A DNA stretch of 64,000 nucleotides from the NCBI GenBank assembly GCA_000165345.1, contig CM000436.1, positions 128,001 through 192,000 on the forward strand, in the 5' to 3' direction. Below are positions 1 through 64,000 of this stretch, in pieces (within the stretch, counting starts at the first letter, position 1; every line of letters starts with the position of its first letter). The position numbers and the translations under genes were made by a program. The notes below the pieces were generated by a model. The model did no database searches. It was given only the letters and a program-made list of their open reading frames with translations, and had not been told where the DNA came from.

Positions 1-469
1 AGAAGCTTTATCTGTTGAAATTGGTATTATTTATATACTACTTTATATTATTTCAGCTTCCAATATTATTACAGGATTTGTTGGTGCTATAACAACGTAT
101 TCTTATAATATTATAGCTCTCAAGATATATATGGTATGCAATTATTTAAACATCATTAAAGATATTATATTCTTTATTGTTATTAATATATTGTTAAATA
201 AATGGCATATAGCTTTCATTCATGTTGTTACTTTTTTCTTTATGTTGTTCCTTATATTTATACTTATTGGGCTTTTAAGTTCTTTTGTAGCAGAAAATCT
301 CTTATATATTCTTGAAGAAGAAAGAGATGAGAGTTCTACTGCTCAAAATACTGAAACAGCATCAGATTCAACAAACAGTAGAATTGCCAAGAATGATGAA
401 AATGGTAATAAAGATCTTGAAGTAGCCAAAGATGATGAAACTAATAATAATTCAGCAATACAAAATTAA
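1..469 (+). CDS. 3' end of a gene entering from upstream of the window; C-terminus of a multi-pass membrane protein with an acidic tail (partial CDS)
   Basis: The reading frame starting at base 2 is open from the window edge to TAA at 467–469. The translation is strongly hydrophobic, with several TM-like stretches such as IGIIYILLYIISASNIITGFVGAITTY and FFFMLFLIFILIGLLSSF. An acidic Ser/Thr/Asn-rich tail follows. Track ORF 131..469 is only the portion after an internal Met. Confidence 0.4.
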   Translation, partial: EALSVEIGIIYILLYIISASNIITGFVGAITTYSYNIIALKIYMVCNYLNIIKDIIFFIVINILLNKWHIAFIHVVTFFFMLFLIFILIGLLSSFVAENLLYILEEERDESSTAQNTETASDSTNSRIAKNDENGNKDLEVAKDDETNNNSAIQN

Positions 470-482
470 ATATAATTGTAAA

Positions 483-2960
483 TTAAGAATGAATTCCAAT
501 TTTCTTTAAATACTTATCAGTTCCCATTACATATCTTCTACCATTTGGACATACATTAATACAATCAACATTAGTAATAGATTCATCAACTCTGAATTCA
601 GTTGGAACAGTACATGCACCTCCATTTTTTGGAGATGTAAATTGACGGTAAGCTTCTATAGTAAAAATATTAGTCTTGGAACATTTTATACAATCTTTTG
701 CATTTTTTGGTAACAAATCAACATGACAAGGTTGTGGTAACAGTACTTTTGTTTGAAGATTACATACCAATTCCTCTGGCTCTTTCAGGGAATTTGAACC
801 GCGTGCAAATAATCTGAATTGTTCATTATTTAATTTTCCGTCTGGTAATACTAAACCTTCAGCATTACCAATTTTCATAGGCATAAATAACCAATTTGGT
901 TTTTCATTTCTAGATTGTTCACTAAATATAGATCTCGTAGCTTGAACAGTACTATCTAAAATAATTAATGCTTCTTTGTAATTTTCTATTTCATGATCTT
1001 TTAAATTATGATGACTTTTTAATTGACAAGTCTTGATAGATCCAAAAGATGCTGCAGTTACCTGACATCTTGTGAAATTACTGTCAATATTATTGTTTTG
1101 TTTGTTATTACTATTATTATTATTGCTATTATTATTATTGTTATTATTATAATCATCATTTTTTGATTCGGGTATGCCTGAATTTTTACTAACATCACCA
1201 AATATTATACGATTAAATAACTTTTTAATAATATCAATATAATTACTTTGGTTAACTTTTATAGCCTTTTTAATACTTGTAATAATTTTAGTATTATTTT
1301 CAAACTTTGAATTTTTATCCTTTGCTATATTATGTATTAATTCATTATCATTACTCTTTAAAAAGGTGAATCCATCTGGTAATACAAATCTAATTTCATC
1401 AGCTTCTTGAAATAAATGGAAAAATACCCAAATATTAGTAGTCTTATTTAACTGGGAATCTTCAAGATATACCATACAATCACTGCATGGATTTGTATTA
1501 CATGGTTTATATTCAACAATAGGCTTCTTATTACTAACACATGGGTATTCAAATGAATCTGGATATAACTTCTCACCAATCCATCTTGGTATTCCATTAG
1601 CTACTTGTACAATACTTGTAATATTACCAAATCCGCCACATGGAAATGGACAAAATCCCCATGGATATTCTGAAGCTATAGTTCTTAAATTTTCTCTCTC
1701 AACTCTACATCCAAATTCTTTGTTACAATCCTGTTTCATTTCAAATGGACAATCAGAATATTTAATAACCATACCTAAAGACTTACTCCATCCCATTTGT
1801 TTTTCTTCATTCCATGGGTATAAAGTCTCACAATCTGGACCATTACCAGAATTAGTTAATAATATTTTTCTATACTCAATTCTTTTTCCTTTATTCTTTG
1901 AAGCATTACAAGTAACAGTACATGGTATTAATTCTTCCCATGGACCTAATTGGCAACTTACATTACATGGTGTATCACCACATTCTCTTTTCTGATAAGC
2001 TCCACCACATAATTCTTCATCTTTACCAGAAAGTAGAGTTCTTCTCCATATTTCAACACCAGAATCACAAGTTGAACTGCATCCAGTTTCTCTTCTCCAT
2101 GGACTCCATTGACATTCAGCTTTAAGCAATAAACGCGTATTTTCATGTACTTTAGTAATATAATGACCAGATGAAAAGCGAATTTTTGATAGCCACCAGA
2201 AATTCTTGGGGTCATTTTGAACTTTTCTTGTTTCAACAGGAGTTCTTACCTTTAATTGAAATCGATAGTATCCCGGCGCAGGGAATACAGATTCATCTTG
2301 ATTTTGAATTACAAAGTAGATTGACCCATTTGCAGATACTGTTGTACATTTGATTGATATTGGAATAGATTTCATTACTTCTGGACTAATTTCTTGTAAA
2401 TGTTTAACACATGTACATAATTTCTCACTTTTTGGCAATGTATATGATGGTGGAGTAGAAATAATAAAGTAATCAATGGTATGACCTTCAAAAGTTGAAA
2501 AAGGTAAGGTAAGAGTTGCAAATATATCTATATCTGAATCAACAAAACGATTATTTTCTTCAATTTGAAAAATCATTGTTTTCTGAAAATCTATTTCATT
2601 TTGAGATTTTCTTCCTTTTGTTTGAGTTGAAGTTTCTAGAATTGAATCCTTATTCATACCAATAAGTAAATTATTTAATTCCAAATTGTTAGCAAAAATT
2701 TGATCAATATCAGTTTCACTTGCTTTATTTAATTGAAGTGAATCAATTTCATCATTTTGCATTCTATAAGAGTCATTTATTGACTCCAATTTCGATATTC
2801 CAGTTACTTCATTATCTGTTTGTTGCTCATTACTTCCCCTTGATCTAAGTATACTTTCGTCCATATTTTGTATACTTACAGGAGGAGAATAATCAGTAGA
2901 TTCACCAAACAGTCCCCCCACATAATATATAATTAGTATAAATACAAATTTAATTCCCAT
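483..2960 (-). CDS. secreted thrombospondin type-1 repeat (TSP1) protein, 825 aa; putative adhesin
   Basis: The ORF is ATG-initiated (cat at 2958–2960). The N-terminal signal peptide is MGIKFVFILIIYYVGGLFG. At least two canonical TSP1 repeats are present: CQWSPWRRETGCSSTCDSGVEIWRRT..C and CQLGPWEELIPCTVTCNASKNKGKRIEYRKI. There are further Cys-rich segments and an Asn-rich low-complexity tract. No C-terminal TM helix is evident. Confidence 0.65.
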   Translation of the reverse strand: MGIKFVFILIIYYVGGLFGESTDYSPPVSIQNMDESILRSRGSNEQQTDNEVTGISKLESINDSYRMQNDEIDSLQLNKASETDIDQIFANNLELNNLLIGMNKDSILETSTQTKGRKSQNEIDFQKTMIFQIEENNRFVDSDIDIFATLTLPFSTFEGHTIDYFIISTPPSYTLPKSEKLCTCVKHLQEISPEVMKSIPISIKCTTVSANGSIYFVIQNQDESVFPAPGYYRFQLKVRTPVETRKVQNDPKNFWWLSKIRFSSGHYITKVHENTRLLLKAECQWSPWRRETGCSSTCDSGVEIWRRTLLSGKDEELCGGAYQKRECGDTPCNVSCQLGPWEELIPCTVTCNASKNKGKRIEYRKILLTNSGNGPDCETLYPWNEEKQMGWSKSLGMVIKYSDCPFEMKQDCNKEFGCRVERENLRTIASEYPWGFCPFPCGGFGNITSIVQVANGIPRWIGEKLYPDSFEYPCVSNKKPIVEYKPCNTNPCSDCMVYLEDSQLNKTTNIWVFFHLFQEADEIRFVLPDGFTFLKSNDNELIHNIAKDKNSKFENNTKIITSIKKAIKVNQSNYIDIIKKLFNRIIFGDVSKNSGIPESKNDDYNNNNNNNSNNNNSNNKQNNNIDSNFTRCQVTAASFGSIKTCQLKSHHNLKDHEIENYKEALIILDSTVQATRSIFSEQSRNEKPNWLFMPMKIGNAEGLVLPDGKLNNEQFRLFARGSNSLKEPEELVCNLQTKVLLPQPCHVDLLPKNAKDCIKCSKTNIFTIEAYRQFTSPKNGGACTVPTEFRVDESITNVDCINVCPNGRRYVMGTDKYLKKIGIHS

Positions 2961-5456
2961 TTCCTTTCCACATGTATATATTGAAAATTATTTTTACCTT
3001 ATATAAACTTTAATTATGATTCACTTATTTCTTAGGCAGATAACTTGTACCAATATCTGAAAAATATATTTATTGTAAGCTTAATTAATTGGTTTATTAT
3101 TATTATTATTATATTTTTTTTTCTGGTTGTTTTGAATAAGTATATTTGAACTTTACTTTTAATGACTTAGCTGTTAGCACTCTAAGTTTTCTTATCTTTC
3201 TATAATGATTAATATTTACACTGTTTTATTCAATGATTTCTTTAAACCAGTATTCATATCACAATTTGTTCTCCATTTCAAGCTCATCCCGTCTAATGTC
3301 GATTTTTATTATTTTTTAAAAATTTTCCTTCAAATGCATTTCCATTTACACACGGCGCCAATTCCCCACATGCATTTTAGTGTCATATCCAACCACTAAA
3401 AATTTGACCAAAAAGTTTTTTTTAATAACTTAAATTGTATAAAACAACCTCTAAGTTAACATTTAAGTATTATTAATCTTTGTTTTTATTTATTGTTTTC
3501 AAAATTATTTTATTCCCAATTTTGTCATTGAACTTTAAATAAAGATGGCCTTTCATCTTTTCCCCACATAGTTGCACACGTAATTATAATAATCAGATTA
3601 TAAATATATTTTCTCCTTAAAATTTGGATCTTTTCAAATTGTTTTCTCTATCATTTAAAATTATTCTCATTTTCATTTTCTTATTTCATTCTTATTGTCC
3701 GTTTCTATTGCCATTAATTTAATAATTTTTAAAAACCGTCAAATAATTTCAAAGTATAAATATTAATTTAGTATTTTTTTTCTATAAACTTATTGGTATT
3801 TCAACTTCTTATTATTGTCCACATAATACTGGCATGACAAAAACAAATTATTTTCTTAACTACATACCGGAGTACATGCAATCCTTGCATGTAGTAAAAA
3901 AAAAAAAAGAAAGTTGATATAAGGAAATTTGAAAAAATGAGATAAAATTATGTTGATTAAACTTTCAGAAAATGTACAGAACTTTGTAAATCTTACAACT
4001 ATCGGAAATGAAAGCATTAAATAATTAAAAAATAGAGTAAGAGTTATTGGAATAATAACATTAGTAGATTTAAACCAGAGATAAAAGTAGTTAGTTTAGT
4101 GGTTGCATTAGTACTAGTGGTGCAGTAATAGCAGAAATTATTTTATTCATATTAAGAAAAAATTAATAAGAAAGGAAGTAATAGGTAGTTTTATGTCCAA
4201 CCCGAAATGCAGAATCTAAAACTAAGCTTAAAGTAAAAGAAAATACATTGTCTTTTCAAACATTTGAAGCACAAATAAAAAGCAGTACCAATTAACTGTA
4301 GAGTAAATGCACGACAAATTCAGGGTAAAATTAGAAATTAATTTTTCATCTTAAGTTATTCACTGGAACACTTATTTATATTCAAAAATAAGAGAATTAT
4401 TCAGAGAATTGAAAACTAACACATAAAAAAAAAGATGAAAATTAATAGAAGAGAATTCAATATTAACAAAAAAAAAATTCACAAATTCAAAATACTCTTT
4501 CAATAAAGGGAATAATACGTCAAAGTGACGCAAGTTTTTTTAGGCAGCTCCTCTACTAAATTTAAAAAAAAAATTCATTTATCTCTATTATTATTTAATT
4601 TAAATACAATGCTATATTTCCATTATTAATATTAATTCATAAATATATATTACAGTTCGACCTTTTCTTCAAATTTTATCTATGATTACCGCTAATTCTG
4701 ATAATTTTCATTCTGCTAGTTTTCATATGTAATTTTTAATTAACTACTATTATTTCACAATAAATTCCTATTTATTTTTCATTTATCTATTCTATTAATC
4801 AATCCCTGCCTTATTACCCATTTTTCACTATTACTTTAATCTGACATAAATAGTCGAATAATATATTTTATTAGGCGGGAACTCAGAAACAATTTTTGGG
4901 TGCCCCACTTATAGTAATTTGTAGACATTTACCCGCTCAGACAAAGCAAAAGTTTTCTTTAAAGTTAAGATCAGAAAGCTAAATTAATCTATAAAAGGTA
5001 AAAAGACACTAATTCTCTTATAAATTTTGTGTTTAAAGAGAATCCAGTGGGGATCTATGGAAAACCATCACAAGCCTGGAACAATCTACTCGAGCTTGCA
5101 GATAAAAGAGGCGATCTTATATGAGCTAAAAAGATTGCCAAAAGACAACAAGGTATTTAGGAGGGATGCTAATTTATTCTTTCTCTCAGACAGAGATTCG
5201 GTTAAGGAACTTTGTGAACAGAAAGAGAACTAGTATTATTTCTTCATTGGTTGGAATAAAAGACTAATTAAGCTTTAATTAATACTTAAAATTGGAAAAA
5301 TCGATTTGTCTCACTTAAGTTTTAGAAATCTTAATGTTATTTGGCTGATTATTTATGTACATTGGAGTATTATAGTGTACATATCTGAAATCAATACTAA
5401 AACTTTACTTTATGTGTTAAGTCTTCTATCGTTTGATATTTTTTCATTTTGAAACA

Positions 5457-8400
5457 ATGCATAGCAACAAAAGAAAACATAGAAAAAACAAGGAATTTAC
5501 CAATAGTTGGCCTCTAACACTTGACCATAGTTTAATGGAGTCATTGACGAAGAATGTTTCCGCCAGAGAAACCGAATTTTTAGAGGAAGTTAAACTCTAT
5601 AAATCAAGACTAATTAATTCCAATAACTCTTCAACAACTTTAAACTCCATGATCCTTCATTACAGTGACAAATTTCCTGCTGACTCATTCATCTCGAGAT
5701 TGTATGCTAACCCACATTCTATTCTATTTCTATTCAATATTATCCCTCCTTTGCTTTCTTGTTCTAGTACTGGAACTCCTTTTTTAAGCAAAGAAAGATC
5801 AGAAATACTCACTTTTGTTATTCAACTCCTCTTTAAATCATTAATCAAACACTGTCAGATTATCCTCTCTATTGACAAGAGATTAGATAATTCTATTGTG
5901 AATCTGAGTATGAGTTTAACACATCATATTCAAACAGTATTCTCTGGAAATCAAGATCTTGCAATTATGATGAGCTCATGCACAAGTCTATTAATTATCC
6001 TCTCAAATAGTTCAGCTAACTATATTCGAAATATTGTCTCTAACTTTGAAGTCGTTTCTGGTAATTTATCTTACGAATATGATTGTATCCGTAAAATGGC
6101 CTCTAGAGAATCCATTGTCAGCAATAATAAACTCTTTCAAAGACTTCCTTTTCAAAATAACCTTAAAATTGGTAATTTTATCTCATATTTAAGGTATTTA
6201 GAAGGAATTGCTAACCTTTATCTTTTAAATGTTGAAAGACCCAATTTTCTTACTCCTAATAAAAAAGCTACTATTGAAAAAGTTATCCTCTCCATGTCTC
6301 CTGTAGTTCTTGAACAAATGGAGAAACTTATCACTATCTACTTTTCTCAATACAAACCCGAAAATATCTTTGGTGATTATTCTCTCTTTTATGATGGAGA
6401 AGGAGCTAGACTGAAATTTATTGATTTTATTGCACCAATAATTATCCAAACTTCACTCAAATGGGTATCTGCATCTCAAGAAATCAGCCTTAGAAGATTT
6501 AGCAAGTTACATACTAGCTCCTATTTTGATATCTCAAAGTTCCCTAATATCCTTGAAATGGTATTATTACCTATACGAAGGGACCAAATCAGTGATGAAG
6601 TTTCGGATATCATCCTAAACTTTTTAGAAAGTTACTCAGCTCATCTTAGTCTATCAAACAAACACTCTGTACCGATCTCTGTATTATCCAAAAATATTCT
6701 AATCTCATCATTGTTATTGTCAAGCTCAATGAACAAGGATTCTACAATATTCACTTTGAGAGAAGAACTTTCTTTATTAAATACAAACCTAAACTGGCTT
6801 AAGGTTTTAATCAAGTACTTTAAGATCTTTTCTCATTCTTTAGTACCTTTACTAATCATTTTTGATCTAATGGATCTTCCCTTAAACTCTGATCTTGAAA
6901 AGCTAGAGTTTGAGGATCCATCCATTCAAGATTTATATCAAGAATGGATCGATACTTGTTCAACAACTTTTTTGAAAATTGTCTTTGAAACAATTTCCAA
7001 GGCATCTAGAATCTCTAAGGTTAACAGAGCCACATTTTCTGCACCAATCATGATCACATGTGGTGATTATCATCAATCAAAAGATTTGAAGTCATCTGTT
7101 AATGATCAAAGCTTTATCAAGAGTAACTTTGATATTGCTGATATGAGAGTAGGACTTGAGATGGATCTAGATTTAGATCTTGATCATGAAATTCCAAGAA
7201 TTATCGATGATTTTGGTCAAACTTTAGGAATTGATTATAGAAATGATCCAGATTTGGGTTCTGGATTACTTTTTCTGCCAGAAACTCTTAATGTTAATGA
7301 TAATACAAAATTACCATTTAACAAATTATCTCAAAGTAATGTTCATAACAGTACTTCAATGATTCCTAATCCTATTCAGTTTACTGACTTCAAACACCAA
7401 CATATTCATCATTATCAGCACCAACATCAGCAGCATCTTATGGACGTGCCAGATTTTAACATTCAACTAGGCAGTGAAAGTAGCCATATTTTCCAAAAAT
7501 ATCGTCGAGAAGTACATTATTTAATGTGTTGCTTATCCTTAATCACTTTAAGAGGATCATCTGAGTTTATATTACTCTCGATTTCTGGTTGGGGAAGTTT
7601 ATGTAATTCATTGAGAATTTCATCTTCATGTAGTTCATATCTTGAAGATCTTTTAATGATCACCAATCAGACTAAGTTTAAGCCTTTAGAAGAATGCTTT
7701 CAAAAAATTAAAAACCAAAGAGAAAACGTTTCTGACAAATTTGCAGATATTGATGAAATTGGTCTTGTTGGAATACAAAGGTACTTTGTTTGGTCAATTG
7801 TCCAATTAGGAGAATTTCCTGATGAGCTTTATAACTTTGAAGATCATTCAGATTCATATTTCCCAAAATTCTCACAGAAGAAATCGAATCATTTGAAGAT
7901 TAGAGAATCTATCAGAGATGCTGTTAGAAATGCAATATTCTTCCCAGAATCTCCCAATATTGCAAATCCTGGTTTTGATGATAATGATAATAATAATATT
8001 AACAAAATAAATTATCATCTTTCAACAAATTCAAGAGGTATTATTAAATATATATTGCCTTTCTATTCTTTCCAAATGTTCCTTAAAGATACATATCTTC
8101 ATCTAAATGGATTTAATCTTGTTAGTTATATTGGATCTGGACAAATCAAAATTAAAAGATCTATACCAAATACTAATAATATACAAATTAAAAGCTTTAT
8201 TGTACGCTTAGAATCCATTTTACATGCATTTAGTGCAATTATTAAGAAGGGATTAACATCTTTCCCTTTAAGACCTAATACAACCAAAATAACTGAAAAG
8301 ATGGGTAATGATGATCTTAATAGAATGTATAACAATGAAGATGAAATTAGGAGTTTGTTAGAAATGGTCAATGCTTCCTTAAAAATTGATGATGAAGATG

Positions 8401-11400
8401 TAATTAATAGTGAACTTAATAATCGCGAATTAGTTCTTGGTAATGAAAATGACTATTTTGAACAAACTCGAATTCTCTTTGATGCTGTTATGCTTAAAAT
8501 CTTCAAAGTAACTGGCGAATTTGAAGGTCTTATGGACATTTACCTTAGAAATTGTCATCAGAGATTAGCAGACCAAAGAATTATGATTGATGATGGAGTT
8601 AGAGTTTATGAGAGATTATTTAGACAATTATTATGTACTTTAATTACTCTACTTGGAGTTAGCTCAGTTTGGTTTAATGATAAATCCATTCTAGTCACTT
8701 TAAAAGGTCTTAAATATATTTTTAGATCACTACAACTTATTCAAGAAGATCATTTCTTCCCATTGGCTCTAGAACAAGATCATGTTGGAGCCTTAGCCTT
8801 GTTAAAGCTTTCTCAAAACAAGACATGTTTTGAAAATGAAATCTTGGATTATATGGTTGTCAAATGTATGGATTCATTTTCTAGACTATTCTCTGATTCT
8901 AAAAAACAAGTTGAAATTCCCTCAATGACTTTTGAGAGCTATCTAATTCTATTAACTTCACTTGGAATTTGTATTTCACATATCATTTCTGATGTTGATA
9001 AAGATCATCTATCATTCTATTCTTGTACTAATTCACCAAAATCCATTTCAGCAACAACTTCTTCATCAGTTTCAGCTTCAAATGTTGGTAATAACAAAGA
9101 ACATCTTTATCTATTTAAAAAACTACAAAAATGGAAGAAGTATACTGGAATGGTCTTGGAGAAATACTTGTATCTATTAGATAGATTAATTGAGATCTAT
9201 AATGTCAAGATTATGGATCAAGATTCTTTCAAGAATATGGATGGCAATCATGGTAATTGTAGTCATAACAAAAATAAGATACCGGTAACTGATGATGAAA
9301 TTTGTCAAATTTATAATTTATTATTAGTGACTTACATGTTATTTTGTGGACTTGAAGCATTCTTTTCTTCAATATTTCCATGTAAGTATAGGCCGTATAG
9401 TTATGTAATACTTACAATAGGAGCAGAGAAATTTTCTCATTTGAATATTTTGGAATATAGCAAGAAATTATTCGAGTCAGAGAGTAATCTAAAATCTTCT
9501 ATTGCTGCTAAGATTTTAAAGGATGCTTCTAATTACATTTTAGGGTTCTTTTCAAAGGAGTTTTATTCAAGGATAAGAATTATTTTACGTTTATCATGTG
9601 CTATTTCACCAAATTGGTTACAAGTACTTTATCATCCATATACTTGTATAATATCTTGCATACTCCAATTACCATTTTTGAGTACGAATAATATAAATGG
9701 TGAGGGGGGAGGCTCAGACCTTCTTCTTGGGTTGTATAGATATATTGGTTATGATGAGTTCCAATTTCTTTCAATGGACGCTCCTTTTGGCAATCTACGT
9801 GGTTGCGTTGGTGTAATGGGTGGTCATATTATTACTAATAGTAATGGTAATAGTAATAACAGCAACTTGAATATGAGTATTAGCAGCAGTAGTGGTGGTA
9901 GTACCAGTATAAATATTATTAATAATAATAATAATATTAGTAACAATGGTAATAGTAATAATAACAGTAATAATAATCATATTAACAATAACAATAATAA
10001 TATTAATAACAATACTATTAATAATAACAATAATAGCGGAATTGGGATAGGAGGAATGATAGCAGGAATTACTGCTAATAATGGTGTTATGATTCCTAAT
10101 ATCCAGAGAGGTAGAGATTTGGGGAGTAAATGTAATTGTTGTTTTAATGGGGAAAATGAGGGTTTTGGTTCCAATGGGATAATAAAGAAAGGGTTGCATC
10201 CTATAATAACTTTGATCTACAAATTATTACTATTTAATAGGGGGTTAAATGTTGATGCAATTTCTATTACGAAATTGCTACAATCTAACTTTCGGGGTTT
10301 GGGAAACTTTAGTGTTGGTGGAAGTGTGATAACTGGAGGGACAGGAGCGGGAGTAGGAGTGGGAACGGGAATAGAGGTCGGTCTAAGTGGATGGTCACCA
10401 TTATCGTCATCATCCACTTTGGGTTTTGTCAGTAATGGCGGAAATAACCAGAAATATCTTAAGGACGTGTTTAATATGTTGAAAGGGGACTTAATGTTTT
10501 ACAGGGGTGATGGGGGGAATTGTCATAATGGTGACAATCATAATAATGATAATAATAATAATAATGCTTTTTCAAAAGTATGTATTTGCAATTATGTTCC
10601 AAATATTTTTTTACCATTGTCAGTAATGATGTTAAGGGTACCATATTTTACACTAAAAGGGAAGCAGAAATTTTTGGACCCAATATTGTCATTTATTAAC
10701 TCCTTTAAAACATTTAATGTGCATCCAATCATCCAGTTTTTGAGTTATTACTCTGTTAGTGTTTCTACTTTAACTAGCATAAATAGAGATGATTATAAGC
10801 TACAAGATTCGACGGGTTATTTTAGATATTTTAAGAAAGATTCTGGATTACAAGATGTAAATAAACTAAACACCTTTTGTATGTATGTGAATCAGATGAG
10901 TAATTTAGATGGTAATCTCCGAATGAATAATAGCAGAATTGATGATCATTGTTCTTGCTTGGAGTACCATGATGGCGTTTGTTTAACTTTACTATTATTG
11001 TTACAGAATTTGACAAATTTATCAGTAACTAATGATAACTGTTATCCTGGACAAGGGGGAGGTAATACTGGGATGGGAATTTTAGGTGGATGTAATGGAG
11101 CTTATAACGTGAATACAAGCTTCATTAAGATCGTTGGTACTCCGATACGAGCGAATTTGGAAGTATTTATAGAATATGTAATATCAAGATGTATAGTTAC
11201 ATTATTAATATGTATAGGAGCACAAAATTGTAATATAAAGAGAAGAGTAGAAAAGGAGAGGATTATGAATTACTATAATAATAATCCTATAGAGATGAAT
11301 TTAAATGATTATAATAGTTACAATGATGGTTCAAATGGGGCATTATCATCAATTAAATCAATATTCAATGAAAATAACAACAGCAGTAGAAGGATATTTA

Positions 11401-12515
11401 ATCAAGGAGGACCAGTAGTAGATAGAGGAATGATAATTACTACTCCAGGATCCGAAACAATACAAAATATTGGAATAAATGGAGGAGGTATAAGTATGAA
11501 TGGAACAGGATCATATTCTGTGTTATGCGGCAATAATGGTAATAATAGTAATAATAATAATATGAATATGAACAATGTGAATAACAATAATATAAGCTTT
11601 TCAGGGGAAAGTATTTATGATATGGAACCCGATCAGATTAAAGATGAGTTGAAACAAAATGAGATTAATGAAAGGTTTATACCACAAAAACTACTTTCAA
11701 ATCAAAGGTGGGTAGTAATTACAATAAAATATTTACTAGGAACAGAATTTACAAGTAGGATTAATAAACAACAAATTGAGAGATTATTTACAAGCTCAGT
11801 TTGGGGTGTAGAGTTGACAACAACCATTTTATTGGCAATTTTAGAATCATATTGTGATTCTGAATCCTTTTCAATACTTTCCGATATTTTGATTTTAATT
11901 AGACAATTACTTAACAAGAAACGTTTCAGAAATCTTTTAGAAGCTTCGTTCTGCAGACTTCCAATAAGAATGTTGATTCATTCAGCAAATATTTCAACTC
12001 ATTATCCGATGTTACACTTCCCATTAACAAATGGTATAAAAATGAATGATTATTTCTTAAGAAGGGATTTTGAGAAGAATTTAACAAAAAATCATGGAAG
12101 TAATTATCACCAGAAATCAAAGAGTTCTTTGGTTGCTTGTACAGTTCGACAGTTCGTCTATAGACTATTAGAGGAGAATTTCTTTTTAAATTCGAACATG
12201 ATGGATATGGGTTTTCCTCATAATGGGAATAATGGAAATGGTAATATGAATATTTTTGATTTCAATAGTGGTAATTTTGGTAAGAATTTTGTGAATAATG
12301 AAGAGTTTTCCCACATGCACGAGGATATGTCATTTGGCGGGAATGTGAATTATAAACTTCCATATATATTAAAGTCTTCATTTACATCAGATGTGATAAA
12401 GGATTTTATTCAACAGATTGTGAGCGTTTCAGTGTCTCAAACGAACAAGACAAAGTTCAGGCAGATTTTGAAAGAATTTTGCGTAAAATCAGTGTGCAAG
12501 AGAATGGATGAATAA
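5457..12515 (+). CDS. very large hypothetical protein of about 2352 aa with Asn-rich low-complexity insertions
   Basis: Track ORF 5433..12515 begins at a TTG. The first ATG in frame is at 5457, and an upstream in-frame stop lies at 5418–5420. The 7-kb uninterrupted ORF shows the codon bias of the other genes. An internal Asn/Ser-rich tract is encoded at about 9795–10060 and a His/Gln-rich tract near 7400. I did not recognise a family. Confidence 0.55.
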   Translation: MHSNKRKHRKNKEFTNSWPLTLDHSLMESLTKNVSARETEFLEEVKLYKSRLINSNNSSTTLNSMILHYSDKFPADSFISRLYANPHSILFLFNIIPPLLSCSSTGTPFLSKERSEILTFVIQLLFKSLIKHCQIILSIDKRLDNSIVNLSMSLTHHIQTVFSGNQDLAIMMSSCTSLLIILSNSSANYIRNIVSNFEVVSGNLSYEYDCIRKMASRESIVSNNKLFQRLPFQNNLKIGNFISYLRYLEGIANLYLLNVERPNFLTPNKKATIEKVILSMSPVVLEQMEKLITIYFSQYKPENIFGDYSLFYDGEGARLKFIDFIAPIIIQTSLKWVSASQEISLRRFSKLHTSSYFDISKFPNILEMVLLPIRRDQISDEVSDIILNFLESYSAHLSLSNKHSVPISVLSKNILISSLLLSSSMNKDSTIFTLREELSLLNTNLNWLKVLIKYFKIFSHSLVPLLIIFDLMDLPLNSDLEKLEFEDPSIQDLYQEWIDTCSTTFLKIVFETISKASRISKVNRATFSAPIMITCGDYHQSKDLKSSVNDQSFIKSNFDIADMRVGLEMDLDLDLDHEIPRIIDDFGQTLGIDYRNDPDLGSGLLFLPETLNVNDNTKLPFNKLSQSNVHNSTSMIPNPIQFTDFKHQHIHHYQHQHQQHLMDVPDFNIQLGSESSHIFQKYRREVHYLMCCLSLITLRGSSEFILLSISGWGSLCNSLRISSSCSSYLEDLLMITNQTKFKPLEECFQKIKNQRENVSDKFADIDEIGLVGIQRYFVWSIVQLGEFPDELYNFEDHSDSYFPKFSQKKSNHLKIRESIRDAVRNAIFFPESPNIANPGFDDNDNNNINKINYHLSTNSRGIIKYILPFYSFQMFLKDTYLHLNGFNLVSYIGSGQIKIKRSIPNTNNIQIKSFIVRLESILHAFSAIIKKGLTSFPLRPNTTKITEKMGNDDLNRMYNNEDEIRSLLEMVNASLKIDDEDVINSELNNRELVLGNENDYFEQTRILFDAVMLKIFKVTGEFEGLMDIYLRNCHQRLADQRIMIDDGVRVYERLFRQLLCTLITLLGVSSVWFNDKSILVTLKGLKYIFRSLQLIQEDHFFPLALEQDHVGALALLKLSQNKTCFENEILDYMVVKCMDSFSRLFSDSKKQVEIPSMTFESYLILLTSLGICISHIISDVDKDHLSFYSCTNSPKSISATTSSSVSASNVGNNKEHLYLFKKLQKWKKYTGMVLEKYLYLLDRLIEIYNVKIMDQDSFKNMDGNHGNCSHNKNKIPVTDDEICQIYNLLLVTYMLFCGLEAFFSSIFPCKYRPYSYVILTIGAEKFSHLNILEYSKKLFESESNLKSSIAAKILKDASNYILGFFSKEFYSRIRIILRLSCAISPNWLQVLYHPYTCIISCILQLPFLSTNNINGEGGGSDLLLGLYRYIGYDEFQFLSMDAPFGNLRGCVGVMGGHIITNSNGNSNNSNLNMSISSSSGGSTSINIINNNNNISNNGNSNNNSNNNHINNNNNNINNNTINNNNNSGIGIGGMIAGITANNGVMIPNIQRGRDLGSKCNCCFNGENEGFGSNGIIKKGLHPIITLIYKLLLFNRGLNVDAISITKLLQSNFRGLGNFSVGGSVITGGTGAGVGVGTGIEVGLSGWSPLSSSSTLGFVSNGGNNQKYLKDVFNMLKGDLMFYRGDGGNCHNGDNHNNDNNNNNAFSKVCICNYVPNIFLPLSVMMLRVPYFTLKGKQKFLDPILSFINSFKTFNVHPIIQFLSYYSVSVSTLTSINRDDYKLQDSTGYFRYFKKDSGLQDVNKLNTFCMYVNQMSNLDGNLRMNNSRIDDHCSCLEYHDGVCLTLLLLLQNLTNLSVTNDNCYPGQGGGNTGMGILGGCNGAYNVNTSFIKIVGTPIRANLEVFIEYVISRCIVTLLICIGAQNCNIKRRVEKERIMNYYNNNPIEMNLNDYNSYNDGSNGALSSIKSIFNENNNSSRRIFNQGGPVVDRGMIITTPGSETIQNIGINGGGISMNGTGSYSVLCGNNGNNSNNNNMNMNNVNNNNISFSGESIYDMEPDQIKDELKQNEINERFIPQKLLSNQRWVVITIKYLLGTEFTSRINKQQIERLFTSSVWGVELTTTILLAILESYCDSESFSILSDILILIRQLLNKKRFRNLLEASFCRLPIRMLIHSANISTHYPMLHFPLTNGIKMNDYFLRRDFEKNLTKNHGSNYHQKSKSSLVACTVRQFVYRLLEENFFLNSNMMDMGFPHNGNNGNGNMNIFDFNSGNFGKNFVNNEEFSHMHEDMSFGGNVNYKLPYILKSSFTSDVIKDFIQQIVSVSVSQTNKTKFRQILKEFCVKSVCKRMDE
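9795..10060. repeat. AAT/AAC-rich trinucleotide tract encoding an Asn/Ser-rich low-complexity insertion in the 2352-aa protein
   Basis: The tract encodes NSNGNSNNSNLNMSISSSSGG..NNNNNISNNGNSNNNSNNNHINNNNNNINNNTINNNNNS. Antisense track ORFs 9795..10199 and 9977..10174 are artefacts of this tract. Confidence 0.8.
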
Positions 12516-14319
12516 ATGTGAGCGTAACCTAAGATAGGTTTGTATGCATGTGGTAATTTTGTATAAGGGCGTACATTAGTGAATGATATTATATATATTT
12601 GTATATATATGTATATGTGCTTATATGTTATAAATATTTATATATAACAATTACAATGTTGTAACCATATTACAAAATGAATACAGATACGCCTGTATGC
12701 AATACTTTATTTTGGGTTTGCCTTTTTTTCCTATTTCAATGTTTTTTTTGCAAGGCAATCTCTTCTTCTTGATTCAATATTGTTTTCTTTTTTTTTGTAA
12801 CATTTTGAATAGTGGGATGCTTTGGAAAGAAAGATAACTTGAAAAAGGGGGAAAGTGTGAACGGTTTTAATATAAAAAATAATATTGAATACAAATCACG
12901 GAGAGATGGTGGGAATATTACAAAGCTAATATGTGTCATTAATTAATTTGATAAAAATTGAAATGGTCTTGTGGGTTTGAGTTTTTGATTACTAATTATT
13001 TAAATGAGGGTTTTTAAAAAAAAAAAAATAATAAAAGAAATGGATTTATTGATAATTTGAGATTAGGTAAAGAAATAATTTTAAAAAATGATTTAAAGAA
13101 ATGATGATTTTGTTTTCTTTAATATTATTACTCTCAATAATAACTAAGTTCGGGCCTTGACACAAATACAGAAAAAATAAGGCGGCAACTCTGGTGCTCA
13201 TAATGCTTCCAGAACTTTAATATAGCCAAGAAGGTCTAACAATTCCAAGCAAGAAAGTCAATGTTTGGTTGGATTATGGGTAATTGGGGTATTTAAAAAA
13301 AGATGTATTTGAAATATGATTTTGGGGGATCCTGGGGACTTTTTTTTTTTTTTTAGATGATACATATTAATGGACAAGGTATTTCTTCACAAGTAAGAGT
13401 TAAAGCTCTTGTGAAAGAAAAAATTTAGGCTAACAATCGAAGGAGAGGGAATTGTTGATCATTACATTCAATATTTATTTTTTAGCTTGCTTAGTATTTA
13501 AATTTGTTGAAAAAAAGAAAAAAAGAAAAAAAAATCATTTGTCATTGGGGTTTATATTGGATTGCTATTAATAAATATTGGAATGCTGGTTTTTCTAACA
13601 TTTCGATATGTATTACCGATGTTCAATGATTATTTGTATTTATTTAAATAATGAATGAATGTTTATGAATACACTCGAATATATCATTTTCAATTTAAGA
13701 TAAGAGGCAATTATGATCATTTTTTCCTCTCGTTTCTTGAGGAAATGATGATTAATATATTGTGGGGGAGGAAAGTAGAGTTGTTCTTCTCGAGTAAAGT
13801 TTTAGATTGTGAATTAGGTGGGCAGATGGCGTGAGAGTTTTGAGATATGGATGAGTTTGAGTGGGTTTTGGATGCAGGATGGTGGCGAGTGCGTTAAAGG
13901 AGGATTAGAGGAGGGGGAGAATAGAGAAATTAGAGTGAAAGGAATTTAAGGAGTTAAACTTAGAGATTAGCAATATGAATATTTGTTAGGATTTATTGCG
14001 GATGTTTTTTGAGAAAATTTAGTTTGGTATGAATGAGTGAAATAGAAACTTGTGCAATCTCACCTGATTTTGTGAAATATCATTTTTCATTGGAATTGAA
14101 AGGTAATCTTGTGATTCGGTTATAACTCTGAAATTTTAGTCAATTTTCTAGAGTTAGTAAGATGTTGTCATAGGAATATGTTGTTTCAAATTGTACATAT
14201 TCTGAATTAAATTTGTTAATTTGTTTGTGTCATGTTGAAACATGCAGTGGCGCCATTAACTAATTTTGTTAATTGTATTAGTAGTATTTAAATTTAAAAA
14301 AAAAAAAAATCAAGAAAAA

Positions 14320-15073
14320 ATGAAGATAACAAAAAAGAGTATATTACTTTATATACCAAATTTGATAGGTAAGTTTTCTTGTAAATCATTTATAAATATG
14401 AGAAAATATTAATAGCCTTGACTTAAATTATAAACTTTATAACAAAGGGTACTTAAGAATATTATTGGGATTGACACCACTAATTATTAGTACCGAGTAT
14501 TACTATATCTCAATACTTTTCTATGGAATAAGTCAGATTTTAGATGCATTTGATGGATATTTTGCGAGATTATTATCTCAAGAAACAAAATTTGGAGCTA
14601 TATTAGATATGATTACTGATAGATGCAGCACAGTAATAATAATAATATTAGCAATCACATTAAATAAGAGCTACACATTTTTGATGATAATATTTTTGAT
14701 AGGAGATATTTCTGGTCATTGGCTATACATGATTTCAAGTATTTCATCAGGAGGAAGTTCACATAAAAGTATTAAAGAAGAAATGTGGCCGATTTTAAAA
14801 TTATATTATTCAAAAAAACCATTATTATTTACATTACATGCATGTAATGAAGCTTTATGGTTAATTTTATATGGCCAGGGATGTATTTACGATAAAGCTA
14901 CAAACCTAAAACAATTAAATCAAATTGATAAAAAATTCATTCTAGTAACATCATACTCTCTCTACATGATTCTGCCACTTGCCTTGATCAAAAATATAAT
15001 AAATTTTGTTCATTTATTTTATGGTTGTAATATTATTTTGGAAACTGATGTTAAAGAAAGAATGAAAAATTAA
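14320..15073 (+). CDS. PIS1: CDP-diacylglycerol–inositol 3-phosphatidyltransferase (phosphatidylinositol synthase, CDP-alcohol phosphatidyltransferase family); exons 14320..14368 and 14448..15073
   Basis: Exon 1 reads ATG AAG ATA ... CCA AAT TTG ATA G, followed by the donor GTAAGT at 14369. The acceptor is AG at 14446–14447, and the splice restores the frame (G|GG). The spliced protein is MKITKKSILLYIPNLIGYLRILLGLTPLIIS.... It contains the CDP-alcohol phosphatidyltransferase signature DAFDGYFARLLSQETKFGAILDMITDRCST (D-G-x2-A-R-x8-G-x3-D-x3-D). The N-terminal IPNLIGYLRI is typical of PI synthases. The stop is TAA at 15071–15073. Confidence 0.7.
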
Positions 15074-15245
15074 TGCACACAAAAGGCGGGTTGTAGTAAA
15101 ATATCAATTTATTTTTAAATTTTCTAGTATCGCTAATATTTGTTTTTTAGTTACTAATCTTAAAATGCCTACCTTTGCTCTAATATTCTCCCGACTCTTC
15201 TTTTGTATGAATTGAATACATGCATACAACGCATAATATCTACTT

Positions 15246-18200
15246 TTACTTATCACTAGCGCTTGCCCCGCTATTATCAGCCTCTGGATTTCGCTCCAGA
15301 ATTACAATATCCTCAATAGCACTACAAGCTGGAACAAATTCATCAGTTGCTAACTCTGCTCTCTCATTAAACCCAAGAAGAACTGGAGTGTTGTGTGTCT
15401 GGAATCCCGTAATCTTTCTTGGATTCCCTGCTTGCCCTACAGTGTCTACCATCTGCCCCACACGTACCAGAGTTTGTATTGGCGCCAATGACGTGTCGAC
15501 TGTGACAACATGTCTGGGAGTAATAGCAGGAACAATTGAGAGTAAAAGATAATGATAATTGCCAAAAAGAATAGTTCTAGACCTTAGAGCAAGATGGAGA
15601 GTTGTGATAATGGAAACCAGACTTATTGGATTTAAAAGAAGTTTGTTTGCGTGGCAAGGATTCACTGTTACGAGACCTTTACCCATATATAGAAAACCTT
15701 GAGCAATTCTGACTGCATAAAGAGCATGCTTATCTTTTCCATAATACGAGGCCAACTGTCTCAGTAAGTTGGCAGTTCTAGAGTTATTTGTCCCTGCTGA
15801 AATTAATCCAAGAGCAAAAATTGCATTAAGAGCAACATCTGGATCGGAATCGTGGGTTAGTTTGGAAATTGTGTCTATCAACACTGGTTTAGGATTTCCA
15901 ATTGAAAGGGCAGCCAAACTTATTGGAACAGCTCTTCTAATAAAAACTGATGAGTATTGAAGGACATTGTCAAGTGCTCTAAGTGCCATTTCAGTTCCAA
16001 TTTCTTCTCCAAGACTTATTAATGCCATGTTTAATACGCATACTAATACTGAAATATCTGATTCATCATCATCCATTTGATCTTCATCCTCAGGTAGCTT
16101 CTTTCCTCCTTTAGCAAGGGTCTCCTCAACAAGAACTCTCTGCATTTCTTGGATCTTAAGTACATCTCCTGATCCTGTGTATGCACACCCAACCACAGTT
16201 TGTCTGCAGTGAGCTCCTATTGGATGAGTTATCGCAGAAAGAGCTTCCAAAGTTGTCTCACAAGCCTCTCGTTTTCCCAAAAAGAGTAATCCTAGACATA
16301 ATCCATAAAGGATACTTAAAGGATCATCTAAGAAGGAATTACTTTCAAGTTGTGAATCTCCTGTAGATTTCTTTTTATCTTCGCCACTATTAGATAAATC
16401 TCCATCTTCCATACTTGCACTAGTGAGTCCAATTGTCAGAAGAAGGTCCAAAACAGCTTCAATAATACTCTGATTTCCGGATCCTGAGAATATTAGTCCT
16501 AATGATAAAGCAGAAATAGCTGAACATTCTAAGCTTGAGAAAGGATCNATNNNGATTGGAATTAGTAATTCCAAGNTATCTTCTCGGCAGGTACCAATAT
16601 ATGAATAACCAAGGCCTAAAATAGCACCCATTCTAATGGTATAGTTTGGAACAGCCGTTTTGATTATTGAAATCTTATTATCATTTGAGTTATTTGCTGA
16701 TTCACCAACTATTTCCATCTTTACATCATCCCCTCCATCTTTACTACCGCTAGTAGCTACCTCTTGGATTGGTTCGTCTCCAGAATTGATATATTCAGAT
16801 AAAAGAGCAAAAGAAGGATCACAGTCGTTCTTGATTCTGATAGAAATTAATCCAAAAGCTATTAGAGCACCAGCTTTAATAAATGGATCATCACTCCACT
16901 GAAACTTATCAATGTTAGCCAAACCTTCATCAATATTCCAAAGATTAATCACTCCCAAGGAGGCACTTACTGCCATCTTTCCGGAATCCTTATTCTTATA
17001 GAGCCAGGATGAATCATCCTCTCCAATTAGTTTATCCTTACAAAATCCAACATTTACTAAGGCATTCACATATGTGGATGCTAAATTCTGTTTTGCTGTA
17101 TCCAAAACCATCATTGATCTACTAGAATACCTACCATTATTTTCCAGGTGGGTCTTGTAAATTTCCTCTGGAGTTTTTGGCTCAAGAACCTCCAATTCTT
17201 TTGCTAAGAATAAATAAAATTTGCTAAGATATTCATTTGAAAAGATACCTTCAATTATGGATAGCTCAGATTCTCCATAGATCTTACAGAAATCCCTGCT
17301 AACTAAATGAGCTTTAAGCTCCTCTAAGTCTATATTACTTGAGAATTTAGCAAGTTGGAAGAAGATTTGCTTCAAAATACTCAATCCTGAGACTCTGAAA
17401 GTGTTTGATGAGCTTGAGATATTAGAATCATTGGCCTCATCCTTAACTTTGTCCTTCTTTGATTCATATGACATTATATCATCTATTACAGAAAATACTT
17501 TCTCTTTACAATTTTGACCATCCAATTTAAGTGCTATAGAAACAGCCCAAGAGTGCTTTTCAAAGCTTAAAAGTAGCTCAAAGCAAAGTTTCAGATATAA
17601 ATCATGTTCTTCTGCTGATATAGCATATTGAGAAAGTTGTTGTAGGTATAATACGATCCTTTCCATTTGTTCAATATCAATTTTAGCTAAATATTCCAAT
17701 AATGTCTCCATTTGCTCGACTTCACAGAGCAGATCAATAGCTTCCAGTTCACAGTGCTTCTCAATCTGATAAGGTACCATAATCTTAACCAGTTCAAGGA
17801 GATCAGAAACATCTGCTTCTTGATCTGAGACTCCTGATAAGTCTTGGTTTGTTTGTCTTTCTGAATATTCTAATGTAATTTCACCTACAATATTTCTGAC
17901 ATACTCTTGACCCCAGTCTAATATTCCTTTCTTGTTTCCAGAAAGTAATCTATACTTTAAAGCTCTTTTCTCTTTCATATCCCCCAAAGTAGTTGATAAA
18001 ACAGAAATAATCTCACAAGAAAGTTCAGAAAGTTGACCTTTATTGGAAACCTGGGAATCACAAAATTCTTTCAGAGTTTCATAATGTATACCTAAGAACT
18101 TTAAAGCCTTTGGAACAGATGTCATTCCACTAGTAGATGTCTTTATTAAGCTCGAAAGGGATTCCAAGCTGGACTTAGAAACCTCAAACTCGGACTTTCC

Positions 18201-18362
18201 TGATACAACTTTCTCAACCAATTCATCTATTTCCTCTTTCAAAACTTTATCTTCCTCTGTTAAATCCATCATATCTACATTTGGAATTGATTCTACCTCT
18301 TTTAATCCCTCCTTCTTACCAGAATCCTCATTTTTGGACAAATTTTCTTTGTTTGACGTCAT
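15246..18362 (-). CDS. RPN2: 26S proteasome regulatory subunit RPN2 (PSMD1), 1038 aa
   Basis: The ORF runs from ATG at 18360–18362 to TAA at 15246–15248 without introns. It carries PC-repeat-like segments (GAILGLGYSY.., GLCLGLLFLGK.., ALGLISAGTNN..) and the conserved architecture of Rpn2. The X residues in the track come from the n base calls at 16549–16566. Confidence 0.75.
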   Translation of the reverse strand: MTSNKENLSKNEDSGKKEGLKEVESIPNVDMMDLTEEDKVLKEEIDELVEKVVSGKSEFEVSKSSLESLSSLIKTSTSGMTSVPKALKFLGIHYETLKEFCDSQVSNKGQLSELSCEIISVLSTTLGDMKEKRALKYRLLSGNKKGILDWGQEYVRNIVGEITLEYSERQTNQDLSGVSDQEADVSDLLELVKIMVPYQIEKHCELEAIDLLCEVEQMETLLEYLAKIDIEQMERIVLYLQQLSQYAISAEEHDLYLKLCFELLLSFEKHSWAVSIALKLDGQNCKEKVFSVIDDIMSYESKKDKVKDEANDSNISSSSNTFRVSGLSILKQIFFQLAKFSSNIDLEELKAHLVSRDFCKIYGESELSIIEGIFSNEYLSKFYLFLAKELEVLEPKTPEEIYKTHLENNGRYSSRSMMVLDTAKQNLASTYVNALVNVGFCKDKLIGEDDSSWLYKNKDSGKMAVSASLGVINLWNIDEGLANIDKFQWSDDPFIKAGALIAFGLISIRIKNDCDPSFALLSEYINSGDEPIQEVATSGSKDGGDDVKMEIVGESANNSNDNKISIIKTAVPNYTIRMGAILGLGYSYIGTCREDXLELLIPIXXDPFSSLECSAISALSLGLIFSGSGNQSIIEAVLDLLLTIGLTSASMEDGDLSNSGEDKKKSTGDSQLESNSFLDDPLSILYGLCLGLLFLGKREACETTLEALSAITHPIGAHCRQTVVGCAYTGSGDVLKIQEMQRVLVEETLAKGGKKLPEDEDQMDDDESDISVLVCVLNMALISLGEEIGTEMALRALDNVLQYSSVFIRRAVPISLAALSIGNPKPVLIDTISKLTHDSDPDVALNAIFALGLISAGTNNSRTANLLRQLASYYGKDKHALYAVRIAQGFLYMGKGLVTVNPCHANKLLLNPISLVSIITTLHLALRSRTILFGNYHYLLLSIVPAITPRHVVTVDTSLAPIQTLVRVGQMVDTVGQAGNPRKITGFQTHNTPVLLGFNERAELATDEFVPACSAIEDIVILERNPEADNSGASASDK

Positions 18363-18756
18363 ATTACTTTGAATTCTCTCTTCCTAACTCTTCTAATTAT
18401 CTTATATTCCAATTCCCTCTCTCAAACCATTTCCTTATTACTTTGTTTTTTATTATTTTATTTTTATGTGAAAAAACGCTTTGCCTCTCAAAGCCTAAGC
18501 CAAGCTATTCACCCGCCCCACAGTTTTTTAATTTATTTTCTTATTTTTACCCTGCAATCTACTTACTCAAAAATTTATGTATTATTAAAATTTTCAGTGT
18601 GTGCGTGCTTATCAACCTCAAACCCTAATATTATTGCTTCCAAATGAATATCTAAACCGATAATATCCTGGTTTTTTTTAATAATATTAGAACTCTTATT
18701 ATCCTTTCCTTTTTTACCTGTATTTATTTTTTACCCTGGCATTATTACAAAAACAT

Positions 18757-18779
18757 TTGGCGCCGGAATGTGGCGCTGA
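18757..18779. promoter_or_regulatory. E2F-like GC-box pair tttggcgccggaatgtggcgctg in the divergent intergenic region between RPN2 (minus) and the UEV/MMS2 gene (plus)
   Basis: TTTGGCGCC matches the E2F consensus TTTSSCGC. The region is otherwise more than 75% A+T. Similar elements occur at:
- 14247–14254 (gtggcgcc, 65 bp upstream of the PI synthase ATG);
- 20956–20976 (gtgcatgtgcccgccaaattg, 215 bp upstream of hydrolase 1);
- 21452–21475 (gtggcgccaaaatttgggcgctgg, 145 bp upstream of hydrolase 2);
- 28226–28235 and 28273–28285;
- 35211–35220 (cccgccaaaa) and 35271–35286 (ggggcgggcggtgctg), upstream of RPL23A. Confidence 0.3.
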
Positions 18780-19080
18780 TTTTTAAGCGGGCTTGGAGCA
18801 TTTAAAATTATTTAGTTGATAATAATCGAGGAGGAAAATATTGGTAAAAGATAAATTATTATAGTAGGAGTTAAAGAAGGAGAAAGTTATTGTTAAGAAT
18901 TCAAGAAAAAAAAAAGATAAGGCACTGAAGTTTATAATTAGATTTTCTGTGTGTGTGATATAATTAACAAAATTTTTTGTTTTCTTGCAATCTTTCAATA
19001 AGGCAAGAGATACATTGGAAATAGGTTATTATAGTATAGGAATAAATAAATTGATTTATTACATTTTTTGTTGTTACACA

Positions 19081-19560
19081 ATGGATGAAGTTATTGTTCC
19101 AAGAAGTTTTAGATTACTTGATGAATTAGAGAGAGGTCAGAAAGGGCAAGCTACTGATGGAGTATCATGGGGTCTGGACCAACATGATGATATTACATTA
19201 AGTACCTGGGCGTGTACTATTTTTGGTCCTCCAAATGTAAGTTTATATAAACTGTTATTTATTTACTTAATTTCTTGACTATCATTTAATTAGACTACTT
19301 TTGAAAACAGAATATACTCACTAACTGTTTCTTGTGGTCCAAATTATCCTGATGAAGCTCCTATTGTCAAATTCAATACAAAGATTTCTCTTGGATGTGT
19401 GGATGGGCATGGATTTGTCAGCCCAAGTTTTGCTGTACTAAAGCAGTGGCAAAGGAATTTTTATATTGAGAATGTTTTAATAGCGTTAAGACATGAAATG
19501 GCCTCCAATTCTAATCGAAGATTAGCTCAACCTCCTGAAGGTACTTTTTATGATGATTGA
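19081..19560 (+). CDS. MMS2: ubiquitin-conjugating enzyme E2 variant (UEV/MMS2 family), 140 aa; exons 19081..19236 and 19294..19560
   Basis: Exon 1 encodes [52 protein letters not shown] and ends at the donor GTAAGT (19237–19242). The acceptor is AG at 19292–19293. Exon 2 encodes [31 protein letters not shown]...[12 protein letters not shown] and ends at TGA 19558–19560. The colinear match to the UEV1/MMS2 core is strong (RNFRLLEELEEGQKG...[20 protein letters not shown]). There is no catalytic Cys, as expected for a UEV. Confidence 0.7.
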
Positions 19561-19762
19561 TCTCATGCAGCCAAAGTTACTATATGAAGTGATGAAAGGG
19601 AAAATTAATATCATTTAGGGTATACTAAAAATTTGCTTTCCTAATATTTGTTATACTACGAGCTATAAATAAAAAAAAAAAAAAAAAAAGGTCTTGGAAT
19701 TAAGAATCCTATAATCTTATTATCTTTAATGAACTTTTTTTCTATCAATAACTTAATTCTTT

Positions 19763-20740
19763 CTATTTTTGTTGAATCTCATCTTGAATTATAATAGATT
19801 CTACGGCTAAACCTATTTTAGAATATTCAGATTCTGAGTTAGAATTGAAATATTTAACTATATCACCAACAATATTATGACCCTCCTCTAAGAGCTGATG
19901 TTTACAGTTTTGATAGATGATCGCCCTTGTTTTTGGCATCATCTTTTTTAGCTTTGGAATTAATAAATCAGCAGGAACCATATCATCATACAGACCCAAA
20001 AAAAAGCATACTCCAGTTATTCCTCTTAATGAAATATATTTATCCATAAATACTTTAAGAGCTTGTTCATTTTCCCAGAAATCAAAACCTGTTACCACTC
20101 TACCAAAAGTTGATCGTAATTGTCTACCATAATATCTGTGCCTTAAATACCTCAAATTTACAATTTCTTGATTAATTTTTTCAGGATCATAGTAATCTTC
20201 CAATATATTATCTCTACTCTTTAATAGATATAATGGAAGTGAATTTTCAAAAAATCTAAAAACTCCTGGAAAATTTTTTAAAACAAAACTTTGTATTCCT
20301 GAGAGTGGCCTGCAAAAACAAGCTGGACATAAAGAAGCTACCTTAAGTACTTTCTCTGGATGGGCCCCTGCATAACATAAAGTCATTAAACCTCCCATGG
20401 AAATCCCAACTAAATATAATAACAATTTTTCTAAACCCAAATTTATTAACACTGTATCTACTTGTTTAATAAAATCATCAGTTGTCAATTTTCCAAAATA
20501 GTTCCAAGAAGAAAGTCCATGTCCAGGCATATCTATTCTCAGTACTGCTAAGCCTGACTTTAAACATTCAGTCTCTAACTGCTTGAAAGAAGAAATTGAG
20601 CTTAGTAAACCATGAAAGCATATTACCAAAGGACCTTTATATGCTGCCTTCTCAATATTTGGGAACGATAATGCATAGTTTATTCTTCCATTTGGGCCTT
20701 CTGTGAATTTCCCCTCTTCAAATTTATATTTAGATTCCAT
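19763..20740 (-). CDS. alpha/beta-hydrolase fold protein (lysophospholipase/monoglyceride-lipase-like), 325 aa
   Basis: The HG oxyanion motif lies in PLVICFHGLLSS. The nucleophile elbow G-x-S-x-G is GISMGG. A C-terminal NCKHQ is likely the catalytic His. The ORF is ATG-initiated and intronless. Confidence 0.6.
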   Translation of the reverse strand: MESKYKFEEGKFTEGPNGRINYALSFPNIEKAAYKGPLVICFHGLLSSISSFKQLETECLKSGLAVLRIDMPGHGLSSWNYFGKLTTDDFIKQVDTVLINLGLEKLLLYLVGISMGGLMTLCYAGAHPEKVLKVASLCPACFCRPLSGIQSFVLKNFPGVFRFFENSLPLYLLKSRDNILEDYYDPEKINQEIVNLRYLRHRYYGRQLRSTFGRVVTGFDFWENEQALKVFMDKYISLRGITGVCFFLGLYDDMVPADLLIPKLKKMMPKTRAIIYQNCKHQLLEEGHNIVGDIVKYFNSNSESEYSKIGLAVESIIIQDEIQQK

Positions 20741-21619
20741 TTCCTTTTTACAAACGTTCTAAATTAATAGTTTATTTAATATAATTCCAAATTCTATTTT
20801 ACAATTGTCTTAAATCTAAATTATATATTGCTAGAATGATTAATTAATCCAGAATATACTGCTATATAAATCTAATTCCACCTAACTATTGCCACGTAAT
20901 TCAACAAAAAAAAAATGGCTAAATGTGAATTTATTTTTATTATTACAAAGAATTGTGCATGTGCCCGCCAAATTGACTTATATTTGTCATTTAATTTTTA
21001 TTGGTACTAATAATATAAAAATGTGAAAACAAATTTTTTTTAAATAAAAAAAATTACTTGATTAGTGATCCATTATGAAAAAGAATATGTCTGAATTCTT
21101 TAAAACATATTGCTATCCTATTGTTACATATTTTTATAAAGTTGATTTGCTTTCGACAAACTGATAAGGAAGAAATAAAACAGAATATCCTTATACTACT
21201 TGTTTTTCTACTATTCTCCTTTTTCCTACCTTACAGCCTATTTCAGTTTAAGTAGATATACCGGAGTCTTCACACCAAAAATTGATTTTAAGAAAGTAAA
21301 TAATTACATAACAAGCAATTTAAAATAAAAAAAAAGACTAGACTAAAGTCAAACAATCTCTTCCATCTTATTATTTTATCTTTTTTTAAAGTATTTACCG
21401 TCTTATAATTAATTAAGACTCACCCCACTGTAAGAATCGGGAAAAAAAGAAGTGGCGCCAAAATTTGGGCGCTGGATCGAATTATAGAGGACAATAAAGG
21501 CAAATAAGAAATATCAAAGGTAAAGTCAAATATAATAAAAAAATTAATACATTTTTAAAAGTTAAATTAATAGAAAAAAAAAGGGGCAAAATAATTTAAT
21601 AACTTTTAGTAATAGCAAT

Positions 21620-22873
21620 ATGTGGTTATTCAAATACATATTTGCAATCATAAGTTTTGCTTATGTAGGTATCTTCAAAGTTTATGGAGAAGAGCAAAAA
21701 GTCATTCCTGACCACTTTTACTTTGAAGAAGGCTCTAAAATCCAATTATCACATGGAATAGTTAATTATCAATTACATAAAGAAAATGATGATGGACCTA
21801 TTTCTGTATGTCTTCATTGTTTTATGGGTACAATTTCAGATTGTTCAAGTATTTCAAAGAATTTAGCTAAGAATGGTTATAGAGCTTTAAGATTTGATTT
21901 TTATGGGCATGGTTTGTCTCAATATAAAAATTTTGGACAATATTCTGTGGATGATTATGTTGACCAAACAATGGAATTACTTGAGAAATTGGGTCTTTAC
22001 AATGTAACTGCTATTTCTGAAGAAGAGTTACATTCAAGTAGTTTTATACCAAAGTTGCATGTAATAGGTACATCTTTGGGTGGATTTGTAGCAATGAGAA
22101 TTGCTCAAAGATTTCCAAAACATATTAGCAAGTTAGTTTTAGATGCTCCTCCTGGTTTATTGAAGAAGAAAGTTGCACCTTATTTACAATATTCAATCAT
22201 TAACTATCCATTACAACTTTTTGCCAATATATACTCACCAGTTTGGGGTTGTTATCAATTTATGGATCCTCCATCTGAGAATCTTTCTTCTCCAAAGCTT
22301 GATTTTAGAGCAAAGCACTATTGTAAACAAATACTTTTAACATCTCTACAACTATTTTTGGGAATTAATTTATGGAATAATCAACAAATTTATCAAGAAT
22401 TTAGTAAAGTCGATGTACCAACTCTTTTTTTCTGGGGAGCTGAAGACAGATTATGCCCACTTTCTTCAGCCATTACTATTCTAAATGAATATGTACCAAA
22501 CACAAAGATTATTGTTTATGAGAATTGTAAGCATAGATGCTCTAAATATTGTAAAGAACAATTTGTTGAAGATGTTATTAAATACTTTAACAATGAATTA
22601 GACCAAGAACTTGTGTCAATGTCACAATATTACAATTCAGTGCATGATATAGTTCATTCTTCAGAAAAGAGATCACTTCCATCAATTAGAGGTACCAAAA
22701 CAGATACTTTATTAGAGCCTAGCTCAATACCTGAAGATACATGTTCAACAAGTACATCTGGTAGTCAAGAAATTGCAGTTCAGTTAGCATCCTCAACTGA
22801 AGAAAATACCGAGACTGGGAGTTCTATGAGTAGTTCAGAAAATTTCGATGATTTTTGTAAAACTAAGAATTAG
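21620..22873 (+). CDS. alpha/beta-hydrolase fold protein, 417 aa; paralog of the 19763..20740 gene, with a Ser/Thr-rich acidic C-terminal extension
   Basis: The HG motif is in ISVCLHCFMGT. The nucleophile elbow is GTSLGG. The C-terminal NCKHR and the FDFYGHGLSQ motif parallel the neighbouring hydrolase. ATG is at 21620 and TAG at 22871–22873. Confidence 0.6.
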   Translation: MWLFKYIFAIISFAYVGIFKVYGEEQKVIPDHFYFEEGSKIQLSHGIVNYQLHKENDDGPISVCLHCFMGTISDCSSISKNLAKNGYRALRFDFYGHGLSQYKNFGQYSVDDYVDQTMELLEKLGLYNVTAISEEELHSSSFIPKLHVIGTSLGGFVAMRIAQRFPKHISKLVLDAPPGLLKKKVAPYLQYSIINYPLQLFANIYSPVWGCYQFMDPPSENLSSPKLDFRAKHYCKQILLTSLQLFLGINLWNNQQIYQEFSKVDVPTLFFWGAEDRLCPLSSAITILNEYVPNTKIIVYENCKHRCSKYCKEQFVEDVIKYFNNELDQELVSMSQYYNSVHDIVHSSEKRSLPSIRGTKTDTLLEPSSIPEDTCSTSTSGSQEIAVQLASSTEENTETGSSMSSSENFDDFCKTKN

Positions 22874-23544
22874 ATAAAGATATGAGTTTAGAAAAAAAAA
22901 AAAAAAAAAAAGAAATTACCAATTTCTATCAAAATTTTAATTAGAAAGCTTCTTGCTATGAAAATGGGATATTAATCAATGAATATATTAGAATGAGTGA
23001 GAATTGGATGACACTCCTGGGAGTCCTAAATGTTAGCCTGTAATCAGTTATACTTTAATTGGTGTGCTTCATTAAATAGGATTTCCCAATACTGGAGATA
23101 GAACAATTACAGTTGAAGGAGTTAAATTATAAAATATCTCAGAAACCCAAACTCCTTAACTGCTTCAGTAGGAGATAACGTTCTATTCTTTTATACATTT
23201 TATTCAACCAAATTTTACTAGAATTGAAGTATTTTCTAATTAATATTTATGTTTAACTTAAAAATATATTAATTGAAACTTGATAATATGTGAGCGAAAG
23301 CTTTTACTTCTTAAAAAAACAGAATAAAAGTTCTTATGTTCTCTTGAAAATTTCTATTAATTATATTTTTCCATAAACTCTTCAAGAATTTGGAAATTTC
23401 TGCATGCATGAATACATGCACTAATTTCTGGGAATGCCGCTTTTTCATAAATGACATAATTGTTACGTGTATGTTTAAAAAACAAGAAAAAATTAATTAA
23501 ACATTATTTACAGAATACTAGAGTAGCATATAAATTAAATATTG

Positions 23545-26109
23545 CTATTTAGTTCTTTTCTTAGTTTCTTTAGTTTGTCTTCCTAAAGCTTTGCTTTTTT
23601 TGACTTTAATTAGTGAGCCAAGGTCATTGGACGCTTTAGATTTGCTTTTTGAAGATTTAGAAGAGTCTTCATCTTGGTCAATATCATCGTCATTTTCATC
23701 AAATTCATCCTCGCCTCCATCATCTCGATCTTCACCTCCTTTTCTTGAGAGTTCATCAGAGTCTTCAGATTTGTTATTTTTTTTTGATTGAATAGAAAAT
23801 TTGACTGCATGAGTAGTAGAATTGATCATTCTAGTCATAGTAGTTTTAGTTTTGCTATCAACTTTATCATAGGTTCTGACTTGGTTTTTAAGCATTAAAG
23901 ATGAGATATGTTCAATTAGATGATTTCTATTGAGACAATATTCATCCATGAATGAAATACTCATTTGAATAGCATCTTTTGTATCCATCTTACTATCAAG
24001 TAAAGGAGCTGTGGCCTTAAAATAAATTAAATCAAGATATCCAGAAAGTTTTAGTCCTTTCGATGAAGGACAGTTTCCTTTTCTTCCAACAGTAATAATA
24101 GCCATAAGTTCACTTAAAAGTCTCTTATTTTTATTAGTTGTAGAGTTCTTTCCAAGCCATTTTGGGAATTCAGGTCTAGCTAAAAATGAATTTGTAGAGC
24201 AAAGTCCTGGAGCAACTGCACAATTCACTGCAATTTCAGAAAGTAAGCTCCATTCATTATCAGTTCTGAGTTTGGCATTAAATACATCAGCTTCAACAAA
24301 TAAGTTTGCAGTTTCAAGAACGCTTTCAATCATTTGAGGAGTTACAGTCATTTGCTGATTAGAAGATCCTGATCCAAATCCGCCTCCACTTTTTACAGAT
24401 AATGCTGAAATGTAATTCTCCTCAAGTAAAAGAGGCATTAAATCAAAATCTATAAAAAATATTTCCAGCTTATCATTTATTGAAAGATGTGACGATTCAC
24501 TAGTTGTTAAGAGTTTTTTTGTTGCTGAGAATACATCTAAAGTAACCTGAACATCTTTTAAGTGACCTGAGATTTCTGTTTTAACATCAGAAAAGCGAAC
24601 ATTTATATTTGATAAAGATAATAGCTGTAATTCGTTGAGTATTTGTCTTAAATCATTACCAACTGATTCACAAAGTAGCTCAATTGCATTTGGTTCGATC
24701 TTCATTCCTTCTTTATTTGCAATTTCTTGCATTCTTTTTATGATTTGAACTTTCGATGGACGACTAAATCTTAAATCATAACATTTTGGAGCCAAATTAC
24801 GTACTTTCTCACTCATTCTATCATTACATATACATATTATTGGCCACCTAGTCTTCTGAATTAGCCTTCCAAGAGCTGCTGCTCCTCCTCTATCACTTCC
24901 ACCTAAGCCATCCATCTCATCCATTATCAATAACATATTAGTATTTAGGCCACCTTCTTCACCAAATTGGCTACTAGATGAAGATTTTCTAGCAAAAGTT
25001 GATAGAGAAAACCCACCAACAGCACTTTCCGATAGATTTTCAATTACTTCTTTTGTTCTATCATCACTTGCATTCATTTCTATTGGGATATATCCACACT
25101 TCTTCGCAATTAAAGTAGCTACTGTAGACTTTCCTATGCCAGGAGGACCACTTAATAAAGCCGCTCTAGCATTGATATTTTCAACTTGAGGAAATCGACT
25201 ACCTGGTGAAAATGAGGCTTTAGGAGGGGCTTTCTTCTTACCCTCGATTACTACTGATTTCCAATCAGAAAGCCAAGTTTGTAATTTTTTAATCACTTCT
25301 CCATTACCCAATACTTGGTCAAGTGATTCTGGTTTGTGTCTATCTGTCCATAAAGAACTATTTCCATCAAAATTACTATTATTCATATTTCCTTCATTTA
25401 TTTTATTTCCGCTTTCAAACACTCCATGAGATTTCCGGTTTGGAGATTGACTATCATATTTTGCTTCTTTTTGTTTATAATTTGTATAAATCTCAATAAA
25501 CTCATCCTCACTTAGAATATTGACACCTTTTGATTTGGCATTACGATATTTGCTGCCTTCTTCAATTGATCTTCCATCTTCCAAAGAGTTGCCTGCTATT
25601 AAGTATGAGGTTCTACCACTTACAGCTGAGGTCAACTTTCCTCCTAAAATCTTTACAAAATCTTCTATTTCTTGTCTAGAATTGTTATTAAAAGTACCGG
25701 TAACGACTATACTCATCCCGTTAAAAGGACCTATCAATTCTTCGTCACTTTGAGAATTAGAGCTAATTTTATCTGTTTTTGTATTTAAGTTTGATTTTGA
25801 TGATGATGATTTATTTCTTTTAGGTGAACTTTCTTTTTCAGCTTTGACTTTTACATCCTTTTTTCTTCTACTTACAGGGCTTTTCAAATCTTCTTCTTCA
25901 TCCTCATCACTGCTCATTACTTTGTGTAATCTAGATCTCTTTGAAGTTTTTTTCAACTTTATTTCATTGTCTTTAGTTTCATTATCACTATTTACATTTA
26001 CTTTATTTTTCTCATCTTTGTTTATTTGAGTATTTGAATCCACTTTTTTATTATCTTGCAACTTCTTCTTCTTACAGCTTGAAAAGTAATCGTCCAATGT
26101 TAACTCCAT
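23545..26109 (-). CDS. RFC1: replication factor C large subunit (RFC1), 854 aa
   Basis: A BRCT-like segment is present (GMSIVVTGTF..SRQEIEDFVKILGGKLTSAVSGRTSYLIAGN). The AAA+ Walker A is LLSGPPGIGKSTVATLIAK, and Walker B/DEXD is LIMDEMDGL. A sensor-like IICICND is present, together with the lysine-rich charged termini typical of RFC1. ATG is at 26107–26109 and TAG at 23545–23547. Confidence 0.75.
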   Translation of the reverse strand: MELTLDDYFSSCKKKKLQDNKKVDSNTQINKDEKNKVNVNSDNETKDNEIKLKKTSKRSRLHKVMSSDEDEEEDLKSPVSRRKKDVKVKAEKESSPKRNKSSSSKSNLNTKTDKISSNSQSDEELIGPFNGMSIVVTGTFNNNSRQEIEDFVKILGGKLTSAVSGRTSYLIAGNSLEDGRSIEEGSKYRNAKSKGVNILSEDEFIEIYTNYKQKEAKYDSQSPNRKSHGVFESGNKINEGNMNNSNFDGNSSLWTDRHKPESLDQVLGNGEVIKKLQTWLSDWKSVVIEGKKKAPPKASFSPGSRFPQVENINARAALLSGPPGIGKSTVATLIAKKCGYIPIEMNASDDRTKEVIENLSESAVGGFSLSTFARKSSSSSQFGEEGGLNTNMLLIMDEMDGLGGSDRGGAAALGRLIQKTRWPIICICNDRMSEKVRNLAPKCYDLRFSRPSKVQIIKRMQEIANKEGMKIEPNAIELLCESVGNDLRQILNELQLLSLSNINVRFSDVKTEISGHLKDVQVTLDVFSATKKLLTTSESSHLSINDKLEIFFIDFDLMPLLLEENYISALSVKSGGGFGSGSSNQQMTVTPQMIESVLETANLFVEADVFNAKLRTDNEWSLLSEIAVNCAVAPGLCSTNSFLARPEFPKWLGKNSTTNKNKRLLSELMAIITVGRKGNCPSSKGLKLSGYLDLIYFKATAPLLDSKMDTKDAIQMSISFMDEYCLNRNHLIEHISSLMLKNQVRTYDKVDSKTKTTMTRMINSTTHAVKFSIQSKKNNKSEDSDELSRKGGEDRDDGGEDEFDENDDDIDQDEDSSKSSKSKSKASNDLGSLIKVKKSKALGRQTKETKKRTK

Positions 26110-26514
26110 GACTATAGACTCTTCAGCTAGATTTAAAAGAAAAACTTTATTTATTCTTTGCTGAATCCTTTAAATCTTATTTTTCAATCATTATGGTACC
26201 CCACTTTCATGTTTGCCGGCAGTATACCTGTTTTTGATTATTTGTTAAAATATTTGAAATTATTCAAAAATTAATTTTTTTTTTAATTTTATTCCAATTA
26301 AAAACTTTGCGATTACCTAGAATGAATTATTTTCTTTGACTTTATTATAAATCCTTGAAAAATCTTATTGAAAGAAAAAAAAGTCTTGTTCTTCCTTTCT
26401 TGTTAACTATTAAAATAATCTAATCTTGTTATTTATTCTTTTTGCAATTTCTGATTTTCTTATTATTATTGGAAATAGCACTAAATTGATTTTACTCCTT
26501 TATCTAATAATATA

Positions 26515-27297
26515 TTAATAATTAAATATTGAATTATTATTTTCATTTAAAAGTTCCATGATTTCGTATTCAACTTTGTATCCATTTTTTATATTATAAT
26601 CTATATCCTCACTTAAAATCCTCGTTCTATTCTTTTTAACAGTAGTTATATATGGAGAACGGTAATAATTAATTGGATTATATGGATATCCTAAATATCC
26701 ACTTCTAAACATTGGATACTGATTTTGTGGTATTTGATGTATGACTTGTGGAATTACATCAAATTGATGATAACCAACAGGTCTAAAAACTACTTGATCT
26801 CTATGTATTAGTTCATATTCTGCCATTCTTCTTGAATTTAAAGGTTGATATGATACTGTATTGTTGTTGTAATCAGTATTGTTAAAAATATTTTCATAAT
26901 TGAAATTATATTTTGGATTTGGAATAAGTGGAGTTACTAATTGAAAAGTATTATTAAATGTTTTGTTTCCAAGCCCTAATAATCCTATATTTCCAATAGT
27001 ATCAAGGAATTTTTGACTGGAGTTTCTGTAAATATTTGATCCGCCATCCTCTTCTTCTTTAATTAACATTGTTAAATTGTAATTATTCAAATCTCTAATA
27101 TTTTGGTTTTCTTGTAAATATTTAATTCCCATTTTAGCTTCATTATTTCCTATATTTTGAGTAACTAAATCTCCTTTTCCATAACTTTCCATTGACTTGA
27201 AAATAATGAAAAACAAAATGGTTCTAATTCTCCAACTTGATTTTCGAGATAAAATCCCCTTTAAAAACCCCCTGGCCTCAATTTCTGAATACCTCAT
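26515..27297 (-). CDS. hypothetical 260-aa protein with an N-terminal hydrophobic signal/anchor and a Tyr/Asn/Pro-rich C-terminal half
   Basis: The ORF is ATG-initiated. A hydrophobic stretch (IRTILFFIIFKSM) sits near the N-terminus. The C-terminal half is low-complexity, for example YNFNYENIFNNTDYNNN and GYLGYPYNPINYYRSPY. I recognised no family. Confidence 0.35.
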   Translation of the reverse strand: MRYSEIEARGFLKGILSRKSSWRIRTILFFIIFKSMESYGKGDLVTQNIGNNEAKMGIKYLQENQNIRDLNNYNLTMLIKEEEDGGSNIYRNSSQKFLDTIGNIGLLGLGNKTFNNTFQLVTPLIPNPKYNFNYENIFNNTDYNNNTVSYQPLNSRRMAEYELIHRDQVVFRPVGYHQFDVIPQVIHQIPQNQYPMFRSGYLGYPYNPINYYRSPYITTVKKNRTRILSEDIDYNIKNGYKVEYEIMELLNENNNSIFNY

Positions 27298-29050
27298 ACC
27301 TCAACTCTTTGTTTAAAATAATATTTAGAAATATCCTTTAATAATTATAATTTATATAATATATATATTATAAGGATTTATCATTCAAATAATAAAAAAT
27401 TATAATTTTTATTTTGACCTTTCCCCATTTTTTTTGAATTTTTTAAACGTAATTTTTATTGATATTCATTTGATGCAACTTACATCCATAATAATTTGGC
27501 ACATGCTTGTATTGCAAATATGCATGCATGCAATTTTGTTACAAAATGACAAATTGTTACCGCCATTTCTAAATTATTGCATGTGGAAAATTATATGAAA
27601 AAACGAATAATAATGTTATTTAACTAAAATACGAGAATAAGGTAATTAGAGTTGAAGTTTTTTTATAACAACTAATACGAGTATAAGAATTTCTAGTTGT
27701 AATTATTTTTAAACAATATGAAAATAATATAGAGCAATCATTGGGAATTAATAGTAAATGTTTAAAAATAGTTTTTGTTAAATTTATGATTCTTTAAATA
27801 AATTAAAATATTATTTTTCTCTTTTTTTCAGAAAAGAAGTATAATTATAATTTAAAGGTCAATGCAATTGTTAAAAGTGTAATTATTAGAAATTCTAAAT
27901 AAATTAAACTCTGTAACAATAATAGTTCTTTAGAGACTACTCATACTATCTGCGAACTATTCAAATAAACACTTCGTACTATTTACTGATTAAATAATGA
28001 AAAAATCAAGCAATGCATTTTTCACATCCTGGTGTGAAGATTTTTTAAAAAAGGGCAAGTATTTATGTATTTATATTAGTTTTCTAGCCCTTCAAAACTC
28101 TATAAATCTTAAAAGTGAGAGTGGTCAAAATAAATAGTGGTAATTCTATGGAACTTATTTTATTATTATTTCTTTTTTATCATTCTCAGCTATATATAAG
28201 AATTTGACAGTAAATCACTATTTTATTGGCGGCAATTTGTCAATTTTCAAGTATAATAAAAATTTTAGAATACTTTGGCGGTAAATGTGATTTATATTAA
28301 TCCTAATTATTTAATTATTATATACTGGTAACATTTAATAAAGTAATAATAACAAAAGGCAAAGTGAAAAGTAAATAAATATACAAGTTAAATTTTACGG
28401 AATAAATATATTTATTTATAATTTCTTTATTGAATGACTTATTTTCCCATATCAATATTAAGGGAGTAGAGATTAAAATATCCCTATGTTTGGAATGAAT
28501 TCAAATAATGAATGCATCCTTATTAGATAGTACAATATTTTAATGTGAACGCCTGTATCTAAGACGACATGCTGCAATTACCACTTGTTCGTTAATTCAC
28601 CCTGGCAATATTGATTTGAGTATGGAAATGAATTATTCAATATAATACTGGTCAGAATTTTTTTACTTTTGGCTGGGTAAATAAGTGCTCAAATAGGTGA
28701 ATATTAATTTTTCCCACCATTCGATACAGTGAATATTGTTATGAATAAAGTGGGTAGGTTTAAAGTTCCATAATCTTAGAGATAGAACTACAATAGAATA
28801 TAGGATGTTCTAGTTCATATAAGGATGCCGAAATTGAGGAATTTTGACCACCCGGGATGTACATTGTATTAAGGTGGCCTTGATCGGTTATATTTGTTAT
28901 TCTTATTCGTTTAGGTGATTCTGGCGCACACAAAGATAATATGTCAGTCTCGAAAAAATAAATAAATAAATATTAATATTCCAATTAATTAATTAGGAAA
29001 AGAAAATAAAGAAAATTGAATTGATATAAATTTTGAGATCATTTCCAAAC

Positions 29051-30568
29051 ATGGGCAGTAATTTGGATAATGACTTGAAAAAGAAATTACAGGTTTTTTT
29101 AGCCTCCCCCCTATGTAAAGAGTCTTATAATGAACTTTCTAATGTAATATCAATAATTGGTTTACTAGAATTATTACTTAATTCAAATACTATGGATGAC
29201 ATTACATTGATTACTGAAGTTTTAAAACGTTTGACTATATTAGGAGTATTGGACGATGCTATTTTTGATATTCCAAATTCTATAGAGATGTTAGAGAAAG
29301 GATCAAGATCACAAACGGAATGTATTAGATTACTGGTAGCTTTTATTTTAAATTCACTTTCTATGGATGAGTTAAAATGTAAAAAAGCTTGTGAAAAAGG
29401 ATTTTTTTCAGTATTGGGATTATTATTAAGAGATATAGATATATCAATAGGTGAGTCAGCATCAAAAACACTAAAATCTATTTCAAAAAGTAACCCGGAA
29501 TTTGTATATGATCAAAATTTAATAAATAAGTTATTGGAAAATTTTAAATCATTGAAAGATGAAACTAGATTGAGAATTATTGATACTTATATATCAATAG
29601 GTTCAGTTTCTGAAGATTTATTTAATAAATGTCAAGAAAAAGGTGAATTCTACTCACTAGCTTTAAAAGAATATTTTACAGAAGATATTTTGTTAAAACT
29701 AGTTTCAATGAAATTATTAGAAGATTTAGGTGAATATAATTGGGGAGTAAAGTTTATAATAAACAATTCAACTCCAGAATTATTAATTGATGATCTTAAT
29801 AATCCAATGTTTGATGATGAAATAAAAATTTCAATAGTATATTTATTGTCAAAGATGGTAAATAATAATCCAGAATTGTCACAAAAAATACTTACAATGT
29901 CAGGGAATTCATTTGTTCAAACTTTCAAGGAGTTTATGGGATCTTATAACAGCATAAGTTGTAGTGAAGATTATTTAAAATCGGTCTGTGCAATAAATTG
30001 TTGGGGATTATTTGCTTCTAATTTAATAAGTTTTCAAAATTTAATGAATGTTTGGGAAGATTCTTTTCACCTAATGCTCAAACTTGTCTCTAATTCAAAA
30101 TCAGAGATTTCTCTTTCTAGTTTGAATTCTTGGGTAACTTTCTTTGAGAGTAAGGATATAAATCAAATACTAAATCAAACAAAAACAACTTTTGGATTGA
30201 AACAAAGTATTGAAACCCAACTTTTACCTATAATTATTTCAGATTTAATTTCAAAACCTTTTCCTGAAAATAGAACATTAATTTACAAAATTTTAACATT
30301 AATGATACCTTATTTCTCAAACATAACATCGAATTTAATTTCAAATAGTAAAATTAGAGATATTTTGTTGAACCCAAATAGTGATTCAAATAAAGATATT
30401 CTATATATCAAATATGACCTTGTTAAGCAGATGGTAAAATACGATCAAAACACTATAAATAATATTCCTGATCCTAATTTCAGTTCATCTTTGCAAGAAT
30501 ACGTTAAAGTTGGACCATTTTATAAATCTAGCTCAGCAGAAATGCAAATACAAGACATAACTATGTAG
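29051..30568 (+). CDS. ARM/HEAT-repeat protein resembling the 26S proteasome assembly chaperone PSMD5/Hsm3
   Basis: The track ORF starts at TTG 29033, and the first ATG is at 29051 (MGSNLDNDLKK...). The length (505 aa) and several segments recall PSMD5. ISIGSVSEDLFNKCQEKG...TEDILLKLVSMKLLEDLG corresponds to IEISSVSPESLNYCTTSG...GEDVLVRATCIEMVTSLA. The C-terminal YVKVGPFYKSSSAEMQ corresponds to YLSEGPYYVKPVSTTAVE. This is recalled similarity, not a search result. Confidence 0.45.
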   Translation: MGSNLDNDLKKKLQVFLASPLCKESYNELSNVISIIGLLELLLNSNTMDDITLITEVLKRLTILGVLDDAIFDIPNSIEMLEKGSRSQTECIRLLVAFILNSLSMDELKCKKACEKGFFSVLGLLLRDIDISIGESASKTLKSISKSNPEFVYDQNLINKLLENFKSLKDETRLRIIDTYISIGSVSEDLFNKCQEKGEFYSLALKEYFTEDILLKLVSMKLLEDLGEYNWGVKFIINNSTPELLIDDLNNPMFDDEIKISIVYLLSKMVNNNPELSQKILTMSGNSFVQTFKEFMGSYNSISCSEDYLKSVCAINCWGLFASNLISFQNLMNVWEDSFHLMLKLVSNSKSEISLSSLNSWVTFFESKDINQILNQTKTTFGLKQSIETQLLPIIISDLISKPFPENRTLIYKILTLMIPYFSNITSNLISNSKIRDILLNPNSDSNKDILYIKYDLVKQMVKYDQNTINNIPDPNFSSSLQEYVKVGPFYKSSSAEMQIQDITM

Positions 30569-31163
30569 ATAATTTTTATTGCATATTTATATTTAATTAT
30601 TTTTTATTTCTTTTTTTTTTATTTATTTTTACCATTTTTTGTTGAAATCATTTTCATAATTCATTTTAATTTTTTTTTATTATAATAAAAATTTTGCATG
30701 TGGACAATATTTTGGTTAGTAAACACCGGTATATGCAATAATTAGAATTACGTGTAATACCGGCAAGTCAATAAAAAAGTAGATAATAATTGCGGAAAAA
30801 AAAAAATCATAATAATTTTCCATGTGTGAGGAACTAAAAAAAAATTTATAAAAAAGAAAAAAAGAATAATAAACAATAAATAAATAATAAAGTTAAAAGG
30901 AGTAGTAAATAAATATTTTATTTTTTACATAATAAATAAATTATTTTCTTCAATAAAAGGAAGGATTATTTGTTTATATTATCAATTTAATAAATTTAAT
31001 ACATAAAGTAATAAATATTAAACAAAAATAAAACAGTATTTAAAATATCACAATTAATCACAACATAATTCAAATATTTATATTATTATAAGTAAATTTA
31101 TGTGAATATACATAATTGTATATATTTATATATATGTACATTATATAACTTTAAATTTATATA

Positions 31164-31187
31164 ATATATATATATATATATATATAT
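31164..31187. repeat. (TA)12 dinucleotide microsatellite about 25 bp upstream of the Ctf4-like start codon
   Basis: The run atatatatatatatatatatatat is read directly. Confidence 0.85.
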
Positions 31188-31209
31188 TTCTATAAAGAAA
31201 TGAATAAAA

Positions 31210-34200
31210 ATGGGGAAAAAATTCAAAAGTTTGATTAAACAAGAAGATGTTCAAGAATGGGACTTCCAAAGTAAGTATTCAGAAAGTTCAATAAGACAAG
31301 TATTTTTATCTTATGATAAAAGTGTAGATGACCAATTAAGATTAATTGTTCAAACAAATGAGACATCATCAATAGAGATAATACAATTTTCTGATGAAAA
31401 CAAATTATATAGCAGAACATGGTGTCCACAAGAAAATAAAATAGAGGAAGAATTTGATTTTATGCAGATGTCGTCATGTTTATATACAAAGGATTATGTA
31501 TGTATAGGATTTTCAAATGGAAGTGTGAGATTATATAATTTTCCAAAATCTAAATCATCAAGGAATGAGGAATTAATAGAGAAAGATAGTGAAGATAAAA
31601 TTCATGATCATTATTATAATACAATGTTTGGAGATTCACAAGAGATGGAAGAAGATAATGAAAGTAGTAAATTTTGGTTAGACAATCCATCATTAAAGAA
31701 TTTACCTTCAAGACTGTTGATGAAACATATGGGATATCCAATATGTATTAAAGAAAGGAATGGTATTATTTATGTTCTATATGATGATGGAGCCTTAATG
31801 AGTACTAGTATTGAATCAAATATTGGTTACAATGTAATAAGATATGATAAATCTTTCCAGGGTGCTATAAACTTTTCATTGAATCCAGAAGGAGATAAGA
31901 TTGCAGTTTCAACAAGTAATAGAAAGTTAATAGTTTCAAGTTTGGAAATGAGAGAGCTAAATAAAAAGAATGATGATGGGATAAGAAATTGTAAACACTT
32001 ATTTGAGTCTCAAGTATTTAAAAAGTCTTTATTCCAAAAAAGTAAAAAGCTAAAAGATCCATATAATTGTCTAGTTTTAGAATGGAGTAATTGTGGTGGA
32101 TATATATATTTACCAGGAGAATCTGAAATAAGGGTAATATCATTAAACGAGGATCCAAAAGAAATTAAATACTTTAGTTTAGATTCTGAAAAAAGATATT
32201 TTGGATTCGATATATGTATAATAAAGGAAGTTGAATATAATAAAGATAAGAGAATACTAGTATCTTTATCTCTTCAGAGGGAATTGAAAGTATATATACT
32301 TGAATTAAGAGCGAATGACATTAGAGAAATCAATACATTAATGTTGAATGTAAAAAATAAGAAAGAAACATTTCCAGTATCTTTAGATTTATTATTAATA
32401 AATGGTGAAGAGTTGATCAATAAAGAGAATGAAGAGCAAGATAAGGAGCAAGATTTTTTATATATTTCAACGTTAATGAGTTCTGGTGAATTAATATTGA
32501 ATAAGCTTCAATTAGATTTAAGAACTTACAAAAGTGTAAATTTGGTTAAGAATAAACCAGTTATCCAAAATGATGATATTCTTACTGAAAAGTTGAATAA
32601 ATCAAAAAGATTTGATGAAGAATATGATGAGAAAGATTCTAGAAATAATTTACTTTGGGACGATGTAGAAGAAGCAGAAGAAGAAGAAGAAGAAGAAGAA
32701 GAAGAAGAAAAGAGAGAGAAGATTGATTTTAATAAGGGTGGAAAGATAAATAAGAAAAAAAGTGAAATGAATTATAGTGAAGGTAGAAATATTCAACGTA
32801 GATCTGGGCTTAGGAGGCTTGAAGATGAGGAAAAAATGAGTGAAGATGACATATTTAAAGATACGGATGATTTTGAATATTCTGTTGATGGTGAAGATAA
32901 TATTTCAAGTGGAGATAGAAAACAAAAGGAAATTGATCATTTTAATGGTGAAATGGAAGATGATGGTTTGGATTTTGAAGAAGAGGAAGAAGAAGAAGAC
33001 GAGTATGAATATGAGAGTTGGGATAAGAGAGAATTTGGGAGGCATATTGAACATCTAAAGGGAAGAATAGAAAAATTAAAATCTATTATTAATAATGATA
33101 ATGAGAGTCAACCACCAGTACATCCTGGATATACTGGTGATAATGAAATATTGGACTCACTGAATGAAGAAAATAGAGAGTTTTTGTATTGTTGGAATCA
33201 ATCAGGATATGTATCTTATTCTATAGATGAAGAAGGAAGACCTTCTATAGATATGGAATGTTACAATTCAATGGATGGACCAAAGAAATTACGAGTATAT
33301 GATACTAAAGGATATAATATGGCATGTATTGGTATGGATGGATATTTATTAGGTAGAAAATCTAAAGTATTGGATAATGGATCAGTTGTTTCGTCTATAA
33401 TAGATTACAATATTTGGCGAACGTGGGGAAGAAGTGATAAATCAGGTTGGTCAAAGACTTTACTTAATGGTGAAGATTTGATATGTATGACATGTAACCG
33501 TGATTTTGTAGCAGTAATAACATCATTAAGGTATTTAAGAATATGGAGAAACAGTGGTATAAGTGTTTCAGTGACTAAATTAGTTGGTTCTCCAATTTGT
33601 TGCGTATCAAATGGTAGTTATTTATTAGTAGTAACACAAAGAGAGCCATTTTATACTCCAAGAAATAAGTTAAGATTAGGAGGAAATATACATGAAGGAA
33701 TAATATCTGGAAGATGTAATACATATGAAATATTATTTTTAGATGTTACTCAAGAAACATTAATATATAGTGATATAATGTCAATAACTCCTGAAACTAT
33801 TATAAACTGGTGTGGTATATCAAATAAAGGAGTACCAATAATAAAAGATACTTCAGGCCAAACATTTATGTTATCAAGACAATGGAAGAATCAAAAAGAG
33901 AATTGGATTCCAATAACAAATTTTGGTTTATTAGAATCAAGTACAAGTAGTAAATATTTTATTTTAGGAGTAAATGAGGATCATTTTAATGTATTAAAAT
34001 TACCAGATGGTCTTGAACACCCAATTCCAATAATGGCAAAAAATAATTCAAATCAGAATTATTCAACAATAAAGATACCATTTAATATACCAATTTTAGG
34101 ATTACCTTCAATAACACAATGGATGAATATAATAGAGAATGATCCAACTTTGAATGAATGTATTACTAATAATAATATATCATGGGAGATTATTGATGAA

Positions 34201-34902
34201 TTAAGAATGAAATTAGATTTGATACAAGGTAATATTTCAATGGTGGATGAGTTTTCATGCCATAAAGATTCAAATCAATATAGACAATATAAATTACAAC
34301 GTGAGAAGTTACTAATGAGATTGTATATGAAGTTAGTAATAAAACAATTAGTAGAGCCAGCTTTTGATGTAGTAAGAATGTTTAACTTTCCAAAAAGTTT
34401 TCAGATAGCTTTAGAACAAGCAGAGAAGAGTGGAGAGCGTATTTTGGCTAATAAAATTAGTCAAGAGATTCAGATGAGGTCTAAATATGAGCAAGAGAAA
34501 TCAAATAAAGATTTTAAAGCTGATAATAAGAAAGAATATGTTCATTCTATAGAGGATGATACTTTAAAGCAAAGTAATAAAAATAAGTTCAATATGGAGA
34601 ATATTAATTTGAATGATGAAAGAAATCGTATATTGCCTAGTAATGATATGAACAGCTCTCCATCTACTTCTACTCCTTCTTCATTTACTGGTACTAATTT
34701 ATTATCATCCCCTAAACAACATTTAAAACAACAAATACAGACACTTAAAATGAATAATCCATTTAATACAAGAACAAATTCTGGAGATAATAATTCATCA
34801 TCGAAAAATTTATCTGAAGAAATTGATTATGGAGCTCAACACAAAGAAATTACTCAAACAATTCAATATTGTTCAGAAATTATCAAAAAGAGAAAGGTTT
34901 GA
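31210..34902 (+). CDS. CTF4: Ctf4/AND-1 (WDHD1)-like replisome protein, 1230 aa, with an internal poly-Glu tract
   Basis: The ORF is ATG-initiated and intronless. The C-terminal half is colinear with the Ctf4 SepB/helical region of WDHD1. FVAVITSLRYLRIWRNSG corresponds to LLVTTSDRHLRIFTIGG. INWCGISNKGVPIIKDTSGQTFMLSRQWKNQKENWIPITN corresponds to LAWIGFSAEGTPCYVDSEGIVRMLNRGLGNTWTPICN. QYKLQREKLLMRLYMKLVIKQL corresponds to KEQQELLMKMLALSCKLEREF. The N-terminal part is WD-like. The acidic (GAA)n tract at 32663–32707 encodes EEEEEEEEEEEEE. Confidence 0.5.
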   Translation: MGKKFKSLIKQEDVQEWDFQSKYSESSIRQVFLSYDKSVDDQLRLIVQTNETSSIEIIQFSDENKLYSRTWCPQENKIEEEFDFMQMSSCLYTKDYVCIGFSNGSVRLYNFPKSKSSRNEELIEKDSEDKIHDHYYNTMFGDSQEMEEDNESSKFWLDNPSLKNLPSRLLMKHMGYPICIKERNGIIYVLYDDGALMSTSIESNIGYNVIRYDKSFQGAINFSLNPEGDKIAVSTSNRKLIVSSLEMRELNKKNDDGIRNCKHLFESQVFKKSLFQKSKKLKDPYNCLVLEWSNCGGYIYLPGESEIRVISLNEDPKEIKYFSLDSEKRYFGFDICIIKEVEYNKDKRILVSLSLQRELKVYILELRANDIREINTLMLNVKNKKETFPVSLDLLLINGEELINKENEEQDKEQDFLYISTLMSSGELILNKLQLDLRTYKSVNLVKNKPVIQNDDILTEKLNKSKRFDEEYDEKDSRNNLLWDDVEEAEEEEEEEEEEEKREKIDFNKGGKINKKKSEMNYSEGRNIQRRSGLRRLEDEEKMSEDDIFKDTDDFEYSVDGEDNISSGDRKQKEIDHFNGEMEDDGLDFEEEEEEEDEYEYESWDKREFGRHIEHLKGRIEKLKSIINNDNESQPPVHPGYTGDNEILDSLNEENREFLYCWNQSGYVSYSIDEEGRPSIDMECYNSMDGPKKLRVYDTKGYNMACIGMDGYLLGRKSKVLDNGSVVSSIIDYNIWRTWGRSDKSGWSKTLLNGEDLICMTCNRDFVAVITSLRYLRIWRNSGISVSVTKLVGSPICCVSNGSYLLVVTQREPFYTPRNKLRLGGNIHEGIISGRCNTYEILFLDVTQETLIYSDIMSITPETIINWCGISNKGVPIIKDTSGQTFMLSRQWKNQKENWIPITNFGLLESSTSSKYFILGVNEDHFNVLKLPDGLEHPIPIMAKNNSNQNYSTIKIPFNIPILGLPSITQWMNIIENDPTLNECITNNNISWEIIDELRMKLDLIQGNISMVDEFSCHKDSNQYRQYKLQREKLLMRLYMKLVIKQLVEPAFDVVRMFNFPKSFQIALEQAEKSGERILANKISQEIQMRSKYEQEKSNKDFKADNKKEYVHSIEDDTLKQSNKNKFNMENINLNDERNRILPSNDMNSSPSTSTPSSFTGTNLLSSPKQHLKQQIQTLKMNNPFNTRTNSGDNNSSSKNLSEEIDYGAQHKEITQTIQYCSEIIKKRKV

Positions 34903-35551
34903 CTAAATGTATTAAAAAATCAATTTTATTACAGATTTATTAGTATTAAATGTGTTTGCACATACATAAATAAACATTCTACTTGAAATAACTGAACACA
35001 ATATTAGATTACTAGATTTACTATTCATTCATTTATTTTTTTTTTTATTTATTTATTGGTTGAGAATTAAGTTAAGTTAGCTTACTGCATTAATTCATAT
35101 TTCTTATTAAATTTGTTTTAAAAAAATTACAACATTAATACATGCGCCCGCTTTTTTACAGAACTTTTTTTTTAATTGAATAAAATTTTAAAGAAAAGTA
35201 ACGGTGAGTACCCGCCAAAAGGAGACGCCCATTTATACAAAAAATAATGAAAAATAAAATAGTAAAAGAAGGGGCGGGCGGTGCTGTCTCAATAATAAAT
35301 AATAATATATTAAAAATGCAAATAAATAATAAATAAATAATATAATAATTAAAAAAAAATAGGAATAAAAAATTTGTCAAGATTGAAATTTAATTTTTGT
35401 TCAGCTTGAAGAGAACAAGTTTTCTTTTTTTTTAAAAAAAAAAGAGTAGAAATTAAATTCACAATAGACAAATAAAAATTAAGGTTGAATTTGTTTATTT
35501 AATAGAAAATCTTTTTGAGTATTTTTTATATTAATTATTATCAAGAAGAAA

Positions 35552-36399
35552 ATGTCTGCAAAGAAAGGTAAGTTATTTTTTATAAATAATATATTTTGGT
35601 TGGTTGGCTAGTTGTATTATTGATTGATTGATTGATTGGTTGGTTAATTTCATCTATAAATCATCCATATTTGGTATATGATTCATCTTTCTATCAATGA
35701 AAGTAATTATAATTTACTTATATAATATATATTCTTTTTCTTTTTATGTCTATTTTAATTATATTTAATAAAAATAGACTAATAATAGAATGAGAATAAA
35801 TGTTAGATTATTATTTTAAGGTAAACTGATCAAATATACATTATATATTTATGTGATTTATAATTGAAATCAGTTTATTAATCAAGTTAATATTATTACA
35901 ACACAACCAACCTATACGATTTTGATAATATTTATTAATATTATTTATAGGTAATACAAAAGCATCATCTACATCTGCAACTAAGGCAAATGCTAAGAAG
36001 ACTGCTCAAGCAGTAAAGAACTCTAAAAGATCTTCAACAACAAAGATCAGAACAAGAGTTCAATTTTACAGACCAAAGACTTTGAAATTACAAAGAAATC
36101 CAAAGTATGAGAGAAAATCCATTAAGACACAAAAGAGTTTGGACTGCTATGATATTATTAAGAGGCCAATTACTACAGAATCTGCAATGAAGATGGTTGA
36201 AACTTTGAATACTATTGTATTTTTGGTTAATGAGAGAGCTAATAAGACTCAGATTAAGTATGCTGTTAACAAACTTTATGATGTTAAGGTTGCTAATGTT
36301 AATACTGTTAATACATTTGGGGATGGTAAGAAGGCATTTGTAAAGCTTTCCCCTGATGTTGAAGCTGTTGATGTAGCAAGCAGAATTGGAATTATTTAA
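35552..36399 (+). CDS. RPL23A: 60S ribosomal protein L23a (uL23), 154 aa; exons 35552..35567 and 35951..36399
   Basis: Exon 1 is ATG TCT GCA AAG AAA G, followed by the donor GTAAGT (35568–35573). The 383-bp AT-rich intron contains (GATT)n and (GGTT)n. The acceptor is AG at 35949–35950, and the splice gives G|GT = Gly. The protein is MSAKKGNTKASSTSATKANAKK...RTRVQFYRPKTLKLQRNPKYERKSIKTQKSLDCYDIIKRPITTESAMK...VNTFGDGKKAFVKLSPDVEAVDVASRIGII, colinear with L23a/L25 proteins. The stop is TAA at 36397–36399. Confidence 0.75.
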
Positions 36400-37294
36400 A
36401 TTAGTAGAGAGAGGATCATATATTTCTTTTTCTTTTCTTTTTTCTCCTTGTTTTATTTGGTAGGGATTTTGAATCTATTTATTATTAATTGCAATGTTAT
36501 TATTATATTGTTTGGAATATTTATTCATATTCTAGGTAATATTTTTGAGAGGAAATGGAAATGTAAATAAATGGCACTACAAATACAAAAACGAAATTGC
36601 AAAAATATATAATATTTGTAAACCTCAATTTATTATTAAATAAGATAAGAACATTTTCTTTTTTCTATTATTATAACTCTCAAGGTAGTAACATACTTTA
36701 CTTTAATTAATTAAAATCAATTGTTACTATATAATATATATTATAAAAAAAAGGAAAGATGTAATATTAAAAAAAAATTATCACGATTAATTACAATAAA
36801 CGAGAGATCTTCACTTCTATTTACCTTAGTTTTGTTGAAATATCTAATTTTGCTTAAATTTAAGTACTTATTTCTATTATTTAAGGCCTATATCTCACGC
36901 AAGCAAGGGAAAACACCATTAAAAATAGGGAACATGCGGAATCTTTGCTCTCTCTTTCTCACTATCTCACATCCTTCCTTTTATAAATGAAAGTAGTAAT
37001 ACTGAAAAAGTAAATCTCACTTTTAATCAATATTCAAAACTTTACATTTTTTCGAAATAAAAATAAGCATACAATTTACATGTATATTTATTAAATAAAA
37101 TATATTTTATATACATGCAAAAAAAAAAAGAGGAAACCCGCCCATTCACACATTTCGTTTAGATAACCCACTCCGGATATTGAATTACTTTTGGAATTGA
37201 GGAAAATAAAGGAGTTTTTTTTTTTGTTTTTATTCTTCTTTTTTTTTAAATAGATTAACCAAGTAAATGGATTTAGTCGATTATTATCACTTTT

Positions 37295-40200
37295 TTATGA
37301 TCTTAAGTTTTGTGTACAATAATTAACCAAAGCTACTAAGGCAGCTACTACTTTCTCCATGTTACTGATATTTTTCTGATTAACTTGAGAGGACTTGCAT
37401 ATAAAACAATTATTACACATTCCTCCACTAATGCTACTCACTTTTTGATTTGTAACTAAACATTTTCCAGATCCTCTTACAAATTTATCTAATGATTTTA
37501 AATTGGTTAAATCTGCTTCTGAAGCTTTAAGTAAGAGTTTCATAAGTTCTAAAACTTCTCTTTTGCAACCATCTTTGATTGAGAGTGAGTATTTTTCGAT
37601 GGTTTTTATAGAGATTTTTGATACATCCAAATTTTTTGTATCTAATGTTCCATTTGAATTAAACCTTAATTGGACTTGTTGGCCACCTGACGAAGTAGAT
37701 ATTTGTGGCTTTGGCTGTGGGTATGACGGTGGTTTTTGATATGGTGGTGGTATTTGTGGCTTTGATGGTGGGTATGACGGTGGCTTTTGGTATGGTGGTG
37801 GTATTTGTGGCTTTGGCTGTGGGTATGATGGTGGTTTTTGGTATGGTGGTGGTATTTGTGGCTTCGGTTGTGGGTATGACGGTGGCTTTTGATATGGCGG
37901 TGGCATTTGTGGCTTTGATGGTGGGTATGACGGTGGTTTTTGTGCTAATGGATCATCCGAAGGCATTAATCCTAAATTTGATTTTCCGATACCATCTTCC
38001 AGCAATCTGATTAGTTCTGACTTACTATGATTTACAGAATCAAATAATTCTTGTAAATTTTTAGTATCACCGCTCAAAGAAATATATTCTAAGTATTTTC
38101 CATAAACCTCTTTATCATTTGTCAAGTCTTCAACAGCTGATCTTTTTTTTCTTTTGATTTTAGTTCCCGGCAAAATAGGTACTTTTGGTCTAACAGCAGG
38201 ATCTGGCATTCCGTTTTTTTTTGTTGATACGCCAAATGAAGATGGTATGTTTTTAATAGAAGCTGGTGTTTTTCTCTTCTTTTCCCTTGATTCTTGATGA
38301 TTCTTTGCAATGGCTTCTTCCAAAGCTTCCAAAAGAGCTTCCTTACTATCATTTCCAGTCATTTGTATGAAATCAGCCAAATTTAAAGGTGAATCAGAAG
38401 ATGAGACTGTCCCTACATATTCTAAATACTTTTCTGTAACTTTCTCATCAACTTGCATGTAGTCGTATCCGGAACCAACGCCCCAGCCTCCCTCAGCTCC
38501 TCCGACTGCACCTCCCTCAGCTCCTCCAGTTGCACCTCCCTCAGCTCCTCCGACTGCACCTCCCTCAGCTCCTCCGACTGCACCTCCCCCAGCTCCTCCG
38601 ACTGCACCTCCCTCAGCTCCTCCGACTACACCTCCCTCAGCTCCTCCAGTTGCACCTCCCCCAGCTCCTCCACTCGCTCCAGCTCCTCCACCTACTCCTG
38701 CTCCTCCACCTACTCCTGCTCCTCCACTTGCACCTCCCTCAGCTCCACCACCTGCTAAACTTTGGCTATATTCACCCAGCATACTTAATAAAGCAGCTTT
38801 GTCATAGCCTGAAGCCTTAATCAACTCTTCCAAACTTAAAGAATTTCCTTGTACAATAGACATGTATGCAGCATAAGCCATTAAAACTTCTTCATCACTT
38901 TTAAGCGTACTAAGTAAATCTATTCCAACTTCTGCTCCTTCACCACCTCCACCTCCACCTCCACTAGCTGTGCTAAATAAATTTTGGATAAGCTCACGCA
39001 TTAAATTTAATAAGTAATCCTTATCATAATTTGAAATTTTAATCAAATATTTCAAATCTAAAGGATTTTCTACAGAAGAAGAATATAAATTATAAGTTTC
39101 TATAATTGCTTTATCTGCTAAGAAAACTTCAGCTAAATCAAGAACTTGTTCAGCTTTATCTTCTCGTTTCTTTTGTTCAGAAGGATCAACTGTTGATTGA
39201 GTTTCATTTTTTAAGTTTTGGATAAATATTTTTAAATAATCAACTATGCCATATTTTTCTTCCTTAGCTAAACCCTTAATCTCTTCCAAACTTAAAGCCG
39301 GCTCATCCTTAGTTAAACTTAAATAAACTCCATATAAATTCATTACTTCTTCATCATCTTCATTTGTTCCTTCTCCTCCTCCTGTTACTGCTACACCTCC
39401 TTCTATTCCGCCTGCTGATACAGGCTCATCATGTTGATAATTTTTATCTAAACTATGCTTGAAAAATTGTTTCATTTTACTATTAAACTGATCAATTTCA
39501 TCTTTAGTCACTTCCATACTTGATATAAGATTTCCTAAAGCACCTAAAATACGATTGTACAAACTATAATTAACATATTTTAGTTTGATAAATTCCTTGC
39601 ATATATCAAATAATATTTTACTTCTACGAATTGCTGCTTTATGTACCAAAATTTCTTTCTTTAAAATTTTATCTTCTTTTAGCTTATTAATAGCTTTGTT
39701 CTTCAGTTTTTCTTTTAAGCTAATTAATTTATTCCATTGTTCTCTTAAAGTACTTTCTATTTGTGTTAGATTCAAATCATTACAAATAAATGGAAAATTT
39801 CCCAAATCAAGTAATGATGGATGTATTAACTTTTTAATTGACAATTCTTCTCCAGAAAGATCAGAAATATGTTCCCAAGACGATCTATATTTATTCTTTT
39901 CTTTACAATTTTTCAAAAGATCATTTAATCTTTCCAAAATATCTAAAAATATATTTGAAAGTAAATTTTTTTTTAATATGCTTTCTCTGTAACAATAACT
40001 TTTATTATTTGCTCTGCCAATAGAAGAATTTAATCTAACCAATAATTCCGAAATTGTTGAAATTCTTCGATGAATTAGTAATATCAACTCTGAATTACAT
40101 CCTTCTAAATATTTTACTGCATATTCCACTTCCTTTGGTAATAAAAGTGACTTTAATTCTAGAGCTAAAGATTGAATATTTCTGTTTAAATCGCATCTTA

Positions 40201-43200
40201 AAAGTGTTACTAAATTTAAATGATCTAAAATTACATTTTCTGGAGGAGCTTCAATTAATAAATTTATTGGATAATTTCCTTCATCACCATCTCCTCCGCC
40301 AGATCCACTTGGAACTGTTGGTTCGTTTGAAACTGTTGGTTTGTTTGGAATTGTTGGTTTGTTTGGAACTGTCGGTTTGTTTGGAACTGTCGGTTCGTTT
40401 GGAACTGTTGGTTCATTTGGAACTATTGGTTTGTTTGGAACTGTTGGTTTGTTTGGAAATGTCGGTTCGTTTGGAATTGTTGGTTTGCTTGGAAACGTTG
40501 GTAATACTGGTACACCTCCTGGTATTCCACTTGGTCTTCCTGATGATCCAGGCCAAGCTGGAATTGTTGGTTTCCCTGGGGCTCCTGCTCCTGCTCCTGC
40601 TCCTGCTTCTGGTCCTGGTCCTGGTCCTGCTCCTGCTTCTGGTCCTGGTCCTGGTCCTGCTCCTGCTTCTGGTCCTGGTCCTGGTCCTGCTTCTGGTCCT
40701 GGTCCTGGTCCTGCTTCTGGTCCCGGTCCTGCTCCTGCTCCTGGAGAAGATTCTTCAGAATCAAAGAATGAAGAATCATCCACTGAAGAAACATCAGTTA
40801 AAGGAGGAACAAACCCTCCAGAAAGAGTTGAGAAAGAGCAACTCTGTGTTGGAATAAATTTAGGACTCATAATATCAACTGGTACAAACAAACCATGACC
40901 ACTAGCACTTTTATAAGCACTTGGAGATTTCAATTCACTCGTAAGTTTATACAACTCAAGCAAAAGCTTCAAAAACTCAGCAGAAAATATATACTTTTGA
41001 GCTTTAAACATGCTATTACTACTCAAGAAACTTGTATGTTGCAAACCCGTATCAGCTGAACTACTTATATTATTCTTTTCTACATTCAACCCAGAAATAG
41101 TTCGTACTTCTAAAATCTTCTTTAACAACTTCTCGAGAAATTCAACCAACTTATTAATACTCGGAGTCAAAATAGAAAAGTCTTCATAAACGAATGAAGA
41201 AACTAATCCCATAGTTAATTGATATATAGACAAATCTTTCAATTCTGATCCTCTTGTAGTTGTACTTCCATCCAAAGATTGAATTGCTGTCTCCAATAAT
41301 CCTTCATATTCTAACTTTGCTTTACAATCATTTATAACTTTAAGAAGTTCTTCTAATAAACCAGGAATAAAACTTGACAAAACCGTATAATTATTTGCAT
41401 GTTTTTTATCAAGTTTTTTCCCATTTTCCAATATCACTTCTAATTGCAAATATCTATAATATAATAATGCCAATACCAAACTGTGACACTTTTGATTACC
41501 TTCCACCAACTTTGCGTCATTATTCACTAACTGAGTAAGTGTACTCTTATCAATTGATTTAACTTTTATATTAAACTTCATGGGTGGTTTAATCTCTTTT
41601 GTTTTTACCATATGCATTGTTAAAAGAGCTGTTAACAAACTTAATTGAAATTTTAATGAAAAAAATTGTAAATTATATTGCTCTCTCGATTCAGGACTTT
41701 GAATTTGTTTCAATTTGTTTAATATATATTCAAAAGTTTTTAAAAGTTGCAAAATTCTTTCTAGTAACATTAAAATCATATTAGTAGTAAGATTTTTTGC
41801 AAGATTTGTTTGATCTGATATTGAAAACCATCTAAATAATACTTTAAGTGAAGATAAATCATCTGTTTCGTAATAATCTCTTGGTAATCTTGATACAACT
41901 GGAAACAAATTTTCATCAAAATCAAGATTCAAATTTTCATTATTTACAGTAAATCTTAATTCAACACATTTTCTATATACAAATTGTAAAACTGGTTGAA
42001 TTTGGCTGTATATTGCCCTAAACCTAATAAATTTATCATTTTCCACAGTAACTCCTGTTGTAGTTGTTTGTGTTTGACCATTTAAATTTTCGAATAATTT
42101 CTTTAATGGTATTTTATTAAATTCCTTAAATTTTTCCAATTCTTTTTTAAGCATTTCAAAACTAACTGCTTGACATATTTGAGGTAAAGCCGTTGTTATA
42201 AAACTATTTCTCTTTTCATCATAAAAGCAAAGCATCTGCAAAACTTCAGTAAATAATATGGATTTATTCAATATAGCTAAAGTATTTTTAAGTATCATAA
42301 TTCTCTGATCTAAGAAATTATCAGTATTTTTTAAATAATCCAAAATTTTCTTTTCAGATTCTAATTGATTTAGAATTACTGTTCTTTTGTAAAAATGTGA
42401 CTTTAAAGTCTTTTGAATCTTTTCAATTTGGATTTGAAACGAATCATTCAAACATTTTTTAAAATCAAAATTAATTAAAGCTTCCAATACTTGTGAAATT
42501 GAAGTTAATAATTTATCTGTAAACAAAATAAGAGTTTTTGGCTGAAAATAACTAATTACCAAATTTTTAGGATCAAGTTCTCTTTATTTTTGAGTTTGAA
42601 TATATAGTTCGTGTTTATTCATAGGTAATCGACTTGCATCCTTTAATCTTTGAATTCGTCGTTTTTCTCTAGCATGAGCCTTTTGCTTACGTCTCATTTG
42701 CAAATTATCTAGATCTTGTTGTGATCTACCAGAATAAGGACTTGTAAATGGTCTATACATGACATCTTCATTAGCTACTTTTCCAGTAAGAATATCCTTT
42801 CTATATTTGCATTTATCAAGTTTAAGTTGATATTTAACAATCCTAGAAGCAAGTTCTTTCATTTGTAAGTACAACCTTTTAATGGCATTAGCTCTTTTAT
42901 CACATACTTCGCATCTATTTCCTTTTTGTTTTTTAATATTAGGATTATGGCACGTATGACTATCATAATTGCTTTTAAGAATTTTGGAATTATCTTTAAT
43001 TTTATTAAATTCAGCAGTCAATTTTTCGATTTTTGACTCCAATTGAGCTATTAAAATTCTTATTTCATTTAACGGAATATTGCTTAAAGTCCAATGTGTA
43101 ATTTCATTTTCTATTGTTAATTTAGAATTCTGGCTAAATCCTGGAAATTTTAAATAACATAACTCACTTATAATGATATTGGATTTATTATTAAGAAAGA

Positions 43201-43270
43201 TACCATTTTTCTTATAATTTGCCAAAAATACACTTAACAAAAAGATTACAAAATTTAACCACGTATTCAT
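37295..43270 (-). CDS. family member A of a giant secreted modular repeat protein (about 1990 aa as one frame). A single in-frame TAA at 42584–42586 splits it into a 227-aa N-terminal piece (42587..43270) and a 1755-aa remainder (37295..42562). It may be a pseudogene or carry a sequencing error.
   Basis: The N-terminus is a signal peptide, MNTWLNFVIFLLSVFLANY. Track ORFs 42584..43270 and 37295..42562 lie in the same frame, separated only by the TAA and 7 codons. Paralog C (60303..62249) reads straight through the equivalent position (..LYIQSQKQREMDFQTLVISYFQPK..). The modules, N to C, are:
- a basic coiled-coil N-domain containing GNRCEVCDKRANAIKRL;
- a large helical domain;
- PGPEAG and PTVPN(K/E)P repeats;
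- a conserved central domain;
- Gly-rich linkers such as GGAEGGAVGG;
- four to five helical motifs of about 50 aa (..SLSLEELIKASGYDKAALLSML..);
- 16-aa repeats PPPYQKPPSYPQPKPQI, five copies;
- a C-terminal 4-Cys domain (..GCKREVLELMKLLLKASEADLTNLKSL..GSGKCLVTNQ..GGMCNNCFICKSS..LVNYCTQNLRS). Confidence 0.6.
37700..37960. repeat. coding minisatellite of about five 48-bp units, encoding the 16-aa repeat PPPYQKPPSYPQPKPQI of member A
   Basis: The unit ggtggtatttgtggctttg(g/a)(c/t)(t/g)gtgggtatgacggtgg(t/c)ttttg(a/g)tat is visibly reiterated on the plus strand. Confidence 0.8.
38465..38760. repeat. coding minisatellite with a 30-bp unit cctccgactgcacctccctcagct (GGAEGGAVGG)n in member A
   Basis: The tandem reiteration is visible in the sequence. 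The track shows ORFs in all frames there. Confidence 0.8.
40300..40745. repeat. two adjacent coding minisatellites in member A. The 21-bp unit ggaactgttggtttgtttgga is repeated about 10 times and encodes PTVPN(K/E)P heptads. The 18/24-bp cctggtcctggtcctgctcctgcttctggt units encode PGPGPEAG.
   Basis: The tandem reiteration is visible in the sequence. Confidence 0.8.
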
Positions 43271-43952
43271 AATTAAAGATTTAATCTATGATTGCTATTA
43301 TTTTTTTCTTATCTTGTGTAAACTTAACTTGTATAATCCTTTATTTTACATACTAAATTATGTTCTGAAATATCCTATATTTAATTTAAAATAATGTAAC
43401 AAAAATTGACCAAGATCCGATTAAAATATCTTTCTTTGAATAGGAATAAACTGTTGTTGTTATTATTATTAAACCCCCGAGAAAAAAAAAAGATGAATAA
43501 ATGATTTTTTATTCCGAGCTACCCTCTTATAATATATATTGCTATATGTAAATATCTAACTAAAATTATTGAATTGATTTTTCATTTGGTGAAAAATTGA
43601 ATAACCCCAATTATAACAATAATTCTGTTACTTTAATTTAAAAAGTAGTACTGGTAACTAGAGATTAAAAAATAAACCATATATACCAGTAAAAAAAAGA
43701 AAACCCCATATAAATATAAAGCTTATTATATATATACGTAAAATTTTGATCGATATTATTCAATATTTATTTTTTAAAAAAAAAAAGAAATGAAGAAACT
43801 ATTTTGTTTTTGTACTTGTTATAATATTTAAAATATTCTCAAATAATAATCTTATATTATTTCTTCTCCCTTTAAATTTGACATGGAAAAAGGCTTTTTG
43901 TTTTTTCCTTTACTATTATTTTGAGATTCATAATTTTAGGATTACGCAATCA

Positions 43953-44188
43953 AACTTAGGCGGCACATTTCAAGATATAATATATTACATGTAATTTAAT
44001 CTTTAAATTACCCCACAATTTGAAAATAAAACTTTTAGAACTTCCCGCCACTTGGATATATTTAATTAATTTAGAAAATACTTTTAAGTCAATAAGTGAT
44101 TTTAGATTGGTTGATACTGCATATTTTTTGTTTTTTCTTTTTCTGTTTTAAAATAATAATAATAGTTATTATTATTATTATTATTTTA
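43953..44188. promoter_or_regulatory. conserved intergenic module of about 235 bp, located 690–920 bp upstream of member A. It is near-identical to 63003–63235 upstream of member C and carries two GC-box elements (cttaggcggcacatttc and cttcccgccacttgg).
   Basis: Direct comparison of the two copies gives, for example, acttttaagtcaataagtgattttagattggttgatactgcatattttttgtttttt against acttttaagtcaataagtgattttagattgattgatactgcatgttttttgtttttt. The flanking N-domain coding sequence is only about 50% identical at the protein level. Confidence 0.45.
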
Positions 44189-45255
44189 ATATTGTAAAAA
44201 ATAAAGAACATACTTTATTGAAAGGCCCAAACAAGATTTATATATATAGATATATTGGAACCACTTAATTTATTATTAATCAATGAGACAAAATCAGATA
44301 AGACAAGATCCAGATCAAAATATTATCTTTCATTCTTTCTTTGTTTTTTTTTAAAACTAGAAAAAAAAATTTATTATTAAATATCTAAAAGTAATAATAT
44401 ATTTATTATTGTCTTGAATTGCGTTCAATTAATATTATTTTATTATTTGTATTATTCACATATATATATTATATTCAAAATATGCATTTTAATGCAAAGA
44501 GAATATATAATATGCAATTTGTCATAATTAGTGGTAATAGTAAATAAATGGTAATAATAAATAAAATATTTAAGTTTACTTAATATTAAATTTTTATCTA
44601 TTTCTATTACTTAAAGTCTATATTTCATAAAAGTAAAGAAAACAAAATTAAAGAAAAAAAAAAAAAAAAAAGAGAAGAGAATCTCGAGTTTTTCCTCCTC
44701 TTTCATTTCTTTCTCTTTTTTTCCTTCATAATTTTATTTTTCGTTTTGTTAAGAAAAAAAAGTAAACACTTTACTATTTCTTAAGCAAATTAATATCAAA
44801 ATAAATCTATTTTCTTCTCATTATTATTATATATTACTGAGATAAGAATATTGAAATTAAATAGTATAAATCCATTTTTATAAATAATTCAAGTATAATT
44901 TTTTTTTTTTTAATAAATAGATTTTTGGCCTGATTCCAAGATTTCAAAATAAACATGTACAATTTATCGTATACAATATTAATGCATGCACGTTATAGAA
45001 GGAAAAAAATGGAAACAGCCCGCCTTTCCCACATGCTTTTGAAAAAAAAAAAAAATCATACTGTAAAAATAAAGAAATTCCATTCTCTCTTTTAATATTT
45101 GAATTTCATTGAAATATTAAAGTTACTTGATTAGTTTAACGAATTGAACAATTTTGACTTTTTTCTTTTTTTAAACTTTTTTTCATTCTAAAATTACTCT
45201 TCTCTTTAAAAAAAAAAATAAATATATAGATCGTAATCAAATAGAATTTAGTATA

Positions 45256-48200
45256 TTATCTTGAGTTTTTTTTACAATATTCAACCAAAACTTCCAATGC
45301 AGCTACTATTTTCTCCATATTTCTGACATTTCTATTATTAACTCTAGAGGAGTTACATACAAAACAATTATTGCATGTTCCTCCACTTCCTGACCTTTGA
45401 TCTGTATTTAAACATCTTGCTGATCCTTTTAAAAATCGTTCCAATGACTTTAAATTATTTAAATCTGCTATTGAAACTTTGAGTAAATGTAATAAAAGAT
45501 TTAAAGTAGCATTTGAACAACCACTTCTAACTGAATTTGAATGTTTTTCAATGGTTTTTGTGGAAATACTTGATGTATCTAAATTAGTTTTATCTAATGT
45601 TCCATTAGGATTAAACTTTAATTGAACTTTGTGCGAACCAATGATTGAAGTCGGTATTTGTGATGGTTGTGATGGTTGTGACGGTTGTGGATATGCTGGT
45701 GGTTGAGGATATGCCGGTGGTTGTGATGGTTGTGGGTACCTTGGTGGCTGCGGATATGCCGGTGGTTGTGATGGTTGTGGGTACCTTGGTGGTTGCGGAT
45801 ATGGAGGCGGCTTTGATGGCTGTGGATATGCTGGTGGTTGAGGATATGCTGGTGGCTGTGATGGTTTTGAAGTTGATCGTGGTGGACGTGGCTTCGGCTG
45901 TGATGGACCAAATGAAGATAATATATCATTGATAGAGGAAGGCGCTGGTTTTCTTTTTGGTATTTCTGTTCTTGAAGCTTGATTATTCGTTTCAATAGCT
46001 TGTTGTAAAATTTGTAAAAGAGTTTCTTTATTTTGATTTCCTGGCATATCTATGAAATCAATCAAATCTAAAGGAGTATTTGGAGGCACTACTGATCTTA
46101 CATAATCTAAATAGTATTTCAATACAACTTCATCATTTAATAAGAGCCTGCTTTCATCATCCAAAGCTTCTCCTCCTTCTGCTCCTCCACTTGCTCCTGC
46201 TCCTCCACTTGCTCCTGCTCCCCCACCTGCTCCTGCTCCTCCACCTGCTCCTGCTCCTCCACCTGCTCCGCCTCCATAAACATTCCCTGTAGAATTTGTA
46301 TTATATTCACTTAAAATATCCAATAAAGTATTTTTATCGTAACCTGCAACTTCAATTAATTCTTTCAAACTCAAGGATTGTTTTACCATAGAAACATACA
46401 AAGCATAAGCTTCTAATACTTGTTCATCTGACATAAGAGCATTAATTAAACTTGATGCACTTGTTCCTTCTTCACCTTCATTATCATTTCTTCCTGGTGT
46501 TTCTCCATTTGTGTTATTATTTTGTGAAGTTTTGATAAATTCAATCATTAAAGATAATAAGTAACTTTTATCGTAACTTGAAAGTTCGATCAAATCTTCT
46601 AAATTTGAAGGATTCTCAACAACGGAAGAATATAAAGCATAAGTTTCCAAAACTTGTTGGTCATTTATTATAGATGAAACGATGTTATTAGTTGATTGAA
46701 CCCCATTTTTTAAGCTTTGAACAATATTTTTTAAATATTCAGATAAACTTTGCCCTTCTGCTGAAGCTAATTCCTTGATACTATTCAAACTTAAAGGCGC
46801 TTCACCAGTAGCTAAACTCAAATAAAATGCATATAAGTTTTGTATTTCTTCATCTTCATCAAGATTTTCTTCCTCCCCTGCTCCTCCACTTCCGCCTCCA
46901 CCTCCACTTCCGCCTCCACTTCCACTTCCGCCTCCACTTCCACCTCCACCAGCTCCTCCACTTCCACCTCCGCCTGCTCCTCCACCTCCGCCTGCTCCTC
47001 CACCTCCGCCTGCTCCTCCACCTCCACTTCCTCCTCCCGGCGTATATTCATCCAGATCTAACTTAAATAATCGCCTTATTTTATCATTAAGCTTATTAAC
47101 TTCAACGTTAGTTACTTTCATACTTGAATGAATATCTTTTAAAGCAGTTGAAACTTTATTAAATAAACTATTATTAACATATTGTAATTGCACAAATTCT
47201 TTACAAGCTTCAAGTAGTAATTTATTTCTTCTAACTGCTGCTTTATATATCAAAGTTTGTGTTTTTAAACTTTTAATATCTTTACTTTTGCTTACAATAC
47301 CCTTACTTTTAAGATTTTCTTTTAGATTTAATGTTTTATCCCATAATTTTTTTAAATAAATTTCTGCTTTTGGTAAATTTGAATCAACACAAGTAAATGG
47401 AAATCTTGCTAGTTTATTAAATGGTGGATATATTAAACTTTTAATTGAAGATTCTTCTCCCAAAAGACTAGTAATATGTTTCCAAGGCAATTTATATTTA
47501 TTCATTTCTTTACATTTATCTAAAATAGCATTTAATTTTCCCAAAATATCTAAAAATATATTTGAAAGTAAATTCCTCTTTAGTAAAGTTTCTTTGTAAC
47601 AAATACTTTTAGTATGTTTTATACTTGCACCATCAGAAGAACTTAATCTATTTATTAATTCCATTACTGTTGAAATTCTTTGATTTATAAGCAATAATAA
47701 TCCTAAATCACATCCTTGTAAATATCTTATTGCATATTCAACTTTTTTTGGTAATAACATTGATTTTAATTTCTCTGTCAAAGTTTGAATACTTCCTTCA
47801 AAATCACATCTCAAAATTACTGATAAATCCAAATTGTTCAAAATTTCAGATTCTGCATCAACTCCTTGAATTGTTACATCTATTGGATAATTTTGTGGAT
47901 CCTCTTCATTCTCATCATTTCCTATTCCAGACCCACCCGGTCTTTCTGGCCAACCTCCTCCACCACCACCTGCTCCACCGCTTGACCCTGGTAGTCCACT
48001 CCCTCCTGATTGACTTGGCATTTCTGGTTGAGTTGGTATTCCTGGTTGAGTTGGTATTCCTGGTTGAGTACCTGGAAATGCTGGAGCTCCTGGTCGAGTT
48101 GGCTTTCCACCAAATCCTTGAGCCCCTGGTAATACTGGCACTCCCCCAGGCACAGCAATAGGCTTTGATGCTTCTTGCCCACCTGGTCCGCTTGGAACTC

Positions 48201-48714
48201 CTGGTTTTGTTGTTCCTCCTGGCATTGCTGGTCCACTTGTTCCTCCTGGCATTCCTGGCCAACTTGGAACTACTGGTTTTGCTGGTCCACTTGGTCCTCC
48301 TGGTGTTGCTGGTCCTCCTGGCATTGCTGGTCCACTTGGTCCTCCTGGTATTCCTGGTCCTCCTGGTGTTCCTGGTCCTCCTGGTATTCCTGGTCCTCCC
48401 AGAACTCCTAAAATCAAATCTCCCGACGAACTAAATATTTCTGTAAAATCATTTGAATCTGAAAATAAATCAAAACCATATAATTGTTGTTCTGGTAATA
48501 TACCATTCTCCAATGGAAATGGAGGAAAAACAAATTCCATCAATTTTGGGAATAAATTCCAATTCATTGTCAAAAAATGTGGTTCTCCTTTATTTTCTAA
48601 TGAATTATATAATGTTAAAATTCCAAATCTAAAGCAATATTTTATTAATCCATGATAAACCTTACTTAAAGTTGATATTAAACTCATTTCATTCATACTT
48701 TGTTTATCTTTCAA
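45256..48714 (-). CDS. family member B of the same giant secreted modular repeat protein family; the 5' end is incomplete and continues into low-quality sequence and the gap
   Basis: The track ORF of 1152 aa stops at TAA 45256–45258. It shares domain order and many blocks with member A: the central domain ([32 protein letters not shown]..), the helical motifs, and the C-terminal 4-Cys domain (..[60 protein letters not shown]). Its repeat units differ from A: [12 protein letters not shown] runs, [11 protein letters not shown] 11-mers, and an N-terminal Gly-X-Pro tract. Upstream of 48714 the frame continues with A-like sequence (..NLRSRETSNDIFGG.. compared with ..ILEVRTISGLNVEKNNISS..) but is broken by n calls. 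The true start is therefore not in readable sequence. Confidence 0.55.
45650..45870. repeat. coding minisatellite with a 33-bp unit (ggttgtgatggttgtgggtaccttggtggctgcggatatgccggt type), encoding [11 protein letters not shown]-type 11-mers in member B
   Basis: The tandem reiteration is visible in the sequence. Confidence 0.75.
46170..47045. repeat. Gly/Ala/Ser-rich coding microsatellite blocks in member B (46170–46275 gctcctgctcctccacctgct units; 46880–47040 ccgcctccacttccacctcc units), separated by unique helical-motif coding sequence
   Basis: This is read directly. The units encode GGAGGGG and [12 protein letters not shown] runs. Confidence 0.7.
47930..48415. repeat. cctggt-based imperfect repeats encoding a Gly-X-Pro and (Ser/Ala)-X-Pro triplet tract ([42 protein letters not shown]...) near the readable N-terminus of member B
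   Basis: The tract consists of reiterated cctggtcctcctggt(a/g)ttcctggt units, with Pro at every third residue over about 45 codons. Confidence 0.7.
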
Positions 48715-49980
48715 ATTTTTTATTTCCTCTTTTCTTTCTTGAATTTTNTCCANTNNTGTACTGTAAATTCTTCAAAAATCTTCTTCTGNACATATATTTT
48801 GGNNCTATCTTCTCTTTTATTAAATAATTTTNTAAAACATTATCAATATGTATTATGTATTATTACTACTACTACCACCAAAAATATCATTACTTGTTTC
48901 TCTTGATCTTAAATTTAATTCATTCAACACTTCATTATTAATATTCAAATTTGAACTTTCTTTTGTTATNATTTTNTGAAATTGTTGTACGGAAAATCTC
49001 CTCTTTTAAAGGGTCATATGCTGATATTTGTCCNAAACCNTTATAATATTCAATTNTTCTCACACAACCNAATATTCCTGATGCANGAATAATCTANAGC
49101 TAAACTAANTCCAATCAATNNCTGATATTAATGTATAATAATTACAATTATTACNACNCTCTTNNATATNCCATCATGNAANGTGACTTGNNNTTCTCAT
49201 TCATACTTGAAACTGAATTTACATNCATTNATTCATNAAATNTACTTTCAAATNCTTGNCAATGNTGNNNCTATATGTTAATGNCTTAATAATTGATAAT
49301 TANNATAATNACNAGNTAATAAATGTCCAAATAAATTAATACCTGATGTNAAATCATAAANCATNTTATTTGATNTNTGTGATNCTAGAGATAAACCTTG
49401 TAATACAAATCTTGAAAAATNTTGTANTGAANGTAANATACTTTTGTGTCCAATATATATTTCATTAAATATTGTAATAGNCNTTTNCACATCTTTTAAT
49501 ANTATCTNGCTAANNATAATNATAAAGCTTCAATTATTANTAAAGTTCTNTACTGCTTCTTTTTTGNNATAGAATATTCACTTGAAACAANTTCTGGTGA
49601 TTNGAANTCCATAAAAGTATCCAATGNCTTACGTTTTTTTATTCTATCCCTTATTNATGNNAAAGANTNTATATGAGATTTTAATANNGATATATTAATA
49701 CTTGTACACATCGGGTAAACCTGCTAAATTTATTGCAAGATGATTTATTAGTGTATCTAANAATNTGGACAGATATGTATTCATTGTGTTGAATAATCAT
49801 ATTAATTCATCTGATANCAAATTATTNGNCCNTAAANGATCTTTCATGAAAGCCTTATCATAATCTGTTCTACGTTATTTTCAAACTGGACCATTTGNAC
49901 TAAATCATGNCCANTATTAAAGATTAGTAANNATTATCATCATCGNAGNCATTTTGAANAACCCANCCCCANCTGNCCCT

Positions 49981-52900
49981 NNANNNNNNNNNNNNNNNNN
50001 NNNNNNNNNNNNNNNNNNNNNNNNNNNNNNNNNNNNNNNNNNNNNNNNNNNNNNNNNNNNNNNNNNNNNNNNNNNNNNNNNNNNNNNNNNNNNNNNNNNN
50101 NNNNNNNNNNNNNNNNNNNNNNNNNNNNNNNNNNNNNNNNNNNNNNNNNNNNNNNNNNNNNNNNNNNNNNNNNNNNNNNNNNNNNNNNNNNNNNNNNNNN
50201 NNNNNNNNNNNNNNNNNNNNNNNNNNNNNNNNNNNNNNNNNNNNNNNNNNNNNNNNNNNNNNNNNNNNNNNNNNNNNNNNNNNNNNNNNNNNNNNNNNNN
50301 NNNNNNNNNNNNNNNNNNNNNNNNNNNNNNNNNNNNNNNNNNNNNNNNNNNNNNNNNNNNNNNNNNNNNNNNNNNNNNNNNNNNNNNNNNNNNNNNNNNN
50401 NNNNNNNNNNNNNNNNNNNNNNNNNNNNNNNNNNNNNNNNNNNNNNNNNNNNNNNNNNNNNNNNNNNNNNNNNNNNNNNNNNNNNNNNNNNNNNNNNNNN
50501 NNNNNNNNNNNNNNNNNNNNNNNNNNNNNNNNNNNNNNNNNNNNNNNNNNNNNNNNNNNNNNNNNNNNNNNNNNNNNNNNNNNNNNNNNNNNNNNNNNNN
50601 NNNNNNNNNNNNNNNNNNNNNNNNNNNNNNNNNNNNNNNNNNNNNNNNNNNNNNNNNNNNNNNNNNNNNNNNNNNNNNNNNNNNNNNNNNNNNNNNNNNN
50701 NNNNNNNNNNNNNNNNNNNNNNNNNNNNNNNNNNNNNNNNNNNNNNNNNNNNNNNNNNNNNNNNNNNNNNNNNNNNNNNNNNNNNNNNNNNNNNNNNNNN
50801 NNNNNNNNNNNNNNNNNNNNNNNNNNNNNNNNNNNNNNNNNNNNNNNNNNNNNNNNNNNNNNNNNNNNNNNNNNNNNNNNNNNNNNNNNNNNNNNNNNNN
50901 NNNNNNNNNNNNNNNNNNNNNNNNNNNNNNNNNNNNNNNNNNNNNNNNNNNNNNNNNNNNNNNNNNNNNNNNNNNNNNNNNNNNNNNNNNNNNNNNNNNN
51001 NNNNNNNNNNNNNNNNNNNNNNNNNNNNNNNNNNNNNNNNNNNNNNNNNNNNNNNNNNNNNNNNNNNNNNNNNNNNNNNNNNNNNNNNNNNNNNNNNNNN
51101 NNNNNNNNNNNNNNNNNNNNNNNNNNNNNNNNNNNNNNNNNNNNNNNNNNNNNNNNNNNNNNNNNNNNNNNNNNNNNNNNNNNNNNNNNNNNNNNNNNNN
51201 NNNNNNNNNNNNNNNNNNNNNNNNNNNNNNNNNNNNNNNNNNNNNNNNNNNNNNNNNNNNNNNNNNNNNNNNNNNNNNNNNNNNNNNNNNNNNNNNNNNN
51301 NNNNNNNNNNNNNNNNNNNNNNNNNNNNNNNNNNNNNNNNNNNNNNNNNNNNNNNNNNNNNNNNNNNNNNNNNNNNNNNNNNNNNNNNNNNNNNNNNNNN
51401 NNNNNNNNNNNNNNNNNNNNNNNNNNNNNNNNNNNNNNNNNNNNNNNNNNNNNNNNNNNNNNNNNNNNNNNNNNNNNNNNNNNNNNNNNNNNNNNNNNNN
51501 NNNNNNNNNNNNNNNNNNNNNNNNNNNNNNNNNNNNNNNNNNNNNNNNNNNNNNNNNNNNNNNNNNNNNNNNNNNNNNNNNNNNNNNNNNNNNNNNNNNN
51601 NNNNNNNNNNNNNNNNNNNNNNNNNNNNNNNNNNNNNNNNNNNNNNNNNNNNNNNNNNNNNNNNNNNNNNNNNNNNNNNNNNNNNNNNNNNNNNNNNNNN
51701 NNNNNNNNNNNNNNNNNNNNNNNNNNNNNNNNNNNNNNNNNNNNNNNNNNNNNNNNNNNNNNNNNNNNNNNNNNNNNNNNNNNNNNNNNNNNNNNNNNNN
51801 NNNNNNNNNNNNNNNNNNNNNNNNNNNNNNNNNNNNNNNNNNNNNNNNNNNNNNNNNNNNNNNNNNNNNNNNNNNNNNNNNNNNNNNNNNNNNNNNNNNN
51901 NNNNNNNNNNNNNNNNNNNNNNNNNNNNNNNNNNNNNNNNNNNNNNNNNNNNNNNNNNNNNNNNNNNNNNNNNNNNNNNNNNNNNNNNNNNNNNNNNNNN
52001 NNNNNNNNNNNNNNNNNNNNNNNNNNNNNNNNNNNNNNNNNNNNNNNNNNNNNNNNNNNNNNNNNNNNNNNNNNNNNNNNNNNNNNNNNNNNNNNNNNNN
52101 NNNNNNNNNNNNNNNNNNNNNNNNNNNNNNNNNNNNNNNNNNNNNNNNNNNNNNNNNNNNNNNNNNNNNNNNNNNNNNNNNNNNNNNNNNNNNNNNNNNN
52201 NNNNNNNNNNNNNNNNNNNNNNNNNNNNNNNNNNNNNNNNNNNNNNNNNNNNNNNNNNNNNNNNNNNNNNNNNNNNNNNNNNNNNNNNNNNNNNNNNNNN
52301 NNNNNNNNNNNNNNNNNNNNNNNNNNNNNNNNNNNNNNNNNNNNNNNNNNNNNNNNNNNNNNNNNNNNNNNNNNNNNNNNNNNNNNNNNNNNNNNNNNNN
52401 NNNNNNNNNNNNNNNNNNNNNNNNNNNNNNNNNNNNNNNNNNNNNNNNNNNNNNNNNNNNNNNNNNNNNNNNNNNNNNNNNNNNNNNNNNNNNNNNNNNN
52501 NNNNNNNNNNNNNNNNNNNNNNNNNNNNNNNNNNNNNNNNNNNNNNNNNNNNNNNNNNNNNNNNNNNNNNNNNNNNNNNNNNNNNNNNNNNNNNNNNNNN
52601 NNNNNNNNNNNNNNNNNNNNNNNNNNNNNNNNNNNNNNNNNNNNNNNNNNNNNNNNNNNNNNNNNNNNNNNNNNNNNNNNNNNNNNNNNNNNNNNNNNNN
52701 NNNNNNNNNNNNNNNNNNNNNNNNNNNNNNNNNNNNNNNNNNNNNNNNNNNNNNNNNNNNNNNNNNNNNNNNNNNNNNNNNNNNNNNNNNNNNNNNNNNN
52801 NNNNNNNNNNNNNNNNNNNNNNNNNNNNNNNNNNNNNNNNNNNNNNNNNNNNNNNNNNNNNNNNNNNNNNNNNNNNNNNNNNNNNNNNNNNNNNNNNNNN

Positions 52901-55900
52901 NNNNNNNNNNNNNNNNNNNNNNNNNNNNNNNNNNNNNNNNNNNNNNNNNNNNNNNNNNNNNNNNNNNNNNNNNNNNNNNNNNNNNNNNNNNNNNNNNNNN
53001 NNNNNNNNNNNNNNNNNNNNNNNNNNNNNNNNNNNNNNNNNNNNNNNNNNNNNNNNNNNNNNNNNNNNNNNNNNNNNNNNNNNNNNNNNNNNNNNNNNNN
53101 NNNNNNNNNNNNNNNNNNNNNNNNNNNNNNNNNNNNNNNNNNNNNNNNNNNNNNNNNNNNNNNNNNNNNNNNNNNNNNNNNNNNNNNNNNNNNNNNNNNN
53201 NNNNNNNNNNNNNNNNNNNNNNNNNNNNNNNNNNNNNNNNNNNNNNNNNNNNNNNNNNNNNNNNNNNNNNNNNNNNNNNNNNNNNNNNNNNNNNNNNNNN
53301 NNNNNNNNNNNNNNNNNNNNNNNNNNNNNNNNNNNNNNNNNNNNNNNNNNNNNNNNNNNNNNNNNNNNNNNNNNNNNNNNNNNNNNNNNNNNNNNNNNNN
53401 NNNNNNNNNNNNNNNNNNNNNNNNNNNNNNNNNNNNNNNNNNNNNNNNNNNNNNNNNNNNNNNNNNNNNNNNNNNNNNNNNNNNNNNNNNNNNNNNNNNN
53501 NNNNNNNNNNNNNNNNNNNNNNNNNNNNNNNNNNNNNNNNNNNNNNNNNNNNNNNNNNNNNNNNNNNNNNNNNNNNNNNNNNNNNNNNNNNNNNNNNNNN
53601 NNNNNNNNNNNNNNNNNNNNNNNNNNNNNNNNNNNNNNNNNNNNNNNNNNNNNNNNNNNNNNNNNNNNNNNNNNNNNNNNNNNNNNNNNNNNNNNNNNNN
53701 NNNNNNNNNNNNNNNNNNNNNNNNNNNNNNNNNNNNNNNNNNNNNNNNNNNNNNNNNNNNNNNNNNNNNNNNNNNNNNNNNNNNNNNNNNNNNNNNNNNN
53801 NNNNNNNNNNNNNNNNNNNNNNNNNNNNNNNNNNNNNNNNNNNNNNNNNNNNNNNNNNNNNNNNNNNNNNNNNNNNNNNNNNNNNNNNNNNNNNNNNNNN
53901 NNNNNNNNNNNNNNNNNNNNNNNNNNNNNNNNNNNNNNNNNNNNNNNNNNNNNNNNNNNNNNNNNNNNNNNNNNNNNNNNNNNNNNNNNNNNNNNNNNNN
54001 NNNNNNNNNNNNNNNNNNNNNNNNNNNNNNNNNNNNNNNNNNNNNNNNNNNNNNNNNNNNNNNNNNNNNNNNNNNNNNNNNNNNNNNNNNNNNNNNNNNN
54101 NNNNNNNNNNNNNNNNNNNNNNNNNNNNNNNNNNNNNNNNNNNNNNNNNNNNNNNNNNNNNNNNNNNNNNNNNNNNNNNNNNNNNNNNNNNNNNNNNNNN
54201 NNNNNNNNNNNNNNNNNNNNNNNNNNNNNNNNNNNNNNNNNNNNNNNNNNNNNNNNNNNNNNNNNNNNNNNNNNNNNNNNNNNNNNNNNNNNNNNNNNNN
54301 NNNNNNNNNNNNNNNNNNNNNNNNNNNNNNNNNNNNNNNNNNNNNNNNNNNNNNNNNNNNNNNNNNNNNNNNNNNNNNNNNNNNNNNNNNNNNNNNNNNN
54401 NNNNNNNNNNNNNNNNNNNNNNNNNNNNNNNNNNNNNNNNNNNNNNNNNNNNNNNNNNNNNNNNNNNNNNNNNNNNNNNNNNNNNNNNNNNNNNNNNNNN
54501 NNNNNNNNNNNNNNNNNNNNNNNNNNNNNNNNNNNNNNNNNNNNNNNNNNNNNNNNNNNNNNNNNNNNNNNNNNNNNNNNNNNNNNNNNNNNNNNNNNNN
54601 NNNNNNNNNNNNNNNNNNNNNNNNNNNNNNNNNNNNNNNNNNNNNNNNNNNNNNNNNNNNNNNNNNNNNNNNNNNNNNNNNNNNNNNNNNNNNNNNNNNN
54701 NNNNNNNNNNNNNNNNNNNNNNNNNNNNNNNNNNNNNNNNNNNNNNNNNNNNNNNNNNNNNNNNNNNNNNNNNNNNNNNNNNNNNNNNNNNNNNNNNNNN
54801 NNNNNNNNNNNNNNNNNNNNNNNNNNNNNNNNNNNNNNNNNNNNNNNNNNNNNNNNNNNNNNNNNNNNNNNNNNNNNNNNNNNNNNNNNNNNNNNNNNNN
54901 NNNNNNNNNNNNNNNNNNNNNNNNNNNNNNNNNNNNNNNNNNNNNNNNNNNNNNNNNNNNNNNNNNNNNNNNNNNNNNNNNNNNNNNNNNNNNNNNNNNN
55001 NNNNNNNNNNNNNNNNNNNNNNNNNNNNNNNNNNNNNNNNNNNNNNNNNNNNNNNNNNNNNNNNNNNNNNNNNNNNNNNNNNNNNNNNNNNNNNNNNNNN
55101 NNNNNNNNNNNNNNNNNNNNNNNNNNNNNNNNNNNNNNNNNNNNNNNNNNNNNNNNNNNNNNNNNNNNNNNNNNNNNNNNNNNNNNNNNNNNNNNNNNNN
55201 NNNNNNNNNNNNNNNNNNNNNNNNNNNNNNNNNNNNNNNNNNNNNNNNNNNNNNNNNNNNNNNNNNNNNNNNNNNNNNNNNNNNNNNNNNNNNNNNNNNN
55301 NNNNNNNNNNNNNNNNNNNNNNNNNNNNNNNNNNNNNNNNNNNNNNNNNNNNNNNNNNNNNNNNNNNNNNNNNNNNNNNNNNNNNNNNNNNNNNNNNNNN
55401 NNNNNNNNNNNNNNNNNNNNNNNNNNNNNNNNNNNNNNNNNNNNNNNNNNNNNNNNNNNNNNNNNNNNNNNNNNNNNNNNNNNNNNNNNNNNNNNNNNNN
55501 NNNNNNNNNNNNNNNNNNNNNNNNNNNNNNNNNNNNNNNNNNNNNNNNNNNNNNNNNNNNNNNNNNNNNNNNNNNNNNNNNNNNNNNNNNNNNNNNNNNN
55601 NNNNNNNNNNNNNNNNNNNNNNNNNNNNNNNNNNNNNNNNNNNNNNNNNNNNNNNNNNNNNNNNNNNNNNNNNNNNNNNNNNNNNNNNNNNNNNNNNNNN
55701 NNNNNNNNNNNNNNNNNNNNNNNNNNNNNNNNNNNNNNNNNNNNNNNNNNNNNNNNNNNNNNNNNNNNNNNNNNNNNNNNNNNNNNNNNNNNNNNNNNNN
55801 NNNNNNNNNNNNNNNNNNNNNNNNNNNNNNNNNNNNNNNNNNNNNNNNNNNNNNNNNNNNNNNNNNNNNNNNNNNNNNNNNNNNNNNNNNNNNNNNNNNN

Positions 55901-58900
55901 NNNNNNNNNNNNNNNNNNNNNNNNNNNNNNNNNNNNNNNNNNNNNNNNNNNNNNNNNNNNNNNNNNNNNNNNNNNNNNNNNNNNNNNNNNNNNNNNNNNN
56001 NNNNNNNNNNNNNNNNNNNNNNNNNNNNNNNNNNNNNNNNNNNNNNNNNNNNNNNNNNNNNNNNNNNNNNNNNNNNNNNNNNNNNNNNNNNNNNNNNNNN
56101 NNNNNNNNNNNNNNNNNNNNNNNNNNNNNNNNNNNNNNNNNNNNNNNNNNNNNNNNNNNNNNNNNNNNNNNNNNNNNNNNNNNNNNNNNNNNNNNNNNNN
56201 NNNNNNNNNNNNNNNNNNNNNNNNNNNNNNNNNNNNNNNNNNNNNNNNNNNNNNNNNNNNNNNNNNNNNNNNNNNNNNNNNNNNNNNNNNNNNNNNNNNN
56301 NNNNNNNNNNNNNNNNNNNNNNNNNNNNNNNNNNNNNNNNNNNNNNNNNNNNNNNNNNNNNNNNNNNNNNNNNNNNNNNNNNNNNNNNNNNNNNNNNNNN
56401 NNNNNNNNNNNNNNNNNNNNNNNNNNNNNNNNNNNNNNNNNNNNNNNNNNNNNNNNNNNNNNNNNNNNNNNNNNNNNNNNNNNNNNNNNNNNNNNNNNNN
56501 NNNNNNNNNNNNNNNNNNNNNNNNNNNNNNNNNNNNNNNNNNNNNNNNNNNNNNNNNNNNNNNNNNNNNNNNNNNNNNNNNNNNNNNNNNNNNNNNNNNN
56601 NNNNNNNNNNNNNNNNNNNNNNNNNNNNNNNNNNNNNNNNNNNNNNNNNNNNNNNNNNNNNNNNNNNNNNNNNNNNNNNNNNNNNNNNNNNNNNNNNNNN
56701 NNNNNNNNNNNNNNNNNNNNNNNNNNNNNNNNNNNNNNNNNNNNNNNNNNNNNNNNNNNNNNNNNNNNNNNNNNNNNNNNNNNNNNNNNNNNNNNNNNNN
56801 NNNNNNNNNNNNNNNNNNNNNNNNNNNNNNNNNNNNNNNNNNNNNNNNNNNNNNNNNNNNNNNNNNNNNNNNNNNNNNNNNNNNNNNNNNNNNNNNNNNN
56901 NNNNNNNNNNNNNNNNNNNNNNNNNNNNNNNNNNNNNNNNNNNNNNNNNNNNNNNNNNNNNNNNNNNNNNNNNNNNNNNNNNNNNNNNNNNNNNNNNNNN
57001 NNNNNNNNNNNNNNNNNNNNNNNNNNNNNNNNNNNNNNNNNNNNNNNNNNNNNNNNNNNNNNNNNNNNNNNNNNNNNNNNNNNNNNNNNNNNNNNNNNNN
57101 NNNNNNNNNNNNNNNNNNNNNNNNNNNNNNNNNNNNNNNNNNNNNNNNNNNNNNNNNNNNNNNNNNNNNNNNNNNNNNNNNNNNNNNNNNNNNNNNNNNN
57201 NNNNNNNNNNNNNNNNNNNNNNNNNNNNNNNNNNNNNNNNNNNNNNNNNNNNNNNNNNNNNNNNNNNNNNNNNNNNNNNNNNNNNNNNNNNNNNNNNNNN
57301 NNNNNNNNNNNNNNNNNNNNNNNNNNNNNNNNNNNNNNNNNNNNNNNNNNNNNNNNNNNNNNNNNNNNNNNNNNNNNNNNNNNNNNNNNNNNNNNNNNNN
57401 NNNNNNNNNNNNNNNNNNNNNNNNNNNNNNNNNNNNNNNNNNNNNNNNNNNNNNNNNNNNNNNNNNNNNNNNNNNNNNNNNNNNNNNNNNNNNNNNNNNN
57501 NNNNNNNNNNNNNNNNNNNNNNNNNNNNNNNNNNNNNNNNNNNNNNNNNNNNNNNNNNNNNNNNNNNNNNNNNNNNNNNNNNNNNNNNNNNNNNNNNNNN
57601 NNNNNNNNNNNNNNNNNNNNNNNNNNNNNNNNNNNNNNNNNNNNNNNNNNNNNNNNNNNNNNNNNNNNNNNNNNNNNNNNNNNNNNNNNNNNNNNNNNNN
57701 NNNNNNNNNNNNNNNNNNNNNNNNNNNNNNNNNNNNNNNNNNNNNNNNNNNNNNNNNNNNNNNNNNNNNNNNNNNNNNNNNNNNNNNNNNNNNNNNNNNN
57801 NNNNNNNNNNNNNNNNNNNNNNNNNNNNNNNNNNNNNNNNNNNNNNNNNNNNNNNNNNNNNNNNNNNNNNNNNNNNNNNNNNNNNNNNNNNNNNNNNNNN
57901 NNNNNNNNNNNNNNNNNNNNNNNNNNNNNNNNNNNNNNNNNNNNNNNNNNNNNNNNNNNNNNNNNNNNNNNNNNNNNNNNNNNNNNNNNNNNNNNNNNNN
58001 NNNNNNNNNNNNNNNNNNNNNNNNNNNNNNNNNNNNNNNNNNNNNNNNNNNNNNNNNNNNNNNNNNNNNNNNNNNNNNNNNNNNNNNNNNNNNNNNNNNN
58101 NNNNNNNNNNNNNNNNNNNNNNNNNNNNNNNNNNNNNNNNNNNNNNNNNNNNNNNNNNNNNNNNNNNNNNNNNNNNNNNNNNNNNNNNNNNNNNNNNNNN
58201 NNNNNNNNNNNNNNNNNNNNNNNNNNNNNNNNNNNNNNNNNNNNNNNNNNNNNNNNNNNNNNNNNNNNNNNNNNNNNNNNNNNNNNNNNNNNNNNNNNNN
58301 NNNNNNNNNNNNNNNNNNNNNNNNNNNNNNNNNNNNNNNNNNNNNNNNNNNNNNNNNNNNNNNNNNNNNNNNNNNNNNNNNNNNNNNNNNNNNNNNNNNN
58401 NNNNNNNNNNNNNNNNNNNNNNNNNNNNNNNNNNNNNNNNNNNNNNNNNNNNNNNNNNNNNNNNNNNNNNNNNNNNNNNNNNNNNNNNNNNNNNNNNNNN
58501 NNNNNNNNNNNNNNNNNNNNNNNNNNNNNNNNNNNNNNNNNNNNNNNNNNNNNNNNNNNNNNNNNNNNNNNNNNNNNNNNNNNNNNNNNNNNNNNNNNNN
58601 NNNNNNNNNNNNNNNNNNNNNNNNNNNNNNNNNNNNNNNNNNNNNNNNNNNNNNNNNNNNNNNNNNNNNNNNNNNNNNNNNNNNNNNNNNNNNNNNNNNN
58701 NNNNNNNNNNNNNNNNNNNNNNNNNNNNNNNNNNNNNNNNNNNNNNNNNNNNNNNNNNNNNNNNNNNNNNNNNNNNNNNNNNNNNNNNNNNNNNNNNNNN
58801 NNNNNNNNNNNNNNNNNNNNNNNNNNNNNNNNNNNNNNNNNNNNNNNNNNNNNNNNNNNNNNNNNNNNNNNNNNNNNNNNNNNNNNNNNNNNNNNNNNNN

Positions 58901-59983
58901 NNNNNNNNNNNNNNNNNNNNNNNNNNNNNNNNNNNNNNNNNNNNNNNNNNNNNNNNNNNNNNNNNNNNNNNNNNNNNNNNNNNNNNNNNNNNNNNNNNNN
59001 NNNNNNNNNNNNNNNNNNNNNNNNNNNNNNNNNNNNNNNNNNNNNNNNNNNNNNNNNNNNNNNNNNNNNNNNNNNNNNNNNNNNNNNNNNNNNNNNNNNN
59101 NNNNNNNNNNNNNNNNNNNNNNNNNNNNNNNNNNNNNNNNNNNNNNNNNNNNNNNNNNNNNNNNNNNNNNNNNNNNNNNNNNNNNNNNNNNNNNNNNNNN
59201 NNNNNNNNNNNNNNNNNNNNNNNNNNNNNNNNNNNNNNNNNNNNNNNNNNNNNNNNNNNNNNNNNNNNNNNNNNNNNNNNNNNNNNNNNNNNNNNNNNNN
59301 NNNNNNNNNNNNNNNNNNNNNNNNNNNNNNNNNNNNNNNNNNNNNNNNNNNNNNNNNNNNNNNNNNNNNNNNNNNNNNNNNNNNNNNNNNNNNNNNNNNN
59401 NNNNNNNNNNNNNNNNNNNNNNNNNNNNNNNNNNNNNNNNNNNNNNNNNNNNNNNNNNNNNNNNNNNNNNNNNNNNNNNNNNNNNNNNNNNNNNNNNNNN
59501 NNNNNNNNNNNNNNNNNNNNNNNNNNNNNNNNNNNNNNNNNNNNNNNNNNNNNNNNNNNNNNNNNNNNNNNNNNNNNNNNNNNNNNNNNNNNNNNNNNNN
59601 NNNNNNNNNNNNNNNNNNNNNNNNNNNNNNNNNNNNNNNNNNNNNNNNNNNNNNNNNNNNNNNNNNNNNNNNNNNNNNNNNNNNNNNNNNNNNNNNNNNN
59701 NNNNNNNNNNNNNNNNNNNNNNNNNNNNNNNNNNNNNNNNNNNNNNNNNNNNNNNNNNNNNNNNNNNNNNNNNNNNNNNNNNNNNNNNNNNNNNNNNNNN
59801 NNNNNNNNNNNNNNNNNNNNNNNNNNNNNNNNNNNNNNNNNNNNNNNNNNNNNNNNNNNNNNNNNNNNNNNNNNNNNNNNNNNNNNNNNNNNNNNNNNNN
59901 NNNNNNNNNNNNNNNNNNNNNNNNNNNNNNNNNNNNNNNNNNNNNNNNNNNNNNNNNNNNNNNNNNNNNNNNNNNNNNNNNNN
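49981..59983. other. assembly gap: a run of exactly 10,000 N (49984–59983). It is preceded by about 1.3 kb riddled with single n calls (48748–49980) and followed by about 100 bp of atypical composition (59984–60084).
   Basis: This is read directly from the sequence. A 10,000-N run is a conventional placeholder of unknown true length. Confidence 0.95.
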
Positions 59984-60302
59984 ATAAACTCGACCTAACA
60001 ACATATACCCCNAAGGTCCGTGAAAGCCATAACCTTAATGTAGGTACCCTTTCCAAGGTAACCTGGAATACTTTGGAATCATAATTTAATTAGTAATTCC
60101 CCCAAAATAAAACTATTTGTTAATATCTGGAGTTAACTTAACTAAATCATCTTGATAAAATGAAGAAATTAATCCCATTGGTTAATTGATATAAAGATAA
60201 ATCTTTTAAATCTGATTTATTACTTTTATCATCCAATAATTTTATTAAATCTAATATTGGATCCAATTTTAATCTTGATTCACAATCTGTTCATATCTCT
60301 GT

Positions 60303-62249
60303 TCAATTCTGTTTTAATAAATTTGCTATATAAGTTTGATCATCATTTTTTCCATGATTTTTCTTATAAAATCTTCTACCATTCTCTAAAATTAAATCTA
60401 ATTGTAAATGTCTATAATATAATAATGATAATAAAGTTTGATTACATGTTTTTTGTTTTGTACTATTAATCAATTTTAAATCATTACTTATTAATTGATT
60501 AAGTGAATCTTTATCAGTTGATTTAATCTTAGTCTTAAATTGTTTAGATGTTATTGTTATTTCTTTTGTTTTAATCATATGCATTGTTAAAATACTCATT
60601 AATTTATTTAATTGGAATTTTAATTCTGAACATTTTAATATATATTGATTTCTTGTTTCAATCTTTGTTATATTTTTTATTTTATTTAATATATATCTAT
60701 ATATCTTTAAAAAATCTAAAATCTTTTCTAATATAACTAAAATCATATTCATACTAAGATTATTTGCAAGATTGATTTGATTTGATGATGAAAACCATAT
60801 AATAAAGTCATTAAATGATAATGAATCAATAGCTTTTGTATAATATTCTTGTGGAAATCTTGAAACAATAGGAAATAAAAATTCATCAAAATCAAGATTT
60901 AAATCTTCATTATTTACAGTAAATCTTAATTCAACACATTTTTTATATATAAATTGTAATAATGGCCAAATTTGATTATGTATTGCTTTAAATTTATTAT
61001 ATACATCTTTATCCATATTAATTTCTGTTGAAGAAATTTTTAATTGTTGATTAAAATTATCTAATAATCTCTTTATTGTTATATTATTAAATTGTTTAGA
61101 TAGATCTAATTCTTTTCTTAACATTAAAAAATTCTCTGATTCACATATTGTTGGTAATGATGATGATATAAAATTATTAGTTTTAAGATCATATAAACAA
61201 AGCGTTTGTAAAACTTGAGTATATAAGATTGATCTATTTAATATATTTAAAGTATTTTTTAAAATATTAATTCTTGTTTCTAAATATTGATCATTTTTTC
61301 CAGCAGAAGTTAAATTATCTTTCTCTGTTTGTAAATGATTTAAACTTGAAGTATTTTTCTCATAATGTGATTTTAAAGTTTTTTGTATTTTTTCAATTTT
61401 AATTTGGAATAAATCATCCAAACATTTTTTAAAATCAAATTGGATTAAATTTTCTAATACTTGTGAAATTATAATTAATAATTTATGTGTAAATAAAATA
61501 AGACTTTTTGGTTGAAAATAACTGATTACCAAAGTTTGAAAATCCATTTCTCTTTGTTTTTGAGATTGAATATATAGATTATGTTTATTATAAGTTAATA
61601 TACCAGAATTAACAGCATCTAATAATCTTTTATTTCTTCGTATTTCTCTTTCATGAGCTTTATCTTTACGTCTTTTTTGTAAATCAGCTTTTTCTTGTAA
61701 TGTTTTACCTTGATAATGAGTTGTGAAAGGTCTATACATAACTTCTTTTTCAACTTGTTCTCCTTTAAGAATACTTTTTCTATATTTACATTTATCAAGT
61801 TTAAGTTGATATGTAACAATTTTTGAAGCAAGTTCTTTCATTTTTAATTGTAATCTTTTAATAGCATTAGCTCTTTTTTCACATGTATTACATCTATTAC
61901 CTTTTTGTTTTTTAGTTCCTTCTTGTTGGCATTGATGTTTATCATAATTTTCTCGAATAGATTTAGAATTTGCTTTAAATTTATTGAATTCAGTTGTTAA
62001 TGTTTCAATTTCTGATTCTAATTGAGATATTAAATTTTCTATTTGAGATAATGGAACACTACTTAGAATCCAATGTGTAATTTCACTATTTATTGTTAAT
62101 TTAGGATTTTTGGTAAATCCTGGAAAATTTAGATAAGATGATTCAATAATGTTATTTAATTTATTATGAAGGAAAATTGAATTCTTTTCATTATTTACCA
62201 ATAATCCAATTAACAATAAAACTGTAAAATGTATCCATTTATTCATCAT
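60303..62249 (-). CDS. family member C (5' portion); an uninterrupted N-domain plus the start of the helical domain. The 3' portion is frameshifted near the contig edge and runs into the 10-kb gap.
   Basis: ATG is at 62247–62249, and the signal peptide is MMNKWIHFTVLLLIGLLVN. The first 230 aa are about 45–55% identical to A's N-terminal piece. The protein then continues in frame into the helical domain (VISYFQPKSLILFTHKLL..; A has VISYFQPKTLILFTDKLL..). Downstream of 60303, A-like coding continues in shifted frames (..YQLT / MGLISSFYQDDLVKLTPDINK..) until the N run begins at 59984. Confidence 0.55.
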   Translation of the reverse strand: MMNKWIHFTVLLLIGLLVNNEKNSIFLHNKLNNIIESSYLNFPGFTKNPKLTINSEITHWILSSVPLSQIENLISQLESEIETLTTEFNKFKANSKSIRENYDKHQCQQEGTKKQKGNRCNTCEKRANAIKRLQLKMKELASKIVTYQLKLDKCKYRKSILKGEQVEKEVMYRPFTTHYQGKTLQEKADLQKRRKDKAHEREIRRNKRLLDAVNSGILTYNKHNLYIQSQKQREMDFQTLVISYFQPKSLILFTHKLLIIISQVLENLIQFDFKKCLDDLFQIKIEKIQKTLKSHYEKNTSSLNHLQTEKDNLTSAGKNDQYLETRINILKNTLNILNRSILYTQVLQTLCLYDLKTNNFISSSLPTICESENFLMLRKELDLSKQFNNITIKRLLDNFNQQLKISSTEINMDKDVYNKFKAIHNQIWPLLQFIYKKCVELRFTVNNEDLNLDFDEFLFPIVSRFPQEYYTKAIDSLSFNDFIIWFSSSNQINLANNLSMNMILVILEKILDFLKIYRYILNKIKNITKIETRNQYILKCSELKFQLNKLMSILTMHMIKTKEITITSKQFKTKIKSTDKDSLNQLISNDLKLINSTKQKTCNQTLLSLLYYRHLQLDLILENGRRFYKKNHGKNDDQTYIANLLKQN

Positions 62250-63002
62250 TCAATTATTTGATAAATTATCCTCCTTTTCTCTCTTTTTTTTTATATATAT
62301 AATATACCCCAATATCTTTATTTTGATAGGAAGGAGGGGGGAAAAAAATTCACCTTCCCTAATTTATCGGTTAACTTGTAGATATTATAACAAAAATTTA
62401 CAAAATATTCTCCAATTTAAATGATCTCTCTTTAAATACTATTGGATTATTATGATGATTCTTCTATTACGAAAAGAAAATGGAATATATTATTGCAAGC
62501 TATTCTTTCTTTATTTCCTTCTTTCTTTATTTCTTTCTGTTTCTCTCTATCTCTCTCTTCTGAGTATTATATATAAATACAATTAATATTATTTAGTTTA
62601 CTTCTTACTTTATGAAAAACTTAATATTATTTATAGAAATTCTGTTACTTCAATTTCAAGGTCTCAGTAACGGAAATTATTTATTTTTTTAAAGAAAAAA
62701 AAAATTAAACCATATATTTTAGGAAAAAAAACCCCATATAAATATAAAGTTGATTATATTAAGATGTGAAATTTTGATAGATATTCAATATATAATGACT
62801 TTTATTTAAAAATTATTTTAAAAAAAAAAAAAAAAAATGAGACTTTCTGCTCTTATTTTTGTATTATTATTTAAAATATAAACCAATTTATTTCATATTG
62901 TTTGTTTCACTGTTAAATTTGAGTAAAAAAAAGATGTATGATTTCTTATTCTTATTCTTCTCTTATTATTAACAGAAATCACAACTTCAGGATTTCATAT
63001 CA

Positions 63003-63235
63003 AAACTTGAGCGCCATATTTCTAGATATATTACATGTTAATTAAATCTTTAAATTACCCCACAAATAAGAAATTAAATTTCAAGGAACTTCCCGCCACT
63101 TTGACATATTTAATTAATTTATAAAATACTTTTAAGTCAATAAGTGATTTTAGATTGATTGATACTGCATGTTTTTTGTTTTTTTTTTCTGTTTTAAAAT
63201 AATAATAATAATAATAATAGTTATTATTATTATTG
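63003..63235. promoter_or_regulatory. second copy of the conserved intergenic module, upstream of member C and immediately 3' of member D; GC-boxes cttgagcgccatatttc and cttcccgccactttg
   Basis: See the 43953–44188 feature. A second, shorter conserved block (aaaccccatataaatataaag...aaattttgat.gatatt) lies at 62729–62795, matching 43700–43765. Confidence 0.45.
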
Positions 63236-63360
63236 TTAATGTTATAAATGTTAGTTTTGTGTTGTTATATATTTTCTATTATCTCATTTCTCATTTTCAA
63301 CTTTATTTCTTATTTTTCTTCATTTCCCATTTCTCTTTGTTTTCCTATTTCAGCTCAAAT

Positions 63361-64000
63361 TTAATTTTCTTCTAGAAAACCAAGTAACATTTGAATCAAA
63401 AGTTCTTTATCAAATCCTGAAGATTCGATCAATTGTTTTAAAGTGAGTGGTTCTTCAATTAATGACAAATATAATGAATACAAATTTTGAACTTCTGGAT
63501 CTTTTAAAAAGGACGAGTAATCGTTATTTTCTTGATTTGATTGAGAACTAATATTACTTATTGGCTTTGACTGAATTATTGGTAAATTAGGTTCTTCAGT
63601 TCCCTCTGTATAAATATCAGACAATAATACAATAGACGGACTATTAAAGCCACTGGACTCACCATATGCAGGGGCAGGGGTAGGAGTAGGGGTATAGACA
63701 GCTCCAACACCAGCACCAACACCAGTACCAGCATCAGCACCAGTACCAGCATCAGCACCAGTACCAACACCAGAACCAGTACCAACACCAGAACCAGTAC
63801 CAACACCAGCACCAGAAGCTCCAAGAGAAAATACTTGAGAAATTCTTGAATTGAACTGGCTGATTTGAAGATCGCTAATGACTAAGGAACTAAATAAATT
63901 TTCTAAAACATCCAATATATCAATTGTAATGTGTGAATTTAGTTGAAAATAATTTAAAAATTCTTCACAAATGGCTGTTAATTGTTCATTTCTAGTTATT
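63361..64000 (-). CDS. family member D (partial; continues beyond the window end). It has a Gly/Thr/Ala/Val-rich repeat and one ESSGFDK helical motif, then stops.
   Basis: The minus-strand frame is open from the window edge (ITRNEQLTAICEEFLNYFQ..) to TAA at 63361–63363. It encodes (GAGVGTGSGVGTG..GADAGTGADAGTG) repeats and DPEVQNLYSLYLSLIEEPLTLKQLIESSGFDKELLIQMLLGFLEEN. That segment matches the LSLEELIKASGYDKAALLSML motif of members A and B. No family-like coding follows the stop. Confidence 0.4.
   Translation of the reverse strand, partial: ITRNEQLTAICEEFLNYFQLNSHITIDILDVLENLFSSLVISDLQISQFNSRISQVFSLGASGAGVGTGSGVGTGSGVGTGADAGTGADAGTGVGAGVGAVYTPTPTPAPAYGESSGFNSPSIVLLSDIYTEGTEEPNLPIIQSKPISNISSQSNQENNDYSSFLKDPEVQNLYSLYLSLIEEPLTLKQLIESSGFDKELLIQMLLGFLEEN

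Follow-up and report, generated by a model that had tools for sequence, protein, structure and literature searches.

How many genes make up the array of very large, repeat-rich genes that straddles an assembly gap on chromosome 8 of Cryptosporidium parvum, and what kind of proteins do they encode? The stretch of DNA considered here (the window: 64,000 nt, positions 128,001 to 192,000 of contig CM000436.1, GCA_000165345.1) comes from the 2004 C. parvum Iowa II assembly, in which the array is interrupted by a placeholder of 10,000 Ns. An earlier note, made from the sequence alone, saw a head-to-tail array of at least four paralogs, A to D, of a giant secreted family that it did not recognize. 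The paralogy is real, but there are three genes: A (cgd8_660_670), BC (cgd8_680_690) and D (cgd8_700/CpMuc8/Muc20), B and C being parts of one.

Identity of the locus and number of genes

The region is almost certainly the cgd8_660–cgd8_700 locus of C. parvum Iowa II chromosome 8. By sequence comparison, the C protein is 100% identical to C. parvum cpbgf_800690, and the 228-aa open reading frame (ORF) of A is XP_625526/Q5CPV3/CPATCC_003868. The flanks are chromosome 8 genes, with Ctf4/RPL23a on one side and the myosin gene cgd8_710 on the other. These genes are already known and annotated: the published annotation gives a signal peptide for the proteins of the locus, and published orthologs include Chro.80081, cmbei_800690 and cubi_03292. 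The 10-kb gap in the Iowa II assembly has been reported (PMC4407392, PMC4637869), as have the paralogy of A and BC and the variation from species to species (PMC4407392, PMC4637869, PMC6532270, PMC7371110). In the published alignments, the 3' end of cgd8_660 is matched by cgd8_680 and the 5' end by cgd8_690. The proteins fit no domain family that has a name, but the locus itself is known, as cgd8_660/670, cgd8_680/690 and cgd8_700. What has been worked out here from public assemblies is a nonsense codon at position 229 of A, the true size of the gap and the single BC ORF; the nature of the locus is not changed by these findings.

In the gapless IOWA-ATCC assembly, one uninterrupted ORF of 3,227 codons (segment coordinates 10001–19684) covers both C and B. 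Since B and C are halves of one gene, the array has three members, not four. Relative to this assembly, the sequence truly missing between 49945 and 60059 of the window amounts to 2,831 bp, all of it BC coding sequence from part of the M region (described below), and there is no additional gene inside the gap. The TGA at 60303–60305, where C had appeared to end, is a sequencing artefact: a 1-nt insertion (an extra G) lies in the degraded end of the contig, and in the gapless assembly the ORF runs on. Similarly, a single C. meleagridis gene corresponds to both the cgd8_680 and cgd8_690 models, and the two halves behaved almost equally in one proteomic enrichment experiment (log2 2.21 and 2.25). 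The minus-strand orientation of A, B, C and D is borne out, as is the spacing of 1–2 kb (1,985 bp from A to B and 1,111 bp from C to D). In the BGF assembly, BC and D contain single-base homopolymer frameshifts, which are probably assembly errors.

Modular organization

When A is compared to the window by tblastn, only C, B and D are matched: C with 56% identity across 698 aa (E=0), B with 45% across 411 aa (E=1.6e-91) and in further blocks, and D with 38% across 58 aa (E=3e-6). This agrees with the claim that nothing else in the window resembles the family. The ordered set of modules that had been proposed also exists: a hydrophobic N-terminus, an N-module with C-x12-C-x2-C between long helices, a helical domain (H1) of ~600 aa, a central domain of ~285 aa, helical motifs of ~45 aa and a C-terminal domain of ~130 aa (Table 1). 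However, D is without H1 and the C-terminal Cys domain, and carries an extra region of ~1,050 aa (the M region) that it has in common only with BC. The number of ~45-aa motifs is five in A, four in BC and one in D, and these motifs are the only true internal repeats. A scheme in which H1, M and the central domain are all repeats of one 'DC-x' helical module was rejected, as hhalign gave at most 13% probability with module profiles and with quarters of M. Rather than four invariant cysteines, the C-terminal domains of A and BC have six, five of which are invariant across six sequences. Cysteines are sparse overall (24–45 per 2,000–3,200 aa). Across the genus, the conserved modules show invariant Cys, Pro, Trp and Tyr columns.

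The tracts between the modules do differ between copies, as had been noted. They are tandem DNA repeats with periods from 6 to 51 bp, all multiples of 3, and the Pro-rich units are completely different between orthologs. Only D has a Thr-rich, mucin-like tract (Thr/Ser/Pro, ~100 aa, residues 195–293, outside the window); the repeats of A and BC are rich in Pro and Gly, with Thr only scattered and no dense Ser/Thr tracts. Gly-X-Pro-like repeats are present, but there is no Pfam Collagen match at E<=1, and Gly occupies every third position for only ~7 triplets. In a Kyte-Doolittle scan, the N-termini are hydrophobic and signal-like, and there is no convincing internal transmembrane-like or C-terminal GPI-like segment.

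Table 1. Features of the cgd8_660–cgd8_700 locus (window coordinates unless a segment of IOWA-ATCC is named)
Feature	Position	Strand	Remarks
Gene A = cgd8_660 + cgd8_670 (later merged as cgd8_660_670)	37295..43270	-	1,991 codons, one in-frame TAA
A, signal-like N-terminus	residues 1-19, 43214-43270	-
A, N-module with C-x12-C-x2-C	residues 20-232, 42575-43213	-
A, in-frame TAA, codon 229	42584..42586	-
A, helical domain H1	residues 233-836, 40763-42574	-
A, Gly/Pro and KPTVPN repeats	residues 837-995, 40286-40762	-
A, central domain	residues 996-1278, 39437-40285	-
A, five ~45-aa helical motifs with Gly-rich linkers	residues 1305-1763, 37982-39358	-
A, Pro-rich repeats	residues 1773-1861, 37688-37954	-
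A, C-terminal Cys domain	residues 1862-1991, 37298-37687	-
A, conserved 5' upstream region	43695..44198	-	~77% identical to BC upstream region
B = 3' part of BC (cgd8_680_690), from M region end and Gly-X-Pro-like repeats onward	45256..49944	-	98% identity to IOWA-ATCC segment 15023-21941
B, central domain	about 47035-47907	-
B, Gly-rich tract	46872-47037	-
B, four ~45-aa helical motifs	about 45967-46863	-
B, Pro-rich repeats	45673-45866	-
B, C-terminal Cys domain	45259-45642	-
Low-quality stretch with many single Ns	48748-49983
10,000-N assembly placeholder	49984..59983
C = 5' part of BC (cgd8_690): signal-like N-terminus, N-module, most of H1	60060..62249	-
BC, conserved 5' upstream region, partner of 43695-44198	62724..63248	-
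D in window = 3' end of cgd8_700 (CpMuc8/Muc20): single ~45-aa helical motif, then stop codon	63361..64000	-
D, Gly/Thr/Ala-rich repeat	63699-63815	-
Full D gene	IOWA-ATCC segment 3156-8888		1,910 codons
Full D, order of parts			signal-like N-terminus, N-module, Thr/Ser/Pro mucin tract, M region, repeats, central domain, repeats, one motif

A nonsense codon in gene A

The reading frame of gene A is interrupted. The TAA at codon 229 is identical in the window and in the BGF and IOWA-ATCC assemblies (three of three checked, all from the IOWA isolate). The same position is CAA (Gln) in the paralog BC and GAA (Glu) in the C. tyzzeri ortholog; judged from this alignment, the TAA is a derived nonsense codon. 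It splits A into a signal-bearing fragment of 228 aa and a remainder of 1,762 codons that has no signal sequence and no further in-frame stop. For so many codons to be free of stops in an AT-rich genome, the TAA would be either very recent or tolerated, and the premature stop implies that at least one member of the family may be non-functional in the IOWA isolate. A ciliate-type code, suggested by the alignment of TAA to Gln, was rejected: there is one such codon in 1,991, and TAA also ends A, B and D.

Homology and structure

Can the family be placed anywhere? No Pfam family passes its cut-off in A, B, C, D, full-length BC, full-length D or the orthologs, and full-length BC has none at E<=0.1; searches of the PDB by sequence and by fold also gave no match. 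Here, then, the earlier note was right that the proteins fit no named family. The N-terminal region was the query of an exhaustive HMMER profile search through 1.84 billion proteins (the other modules being covered by Pfam and PDB). All seven matches are from Cryptosporidium, with no separate match attributable to C. muris or C. andersoni. As far as these searches indicate, the family is almost certainly restricted to the genus Cryptosporidium.

The secondary structure predicted by AF2 consists of all-alpha modules and disordered repeats. The models are of low confidence (mean pLDDT 59 and 45), and for that reason oligomerization and a scaffold role are conjecture. The top Foldseek match of the N-terminal model is MSP1 (E=0.1, TM 0.11, rmsd 37 Å), which is not significant.

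Evolution in the genus

How did the trio arise? In GCA_014529505.1, another Cryptosporidium assembly, a single BC-type gene of 2,957 aa lies at the syntenic position between the myosin and RPL23a genes. The same BC-type protein is found in C. canis, and most other species of the genus have been reported to have one gene. The ancestral form was almost certainly a BC-type protein of ~3,000 aa, to go by these sequences, in the order signal peptide, Cys-containing coiled-coil N-module, H1, repeats, helical M region, repeats, central domain, ~45-aa motifs, repeats and C-terminal Cys domain. Given the single BC-type gene at the syntenic position elsewhere, the C. parvum trio is almost certainly the product of duplication and module loss: after duplication in the C. 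parvum lineage, BC (3,227 aa) retained all modules, A lost the M region, and D lost H1 and the C-terminal domain. A and BC are 61% identical, more than either is to the C. ubiquitum protein (52–56%). The regions upstream of A and BC are also alike (Table 1), and the duplication therefore included what may be the promoter or 5'UTR.

Few differences in gene content separate C. parvum from C. hominis, and this locus is one of them. The latter has lost BC through a published 19-kb deletion and retains one A-type copy, with 92% identity. C. tyzzeri has only D and an A-type copy, as judged from a draft assembly with frameshifts and Ns. BC thus seems to be deleted in that species as well. In a protein-guided codon alignment, dN/dS for A compared to C. 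tyzzeri is 0.84, resting on 60 differences, against 0.30 for a neighboring gene. Diversifying pressure on the family, which had been suggested earlier, is plausible, but the value of 0.84 fits relaxed constraint equally well.

Expression and possible function

At 3 h post-infection, cell lysates contain peptides from both cgd8_680 and cgd8_690. Anti-DG8 serum enriches them ~4.6-fold, a weak effect (6 and 14 PSMs, with p=0.026 and 0.08). Proteins that are plainly background, such as ribosomal proteins and a myosin light chain, are similarly enriched, so the pull-down shows expression, not specific association. The data do not support expression in wall-forming stages: cgd8_680 mRNA levels are low in culture and in vivo samples and ~2.5 log2 units lower in in vivo females than in asexual stages, and none of the eight supplementary files that accompany the 2025 oocyst-wall paper on COWPs mentions any of the five gene IDs. 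The supplements of the MEDLE2 paper likewise contain none of the gene IDs of the locus. As for cgd8_700, the 'potential mucin' CpMuc8 (PMC10425216), antibodies to it have been linked to the protection of children from reinfection.

The best explanation, to which we would give an even chance, is that the C. parvum cgd8_660–700 genes encode genus-restricted giant secreted proteins that arose by duplication and module loss and act as a scaffold at the surface or interface. The functional part, a secreted, disulfide-stabilized helical scaffold with mucin-like linkers, is what we infer from the features above. The proteins would enter the secretory pathway and be released by invasive or early intracellular stages. 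Their disulfide-bearing helical modules, above all the coiled coil at the N-terminus, in which a cluster of cysteines is conserved, could then form an extracellular scaffold at the parasite surface or the host–parasite interface, while the disordered Pro/Gly/Thr repeats would serve as putative glycosylated spacers, exposed to antibody and fast-evolving. A bolder version, which is very doubtful, makes the trio a genus-specific helical scaffold within a DG8/SG4 dense-granule and small-granule interface complex, with reciprocal degeneration of paralogs (the nonsense codon of A in C. parvum IOWA, the deletion of BC in C. hominis and seemingly C. tyzzeri) contributing to differences between species in host range or antigenicity, and cgd8_700 protective as the exposed member.

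Alternative explanations

Could the array simply reflect decay? The copies might have become dispensable after duplication and been lost lineage by lineage, under relaxed constraint rather than adaptive diversification, with only one BC- or A-type copy and D still of importance. The stop in A in three IOWA-derived assemblies where C. tyzzeri has Glu, the loss of BC in C. hominis while the A-type copy was kept, the reduced set in C. tyzzeri, the higher dN/dS of A than of a neighboring gene and the single gene of most other species are all in line with decay. On the other hand, no second stop has accumulated in the 1,762 codons after the TAA, the conserved modules with their invariant columns are well kept across the genus, BC protein is detected, and D raises antibodies that correlate with protection; the dN/dS, moreover, comes from only 60 differences and a draft C. 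tyzzeri assembly. Decay is unlikely, if by no means far-fetched. Mucin-like tethers have been described in C. parvum oocysts, and the proteins could be matrix glycoproteins of the oocyst wall, made by female gametes or sporulating oocysts, with Cys helical domains cross-linked into the wall and mucin-like tracts tethering the sporozoites. Such a role is doubtful. It would suit secreted, very large, repeat-rich proteins with conserved cysteines, and the 3-h peptides could be carried-over oocyst or sporozoite material, but the drop in cgd8_680 transcripts in females, the silence of the COWP supplements and the lack of COWP-type Cys-rich repeats or any Pfam match all argue against it.

An intracellular cytoskeletal or formin-like protein is scarcely credible: the Pro-rich tracts resemble FH1, and the C. 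meleagridis ortholog has been annotated as a formin (PMC10888889), but neither FH2 nor any other Pfam domain is found in A, B, C, D, full-length BC and D or the orthologs, the N-terminus is signal-like, and the Pro-rich units differ wholly from one ortholog to the next. Equally, there is next to no chance that the paralogs stem from a single gene whose copies were collapsed or duplicated by misassembly around the gap. The 2004 assembly does have a placeholder and degraded contig ends at this locus, and Isaza et al. called for verification of the region. However, A and BC are only 55–61% identical, differing at 39–45% of residues; two independent long-read assemblies without gaps place both of them and D in the same order; and C. 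tyzzeri and C. hominis have A-type orthologs. Misassembly is already refuted as a source of the paralogy, the only artefacts being the B/C split and the stop codon in C.

Why does it matter? For the scanning of genomes, the locus is a caution: a gap and degraded contig ends made one 9.7-kb gene look like two paralogs with a false stop. For vaccine work, cgd8_700/CpMuc8 is one of seven antigens to which antibodies correlate with protection in children. Its membership, with cgd8_660_670 and cgd8_680_690, in one modular family that is genus-restricted and without a known fold, together with the nonsense mutation of A in the reference isolate, leads to testable ideas on cross-reactive epitopes, redundancy and localization.

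Comparison with known systems

In the published accounts consulted, cgd8_700 is simply a mucin, with no link to the 660/680 family; in the present analysis, its N-module, M region, central domain and one helical motif all have counterparts in BC. The trio resembles the mucin-like glycoproteins of Cryptosporidium (gp900, gp40/15 = gp60, CpMuc1-7 and Muc25) in having a putative signal peptide and Thr/Ser/Pro-rich low-complexity tracts, and in being polymorphic or fast-evolving and immunogenic, antibodies to some of these proteins correlating with protection. However, no sequence homology to gp900, gp60, CpMuc1-7 or Muc25 is detected, and the trio consists mostly of conserved, alpha-helical, Cys-bearing domains, not of mucin tract. 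Plasmodium MSP1 is a large, mostly alpha-helical, secreted apicomplexan protein that is exposed to antibody, as the trio would be, but the resemblance is one of style only, since the trio is without a GPI signal or EGF domains and the structural match is not significant. The COWPs are also restricted to Cryptosporidium and contain Cys, and they are secreted structural proteins, as the trio would be. They are female-specific and built of dense Cys-rich repeats, whereas in the trio cgd8_680 is not female-enriched, cysteines are sparse and the folds are helical.

Organization of the locus

The array that the earlier note read as at least four tandem paralogs holds three, built as a mosaic of common modules: A, BC (stretches B and C, which form one gene) and D. 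The window belongs to the 2004 Iowa II assembly of Cryptosporidium parvum, in which A corresponds to cgd8_660 and cgd8_670 together, B to cgd8_680, C to cgd8_690 and D to cgd8_700. This identity follows from the match of ORF C (648 aa) to C. parvum "cpbgf_800690, partial" (100% identity), from the adjacent ORFs, whose products are RPN1, RFC1, PSMD5, Ctf4/Mcl1 and two alpha/beta hydrolases, and from the published "~10 kb sequence gap" adjoining cgd8_680 and cgd8_690 on Iowa II chromosome 8 (PMC4407392, PMC4637869). The same gap appears here as one run of exactly 10,000 N with numerous single Ns on both flanks. The window has a G+C content of ~30% and is densely filled with long, intron-poor ORFs. 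(Isolated Ns within the RPN1 ORF are a further mark of base quality that varies within this assembly.)

The locus was also taken from two gapless assemblies, BGF T2T (CP141125.1; L001 and L003) and IOWA-ATCC (CP044415.1; L002 and L004). In L002, a single unbroken ORF of 3,227 codons runs from the ATG of C to the stop of B. Window positions 60060-64000 align with L002 12191-8249, and 43002-49944 with 21941-15023, so the missing sequence is 2,831 bp, not 10 kb; it is entirely coding and hides no further gene. The TGA at 60303 that ends the annotated cgd8_690 is the product of one inserted G, beyond which there are more indels and mismatches, and the terminal ~300 contig bases before the gap are degraded by extra bases, Ns and mismatches (window 60000-60420 versus L002 11830-12260). 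In C. meleagridis, the single gene cmbei_800690 corresponds to both C. parvum models, cgd8_680 and cgd8_690 (PMC10888889). Two later comparative-genomics papers give cgd8_680_690 and cgd8_660_670 as merged genes. BGF carries one frameshift in BC and two in D, each the loss of one base from an A5-A7 homopolymer when compared with IOWA-ATCC; these are likely assembly errors. The two assemblies also differ in repeat length (indels of 6, 12 and 18 bp).

Positions and properties of features at the locus
Feature	Position	Size	Properties
ORF	window 483-2960 (-)	825 aa	weak TSP1_spondin (thrombospondin type-1) match, E=2.6e-5, short of Pfam cut-off
ORF	window 5433-12515 (+)	2,360 aa	no Pfam match
Isolated Ns	window 16548-16576		few, within RPN1 ORF
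Nonsense codon of A	window 42584-42586; L003/L004 10685-10687; L005 (C. tyzzeri) counterpart about 9713		TAA in frame, codon 229
Upstream of A	window 43695-44198
N run	window 49984-59983
Upstream of BC	window 62724-63248
D, full length	L002 3156-8888	1,910 aa
BGF deletions	L001 5273, 5301, 14036		fragment cgd8_700 and cgd8_680_690; both ORFs open in IOWA-ATCC
BGF substitutions	L001 15185-15294		cluster of eight A/C changes versus L002
N-module			long predicted helices either side of conserved NYDSHxC-x12-C-x2-C-EKRANAIKRL cluster (ortholog alignment)
H1		~600 aa	helical domain
M region	BC 1085-2178	~1,100 aa	helical, Cys-bearing
Central domain		~285 aa
Helical motifs		~45 aa	[DE]xxΦxxxYxxYxxxΦxxPΦxLxxΦI...; copies: A 5, BC 4, D 1
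C-terminal domain		~130 aa	six Cys in A and BC; five invariant over six sequences

When the whole window was searched by tblastn with A, matches were found at the B, C and D loci only. The match to C covers A residues 1-689 (56% identity, E=0); that to B covers residues 877-1276 (45%, E=1.6e-91) with an additional block at 1575-1685, and D matches a single ~58-aa stretch (38%, E=3e-6). Judged by these alignments, the likeness is well past chance. The modules proposed in the earlier note are present, and ortholog alignment refines their order to hydrophobic N-terminus, N-module (the N-terminal Cys-cluster module), H1, central domain, helical motifs and C-terminal domain; the uniform set, however, holds for A and BC only and not for D, and the count of four invariant Cys in the C-terminal domain was too low. 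D has neither H1 nor the C-terminal Cys domain. The M region, which A lacks, is common to D and BC at 32-34% identity (E=5e-59 and 1e-40); the two also share the N-module (E=4e-5) and the central domain (E=9e-26), each at 27%, and one helical motif. The annotation of D as a "possible mucin" is due to a Thr/Ser/Pro tract of ~100 aa. The low-complexity tracts consist of tandemly repeated DNA, the periods being 6, 12, 18, 24, 27, 30, 45, 48 and 51 bp, all divisible by three, and their units are unrelated from copy to copy, as had been proposed.

Two other ORFs of the window may be noted. The 2,360-aa ORF encodes a large uncharacterised protein, lies where GC skew is strongly positive (10-14 kb) and has no tblastn match to A. 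The 825-aa ORF may be a candidate TSP-domain adhesin.

Homology beyond Cryptosporidium

The family had been left without a named relative, and it stays so: no Pfam family passed threshold in any family window ORF, full-length BC or D, orthologs, single motifs or the C-terminal domain, and PDB sequences gave zero matches to the alignment profiles A1 and A3 (the latter the repeat-stripped C-terminal half). A HMMER search of 1.84 billion representative proteins with a profile of the N-terminal 820 positions yielded seven matches, all Cryptosporidium with E<1e-30, and no weaker ones; at this sensitivity, the N-terminal region is restricted to the genus. AF2 models are all-alpha plus disordered repeats, with low confidence (pLDDT 59 and 45), and Foldseek found nothing under E=0.1 for them in the PDB. 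The best Foldseek match, P. falciparum MSP1, is not meaningful (TM 0.11, rmsd 37 Å). The C. meleagridis ortholog is named a formin in one table (PMC10888889), but there is no FH2 or other Pfam domain in the family; we suspect that the name derives from the Pro-rich repeats.

Evolution of the family

How did the trio arise? In the interval from the myosin gene to RPL23a, occupied in C. parvum by D, BC and A, the assembly of another Cryptosporidium (GCA_014529505.1) has a single BC-type gene (2,957 aa). In C. canis, too, the proteins are BC-type (2,810 and 2,844 aa); those of C. bovis and C. xiaoi (~1,900 aa) are without the M region. The ancestral architecture was almost certainly BC-type, a confidence that we attach to the identity of the locus and this evolutionary account jointly. 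Over the N-terminal region, identity between A and BC is 61%, and identity to C. ubiquitum is 52% for A and 56% for BC; since the paralogs are closer to each other, their duplication is later than that split. The regions upstream of A and BC are ~77% identical over ~540 bp, indicating that a putative promoter or 5'UTR was duplicated along with the gene, and the two may thus be co-regulated.

The copies have since fared differently between species. A-type orthologs are 95% (C. tyzzeri) and 92% (C. hominis) identical, and the C. hominis A-type fragment is just 52% identical to BC, which C. hominis is reported to lack owing to a 19-kb deletion. The C. tyzzeri draft (L005, PYHZ01000008.1, 3232-15040) has, from the myosin gene to RPL23a, only D and one A-type copy, and frameshifts and N runs break each of them into numerous small gene models; BC may be truly absent there, or have collapsed in the draft. 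In C. parvum IOWA it is A that is interrupted. Its TAA is the same in the window, BGF and IOWA-ATCC, all three from the IOWA isolate, and the corresponding codon is CAA in BC and GAA in the C. tyzzeri ortholog; the stop is genuine and derived. The following 1,762 codons are free of further stops, and A may be a very recent pseudogene, or the stop may be tolerated or read through. The dN/dS of A versus C. tyzzeri (0.84, from 46 non-synonymous and 14 synonymous differences; 0.30 for the adjacent Ctf4 gene) fits relaxed constraint and diversifying selection equally well. Together, the loss of BC in C. hominis, the D and A-type locus of C. tyzzeri and the stop in C. parvum A suggest that partly redundant paralogs were lost reciprocally.

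Expression and function

Family members have hydrophobic N-termini, and no transmembrane-like or GPI-like segments were found in their proteins. Peptides from both halves of BC were present in HCT-8 lysates 3 h after infection. BC was ~4.6-fold enriched with serum against the parasite protein DG8, though the PSMs were few and obvious background proteins came with it. Transcript levels of cgd8_680 are low, with in-vivo females below the asexual stages. Antibodies to cgd8_700/CpMuc8 are one of seven specificities tied to protection from reinfection in Bangladeshi children. The proteins might be secreted by invasive or early intracellular stages, where disulfide-bearing helical modules would assemble outside the cell into a scaffold at the surface or host interface, and disordered Pro/Gly/Thr tracts would act as (glyco)spacers facing antibody and quick to evolve. 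Taken whole, this sketch is tentative, and we would sooner expect some part of it to fail.

Relation to published work

Published work already covers the genes, the paralogy of A and BC, the way copy number varies from species to species and the antigenicity of cgd8_700, so in kind the locus is not new. This analysis adds four points not found in the publications consulted: the membership of cgd8_700 in the modular family, the BC-type ancestral architecture, the nonsense codon of A, in contrast to the intact A and lost BC of C. hominis, and the true 2.8-kb content of the gap. These additions are of use to the specialist, and none is a surprise.

Follow-up and report, generated by a model that had tools for sequence, protein, structure and literature searches.

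The last 130 residues of two giant, paralogous Cryptosporidium parvum proteins form a conserved domain with six cysteines that is predicted to fold as a helical hairpin and that, at the sensitivity of our profile search, appears to be restricted to the genus Cryptosporidium. The host genes have already been catalogued and their products are uncharacterised. By its predicted structure, the domain would be a version of the well-known cysteine-stapled helical hairpin that is an orphan by sequence. We tentatively read it as a Cryptosporidium-only, autonomously folding domain, a disulfide-stapled knob on a Pro/Tyr-rich stalk that would dock non-covalently, either with a partner or with a second copy of itself. 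We give this reading a little short of an even chance, and the docking or self-association role in particular is argued from architecture. The scope of the finding is an orphan fold variant within one genus, and general principles are unaffected. A foldable module of this size does, in addition, offer a practical way into a low-complexity protein of 3228 residues: it could be produced as an antigen, tagged, deleted or used as a bait for partners, and if it does serve in assembly or docking it would help to explain how such proteins are organised once secreted.

Two giant paralogous genes on chromosome 8

The window, meaning the whole 64-kb stretch of DNA that was analysed, belongs to chromosome 8 of C. 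parvum Iowa II, has a G+C content of ~28% and contains a run of N that represents an assembly gap (Table 1). The RFC1 and WD40/Ctf4 ORFs that it contains match C. parvum entries exactly (EAK87502/XP_625523 among them). Both peptides quoted in a preliminary description of this DNA, there assigned to members A and B of an array, are present as the last ~120-130 codons of long ORFs. Both are encoded on the minus strand, which corrects the strand implied in that description; a plus-strand reading of the tail coordinates was dropped, as its translation is riddled with stops throughout.

Through the literature we identified member A as cgd8_660_670 (gene names in PMC4407392 and PMC6532270) and member B as cgd8_680_690. 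Where PMC4407392, PMC4637869, PMC6532270 and PMC7371110 deal with these genes, they catalogue them as paralogues under the label 'large low complexity proteins' only, place member B within a segment missing from C. hominis and use the genes as markers of species or copy number; those passages describe neither the C-terminal domain nor its fold or cysteine pattern. The ORFs of the window, the 10-kb gap, the N-terminal piece with a signal peptide and the paralogy all agree with the same accounts. Both genes are among the few gene-content differences between C. parvum and C. hominis (PMC4407392, PMC4637869), and one of them has reportedly served as a species-specific PCR target. The C. hominis counterpart is named Chro.80081, and a single copy is reported for most other Cryptosporidium species (PMC6532270, PMC7371110).

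In the gap-free IOWA-ATCC assembly, member B is one ORF of 3228 codons (L003 3755..13441) with its own signal-like start. BLASTP segment maps showed that A and B are paralogous over their full length, with A equivalent to B minus about residues 830-2220. A third paralogue located upstream has a C-terminus without the tail domain. Codon 229 of gene A is the in-frame TAA in Iowa II as well as in IOWA-ATCC; another C. parvum assembly has GAA there, but its codon 590 is TAA instead. Since gene A is cut by a premature TAA, its copy of the domain is possibly not produced, which makes B the better candidate for function. Hydrophobic, signal-like N-termini were found in A, B and the proteins of C. ryanae and C. 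xiaoi, and cgd8_690 is described as signal-peptide-containing in PMC4407392; the products of cgd8_660_670 and cgd8_680_690 are probably secreted.

Table 1. Positions of the two genes, their C-terminal domains and predicted structural elements within the window (residues in the 130-residue numbering of the A domain).
Feature	Position	Strand	Basis or remark
Member A ORF bearing the tail	37295..42562	minus	ORF list
Whole member A gene, 1991 codons, signal-peptide-like start	37295..43270	minus	in-frame TAA at 42584-42586 (codon 229)
Upstream 228-codon ORF of A, in frame with 37295..42562	42584..43270	minus	begins with signal-peptide-like segment
Member B ORF bearing the tail	45256..48714	minus	ORF list
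3' part of member B (annotated cgd8_680)	45256..49983	minus	reaches assembly gap 49984-59983
5' part of member B (annotated cgd8_690)	60303..62249	minus	signal-peptide-like start MMNKWIHFTVLLLIGLLVNN
Six-Cys C-terminal domain of A, 130 residues (stop codon 37295-37297)	37298..37687	minus	ORF tail; similarity to B; synteny; AlphaFold2
Six-Cys C-terminal domain of B, cgd8_680_690 (stop codon 45256-45258)	45259..45648	minus	ORF tail; similarity to A
Cys codons of B domain, first bases	45517, 45412, 45373, 45364, 45355, 45274	minus	
Pro/Tyr-rich repeat of A (PPSYPQPKPQIPPPYQK, ~5 copies)	37697-37945	minus	abuts domain upstream; reads as flexible stalk
Pro/Tyr-rich repeat of B (PPAYPQP...)	45652-45870	minus	upstream of B domain
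Predicted helix 1 (residues 27-37)	37577..37609	minus	DSSP on AlphaFold2 model
Cys1 of A	37565-37567	minus	immediately ahead of helix 2
Predicted helix 2 (residues 43-73), hairpin arm 1	37469..37561	minus	AlphaFold2; bears ADLxNLKSL
Cys2 of A	37460-37462	minus	immediately past helix 2
Variable loop (residues 78-90), Cys2-Cys3	37418..37456	minus	AlphaFold2 (pLDDT <50) and spacer variation
Invariant CxxCxxC (Cys3, Cys4, Cys5; CNNCFIC)	37397..37417	minus	alignment columns C91, C94, C97; start of helix 3
Predicted helix 3 (residues 95-126), hairpin arm 2	37310..37405	minus	AlphaFold2; bears NMEKxVAAL
Cys6 of A, invariant	37316-37318	minus	end of helix 3

Conservation and predicted fold of the C-terminal domain

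The tails of A and B share 57% identity across 141 residues (E 2e-51), and a tblastn search of the window returned two copies of the domain and no more. As previously described, the motifs NGTLD, ADLxNLKSL and NMEKxVAAL are the same in both, and each domain abuts a Pro/Tyr-rich repeat and extends from there to the stop codon at the very end of the protein. The cysteine count required revision from four to six, located at residues 41, 76, 91, 94, 97 and 124 of the A domain and spaced C-x34-C-x14-C-x2-C-x2-C-x26-C in A and C-x34-C-x12/14-C-x2-C-x2-C-x26-C across A and B. The view of the region as a domain common to A and B stood as far as the similarity itself is concerned, but the two copies are just the tails of two full-length paralogues and do not reflect modular sharing within an array. 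Because the paralogues align over their whole length, their similarity alone is no evidence of a domain. The evidence that this is a real and discrete C-terminal module comes instead from a confident fold prediction and from its conservation across species, in which the cysteines are kept at identities to the A domain as low as 20-28%.

We obtained syntenic loci, by means of the WD40 neighbour, from chipmunk genotype I, C. ubiquitum, C. canis, C. felis, C. ryanae, C. xiaoi and one more Cryptosporidium. The tail domain terminates the gene adjacent to ribosomal L23a in all seven of these loci. The gene order of WD40/Ctf4, ribosomal L23a and the giant gene on the opposite strand was the same throughout loci L002-L010. 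Outside the tail, BLASTP showed A to be similar along its length, in the N-terminal region and the central helical blocks, to B and to the proteins of chipmunk genotype I, C. canis, C. felis, C. ryanae, C. xiaoi and C. ubiquitum. Protein length ranges from ~1800 to 3200 residues across species, and the repeats and internal modules also vary greatly, with the tail retained. That the L23a-adjacent gene keeps it is not to be taken for granted, since the third paralogue, a protein of the same type, ends without the tail.

The CxxCxxC motif and Cys6 are invariant in spite of the overall divergence, with C91, C94 and C97 kept in both the 8- and the 9-sequence alignment and also in L010. Cys2 is present in every sequence, and Cys1 is lost only in one C. 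ubiquitum sequence (L004), which has Tyr at this position and retains Cys6. Most species have six cysteines in the domain, C. ubiquitum and C. xiaoi an odd number, and in three species the motif reads CGxCxxC. The spacer between Cys2 and Cys3 is 4 to 29 residues long depending on the species, while the flanking helices remain in register. The dN/dS ratio of the domain, 0.42-0.61, is no lower than that of the remaining protein.

For the fold we used an AlphaFold2 model built from a four-sequence alignment (pLDDT 80.4, pTM 0.73), with helices assigned by DSSP; a two-sequence model was too weak for use (pLDDT 61.7). The model consists of an extended N-terminal segment, a short helix and two long helices arranged as an antiparallel hairpin with a disordered loop (residues 78-90), a predicted fold that we consider reasonably supported. 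Helix 2 displays heptad-like conserved hydrophobic positions (46, 49, 53, 60, 63, 66 and 69/70), and the presence of such stripes on both long helices, together with the N-terminal segment, fits a closed core. A search of the domain sequence for a hydrophobic tail, a GPI-like signal or a spare hydrophobic stripe found none of these. Lacking a hydrophobic tail, the tail domain is itself not a membrane anchor, and no spare stripe points to its self-association.

With the hairpin turn between residues 73 and 95, paired positions sum to ~168, and both 41+124 and 76+91/94 come near this value; helix register alone would thus put Cys41 near Cys124 and Cys76 near Cys91/94. The model also bridges residues 41 and 128, which brings the Cys1 and Cys6 regions into the same neighbourhood. 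The earlier suggestion that the domain is disulfide-bonded is plausible, given the signal-peptide-like N-terminus, the even cysteine count and the position of Cys1 and Cys6 at the open end of the hairpin. From the signal peptide and the even count we infer three internal disulfides, whose pairing is likewise conjectural.

Relation to known families and folds

An exhaustive search with the A+B profile against 1.84 billion representative proteins yielded three true matches, all from Cryptosporidium; two further matches, P0029 and P0030, proved to be tandem-repeat artefacts. The domain thus appears genus-restricted at the sensitivity of this search, a qualification that matters because a two-sequence profile probably misses copies as divergent as those of C. 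ryanae and C. xiaoi. Word-indexed protein searches with the A domain and with a 9-sequence profile returned zero matches, self included, and say little about orthologues, since the exact A and B sequences tried are absent from that collection.

The preliminary description had not recognised the domain, and it remained unrecognised when a known-fold match was sought with Foldseek on the AlphaFold2 model: no EGF, PAN, saposin, 6-Cys or cytokine fold was among the matches listed, the best match (E 1.2) was the linker hairpin of topoisomerase I, and the top structural neighbours were all antiparallel hairpins. Pfam searches with the whole proteins and with the domain gave no family beyond weak single-member matches, namely zf-CXXC in one of eight members (E 0.004) and NADH_4Fe-4S in one member (E 0.075), neither of them in the other seven. 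These weak matches reflect the CxxCxxC motif. The CXXC-type zinc finger (PF02008) has two CGxCxxC motifs and eight cysteines that bind two Zn, and the tail domain has a single CxxCxxC; in the ferredoxin-type motif CxxCxxCxxxCP, the fourth Cys and the Pro are missing from 10 of 10 sequences. EGF-like domains, which have ~40 residues with a beta-hairpin core and six Cys paired 1-3, 2-4 and 5-6, gave no Pfam match at E up to 10 in eight members, and the predicted structure is all-helical. Likewise, there was no Pfam match to PAN/apple, an alpha/beta fold with a conserved disulfide core, or to the apicomplexan 6-Cys (s48/45) family of ~120-residue beta-sandwiches with six Cys, the prediction being helical in both comparisons, and no PAN structure was among the fold matches listed. 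Saposin-like (SapB) domains gave no Pfam or PDB sequence match, and the tail does not conform to that family. Interleukin-2 was the top PDB sequence-profile match (E 0.17) and was rejected, as no cytokine appeared in Pfam or in either fold search; for short-chain four-helix cytokines of this kind, which are up-up-down-down bundles, there was no significant sequence or fold match. The ~50-residue helical repeat of the giant protein likewise had no match in Pfam or the PDB.

One likeness is of design. CHCH/twin-CX9C and small-Tim twin-CX3C proteins of the mitochondrial intermembrane space consist of two antiparallel helices joined by disulfides between the arms. The tail domain has the two antiparallel helices of such an alpha-hairpin (residues 43-73 and 95-126 in the AlphaFold2 model) and would share the disulfide stapling. 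Unlike the twin-CX(n)C hairpins, however, it has far longer spacing (~Cx34C in one arm, Cx26-32C in the other), an additional CxxCxxC cluster at the loop and a presumed location in the secretory pathway rather than the intermembrane space, and no sequence similarity was found in Pfam or PDB profile searches. Saposin-like domains are also small and helical with six cysteines, and the tail would share their nested outer disulfide tying the first and last helices, but saposins lack the CxxCxxC and are compact bundles of four to five helices, whereas the tail is predicted to be a long two-helix hairpin with a short helix. The C-terminal cystine-knot (CTCK) domain of gel-forming mucins and von Willebrand factor resembles it in architecture, being likewise a cysteine module that closes a giant secreted protein built with low-complexity spacers, and is a possible functional analogue for end-to-end assembly. 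In contrast to the helical, six-cysteine tail, CTCK is a beta-rich cystine knot with ~11 cysteines, and there was no sequence or fold match between the two.

Possible roles of the domain

In the docking model that we favour, the giant protein would enter the secretory pathway, where its six tail cysteines would most likely form three intramolecular disulfides. The extended N-terminal segment and the short helix would pack onto the antiparallel hairpin, with its helices of ~30 residues each; a Cys1-Cys6 bond would hold the two arms together at the hairpin's open end, and at the closed end Cys2 and the three cysteines of CxxCxxC would tie the variable loop into a knot. A rigid knob would then sit at the tip of a Pro/Tyr-rich stalk that is flexible and varies in length, and by docking non-covalently it would secure the C-terminus of a protein that is long and for the most part extended. 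Placed behind a stalk whose repeat number in another C. parvum sequence (P0026) differs from that in A, while the domain differs by one residue, it has the look of a docking or self-association knob. An obligatory Cys1-Cys6 bond is awkward in view of the Tyr that replaces Cys1 alongside a retained Cys6 in C. ubiquitum L004. With dN/dS as in the rest of the protein, a strongly constrained interaction surface is not evident, the cysteines and a few residues aside. The tail of copy A lies downstream of the premature stop, which counts against the docking reading at that copy.

The same cysteines could serve otherwise. Intermolecular disulfides might join the giant proteins tail-to-tail or tail-to-N-terminal hairpin into a cross-linked matrix, much as CTCK domains do for gel-forming mucins and von Willebrand factor, an arrangement suggested by their giant size, secretion and low-complexity spacers, by the Cys-bearing helical modules at both ends (C-x12-CxxC-x30-C at the N-terminus) and by the unpaired thiol that an odd count would leave in the C. 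ubiquitum and C. xiaoi domains. A motif of CxxC, a ~26-residue helix and C is indeed repeated at the N-terminus and internally, with 'CxxC-x25/26-C'-like versions among the internal ones. We nevertheless regard such covalent multimerisation as unlikely, given that six cysteines in most species are compatible with wholly intramolecular pairing, that the fold is helical with no cystine knot, and that profile-profile comparison of the tail with the N-terminal and internal modules gave hhalign probabilities of just 0.6% and 5.8%, values on which we also rejected the tail as a diverged copy of those modules. Alternatively, Cys2 and CxxCxxC could bind metal as a Zn(Cys)4 site or, less likely, an iron-sulfur cluster, leaving Cys1-Cys6 as the only disulfide. 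It is precisely these four clustered cysteines that are invariant while the Cys2-Cys3 spacer is free to vary; three species have CGxCxxC, the sequence at the heart of CXXC zinc fingers, and C. ryanae and C. xiaoi possess an internal CxxC-x7-CxxC module. The zf-CXXC and NADH_4Fe-4S matches add to this, but each is weak and confined to a single member. The zinc finger, moreover, requires a second CGxCxxC, the ferredoxin motif its fourth Cys-Pro, and the signal peptide would direct the protein to the oxidising secretory pathway, in which clustered cysteines normally pair. A metal site seems to us quite improbable.

The tail may also have no separable function and be nothing more than a folded terminus of a structural protein that evolves fast, with cysteines kept for stability or export quality control and copy A a decaying duplicate. 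Its dN/dS equals that of the rest of the protein, copy A has stop codons at position 229 in both Iowa assemblies and at 590 in another isolate, one proteomic table (PMC13241007 S1 Table) lists B-derived peptides only, and the gene is reported as single-copy in most other species. Set against this is the persistence of the tail at the extreme C-terminus in all species examined, despite changed length, repeats and internal modules, as well as its absence from the third paralogue, and we hold this account, too, to be unlikely. A more elaborate proposal, which strikes us as very unlikely, is that the tail and the Cys-bearing N-terminal hairpin are complementary end-pieces through which the giant proteins polymerise, by covalent bonds or via a metal site common to both ends, into a Cryptosporidium-specific extracellular or host-interface scaffold; the scaffold would then be modulated between lineages, C. 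parvum having gained the second copy, C. hominis lacking it and A having nonsense alleles.

Finally, a role in the oocyst wall, prompted by the Tyr/Pro/Gly-rich composition, was set aside, as cgd8_680 RNA is low and not female-enriched (log2 CPM ~4.6 in asexual stages, 4.9 in females in vitro and 2.4 in females in vivo; Tandel 2019) and peptides appear at 3 h of infection. These peptides, from both cgd8_680 and cgd8_690, were recorded with modest enrichment and low counts in a pull-down from lysates of cells infected for 3 h (PMC13241007 S1 Table), and since both halves are represented, B is translated early in infection.

Integrity of members A and B

In both Iowa II and the IOWA-ATCC assembly, member A (cgd8_660_670) carries an in-frame TAA at codon 229 (window 42584-42586, minus strand), and is annotated as two separate genes encoding 228-aa and 1667-aa products. 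The same codon is GAA in a further C. parvum assembly, GCA_048859185.1, where a different TAA is found at codon 590 and is bypassed in the gene model by a 30-nt "intron". The presence of two independent nonsense alleles suggests that the A copy is either decaying or not needed.

Member B, annotated as cgd8_690 and cgd8_680, is a single continuous 3228-codon ORF in IOWA-ATCC (locus L003, 3755..13441). The N gap at window 49984-59983 is nominally 10 kb long, but the real sequence missing there amounts to only about 2.7 kb. On that basis, the published "19,048-bp deletion" in C. hominis would measure about 11.7 kb, equivalent to one A-to-B repeat unit.

Modules shared by the paralogues

After the signal peptide, members A and B contain a highly conserved module, NYDSHxC-x12-CxxC(E/D)KRANAIKR...LDKC, which is predicted from its sequence to form another helix-loop-helix with the cysteines at the loop. 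The final Cys is absent from the C. ryanae and C. xiaoi counterparts. Both members additionally carry a helical module of ~50 residues (consensus xDEEVxxxYxxYxS...LSLEELIxxxGYDKxxLLxxL), present in five copies in A and four in B, with Gly-rich and Pro-rich spacers between the copies; searches of Pfam and the PDB returned no match to it. Long ORFs also overlap the Gly-rich and Pro-rich repeats of the two members, in antisense orientation or in another frame; they were rejected as genes, being by-products of repeat composition.

Coordinates of modules, third paralogue and spurious ORFs
Feature	Residues	Window	L003	Strand
N-terminal Cys module, A	~60-160	~42790-43090		minus
N-terminal Cys module, B	~60-160	61770-62070		minus
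~50-residue repeats, A	~1306-1770	~37960-39355		minus
~50-residue repeats, B	2697-2990 (full-length ORF in L003)			
Third paralogue		63361-64000	81..2642	minus in window
Spurious long ORFs		37705-38010, 38453-38758, 40054-40898, 47730-48262		various

Variation at the C-terminus

A third paralogue, whose gene encodes 1910 aa in IOWA-ATCC, has both the ~50-residue module and the central helical blocks in common with A and B, and terminates in ...LLGFLEEN without the six-Cys tail. Within this tail, the C. ubiquitum assembly (L004) encodes Tyr at the Cys1 position (SGYKAD), whereas Cys1 is retained (VGCTIE) in P0027, a closely related protein of 954 aa. Either the Tyr is a genuine polymorphism and Cys6 has lost its partner, or the assembly is wrong at this position.

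Follow-up and report, generated by a model that had tools for sequence, protein, structure and literature searches.

The genes studied here have been described before. In Cryptosporidium, cgd8_660_670 and cgd8_680_690 encode paralogous "large low-complexity proteins", and a 19,048-bp deletion removes cgd8_680/690 from C. hominis (PMC4407392, PMC4637869, PMC6532270, PMC7371110). The gene copy number of the family varies among species (PMC4407392, PMC6532270, PMC7371110), and its members are named in the literature as signal-peptide proteins or predicted mucins (PMC4407392, PMC6532270). The locus already serves to distinguish C. parvum from C. hominis, and it contains the antigen cgd8_700, antibodies to which have been linked to protection from reinfection (PMC10425216); O-glycosylation of these proteins is only predicted in the literature (PMC10425216). 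Current annotations of these genes read "large low-complexity proteins", "possible mucins" and even "putative Formin J". The accessible literature reports no binding partner, self-association or localisation for the family proteins, and the supplements of an oocyst-wall paper do not list the cgd8_660/680/700 genes. Nor does the accessible literature on these genes describe the repeated unit reported here; the genes and the locus are known, and the domain itself appears to be new and undescribed so far.

Organization of the locus and its gene models

The window, by which we mean the whole 64-kb stretch of DNA analysed, comes from chromosome 8 of Cryptosporidium parvum Iowa II; it has a base composition of 24-35% GC and a run of N at ~50001-59900. 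The family genes, referred to below as members A to D, were placed as follows.

37295..42562, minus strand: member A, cgd8_660, main ORF of 1755 codons
42584..43270, minus strand: cgd8_670, 228 aa, N-terminal piece with a signal peptide, in the same frame as cgd8_660
45256..48714, minus strand: member B, cgd8_680, the C-terminal 1152 codons of the ~3,228-aa cgd8_680_690 gene
60303..62249, minus strand: member C, cgd8_690, N-terminal part of cgd8_680_690 with a signal peptide; the N-gap lies between C and B
63361-63915, continuing beyond the window, minus strand: member D, cgd8_700, predicted mucin CpMuc8/Muc20

Exact C. parvum matches, alignments and the paralogy documented in the literature place the window proteins in the cgd8_660/680/700 family; the alignments comprised A and B together with C. 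ubiquitum, C. canis, C. meleagridis and P0053 proteins. Members A and B, tried with several start codons, gave no exact match in the protein collection. For eight ORFs of the window, exact counterparts were found among database proteins of C. parvum Iowa II and other C. parvum assemblies, including RFC1, CpTSP12, two alpha/beta hydrolases and a Ctf4/WD40 protein. The C. parvum assembly CP044415.1, which is gap-free, shows cgd8_690 and cgd8_680 as a single ORF, and joining this ORF to the N-terminus from the window yielded a cgd8_680_690 protein of ~3,228 residues. At the other gene pair, a TAA at 42584-42586 separates cgd8_670, which carries the signal peptide, from the in-frame cgd8_660; because this stop cuts off its signal peptide, the cgd8_660 copy may not be secreted.

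Proteins of the family range from 1,700 to ~3,200 aa and share one layout, in which a signal peptide is followed by an N-terminal Cys/coiled-coil region, then by helical regions and low-complexity tracts, a conserved Cys-containing alpha domain and finally the units. The 660 and 680_690 lineages have an extra C-terminal Cys-rich domain, and Cys-containing domains are found at the N-terminus, before the array and at the C-terminus. The N-terminal hydrophobic stretches are of the signal type, a search of the family proteins for an internal hydrophobic segment of transmembrane strength found none, and the proteins have no membrane anchor. Long Gly-, Pro/Tyr- and Thr/Pro-rich tracts are present, the last represented by PTVPNK repeats in A (detected by Tandem Repeats Finder) and by a T/S-rich stretch in P0058, the C. 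meleagridis cgd8_700 orthologue. Around the unit array of A, the following features were delineated.

39440..40240, minus strand: Cys-containing all-alpha domain, A aa ~775-1041, immediately upstream of the unit array
38465..38746, minus strand: Gly-rich linker (GGAEGGAV)n between A units 3 and 4, 94 aa, with 24/48-bp tandem repeats at 38487-38746 (Tandem Repeats Finder)
37700..37942, minus strand: Pro/Tyr-rich repeat (PPSYPQPKPQIPPPYQK)n between A unit 5 and the C-terminal domain, 51-bp period, 4.8 copies (Tandem Repeats Finder)
37298..37645, minus strand: C-terminal Cys-rich domain (CNNCFxC...YC), A aa ~1640-1755

The all-alpha domain before the array contains invariant Cys, Trp and Arg columns. 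The C-terminal Cys-rich domain is 59% identical between A and B, and it also occurs in the C. ubiquitum, C. canis and P0053 proteins.

A unit of about 55 residues recurs in tandem

When an HMM built from 21 units was run against the six-frame translation of the whole 64-kb window, exactly 10 units were found, all on the minus strand (five in A, four in B and one in D), each spanning 51-59 residues (~55); the same search returned no other match even at a domain E<=10.

39200..39367 (HMM match 39203-39361), minus strand: A unit 1, aa 1066-1121, HMM E ~1e-21
38978..39130 (HMM match 38978-39127), minus strand: A unit 2, aa 1145-1195, HMM E ~1e-21
38747..38911 (HMM match 38750-38911), minus strand: A unit 3, aa 1218-1272, HMM E=5e-24
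38288..38464 (HMM match 38291-38461), minus strand: A unit 4, aa 1367-1425, HMM E=7e-23
37970..38131 (HMM match 37976-38131), minus strand: A unit 5, aa 1478-1531, HMM E=1.6e-20
46702..46869 (HMM match 46705-46869), minus strand: B unit 1, by HMM
46513..46677 (HMM match 46516-46674), minus strand: B unit 2, by HMM
46282..46440 (HMM match 46285-46440), minus strand: B unit 3, by HMM
45976..46143 (HMM match 45979-46143), minus strand: B unit 4, by HMM
63364..63516 (HMM match 63364-63513), minus strand: single C-terminal unit of D (cgd8_700), HMM E ~2e-22

A unit 1 is a divergent "type 1" form (LYGxYLSL...PLSLEEI). The first-pass annotation of this DNA had quoted peptides for these repeats, and they sit where it placed them, the five of A mapping to 37991-39346 of the window on the minus strand. 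Its total of about 11 instances is reduced to 10 by the six-frame HMM search, and its estimate of four to five copies per protein holds for A and B, with D carrying a single copy. The HMM confirmed its observation that D ends in one unit (63364..63516), and the C. meleagridis orthologue P0058 ends likewise in one.

Several results speak to whether the repeat is real. An HMM trained on 8 units recovered two B units outside the training set (E=7.6e-11 and 1.4e-12), and HMMs built from one positional type (1, 2/3, 4 or 5) picked up the remaining types in register, scoring 12-31 bits, and hit nothing else in ~9,800 aa of family sequence. In the unit alignment, Y16 never varies, and conservation reaches 90% or more at D6, Y13 and L27; indels amount to just 1-3 residues and are located in the loop between helix 1 and helix 2 and in the turn between helix 2 and helix 3. 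The earlier proposal of a tandem motif with conserved spacing is thus borne out by the in-register cross-detection among types and by the 21-unit HMM, which yields only the 10 units in the window. Because the spacing is conserved and the types detect each other in register, the null of a merely compositional motif is refuted.

Furthermore, Tandem Repeats Finder reported the linkers as 18-51-bp minisatellites and did not report the units as DNA repeats; since it sees the linkers and not the units, we consider the units to be old, diverged duplications and the linkers to be recent expansions. The linkers are 22-94 aa long, of low complexity and different in length between paralogues, and much of the linker sequence of A and B is not alignable. 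They had been described as Gly-rich, which stood for three linkers of A (before unit 1, between units 2 and 3, and between units 3 and 4) and failed for the others, the linker between units 1 and 2 being charged and that between units 4 and 5 basic and Pro/Lys-rich.

The unit is predicted to fold as a three-helix bundle

AlphaFold2 modelled a single unit (A unit 3, with the ten window copies as its alignment) as a three-helix bundle with helices at residues 7-19, 27-33 and 38-53, at a pLDDT of 87.5 and a pTM of 0.71, bearing in mind that such confidence may be inflated for short helical sequences. In the predicted architecture, helix 1 would carry two stacked Tyr; a short Pro-Leu loop would lead from it to helix 2, which is short, and a tight Gly/Asp-Lys turn would then connect to helix 3, which is long. 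A second model covered A residues 745-1195 (451 residues, with five homologues in the alignment) and comprised, in order, the all-alpha domain (pLDDT 80-93), a Gly-rich linker (<50), unit 1, a linker (<50) and unit 2. The three helices of unit 1 were modelled at a pLDDT of 65-81 and those of unit 2 at 80-87, and unit 2 showed an additional N-terminal helix. Ordered units separated by disordered linkers fit beads on a string; the small helical module strung on linkers that was suggested from the letters alone is therefore supported at the level of the AlphaFold2 models. Collectively, our findings make it very probable that the unit is a real, autonomous three-helix domain family.

Distribution of the unit

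Subsequently, the unit profile was compared by HMMER with 1.84 billion (1.84e9) representative proteins. Nine proteins scored at E<=0.001: five Cryptosporidium family members, three artefacts and one weak resolvase match. The family members were the following.

C. ubiquitum cubi_03293: 4 units
C. canis protein of 2,810 aa: 4 units
C. meleagridis cgd8_700 orthologue: 1 unit
KAF7456826.1, "possible mucin" of 2,957 aa: 2 units
C. tyzzeri: fragment

The Dirofilaria protein P0051 and the repeat proteins P0054 and P0055 were discarded, their scores being sums of many partial matches of <10 bits. Within full-length cgd8_680_690, the units are confined to residues 2692-2988 of ~3,228, and the domain is therefore limited to the C-terminal fifth. 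As judged from sequence profiles, the domain is restricted to this part of one Cryptosporidium-only protein family.

Positional conservation and the proposed function

Across the 21 units, the conserved columns (D6, Y13, Y16, L27, K38 and L41) correspond to the hydrophobic core and helix caps, and the surfaces vary. When units from C. parvum, C. ubiquitum, C. canis and a fourth protein, P0053, are clustered, they sort by array position; for instance, A unit 4 clusters with B unit 4, C. ubiquitum unit 3 and C. canis unit 3. Because the units group by position across species, the array is older than the splits of these species. The clustering also identifies A unit 3 as a later copy of the unit-2 type, and the alignment of A with B shows unit 5 in A and missing from B; the number of units per protein ranges from 1 to 5. 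The family proteins evolve fast. The comparison of dN/dS between motif and linkers that the first-pass annotation had proposed gave, for A versus B, a modestly lower value in the units (0.58) than in the alignable linker (0.77), with the flanking domains at 0.63-0.68.

The best explanation overall, to which we assign a probability of roughly one half, is that the units are independently folding modules on secreted mucin-like giants and most likely serve as multivalent interaction sites. In the proposed mechanism, one to five three-helix copies would lie in the C-terminal fifth of giant secreted proteins, and the disordered low-complexity spacers between them would expand and contract as minisatellites. 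The bundles, set apart from one another, would make multivalent protein-protein contacts, be it with host, parasite or self; they would be carried on a flexible, probably O-glycosylated, secreted scaffold, in the manner of the tandem three-helix modules of bacterial surface proteins, and every array position would keep its own surface. A single ligand shared by all units is unlikely, since no surface patch is common to them. The assignment of the unit itself as an interaction module is tentative.

The serious one among the rival explanations holds that the bundles are passive beads that stiffen, space or elasticise a secreted, disulfide-linked matrix or mucin-like polymer, without a specific ligand, the polymer being held together through the Cys-rich domains at the N- and C-termini. 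Conservation across the full set of units is confined to core and helix-cap residues, dN/dS is high throughout, and the combination of terminal Cys-rich domains with long Gly/Pro/Thr-rich tracts recalls polymerising mucins or cell-wall proteins; the just modestly lower dN/dS in the units would also fit weakly constrained structural beads. Against such passivity, the columns outside the hydrophobic core are 38% identical between positional orthologues and 22% between units at different positions (core columns, 57% and 43%), and unit types come in the same order from species to species, which suggests position-specific roles, although shared ancestry alone could produce this pattern of positional conservation. 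On balance, we regard passive beads as unlikely.

A narrower form of the interaction reading, in which the units are genus-specific host-facing binding modules with position-specific specificities, is quite improbable as things stand. It would account for the link between cgd8_700 antibodies and protection. An additional paralogue present in C. parvum is absent from C. hominis and other species. If the units do face the host, unit number (1 to 5) and paralogue differences could influence host range or immune recognition.

The units might instead pack against one another, or against the all-alpha domain that precedes the array, to give a larger helical assembly, a reading in keeping with a family that is almost wholly alpha-helical and with the N-terminal helix gained by unit 2 in the longer model. 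The linkers, however, are low-complexity, variable in length between paralogues and predicted to be disordered over 22-94 aa, a single unit folds confidently alone in AlphaFold2, and unit number varies from 1 to 5, and we hold such docking to be more doubtful still.

The weak resolvase match raises the alternative that the unit is a degenerate tri-helical helix-turn-helix (HTH) domain that binds nucleic acid. The match lies in the tandem HTH repeats of a resolvase-like metagenomic protein (whole-protein E=7.9e-4; best stretch, 20 bits), and hhalign aligned this protein with the unit over 39 columns at 36% identity, spanning helix 1 and the helix 2-turn-helix 3 segment with its Gly turn; the hhalign probability, however, was just 13.9%, and Pfam scans of the 21 units gave no HTH family. 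Each of the 21 units is acidic (net charge -3 to -11, pI 4.05-4.7) and thus lacks a basic recognition surface, and the family proteins bear signal peptides; these two properties make a DNA-binding HTH very unlikely. Finally, that the motif is an artefact of composition or low complexity, or mere amphipathic-helix periodicity, is scarcely credible despite the strongly repetitive, low-complexity flanks, given the fixed spacing with its invariant Tyr, Asp and Leu positions, the unit types that find one another in register, a 64-kb six-frame translation free of further matches, the lack of a DNA repeat in the units and their retention in other species.

Significance

A discrete 55-residue foldable domain offers a first structural handle on the family. 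The unit supplies recombinant fragments of defined extent with which to map antibodies and screen for partners, and its profile can help to mend gene models that are fragmented. Should the modules bind host molecules, they would represent a new class of adhesin or effector element in Cryptosporidium.

Comparison with known families

The Pfam scan of whole proteins A-D and four homologues produced nothing near the cut-offs, and the scan of 21 single units revealed no recurrent family (best E=0.0029). A PDB sequence profile gave a marginal 29-residue match to a DJ-1/PfpI-type amidase (E=0.0015), which we judged to be due to chance. Homology to the staphylococcal protein A B/Z domain was rejected at an hhalign probability of 0.3%. 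The top-ranked Foldseek neighbours were three-helix modules of the protein A type, at non-significant values (E>3, TM 0.3-0.5). We class the unit as a new domain family whose three-helix-bundle fold is a generic one, analogous and not homologous to the tandem three-helix modules of bacterial surface proteins.

Among known systems, the Cryptosporidium mucin-like glycoproteins (GP900, GP60, Muc4/5) are comparable in that cgd8_660 and cgd8_700 are themselves annotated as predicted mucins, and in that both groups carry a signal peptide, are polymorphic and evolve fast. The unit, in contrast, is predicted to be a folded helical domain and not a Ser/Thr/Pro tract; no described Cryptosporidium mucin has been reported to contain it, and the unit-bearing family consists mainly of alpha-helical domains. 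The tri-helical HTH found at the C-terminus of serine recombinases and resolvases likewise has three helices with a tight Gly turn between helix 2 and helix 3, but the present units are acidic and occur in a secretory-pathway context, and the similarity is not significant. The modules of staphylococcal protein A (E, D, A, B, C; Z) and of other Gram-positive proteins differ in showing no sequence relationship to the unit, which occurs in a eukaryotic parasite and has no known ligand, and in their short linkers, compared with the long, disordered, low-complexity linkers of the Cryptosporidium family. They are likewise three-helix bundles of ~55-58 residues and, as in members A and B, are arranged in four to five tandem copies in a secreted or surface protein; by analogy, they may provide a plausible model for multivalent binding by the Cryptosporidium units.

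The gap within cgd8_680_690

The two parts of the paralogue, cgd8_690 (N-terminal) and cgd8_680 (C-terminal), are separated in the window by undetermined bases:

50001-59900: N run of ~10 kb between cgd8_680 and cgd8_690
48715-50000 and 59900-60300: many single Ns flanking the N run

The ~10-kb gap is a placeholder. In the gap-free assemblies used for comparison, L001 (CP141125.1) and L002 (CP044415.1), cgd8_690 and cgd8_680 lie ~4.3 kb apart, and therefore only ~2.6 kb of sequence is absent from the window. In L002 the two parts constitute a single ORF, encoding ~3,228 aa after joining of the N-terminus; a frame change was observed in L001 near locus position 2402.

Interruption and missing central residues in cgd8_660_670

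The signal-peptide piece cgd8_670 (228 aa) and the 1755-codon ORF of cgd8_660 are kept apart by a stop codon shared by the three C. parvum assemblies that were compared:

42584-42586, minus strand: in-frame TAA between cgd8_670 and cgd8_660

The paralogue cgd8_690 carries CAA (Gln) at the matching position, and the 5.3-kb ORF downstream of the TAA is otherwise stop-free. Behind this codon, cgd8_660 could be a recent pseudogene, or could depend on readthrough or on internal initiation without the signal peptide.

Additionally, the central helical region of cgd8_660_670 is missing ~1,240 residues (window 40300-40900 in member A, cgd8_660, versus 9-4577 in L001); the same residues are present in cgd8_680_690, the C. 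canis protein and P0053, another family protein. The breakpoint follows the conserved motif 'GGFVPPLTDxSSxDDSSFFDSEE' and falls within Gly/Pro tracts of low complexity.

Architecture of the cgd8_700 lineage

The central and pre-array domains of the family are shared by the cgd8_700 lineage (the C. meleagridis orthologue P0058 and the C. parvum gene at window 63361-64000), which carries a mucin-like Thr/Ser-rich stretch close to the N-terminus (P0058 aa ~120-150). At the C-terminus, a single unit is followed directly by the protein end, with neither the Pro-rich repeat nor the C-terminal Cys domain.

Linkers and repeats

One linker of member A contains a polybasic stretch:

~38140-38160 (A aa ~1468-1475): 'KIKRKKRS', unit 4-5 linker

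It matches the furin/subtilisin-type R-x-K/R-R pattern, as a candidate site, and was not found in member B (cgd8_680) or in the C. ubiquitum or C. canis proteins.

The formin label given to the family (PMC10888889) is probably a low-complexity, Pro-rich artefact; a Pfam scan detected no formin domain in any family member.

Behind the (PPSYPQPKPQIPPPYQK)n, (GGAEGGAV)n, (PTVPNK)n and (GPGPEA)n tracts lie minisatellites in the coding sequence, with a repeat period of 18-51 bp:

37700-37942, 38487-38746, 40309-40502, 40583-40744: coding minisatellites
45673-45866, 46170-46275, 46872-47037, 48183-48409: coding minisatellites

Long ORFs on the opposite strand over these arrays are by-products of the repeats. 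The Pro/Tyr repeat among them resembles the structural Pro-rich proteins of plants and of mussels.

Follow-up and report, generated by a model that had tools for sequence, protein, structure and literature searches.

In passages of three reports that deal with this region, cgd8_660_670 and cgd8_680_690 are described as large low-complexity secreted proteins encoded in tandem on chromosome 8, with a 10-kb gap and merged gene names, and the second copy (cgd8_680_690) is given as missing in C. hominis and other species (Guo et al. 2015, PMC4407392; Isaza et al. 2015, PMC4637869; Xu et al. 2019, PMC6532270). That pair is the locus analyzed here, and in those passages cgd8_660 and cgd8_670 are already one gene by name. 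The cause of the cgd8_660/cgd8_670 split, the codon change E229*, its GAA ancestry and the different lesions of other isolates and C. tyzzeri were not found in the passages and one supplement searched from some of the papers naming these genes, and the supplementary data searched gave no expression entries. Literature searches on the run and assembly accessions and on C. parvum premature stops yielded nothing specific.

Other known systems resemble the locus in part. Ciliate-type genetic codes likewise present a TAA aligned to a paralog CAA in an AT-rich protist genome. Readthrough genes (viral gag-pol at UAG, eukaryotic extensions at UGA-CUAG) also have a long open frame behind an in-frame stop; here, however, the context was UAA-A, the stop was not conserved, no downstream structure was found, and the 'extension' is the ancestral gene body rather than an add-on. 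Loss-of-function alleles in secreted parasite families that evolve by birth and death are alike in tandem duplication, high dN/dS, lineage-specific copy loss and several independent lesions in one redundant copy. They differ in that each C. parvum allele examined here carried exactly one lesion, and the comparison does not separate selection from drift.

The window (the whole stretch of DNA analyzed, 64,000 nt, in which all positions below are counted) is from chromosome 8 of C. parvum Iowa II, and the gene of interest, member A, corresponds to cgd8_670 and cgd8_660, later renamed cgd8_660_670. As an earlier note on this DNA had described, two member A ORFs lie in one frame on the minus strand and are split by a single in-frame TAA at codon 229 (42584-42586, TTA on the plus strand), where the paralog cgd8_690 has CAA (61554-61556, TTG on the plus strand); the paralog peptide quoted there, LYIQSQKQREMDFQTLVISYFQ, was also matched. 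The minus strand at the stop reads CTA TAT ATT CAA ACT CAA AAA TAA AGA GAA CTT GAT CCT, i.e. LYIQTQK*RELDPK. Across the entire 1992-codon reading, stops were present at codon 229 and the final codon only. The upstream ORF (42587-43270, minus strand; cgd8_670, = XP_625526 / QOY39817 / WRK33813) has 228 sense codons, not the 227 given previously. The encoded protein has a signal-like hydrophobic segment at its N-terminus, a conserved N-terminal module that contains a C-x-x-C motif, and a basic linker. If secreted, this 228-aa N-terminal fragment could retain activity. The downstream in-frame ORF (37295-42583, minus strand; cgd8_660) comprises 1762 sense codons and a terminal TAA (37295-37297), and encodes Gly/Pro/Ala-rich repeats and a Cys-containing C-terminal region. 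No other lesion was found across these 1762 codons, and the chance of an open run of that length at this composition is ~3e-68. The first in-frame ATG past the stop (42296-42298, minus strand) is where the 1667-aa 'cgd8_660' product begins in GenBank gene models; this product would be without a signal-peptide N-terminus. Member A is read as a single gene, cgd8_660_670, of ~1,990 codons; it belongs to a family of large low-complexity ('mucin-like') secreted proteins that is specific to Cryptosporidium and is arrayed in tandem on C. parvum chromosome 8.

The N-terminal part of the neighboring paralog (paralog C) is cgd8_690 (60303-62249, minus strand), whose ORF was identified as C. parvum protein cpbgf_800690 by sequence identity, and the C-terminal part is cgd8_680 (45256-48714, minus strand). 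In ATCC, cgd8_690 runs unbroken into cgd8_680 as a 3228-aa ORF. In the Iowa II assembly they are separated by a 10,000-N placeholder gap (49984-59983) with low-quality, N-peppered edges from 48748; the true distance is ~4.3 kb, and coding sequence of the paralog fills it entirely. The window also includes the 3' end (63361-64000, minus strand) of member D (cgd8_700), the third tandem paralog, which runs past the window edge and is a 1924-codon open frame in ATCC with a GenBank model of 1910 aa. Identity between member A and cgd8_690 was 58% over 640 aa. The N-terminal module, which follows the hydrophobic signal-like segment, could be aligned across member A, member D, C. ubiquitum, C. canis and C. 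xiaoi. Family membership was assigned on this homologous module, the low-complexity repeats, and the tandem position between L23a/Mcl1 and myosin (synteny in four compared sequences); Pfam domains were found in no family member. Protein homology searches with the N-terminal 668 aa, 229 aa around the stop and a conserved mid-region matched only cgd8_690, a C. ubiquitum protein and one C. tyzzeri fragment, with a word index that was nearly blind to the family. A 49-nt pattern around the stop gave 0 matches in a metagenome scan.

Codon 229 was GAA (Glu) in three other member-A alleles (C. tyzzeri, C. parvum GCA_048859185.1 and Logan contig ERR14760746_10177). The equivalent codon was CAA in cgd8_690 and C. 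ubiquitum, and the C. canis and C. xiaoi orthologs and KAF7456826, each a single protein of 1900-2957 aa, have a sense residue there. Among all alleles, orthologs and paralogs examined, only IOWA had a stop at this codon. By parsimony, the change is GAA to TAA, a G to T transversion at the first base of the codon in the IOWA lineage. The earlier note had derived the stop from CAA and expected a C/T polymorphism at plus-strand 42586; instead, the orthologous member-A alleles read GAA, and the base was A in IOWA vs. C in the others. Gene conversion by the paralog was considered as a source of the stop, and was rejected because the flanking bases fit member-A alleles and not the paralog.

The same gene was broken at other positions in other lineages. 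Codon 590 (41501-41503, minus strand) was GAA in Iowa II, ATCC, C. tyzzeri and C. hominis TU502, and TAA in C. parvum GCA_048859185.1; only the first 361 nt of the TU502 contig match member A (codons ~500-619), which falls short of codon 229. E590* in GCA_048859185.1 is an independent nonsense allele of member A. The annotation of that genome omits 30 nt of the member A CDS, presumably stepping over the stop at codon 590, and the reconstructed 1965-aa product had no match by exact look-up in the protein collection. In the Logan contig, an AA dinucleotide within an A-run (42926-42927, minus strand) was deleted, which gives a frameshift at ~codon 114. C. tyzzeri member A had seven frameshifting indels, two of them 5-nt tandem duplications, and the flanking myosin, Mcl1 and L23a genes were intact. 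Between IOWA and GCA_048859185.1, all SNPs in member A (7/7) were missense or nonsense; the probability of two or more nonsense changes among 7 SNPs was 0.03-0.07, a post hoc value that does not separate selection for loss from drift.

Constraint was estimated as dN/dS, with values that rest on few substitutions. Between member A and paralog C the ratio was ~0.5 on either side of the stop (0.41 over codons 171-290), and the region is therefore coding in the family. Between member A and C. tyzzeri it was 0.91 (71 substitutions). Mcl1 was a poor control, being represented by a weakly conserved C-terminal tail, and published neighbor values were used in its place: among the published C. hominis / C. 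parvum values for this region, cgd8_660 has 0.77 and its neighbors 0-0.39. A high dN/dS is also expected of a rapidly evolving surface antigen.

A base-call or assembly error was the first option of the earlier note, and the window does come from a draft made by Sanger sequencing in 2004. It is interrupted by a 10-kb stretch of Ns whose edges are N-peppered, and carries one private base (42224) unlike all other alleles. The stop, however, lies 6 kb away from the low-quality zone, and two later long-read IOWA genomes, independently sequenced and assembled (ATCC CP044415.1 and BGF CP141125.1), repeat the TAA exactly within 601 nt at 100% identity; with Iowa II these are three separate sequencing efforts on IOWA-derived material, not separate isolates. 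ATCC member A is the same 5976 nt, with stops at codons 229 and 1992 only. An error is thus refuted, and its residual probability is close to nil. If the TAA is real, programmed or leaky readthrough (recoding) could still yield the full-length protein, as both ORFs share a frame, the downstream ORF is intact, and a near-cognate tRNA could in principle insert Gln, Glu, Lys or Tyr. The context AAA-UAA-AGA is nevertheless not of a leaky type (UGA-C, UAG-CARYYA or similar); eukaryotic termination is most efficient at UAA with a purine after it. The 141 nt around and after the stop folded worse than shuffles (MFE -10.4 kcal/mol vs. shuffle mean -16.1, z = +1.9), and no stimulatory RNA structure 3' of the stop was found in them. 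The stop was conserved in no other allele, paralog or ortholog examined, which leaves no conserved signal, and neighboring genes in the window terminate at TAA, TAG and TGA (8 TAA, 4 TAG and 1 TGA among 13 ORFs, member A included and eleven being neighboring genes). Readthrough is accordingly unsupported and very improbable. A ciliate-type code (TAA/TAG = Gln) was rejected on the single internal TAA in 1992 codons, the normal terminators nearby and the orthologous codon GAA, in agreement with the earlier view that the code is not reassigned.

A functional split would accept the stop and have both halves used, the 228-aa module being secreted alone and the downstream ORF being expressed separately, either through reinitiation at the 42298 ATG or from a promoter inside the gene. 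It is consistent with the ATCC and BGF annotations, where GenBank has separate models of 228 aa and 1667 aa, with the conservation of the N-terminal module across species and with the intact downstream ORF, but a young mutation equally predicts the last of these. The first ATG lies 96 codons (286 nt) past the stop, and the 1667-aa product starts partway through a conserved region and is without the signal-like N-terminus of every full-length homolog. The breaks elsewhere are at unrelated positions (codon ~114, codon 590, multiple frameshifts), unlike a selected two-gene arrangement, and a functional split was considered unlikely. A cryptic intron, in which a GT...AG interval across the TAA is spliced out with the frame kept, could draw on 75 frame-preserving intervals that span the stop, of which the best-looking was GTAAGC...TTTTGTTTACAG (window 42690-42517, 174 nt), and on the way in which the GCA_048859185.1 annotators apparently handled the codon 590 stop, by CDS omission. 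AT-rich DNA, however, holds many chance GT/AG pairs, and Cryptosporidium genes are mostly intronless. In paralog C and C. ubiquitum the 58 residues specified by the best interval are conserved and in frame, and the GAA-bearing member-A alleles read straight through it as coding sequence, so that splicing was given scarcely any weight.

The preferred explanation, and very probably the right one, is a nonsense allele that arose recently in one lineage, in a redundant paralog undergoing decay; the full-length product would be lost. Of the three options in the earlier note, a recent nonsense mutation was the one upheld, by the sense codon in all other alleles, orthologs and paralogs, the fully open downstream frame and the different breaks in other lineages; its dismissal of code reassignment also stood, and base-call error, readthrough and the CAA origin fell away. 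Following the G to T change, translation would end at codon 229 and leave at most a 228-residue fragment with the signal-like segment and the conserved N-module. This fragment would lack both the repeats and the C-terminal region with its Cys residues. What is annotated downstream as a 1667-aa 'gene' would be an orphaned remainder without a signal peptide, and would probably give no functional product. The mutation appears young because a second lesion is absent in the 1762 downstream codons, and may have been tolerated because an extra intact paralog (cgd8_680_690, 3228 aa in ATCC) and cgd8_700 exist. The different disabling lesions in each lineage would then reflect decay of a redundant, fast-evolving paralog.

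For annotation, cgd8_670 (228 aa) and cgd8_660 (1667 aa) in reference C. parvum annotations are halves of one gene split by a strain-specific stop, and a different stop seems to be masked in at least one newer annotation, through its 30-nt CDS omission. Ortholog tables, secretome counts and dN/dS screens built on these models are affected. The variants at window 42586 (A/C) and 41503 (C/A) and the AA indel at 42926-42927 are simple lineage-marking variants. Taken as ordinary decay of a redundant paralog, the stop is chiefly of use for annotation correction. It is also conceivable, but rather doubtful, that the repeated knock-outs (E229*, E590*, the 2-nt deletion and the C. tyzzeri frameshifts) reflect selection to lose a secreted mucin-like protein, e.g. 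for host-recognition escape or host adaptation. In that case the locus would mark, and might even help to determine, how C. parvum lineages differ in host range or virulence. With the nonsense allele as the preferred explanation, the IOWA laboratory strain, the basis of most experimental work, is probably without full-length cgd8_660_670 product, and other isolates may be without it for other reasons, which is relevant to the family as a host-specificity or vaccine candidate.

On the minus strand, member A (cgd8_670 with cgd8_660) reads LYIQTQK*RELDPK, with TTA at plus-strand 42584-42586, and its paralog member C (cgd8_690) has CAA at 61554-61556, both as the earlier note described. The 228-codon upstream ORF (cgd8_670, 42587-43270; an exact protein match to XP_625526) and the next 1762 sense codons occupy one frame, as the note claimed for its 227- and 1755-aa ORFs. 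Member A contains stops at codon 229 and at the gene end only, and the chance of an open run of 1762 codons at this composition was calculated as ~3e-68; the two annotated genes descend from a single gene. The exact 228-aa product is also encoded in CP044415.1 (IOWA-ATCC) and CP141125.1 (IOWA-BGF), and the 601 nt surrounding the TAA are 100% identical in both. Across the whole of member A (5976 nt in ATCC and in the window), the two stops are identical and one base differs (42224). A base-call error, one of three explanations originally offered, does not survive this exact reproduction of the TAA. As all three TAA assemblies are IOWA-derived, the allele is established for the IOWA lineage, not for the species. 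The differing base is the third of codon 349, T (Phe) in Iowa II and G (Leu) in ATCC, GCA_048859185.1, the Logan contig and C. tyzzeri; the paralog likewise encodes Leu, and the T either arose privately in the stock sequenced in 2004 or reflects a miscall from the Sanger era.

Three further member-A alleles were compared, from C. tyzzeri (the sister species of C. parvum), a Logan contig from ERR14760746 (1.7 kb, 99.3% identity to the window) and GCA_048859185.1, a fourth chromosome assembly of C. parvum. Codon 229 is GAA in all three, and CAA in C. ubiquitum DNA and in C. parvum cgd8_690. The residue varies in more distant homologs (Gly in C. canis, Leu in member D, cgd8_700), but in each of them the protein runs on uninterrupted through a sense codon. 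The IOWA bases beside codon 229 agree with the other member-A alleles, not with the paralog. GAA in three member-A alleles, together with these flanking bases, therefore makes GAA to TAA the most parsimonious change, a G-to-T transversion on the coding strand (C to A at plus 42586) in the IOWA lineage; the CAA-to-TAA transition implied earlier is not supported, as the other member-A alleles read GAA. The comparison fixes the codon-229 mutation and its polarity, and among available alleles the stop is confined to IOWA.

Between member A and paralog C, dN/dS was 0.51 for codons 1-228, 0.49 for codons 230-660 and 0.41 for the 120 codons straddling the stop, and these ratios show the region across the stop to be genuine coding sequence in the family. 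Against C. tyzzeri the member-A value was 0.91 (55 nonsynonymous and 16 synonymous changes). In Isaza et al. [quoted passage not shown] IOWA and GCA_048859185.1 differ in member A by seven SNPs within 1.1 kb (41503-42586) vs nine in the 16-kb flank (~10x the flank density), all seven of which alter or terminate the protein. Two are nonsense (neutral probability 0.03-0.07, calculated post hoc), which is weakly suggestive. At codons 431, 433 and 488 the GCA_048859185.1 residue equals that of cgd8_690, which hints at possible gene conversion between the tandem paralogs.

Stop-codon readthrough, the earlier note's third option, would yield a full-length protein from the IOWA allele. The context is AAA-UAA-AGA, and no terminator is tighter than UAA with a purine after it; the 141 nt surrounding the stop and downstream of it are less well folded than shuffles (z = +1.9), and the stop is not conserved, so readthrough was judged highly improbable. 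A reassigned code was rightly considered unlikely, with window ORFs ending in TAA (8/13), TAG (4/13) and TGA (1/13), member A included. A cryptic intron excising the stop is even harder to credit: frame-preserving GT...AG intervals spanning it do occur, the best being 42690-42517, but such intervals arise by chance, and this one would remove 58 conserved codons that are ordinary coding sequence in GAA alleles. Slightly less remote, though still improbable, are two functional genes, cgd8_670 and cgd8_660. The downstream model begins at the first ATG (42298), 96 codons (286 nt) beyond the stop, midway through conserved sequence and without the signal-like N-terminus that every full-length homolog has; the 228-aa fragment, with its conserved N-module, may keep some activity.

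Other lineages carry other lesions in the same gene. In GCA_048859185.1 codon 229 is a sense codon and codon 590 is TAA; at codon 590, Iowa II, ATCC, C. tyzzeri and a C. hominis TU502 contig all have GAA. The annotation of GCA_048859185.1 assigns a product of 1965 aa to a span of 5928 nt, and therefore drops 30 nt of CDS. The sole frame-keeping 30-nt GT...AG interval spanning codon 590 (20234-20263 of the GCA_048859185.1 sequence, gene nt 1761-1790, window 41481-41510) lies exactly over the TAA, and the omission looks like a gene-prediction artefact masking a premature stop. In the Logan contig an A-run is short by 2 nt, giving a 117-aa call and then a 343-aa call in a different frame. C. tyzzeri member A has seven frameshifting indels, among them two tandem duplications of 5 nt and one-base insertions that do not lie in long homopolymers, and because of these is annotated in 50-, 216-, 739- and 406-aa pieces. 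Its member-D ortholog is also fragmented over many reading frames (~4270-9030 of the C. tyzzeri sequence), the cgd8_680_690 copy is absent, and flanking myosin, Mcl1 and L23a are intact; the whole family appears eroded in mouse-adapted C. tyzzeri with its neighbours intact. Published comparisons report a single copy of the cgd8_660_670/cgd8_680_690 pair in other species and loss of cgd8_660_670 from chipmunk genotype I. With TAA in IOWA assemblies, GAA in the other member-A alleles and independent lesions in the same gene, a nonsense mutation is the original option that is supported.

The window (G+C ~28%) also holds the eukaryotic housekeeping genes RPN1, RFC1, Mcl1/Ctf4 and ribosomal protein L23a; together with the exact protein matches of the 228-aa and 648-aa ORFs, this places it on C. 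parvum Iowa II chromosome 8. L23a (35552-36399) is a local example of a real intron, with two exons, the first of 16 nt, a 383-nt GTAAGT...TATAG intron and a 154-aa product, the same length as in the annotations of other assemblies. Inside RPN1, a handful of scattered N calls at 16548-16576 mark a small low-quality draft patch distant from the N run at 49984-59983, which is exactly 10,000 long, has N-peppered edges and matches a gap known from the literature on this locus. The run is a placeholder (window 48748-60012 vs ATCC 10001-19687). In ATCC the paralog is intact: a single 3228-aa ORF opens with cgd8_690 and closes with cgd8_680 (member B), the annotated pieces lying ~4.3 kb apart, and member D is a 1924-codon ORF. 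The 648-aa member C ORF matches cpbgf_800690 [Cryptosporidium parvum] / XP_626979 exactly; its stop at 60303 falls within the low-quality gap edge, and the 647-aa cgd8_690 piece is still 'partial' in GenBank. In BGF, member D and cgd8_680_690 are each in two ORFs, caused by 1-nt deletions in A-runs, and there are dense clusters of A-to-C/T differences from ATCC (deletions and clusters together at ATCC 5272, 5301, 14049, 15198-15294 and 19983-20022). Errors in homopolymers or in polishing look the likely source, but real divergence of IOWA sub-lines could also account for them.

The locus, its paralogy and the curators' merging of two gene names were already known, and cgd8_660_670 and cgd8_680_690 appear in later papers. 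In the passages searched, from some of the papers that name these genes and from one supplement, neither the TAA nor its descent from GAA is described, and the series of alleles with independent lesions is not described either. In IOWA, translation would end at codon 229, leaving the downstream ORF (37295-42583) as a probable recently orphaned remnant, a loss presumably tolerated thanks to paralog redundancy. In kind, this is a standard case of a redundant, fast-evolving gene for a secreted protein undergoing polymorphic pseudogenisation. The result is useful for annotation and advises caution regarding the IOWA reference strain, and would be of modest interest if the recurrent losses prove selected.

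What the first reader, a model, noticed from the sequence alone, without database searches (positions are those of the whole stretch)
43665..44188. Upstream noncoding modules duplicated with the gene and conserved far better than the adjacent coding sequence
Two blocks upstream of member A are near-identical to blocks upstream of member C: 43953–44188 against 63003–63235, and 43700–43765 against 62729–62795. Identity is about 90% over roughly 235 bp and 65 bp. The N-terminal coding domains next to them are only about 50% identical at the protein level, and the rest of the intergenic DNA is unalignable. The long block contains two GC-box elements (GGCGGCACATTTC or GCGCCATATTTC, and CTTCCCGCCAC) in an otherwise about 85% A+T context, and ends in an (ATAATA)n tract. 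Either strong purifying selection on shared cis-regulatory elements that co-regulate the family, or a small noncoding RNA, or recent gene conversion limited to noncoding DNA.
Basis: seen in the sequence. Interest (0 to 1): 0.7.

Follow-up and report, generated by a model that had tools for sequence, protein, structure and literature searches.

The report
Shared promoter block of duplicated Cryptosporidium genes
Two paralogous secreted-protein genes on Cryptosporidium parvum chromosome 8 share an upstream block that is a promoter module built from motif types already known in this parasite (E2F site, G-box), and its near-identical core is the repeat already reported to flank the deletion of one paralog in C. 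hominis, so it is real but largely ordinary.

Summary
The window is C. parvum chromosome 8, in an older assembly with a 10-kb N gap. All family genes lie on the minus strand.

The upstream regions of gene A (cgd8_660_670) and gene C (cgd8_690) align over about 540 bp. A core at 44042-44163 is 94-96% identical. The adjacent coding DNA is 73.6% identical (dS 0.51, 55-58% amino-acid identity).

The half of the block nearer the gene carries GTGGCGGGAAG (E2F site), TTGTGGGGTAATT (G-box) and a GGCGC site. The G-box 12-mer recurs once, in the same place and orientation, in C. ubiquitum, C. canis and C. felis. The spacers between the motifs have diverged, which is the usual pattern of a conserved promoter. 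A and C/B share one published expression cluster. D lacks the block and sits in another cluster.

The far 85 bp (44079-44163) is 95% identical between the paralogs but at chance level against C. ubiquitum. Gene conversion or parvum-specific constraint remains open there.

The 19,048-bp copy spacing equals the published C. hominis deletion, which is flanked by "~100 bp almost identical" sequences (Guo 2015).

No support was found for a small RNA. "Members B and C" are one 3228-aa gene.

The parts
43953..44188 (-). Long conserved block upstream of gene A, 683-918 bp upstream of the ATG whose first base is at 43270. Paralogous copy at 63003-63235.
   Evidence: 85% of alignment columns identical, against a chance level of 52%.
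44152..44205 (.). (AAT)n/(ATT)n palindromic microsatellite. It marks the far edge of A/C upstream homology, so it is the duplication boundary. Copy at about 63196-63240.
   Evidence: Inverted repeats I1-I4. The alignment breaks down beyond it.
44079..44163 (-). Far near-identical tract. Gene sense: AAAACAGAAAAAGAAAAAACAAAAAATATGCAGTATCAACCAATCTAAAATCACTTATTGACTTAAAAGTATTTT. It contains CCAAT (44106-44110) and TGCAG/TGCAT (44117-44122). It is either a candidate gene-conversion tract or a parvum-lineage-specific element.
   Evidence: A/C identity 81/85 (95%). A/C. ubiquitum identity 54%, which is chance level.
44058..44074 (-). AT-rich conserved flank CTAAATTAATTAAATAT next to the E2F site. In C. 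ubiquitum it reads CTAAATTAATTCAATA.
44041..44051 (-). Copy at 63089-63099.
   Evidence: Core GGCGGGAA is identical in A, C and C. ubiquitum. It matches the published motif TTTGGCGGGAAV.
43998..44018 (-). G-box TTGTGGGGTAATTTAAAGATT. Copy at 63045-63065.
   Evidence: The 12-mer TGTGGGG[AT]AATT occurs exactly once per locus, in this place and orientation, in C. parvum (two copies), C. ubiquitum, C. canis and C. felis. Expected occurrences are 7e-5 to 1.7e-3 per upstream region. It matches the published motif DTGTGGGG.
43959..43968 (-). Second, E2F-like GC box. It is ATGTGCCGCC in A (degenerate) and ATATGGCGCTC in C (63009-63019). It corresponds to TTGGCGCTT in C. ubiquitum, TTGGCGCC in C. canis and GGGCGCCA in C. 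felis, 31-50 nt downstream of the G-box.
   Evidence: Published motif DTTGSCGCCH.
43698..43765 (-). Short conserved block with core TTTATATTTATATGGGGTTTT (43700-43720) and ATCAAAATTT (43741-43750). Copy at 62727-62795. It could be a second G-box or the core promoter/TSS region.
   Evidence: 78% of columns identical overall, core 21/21. TATATGGGGGTTTT is also present at -171 in C. ubiquitum.
63003..63235 (-). Long conserved block upstream of gene C/B, 750-982 bp upstream of the ATG at about 62250-62253. Its far edge is only about 120 bp from the stop codon of gene D.
37295..43270 (-). Gene A (cgd8_660 plus cgd8_670). It has a signal peptide and an in-frame TAA at codon 229 (42584-42586).
   Evidence: It is annotated as 228 aa plus a second product in both gap-free assemblies.
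45256..62253 (-). Gene C/B (cgd8_690 is the 5' part, cgd8_680 the 3' part). It is one 3228-codon ORF, interrupted in the window only by the N gap at 49984-59983.
   Evidence: Uninterrupted ORF at L002 10001-19684. The true gap is about 2.7 kb.
63358..64000 (-). 3' end of gene D (cgd8_700, mucin-like). Its own upstream region lacks the block.

Best explanation
The blocks are the 5' regulatory region of an old tandem gene duplicate on C. parvum chromosome 8. The two genes are cgd8_660_670 (A) and cgd8_680_690 (C/B).

The duplicated segment ran from an (AAT)n microsatellite, through about 1 kb of upstream DNA, into the coding region. Most of that upstream DNA has since drifted to the neutral level of about 63-75% identity.

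What has been kept, reading towards the gene, is a compact module:
- an AT-rich flank;
- an E2F/DP site (GGCGGGAA);
- 24-25 nt further on, a G-box (TGTGGGGTAATT; a G-box is bound in vitro by ApiAP2 cgd8_810);
- 46-50 nt further on, a second E2F-like GGCGC site;
- about 260 bp further on, a TATATGGGGTTTT element.

These sites most likely recruit E2F/DP and a G-box-binding AP2 factor. That would give both paralogs the same stage-specific transcription.

Shown: the sequence conservation, the motif identity, the cross-species footprint and the co-clustered expression. Inferred: factor binding, promoter activity and the position of the transcription start.

On top of this sits a contiguous 85-120 bp tract of 95% identity, 44079-44163 extending through the E2F site. 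It goes beyond what the cross-species footprint explains. It is most simply read as a short gene-conversion or homogenised tract, or as a parvum-lineage-specific element. This tract is the direct repeat at which non-allelic recombination removed C/B in C. hominis.
For: 1. The window matches two gap-free C. parvum chromosome 8 assemblies at 99.4-100%, so both copies are real.
2. Homology is collinear from the block into the coding region, with copy spacing of 18,983-19,050 bp.
3. Neutral baseline: pS 0.37 and dS 0.51, homogeneous along the coding region (window pS 0.16-0.64, sd 0.12 against a binomial sd of 0.10). The core has only 7 differences in 122 columns, P between 6e-16 and 2e-5.
4. Footprint pattern, A/C identity with A or C vs C. 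ubiquitum in brackets: E2F plus flank 92% (64-69%); spacer 65% (26-43%); G-box 87% (73-80%); spacer 61% (39-56%).
5. The 12-mer TGTGGGG[AT]AATT was defined from C. parvum and C. ubiquitum. It then turned up exactly once in each 20-kb C. canis and C. felis locus, in the upstream region, in the sense orientation, followed by GGCGCC 31-47 nt later. Expected occurrences are 1.7e-3 and 8e-5.
6. The motifs equal the published C. parvum promoter motifs TTTGGCGGGAAV, DTTGSCGCCH and DTGTGGGG. The G-box is bound by AP2 cgd8_810 on protein-binding arrays. E2F motifs dominate ATAC-seq peaks at the 5' ends of transcripts. E2F and G-box motifs also sit upstream of other genes in this window.
7. cgd8_670, cgd8_680 and cgd8_660 all fall in expression cluster 8 of 200. 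cgd8_700 (D, no block) is in cluster 112.
8. Differences between two C. parvum strains fall outside the blocks.
9. The copy spacing within 44020-44135 is 19,048 bp. That is exactly the size of the published C. hominis deletion, which is flanked by ~100-bp almost identical sequences.
Against: - The module lies 690-850 bp from the ATG. That is far for this compact genome, and no transcription start or chromatin data could be consulted for this locus.
- The far 85 bp has no cross-species support (54% identity to C. ubiquitum). Long-term selection therefore does not explain the most identical part.
- A profile of the whole module finds no significant match in C. canis or C. felis (nhmmer E >= 2). 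Only short motifs are shared there.
- In copy A the second GC box is degenerate (GCCGCC), and gene A carries an in-frame stop, so A may be decaying.
- The expression-cluster evidence comes from RT-PCR on the older split gene models, and cgd8_690 itself was not found in the stored (truncated) table.
Confidence: 0.7

Rival explanations
1. Pure gene conversion or ectopic recombination. On this view the block has no function. A short tract of noncoding DNA was recently copied from one paralog's upstream region to the other, resetting divergence to about 5% while everything around it stayed at about 30-40%.
For: - The far tract 44079-44163 is uniformly 95% identical, with no pattern of conserved islands, and is at chance level against C. 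ubiquitum.
- The same tract has recombined ectopically in nature, producing the 19,048-bp deletion in C. hominis.
- Within-species paralogs are closer than cross-species copies. dS is 0.51 for A-C against 0.67-0.92 for either versus C. ubiquitum. The two C. ubiquitum C-terminal copies are 55-73% identical to each other but only 35-48% identical to the C. parvum copies. Both facts fit concerted evolution at this locus.
Against: - The half nearer the gene shows conserved islands with diverged spacers (65% and 61%) even between A and C. A single conversion tract would not produce that.
- The islands are exactly the motifs conserved in three other species.
- No coding window shows a comparable drop in synonymous divergence.
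- The tract would have to coincide by chance with known promoter motifs.
Confidence: 0.2
2. The block encodes a small noncoding RNA, or is the start of an unannotated transcript, that was duplicated along with the gene.
For: - There is high contiguous conservation without coding potential.
- A T-rich run follows the tract on the plus strand.
- C. parvum has many unannotated noncoding RNAs.
Against: - No Rfam family matches, even at E <= 10, inside the block. The only weak hits lie in an A-run/T-run at 44627-44749.
- No tRNA or tmRNA is found.
- Folding energies on both strands of both copies are no better than shuffles (z from -1.3 to +2.1).
- The two GC boxes would pair in copy A, but the pairing is broken without compensation in copy C.
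- No lncRNA is listed next to these genes in the held supplements of the lncRNA survey.
Confidence: 0.04
3. The block is the 3' UTR or polyadenylation region of the gene lying upstream (D for copy C, C/B for copy A), not a 5' element of A and C.
For: In copy C the block begins only about 120 bp beyond the stop codon of D.
Against: - In copy A the block is about 1,070 bp beyond the stop of C/B. In C. ubiquitum it is about 1,020 bp beyond the stop of the preceding gene.
- The C-termini of D and C/B are not homologous.
- Homology continues from the block towards and into the 5' coding region of A and C.
- In C. felis the motifs lie between the family gene and the myosin gene.
Confidence: 0.03
4. 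Assembly artefact. On this view the second copy results from mis-assembly around the 10-kb gap, as Isaza et al. 2015 suspected.
For: The window has a 10,000-N gap, and a published caution exists.
Against: Two independent gap-free chromosome-level assemblies contain both copies at 99.4-100% identity to the window. The copies also differ by about 26% in coding DNA, so they are not a collapsed or duplicated read set.
Confidence: 0.01

Closest known systems
C. parvum E2F-like upstream motifs (TTTGGCGGGAAV and DTTGSCGCCH; Oberstaller et al. 2013, PMC3734150; ATAC-seq enrichment in bioRxiv 10.1101/2025.01.17.633476)
   Same: The core GGCGGGAA is identical. A second GGCGC(C/T) site is present. Both are upstream of protein-coding genes, and similar sites sit upstream of other genes in this window.
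   Different: The site is 690-850 bp from the ATG rather than in a short intergenic region. The TTT prefix of the consensus is absent (AGT in C. parvum, AAT in C. ubiquitum). Binding has not been tested.
G-box (DTGTGGGG / G.GGGG), bound in vitro by ApiAP2 cgd8_810
   Same: Exact match TTGTGGGG, conserved in four species.
   Different: The conserved unit here is longer (TGTGGGG[AT]AATT). It is paired at near-fixed spacing with E2F-type sites. That pairing has not been described, as far as the papers read here show.
Low-copy direct repeats that mediate non-allelic homologous recombination; specifically the '~100 bp almost identical' flanks of the 19,048-bp C. hominis deletion (Guo et al. 2015, PMC4407392)
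   Same: This is the same sequence. The copy spacing of 19,048 bp within window 44020-44135 equals the reported deletion size, and the two copies are in direct orientation and bracket cgd8_680/690.
   Different: Guo et al. treated the repeat only as a recombination substrate. They did not note its promoter motifs, its cross-species conservation, or that cgd8_680 and cgd8_690 are one gene.
Conserved upstream (ups) promoter classes of Plasmodium falciparum var genes (from general knowledge, not tested here)
   Same: In both cases a fast-evolving secreted or surface gene family has 5' flanking regions more conserved between paralogs than the coding sequence. Both selection on regulation and ectopic recombination are implicated.
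   Different: Here there are two copies rather than about 60. There is no evidence of mutually exclusive expression. The motifs are E2F and G-box types.

Membership tests
E2F/DP-site promoter element of Cryptosporidium | Sequence match to the E2F core (GGCGGGAA / GGCGCC) | tested here: met
   GTGGCGGGAAG at 44041-44051 and 63089-63099. GGCGC at 63009-63019. The corresponding site in copy A is degenerate (GCCGCC).
E2F/DP-site promoter element of Cryptosporidium | Located in the 5' flank of a gene and conserved in orthologous flanks | tested here: met
   The sites lie at -779 (A), -844 (C) and -418 (C. ubiquitum). A GGCGCC site lies at -471 in C. canis and -246 in C. felis.
E2F/DP-site promoter element of Cryptosporidium | Occupied by E2F/DP, or lying in open chromatin at a transcript 5' end | not testable with these tools
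G-box / ApiAP2 (cgd8_810-type) site | Match to DTGTGGGG | tested here: met
   TTGTGGGG at 43998-44018 and 63045-63065. The 12-mer is unique per locus in four species.
G-box / ApiAP2 (cgd8_810-type) site | Bound by the AP2 domain at this locus | not testable with these tools
   Only published protein-binding-array specificity is available.
Shared cis-regulation of paralogs | The genes that share the element are co-expressed, and a neighbour without it is not | tested here: met
   cgd8_670, cgd8_680 and cgd8_660 are in cluster 8. cgd8_700 is in cluster 112 (supplement of PMC3734150). cgd8_690 was not found in the truncated table.
Structured small noncoding RNA | Match to a known RNA family, tRNA or tmRNA | tested here: not met
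   No hit inside the block at E <= 10. No gathering-score hit in the whole window. ARAGORN found nothing.
Structured small noncoding RNA | Folding energy better than shuffled sequence, or compensatory changes | tested here: not met
   z-scores run from -1.3 to +2.1. The GGCGG/CCGCC pairing in copy A is broken without compensation in copy C.
Gene-conversion tract between paralogs | A contiguous tract with divergence far below flanking neutral sites and no long-term cross-species conservation | tested here: met
   This holds for 44079-44163 only: 95% A/C identity against pS 0.37, and 54% identity to C. ubiquitum.
Gene-conversion tract between paralogs | Phylogenetic incongruence: the tract groups by species while the flanks group by orthologue | not testable with these tools
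   C. hominis, C. meleagridis and C. tyzzeri loci could not be retrieved. The Logan contigs stop at about window position 37780.
Direct repeat mediating non-allelic recombination (NAHR) deletion | Direct orientation, bracketing the deleted segment, with deletion length equal to repeat spacing | tested here: met
   The spacing of 19,048 bp within 44020-44135 equals the published deletion size.

The most novel reading that the evidence does not exclude
The far 85-120 bp tract would be a recombination-prone element kept near-identical by recurrent gene conversion. It would repeatedly drive gain and loss of copies of this fast-evolving secreted-protein family between closely related Cryptosporidium species. 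C. hominis lost cgd8_680_690 and chipmunk genotype I lost cgd8_660_670 (C. meleagridis also keeps only one copy). If so, a promoter-embedded repeat would control copy number of a candidate host-interaction gene. Alternatively, the tract could be a parvum-lineage-specific enhancer or the start of an unannotated transcript.
Probability: 0.25. Interest if true: 0.5.

Novelty: new member of a known kind. Interest (0 to 1): 0.3.

Why it matters
- It gives a concrete, compact and cross-species-conserved promoter module (E2F site, then a G-box 24-25 nt on, then a GGCGC site 46-50 nt on) for a pair of large, fast-evolving secreted proteins. The parasite's transcriptional control is poorly understood but is now genetically tractable, so the module can be tested directly with reporters.
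- It links that module to a known species difference: the loss of cgd8_680_690 in C. hominis by recombination between the two copies.
- It corrects the local gene model. cgd8_680 and cgd8_690 are one 3228-aa gene, and the 10-kb gap is really about 2.7 kb.
- None of this overturns current understanding. The motifs are the commonest ones in C. parvum promoters, and the near-identical repeat was already reported.

Tried and rejected
- Rfam search (lenient on the intergenic region, gathering threshold on the whole window) and ARAGORN found nothing in the block. The weak hits at 44627-44749 are an A-run/T-run.
- RNA folding of both strands of both copies gave no signal.
- A small-ORF scan found only short ORFs not conserved between the copies.
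- Pfam scans of A and of the window's B ORF (the 3' part of C/B) matched no family.
- A protein homology search with the 228-aa N-terminus of A returned nothing. The first search returned only C itself and C. ubiquitum.
I used the last homology search on RPL23A as a synteny anchor instead, which yielded C. ubiquitum, C. canis and C. felis loci.
- Logan contigs, including a 96%-identical C. hominis-like one, stop in the 3' repeats of gene A and never reach the block.
- An exact look-up of the 228-aa ORF found only the same two assemblies.
- A metagenome scan for the E2F...G-box pattern gave four chance hits in unrelated contigs of 51-56% GC.
- An nhmmer profile of the module gave no significant hit in C. 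canis, C. felis or the region upstream of D. Conservation there is at motif level only.
- A sliding-window synonymous-divergence scan found no conversion tract in the coding region.
- The supplements of the lncRNA paper do not mention these genes.

Full report
**Where we are.** The window is Cryptosporidium parvum chromosome 8. The region upstream of A matches GCA_015245375.1 (CP044415.1) at 100% and GCA_035232765.1 (CP141125.1) at 99.4%. The window is the older assembly, with a run of 10,000 N at 49984-59983. Neighbouring genes are RPN1, RFC1, Ctf4 and RPL23A. All family genes are on the minus strand, so 'upstream' means higher window coordinates.
- Gene A runs from 43270 down to 37295 (cgd8_670 plus cgd8_660). 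It has a signal peptide and an in-frame TAA at codon 229.
- 'Member C' starts at about 62253.
- 'Member B' ends at 45256.
- D ends at about 63358.

**First correction.** In the gap-free assembly there is one uninterrupted ORF of 3228 codons, at L002 10001-19684. It begins with C's N-terminus and ends with B's C-terminus. B and C are therefore one gene (cgd8_680_690). The gap is really about 2.7 kb. There is no region 'upstream of B'. The array consists of D, then C/B, then A. C/B is collinear with the single 2857-aa gene of C. canis and the single 2958-aa gene of C. felis, each of which lies between RPL23A and myosin. A has the N- and C-terminal parts only. D has the middle part with its own signal peptide.

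**The observation.** The homology between the two units runs collinearly from the coding region into the upstream DNA. Coding region 41138-43277 aligns with 60104-62253 at 72.5%. Upstream region 43660-44202 aligns with 62693-63249 at 74.7%. Measured identities:
- the short block: 78% (81.5% ungapped);
- the core 44042-44163: 94-96%;
- shuffled sequence of the same composition: 51.8 +/- 1.9%.

Only two copies exist in the window. For the coding comparison, amino-acid identity is 55-58%, nt identity 73.6%, pS 0.37, dS 0.51 and dN 0.29. Synonymous divergence is homogeneous along the gene, with no window below 0.16. The core's 7 differences in 122 columns are therefore far below neutral, with P between 6e-16 and 2e-5 depending on the baseline.
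- most of the intergenic DNA between the blocks is alignable at about the neutral level;
- the best coding 100-column window reaches 90, against 95 upstream;
- the short block is less conserved than stated.

**What is in the block.** Reading in gene sense, the order is:
- (TAA)n/(ATT)n microsatellite;
- an 85-bp tract;
- CTAAATTAATTAAATAT;
- GTGGCGGGAAG;
- a 24-25-nt spacer;
- TTGTGGGGTAATTTAAAGATT;
- a spacer;
- ATGGCGCTC in C, or GTGCCGCC in A;
- about 260 bp further on, TTTATATTTATATGGGGTTTT.

GGCGGGAA and GGCGCC are the E2F-like motifs TTTGGCGGGAAV and DTTGSCGCCH. TGTGGGG is the G-box motif DTGTGGGG. These are the most over-represented upstream motifs in C. parvum, and the G-box is bound in vitro by ApiAP2 cgd8_810 (Oberstaller et al. 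2013). E2F motifs also dominate ATAC-seq peaks at transcript 5' ends. In this window the same motifs sit upstream of other genes, for example at 3360/3370, 14248, 18522/18758 and 21453.

**Cross-species test.** I retrieved the orthologous loci of C. ubiquitum, C. canis and C. felis, using the family protein and RPL23A as anchors.
- *C. ubiquitum.* BLAST finds window 43983-44078 upstream of cubi_03292 (74.5% identity, E = 4e-12). The three-way alignment shows the classical footprint. Between A and C, the E2F site plus flank is 92% identical and the G-box 87%. Against C. ubiquitum those figures are 64-69% and 73-80%. The spacers fall to 61-65% even between the paralogs, and to 26-56% across species.
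- *C. canis and C. felis.* The 12-mer TGTGGGG[AT]AATT was defined from C. parvum and C. ubiquitum. It then occurs exactly once in each 20-kb locus of C. canis and C. felis, in the upstream region of the family gene, in the sense orientation. GGCGCC follows 31-47 nt later. Chance expectation is 1.7e-3 and 8e-5. Whole-module homology is not detectable in those two species, so conservation there is at motif level only.
- *D.* The region upstream of D in C. parvum lacks the module.

**Expression.** In the published 200-cluster RT-PCR time course, cgd8_670 (membership 0.999), cgd8_680 (0.975) and cgd8_660 (0.607) are all in cluster 8. cgd8_700 (D) is in cluster 112. This is what shared cis-regulation of A and C/B, but not D, predicts. 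cgd8_690 itself was not in the stored, truncated table.

**The part that the footprint does not explain.** The far tract 44079-44163 is 95% identical between A and C with no island structure. Against C. ubiquitum it is at chance level (54%). Guo et al. 2015 reported that C. hominis lacks cgd8_680 and cgd8_690 through a 19,048-bp deletion whose two ends have '~100 bp ... almost identical sequences'. The copy spacing in the window is exactly 19,048 bp only within about 44020-44135. It is 19,047 at the G-box, 19,050 at the second GC box, 19,028 at the short block and 18,983 at the ATG. The published repeat is therefore this block, and it has recombined ectopically. Other papers report that C. meleagridis and chipmunk genotype I also keep only one paralog, and chipmunk genotype I has lost the other one. 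In addition, paralogs within a species are closer than cross-species copies. Together these facts make a short gene-conversion tract a reasonable account of the extra, contiguous identity. A parvum-lineage-specific functional element is the alternative. I could not retrieve C. hominis, C. meleagridis or C. tyzzeri sequence to decide between them.

**Rivals.**
- *Small RNA.* There is no Rfam, tRNA or tmRNA match. Folding is no better than shuffles. The potential GGCGG/CCGCC pairing in A is broken without compensation in C. No lncRNA is listed nearby.
- *3' UTR of the upstream gene.* The distance from the preceding stop codon is about 120 bp in one copy and about 1,070 bp in the other, and the preceding C-termini are not homologous.
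- *Assembly artefact.* This is excluded by two gap-free assemblies.

**Verdict.** The finding is real and statistically solid. It is best explained as an inherited promoter module made of known Cryptosporidium motif types, with a short homogenised tract on top. That tract doubles as the recombination substrate behind a known difference between C. parvum and C. hominis. It is a new, well-defined instance of a known kind, and its near-identical core was already described in the literature.

Confidence in the promoter reading is about 0.7. Interest is 0.3.

Noticed in passing
window 45256-62253 (minus strand); L002 10001-19684: 'Members B and C' (cgd8_680 and cgd8_690) are one uninterrupted 3228-codon ORF in the gap-free assemblies. 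Current NCBI annotations still split it into a 647-aa 'partial' product and a 1146-aa (or 1002-aa) product. The 10,000-N gap stands for only about 2.7 kb.
   Followed up: yes
window 42584-42586 (minus strand): Gene A has an in-frame TAA at codon 229, present in both gap-free assemblies. The frame stays open for a further 1755 codons, which explains the cgd8_670/cgd8_660 split. It could be a recent pseudogenisation, stop-codon readthrough, or two separate products. dN/dS for A versus C is about 0.56.
   Followed up: partly
window 44921-44960, and 44555-44654: The two C. parvum assemblies differ by a cluster of 6 SNPs within 40 bp, in the far, A-specific part of the intergenic region. The cluster is next to a TGCATGCA palindrome (44983-44990) and a GGCGGGC box (about 45020). 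No differences fall inside the conserved blocks.
   Followed up: no
window 44627-44749: An A-run/T-run inverted repeat (aaag(a)18gagaagag...ctcttt) gives sub-threshold Rfam hits, for example Plasmodium RNase P at 32.6 bits against a gathering score of 100. This looks like low-complexity noise.
   Followed up: partly
L003 64-2928 and L004 11576-14632 (C. ubiquitum): C. ubiquitum also has two C-terminal family copies. They are more similar to each other (55-73% aa) than to either C. parvum copy (35-48%). This indicates either concerted evolution or independent duplication. The published view that only C. parvum has two copies may therefore be incomplete.
   Followed up: partly
L005 10956-19526, L007 11105-19978; L002 3156-8885: C. 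canis and C. felis have a single gene of about 2900 aa between RPL23A and myosin. C. parvum D (cgd8_700, 'mucin') corresponds to the middle third of that gene, with a new signal peptide.
   Followed up: partly
window 35552-36399 (plus strand): The RPL23A gene has a 16-nt first exon and a 383-nt intron (35568-35950). Prodigal-style gene calls in Logan assemblies report only the 105-aa second-exon ORF.
   Followed up: no
window 3360/3370, 14248-14255, 18522 and 18758-18771, 21453-21460: Palindromic E2F sites (TGGCGCCA) and G-boxes lie 150-400 bp upstream of several housekeeping genes in the window (a TSP1-domain protein, RPN1, a hydrolase). This shows that the E2F plus G-box pairing is a common local promoter architecture.
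   Followed up: no
L009 (Logan SRR29134127), aligned to window 31166-37735: A contig 96.2% identical to the window, probably C. hominis or a close relative, ends inside the 3' repeats of gene A. Short-read assemblies consistently break there.
   Followed up: no
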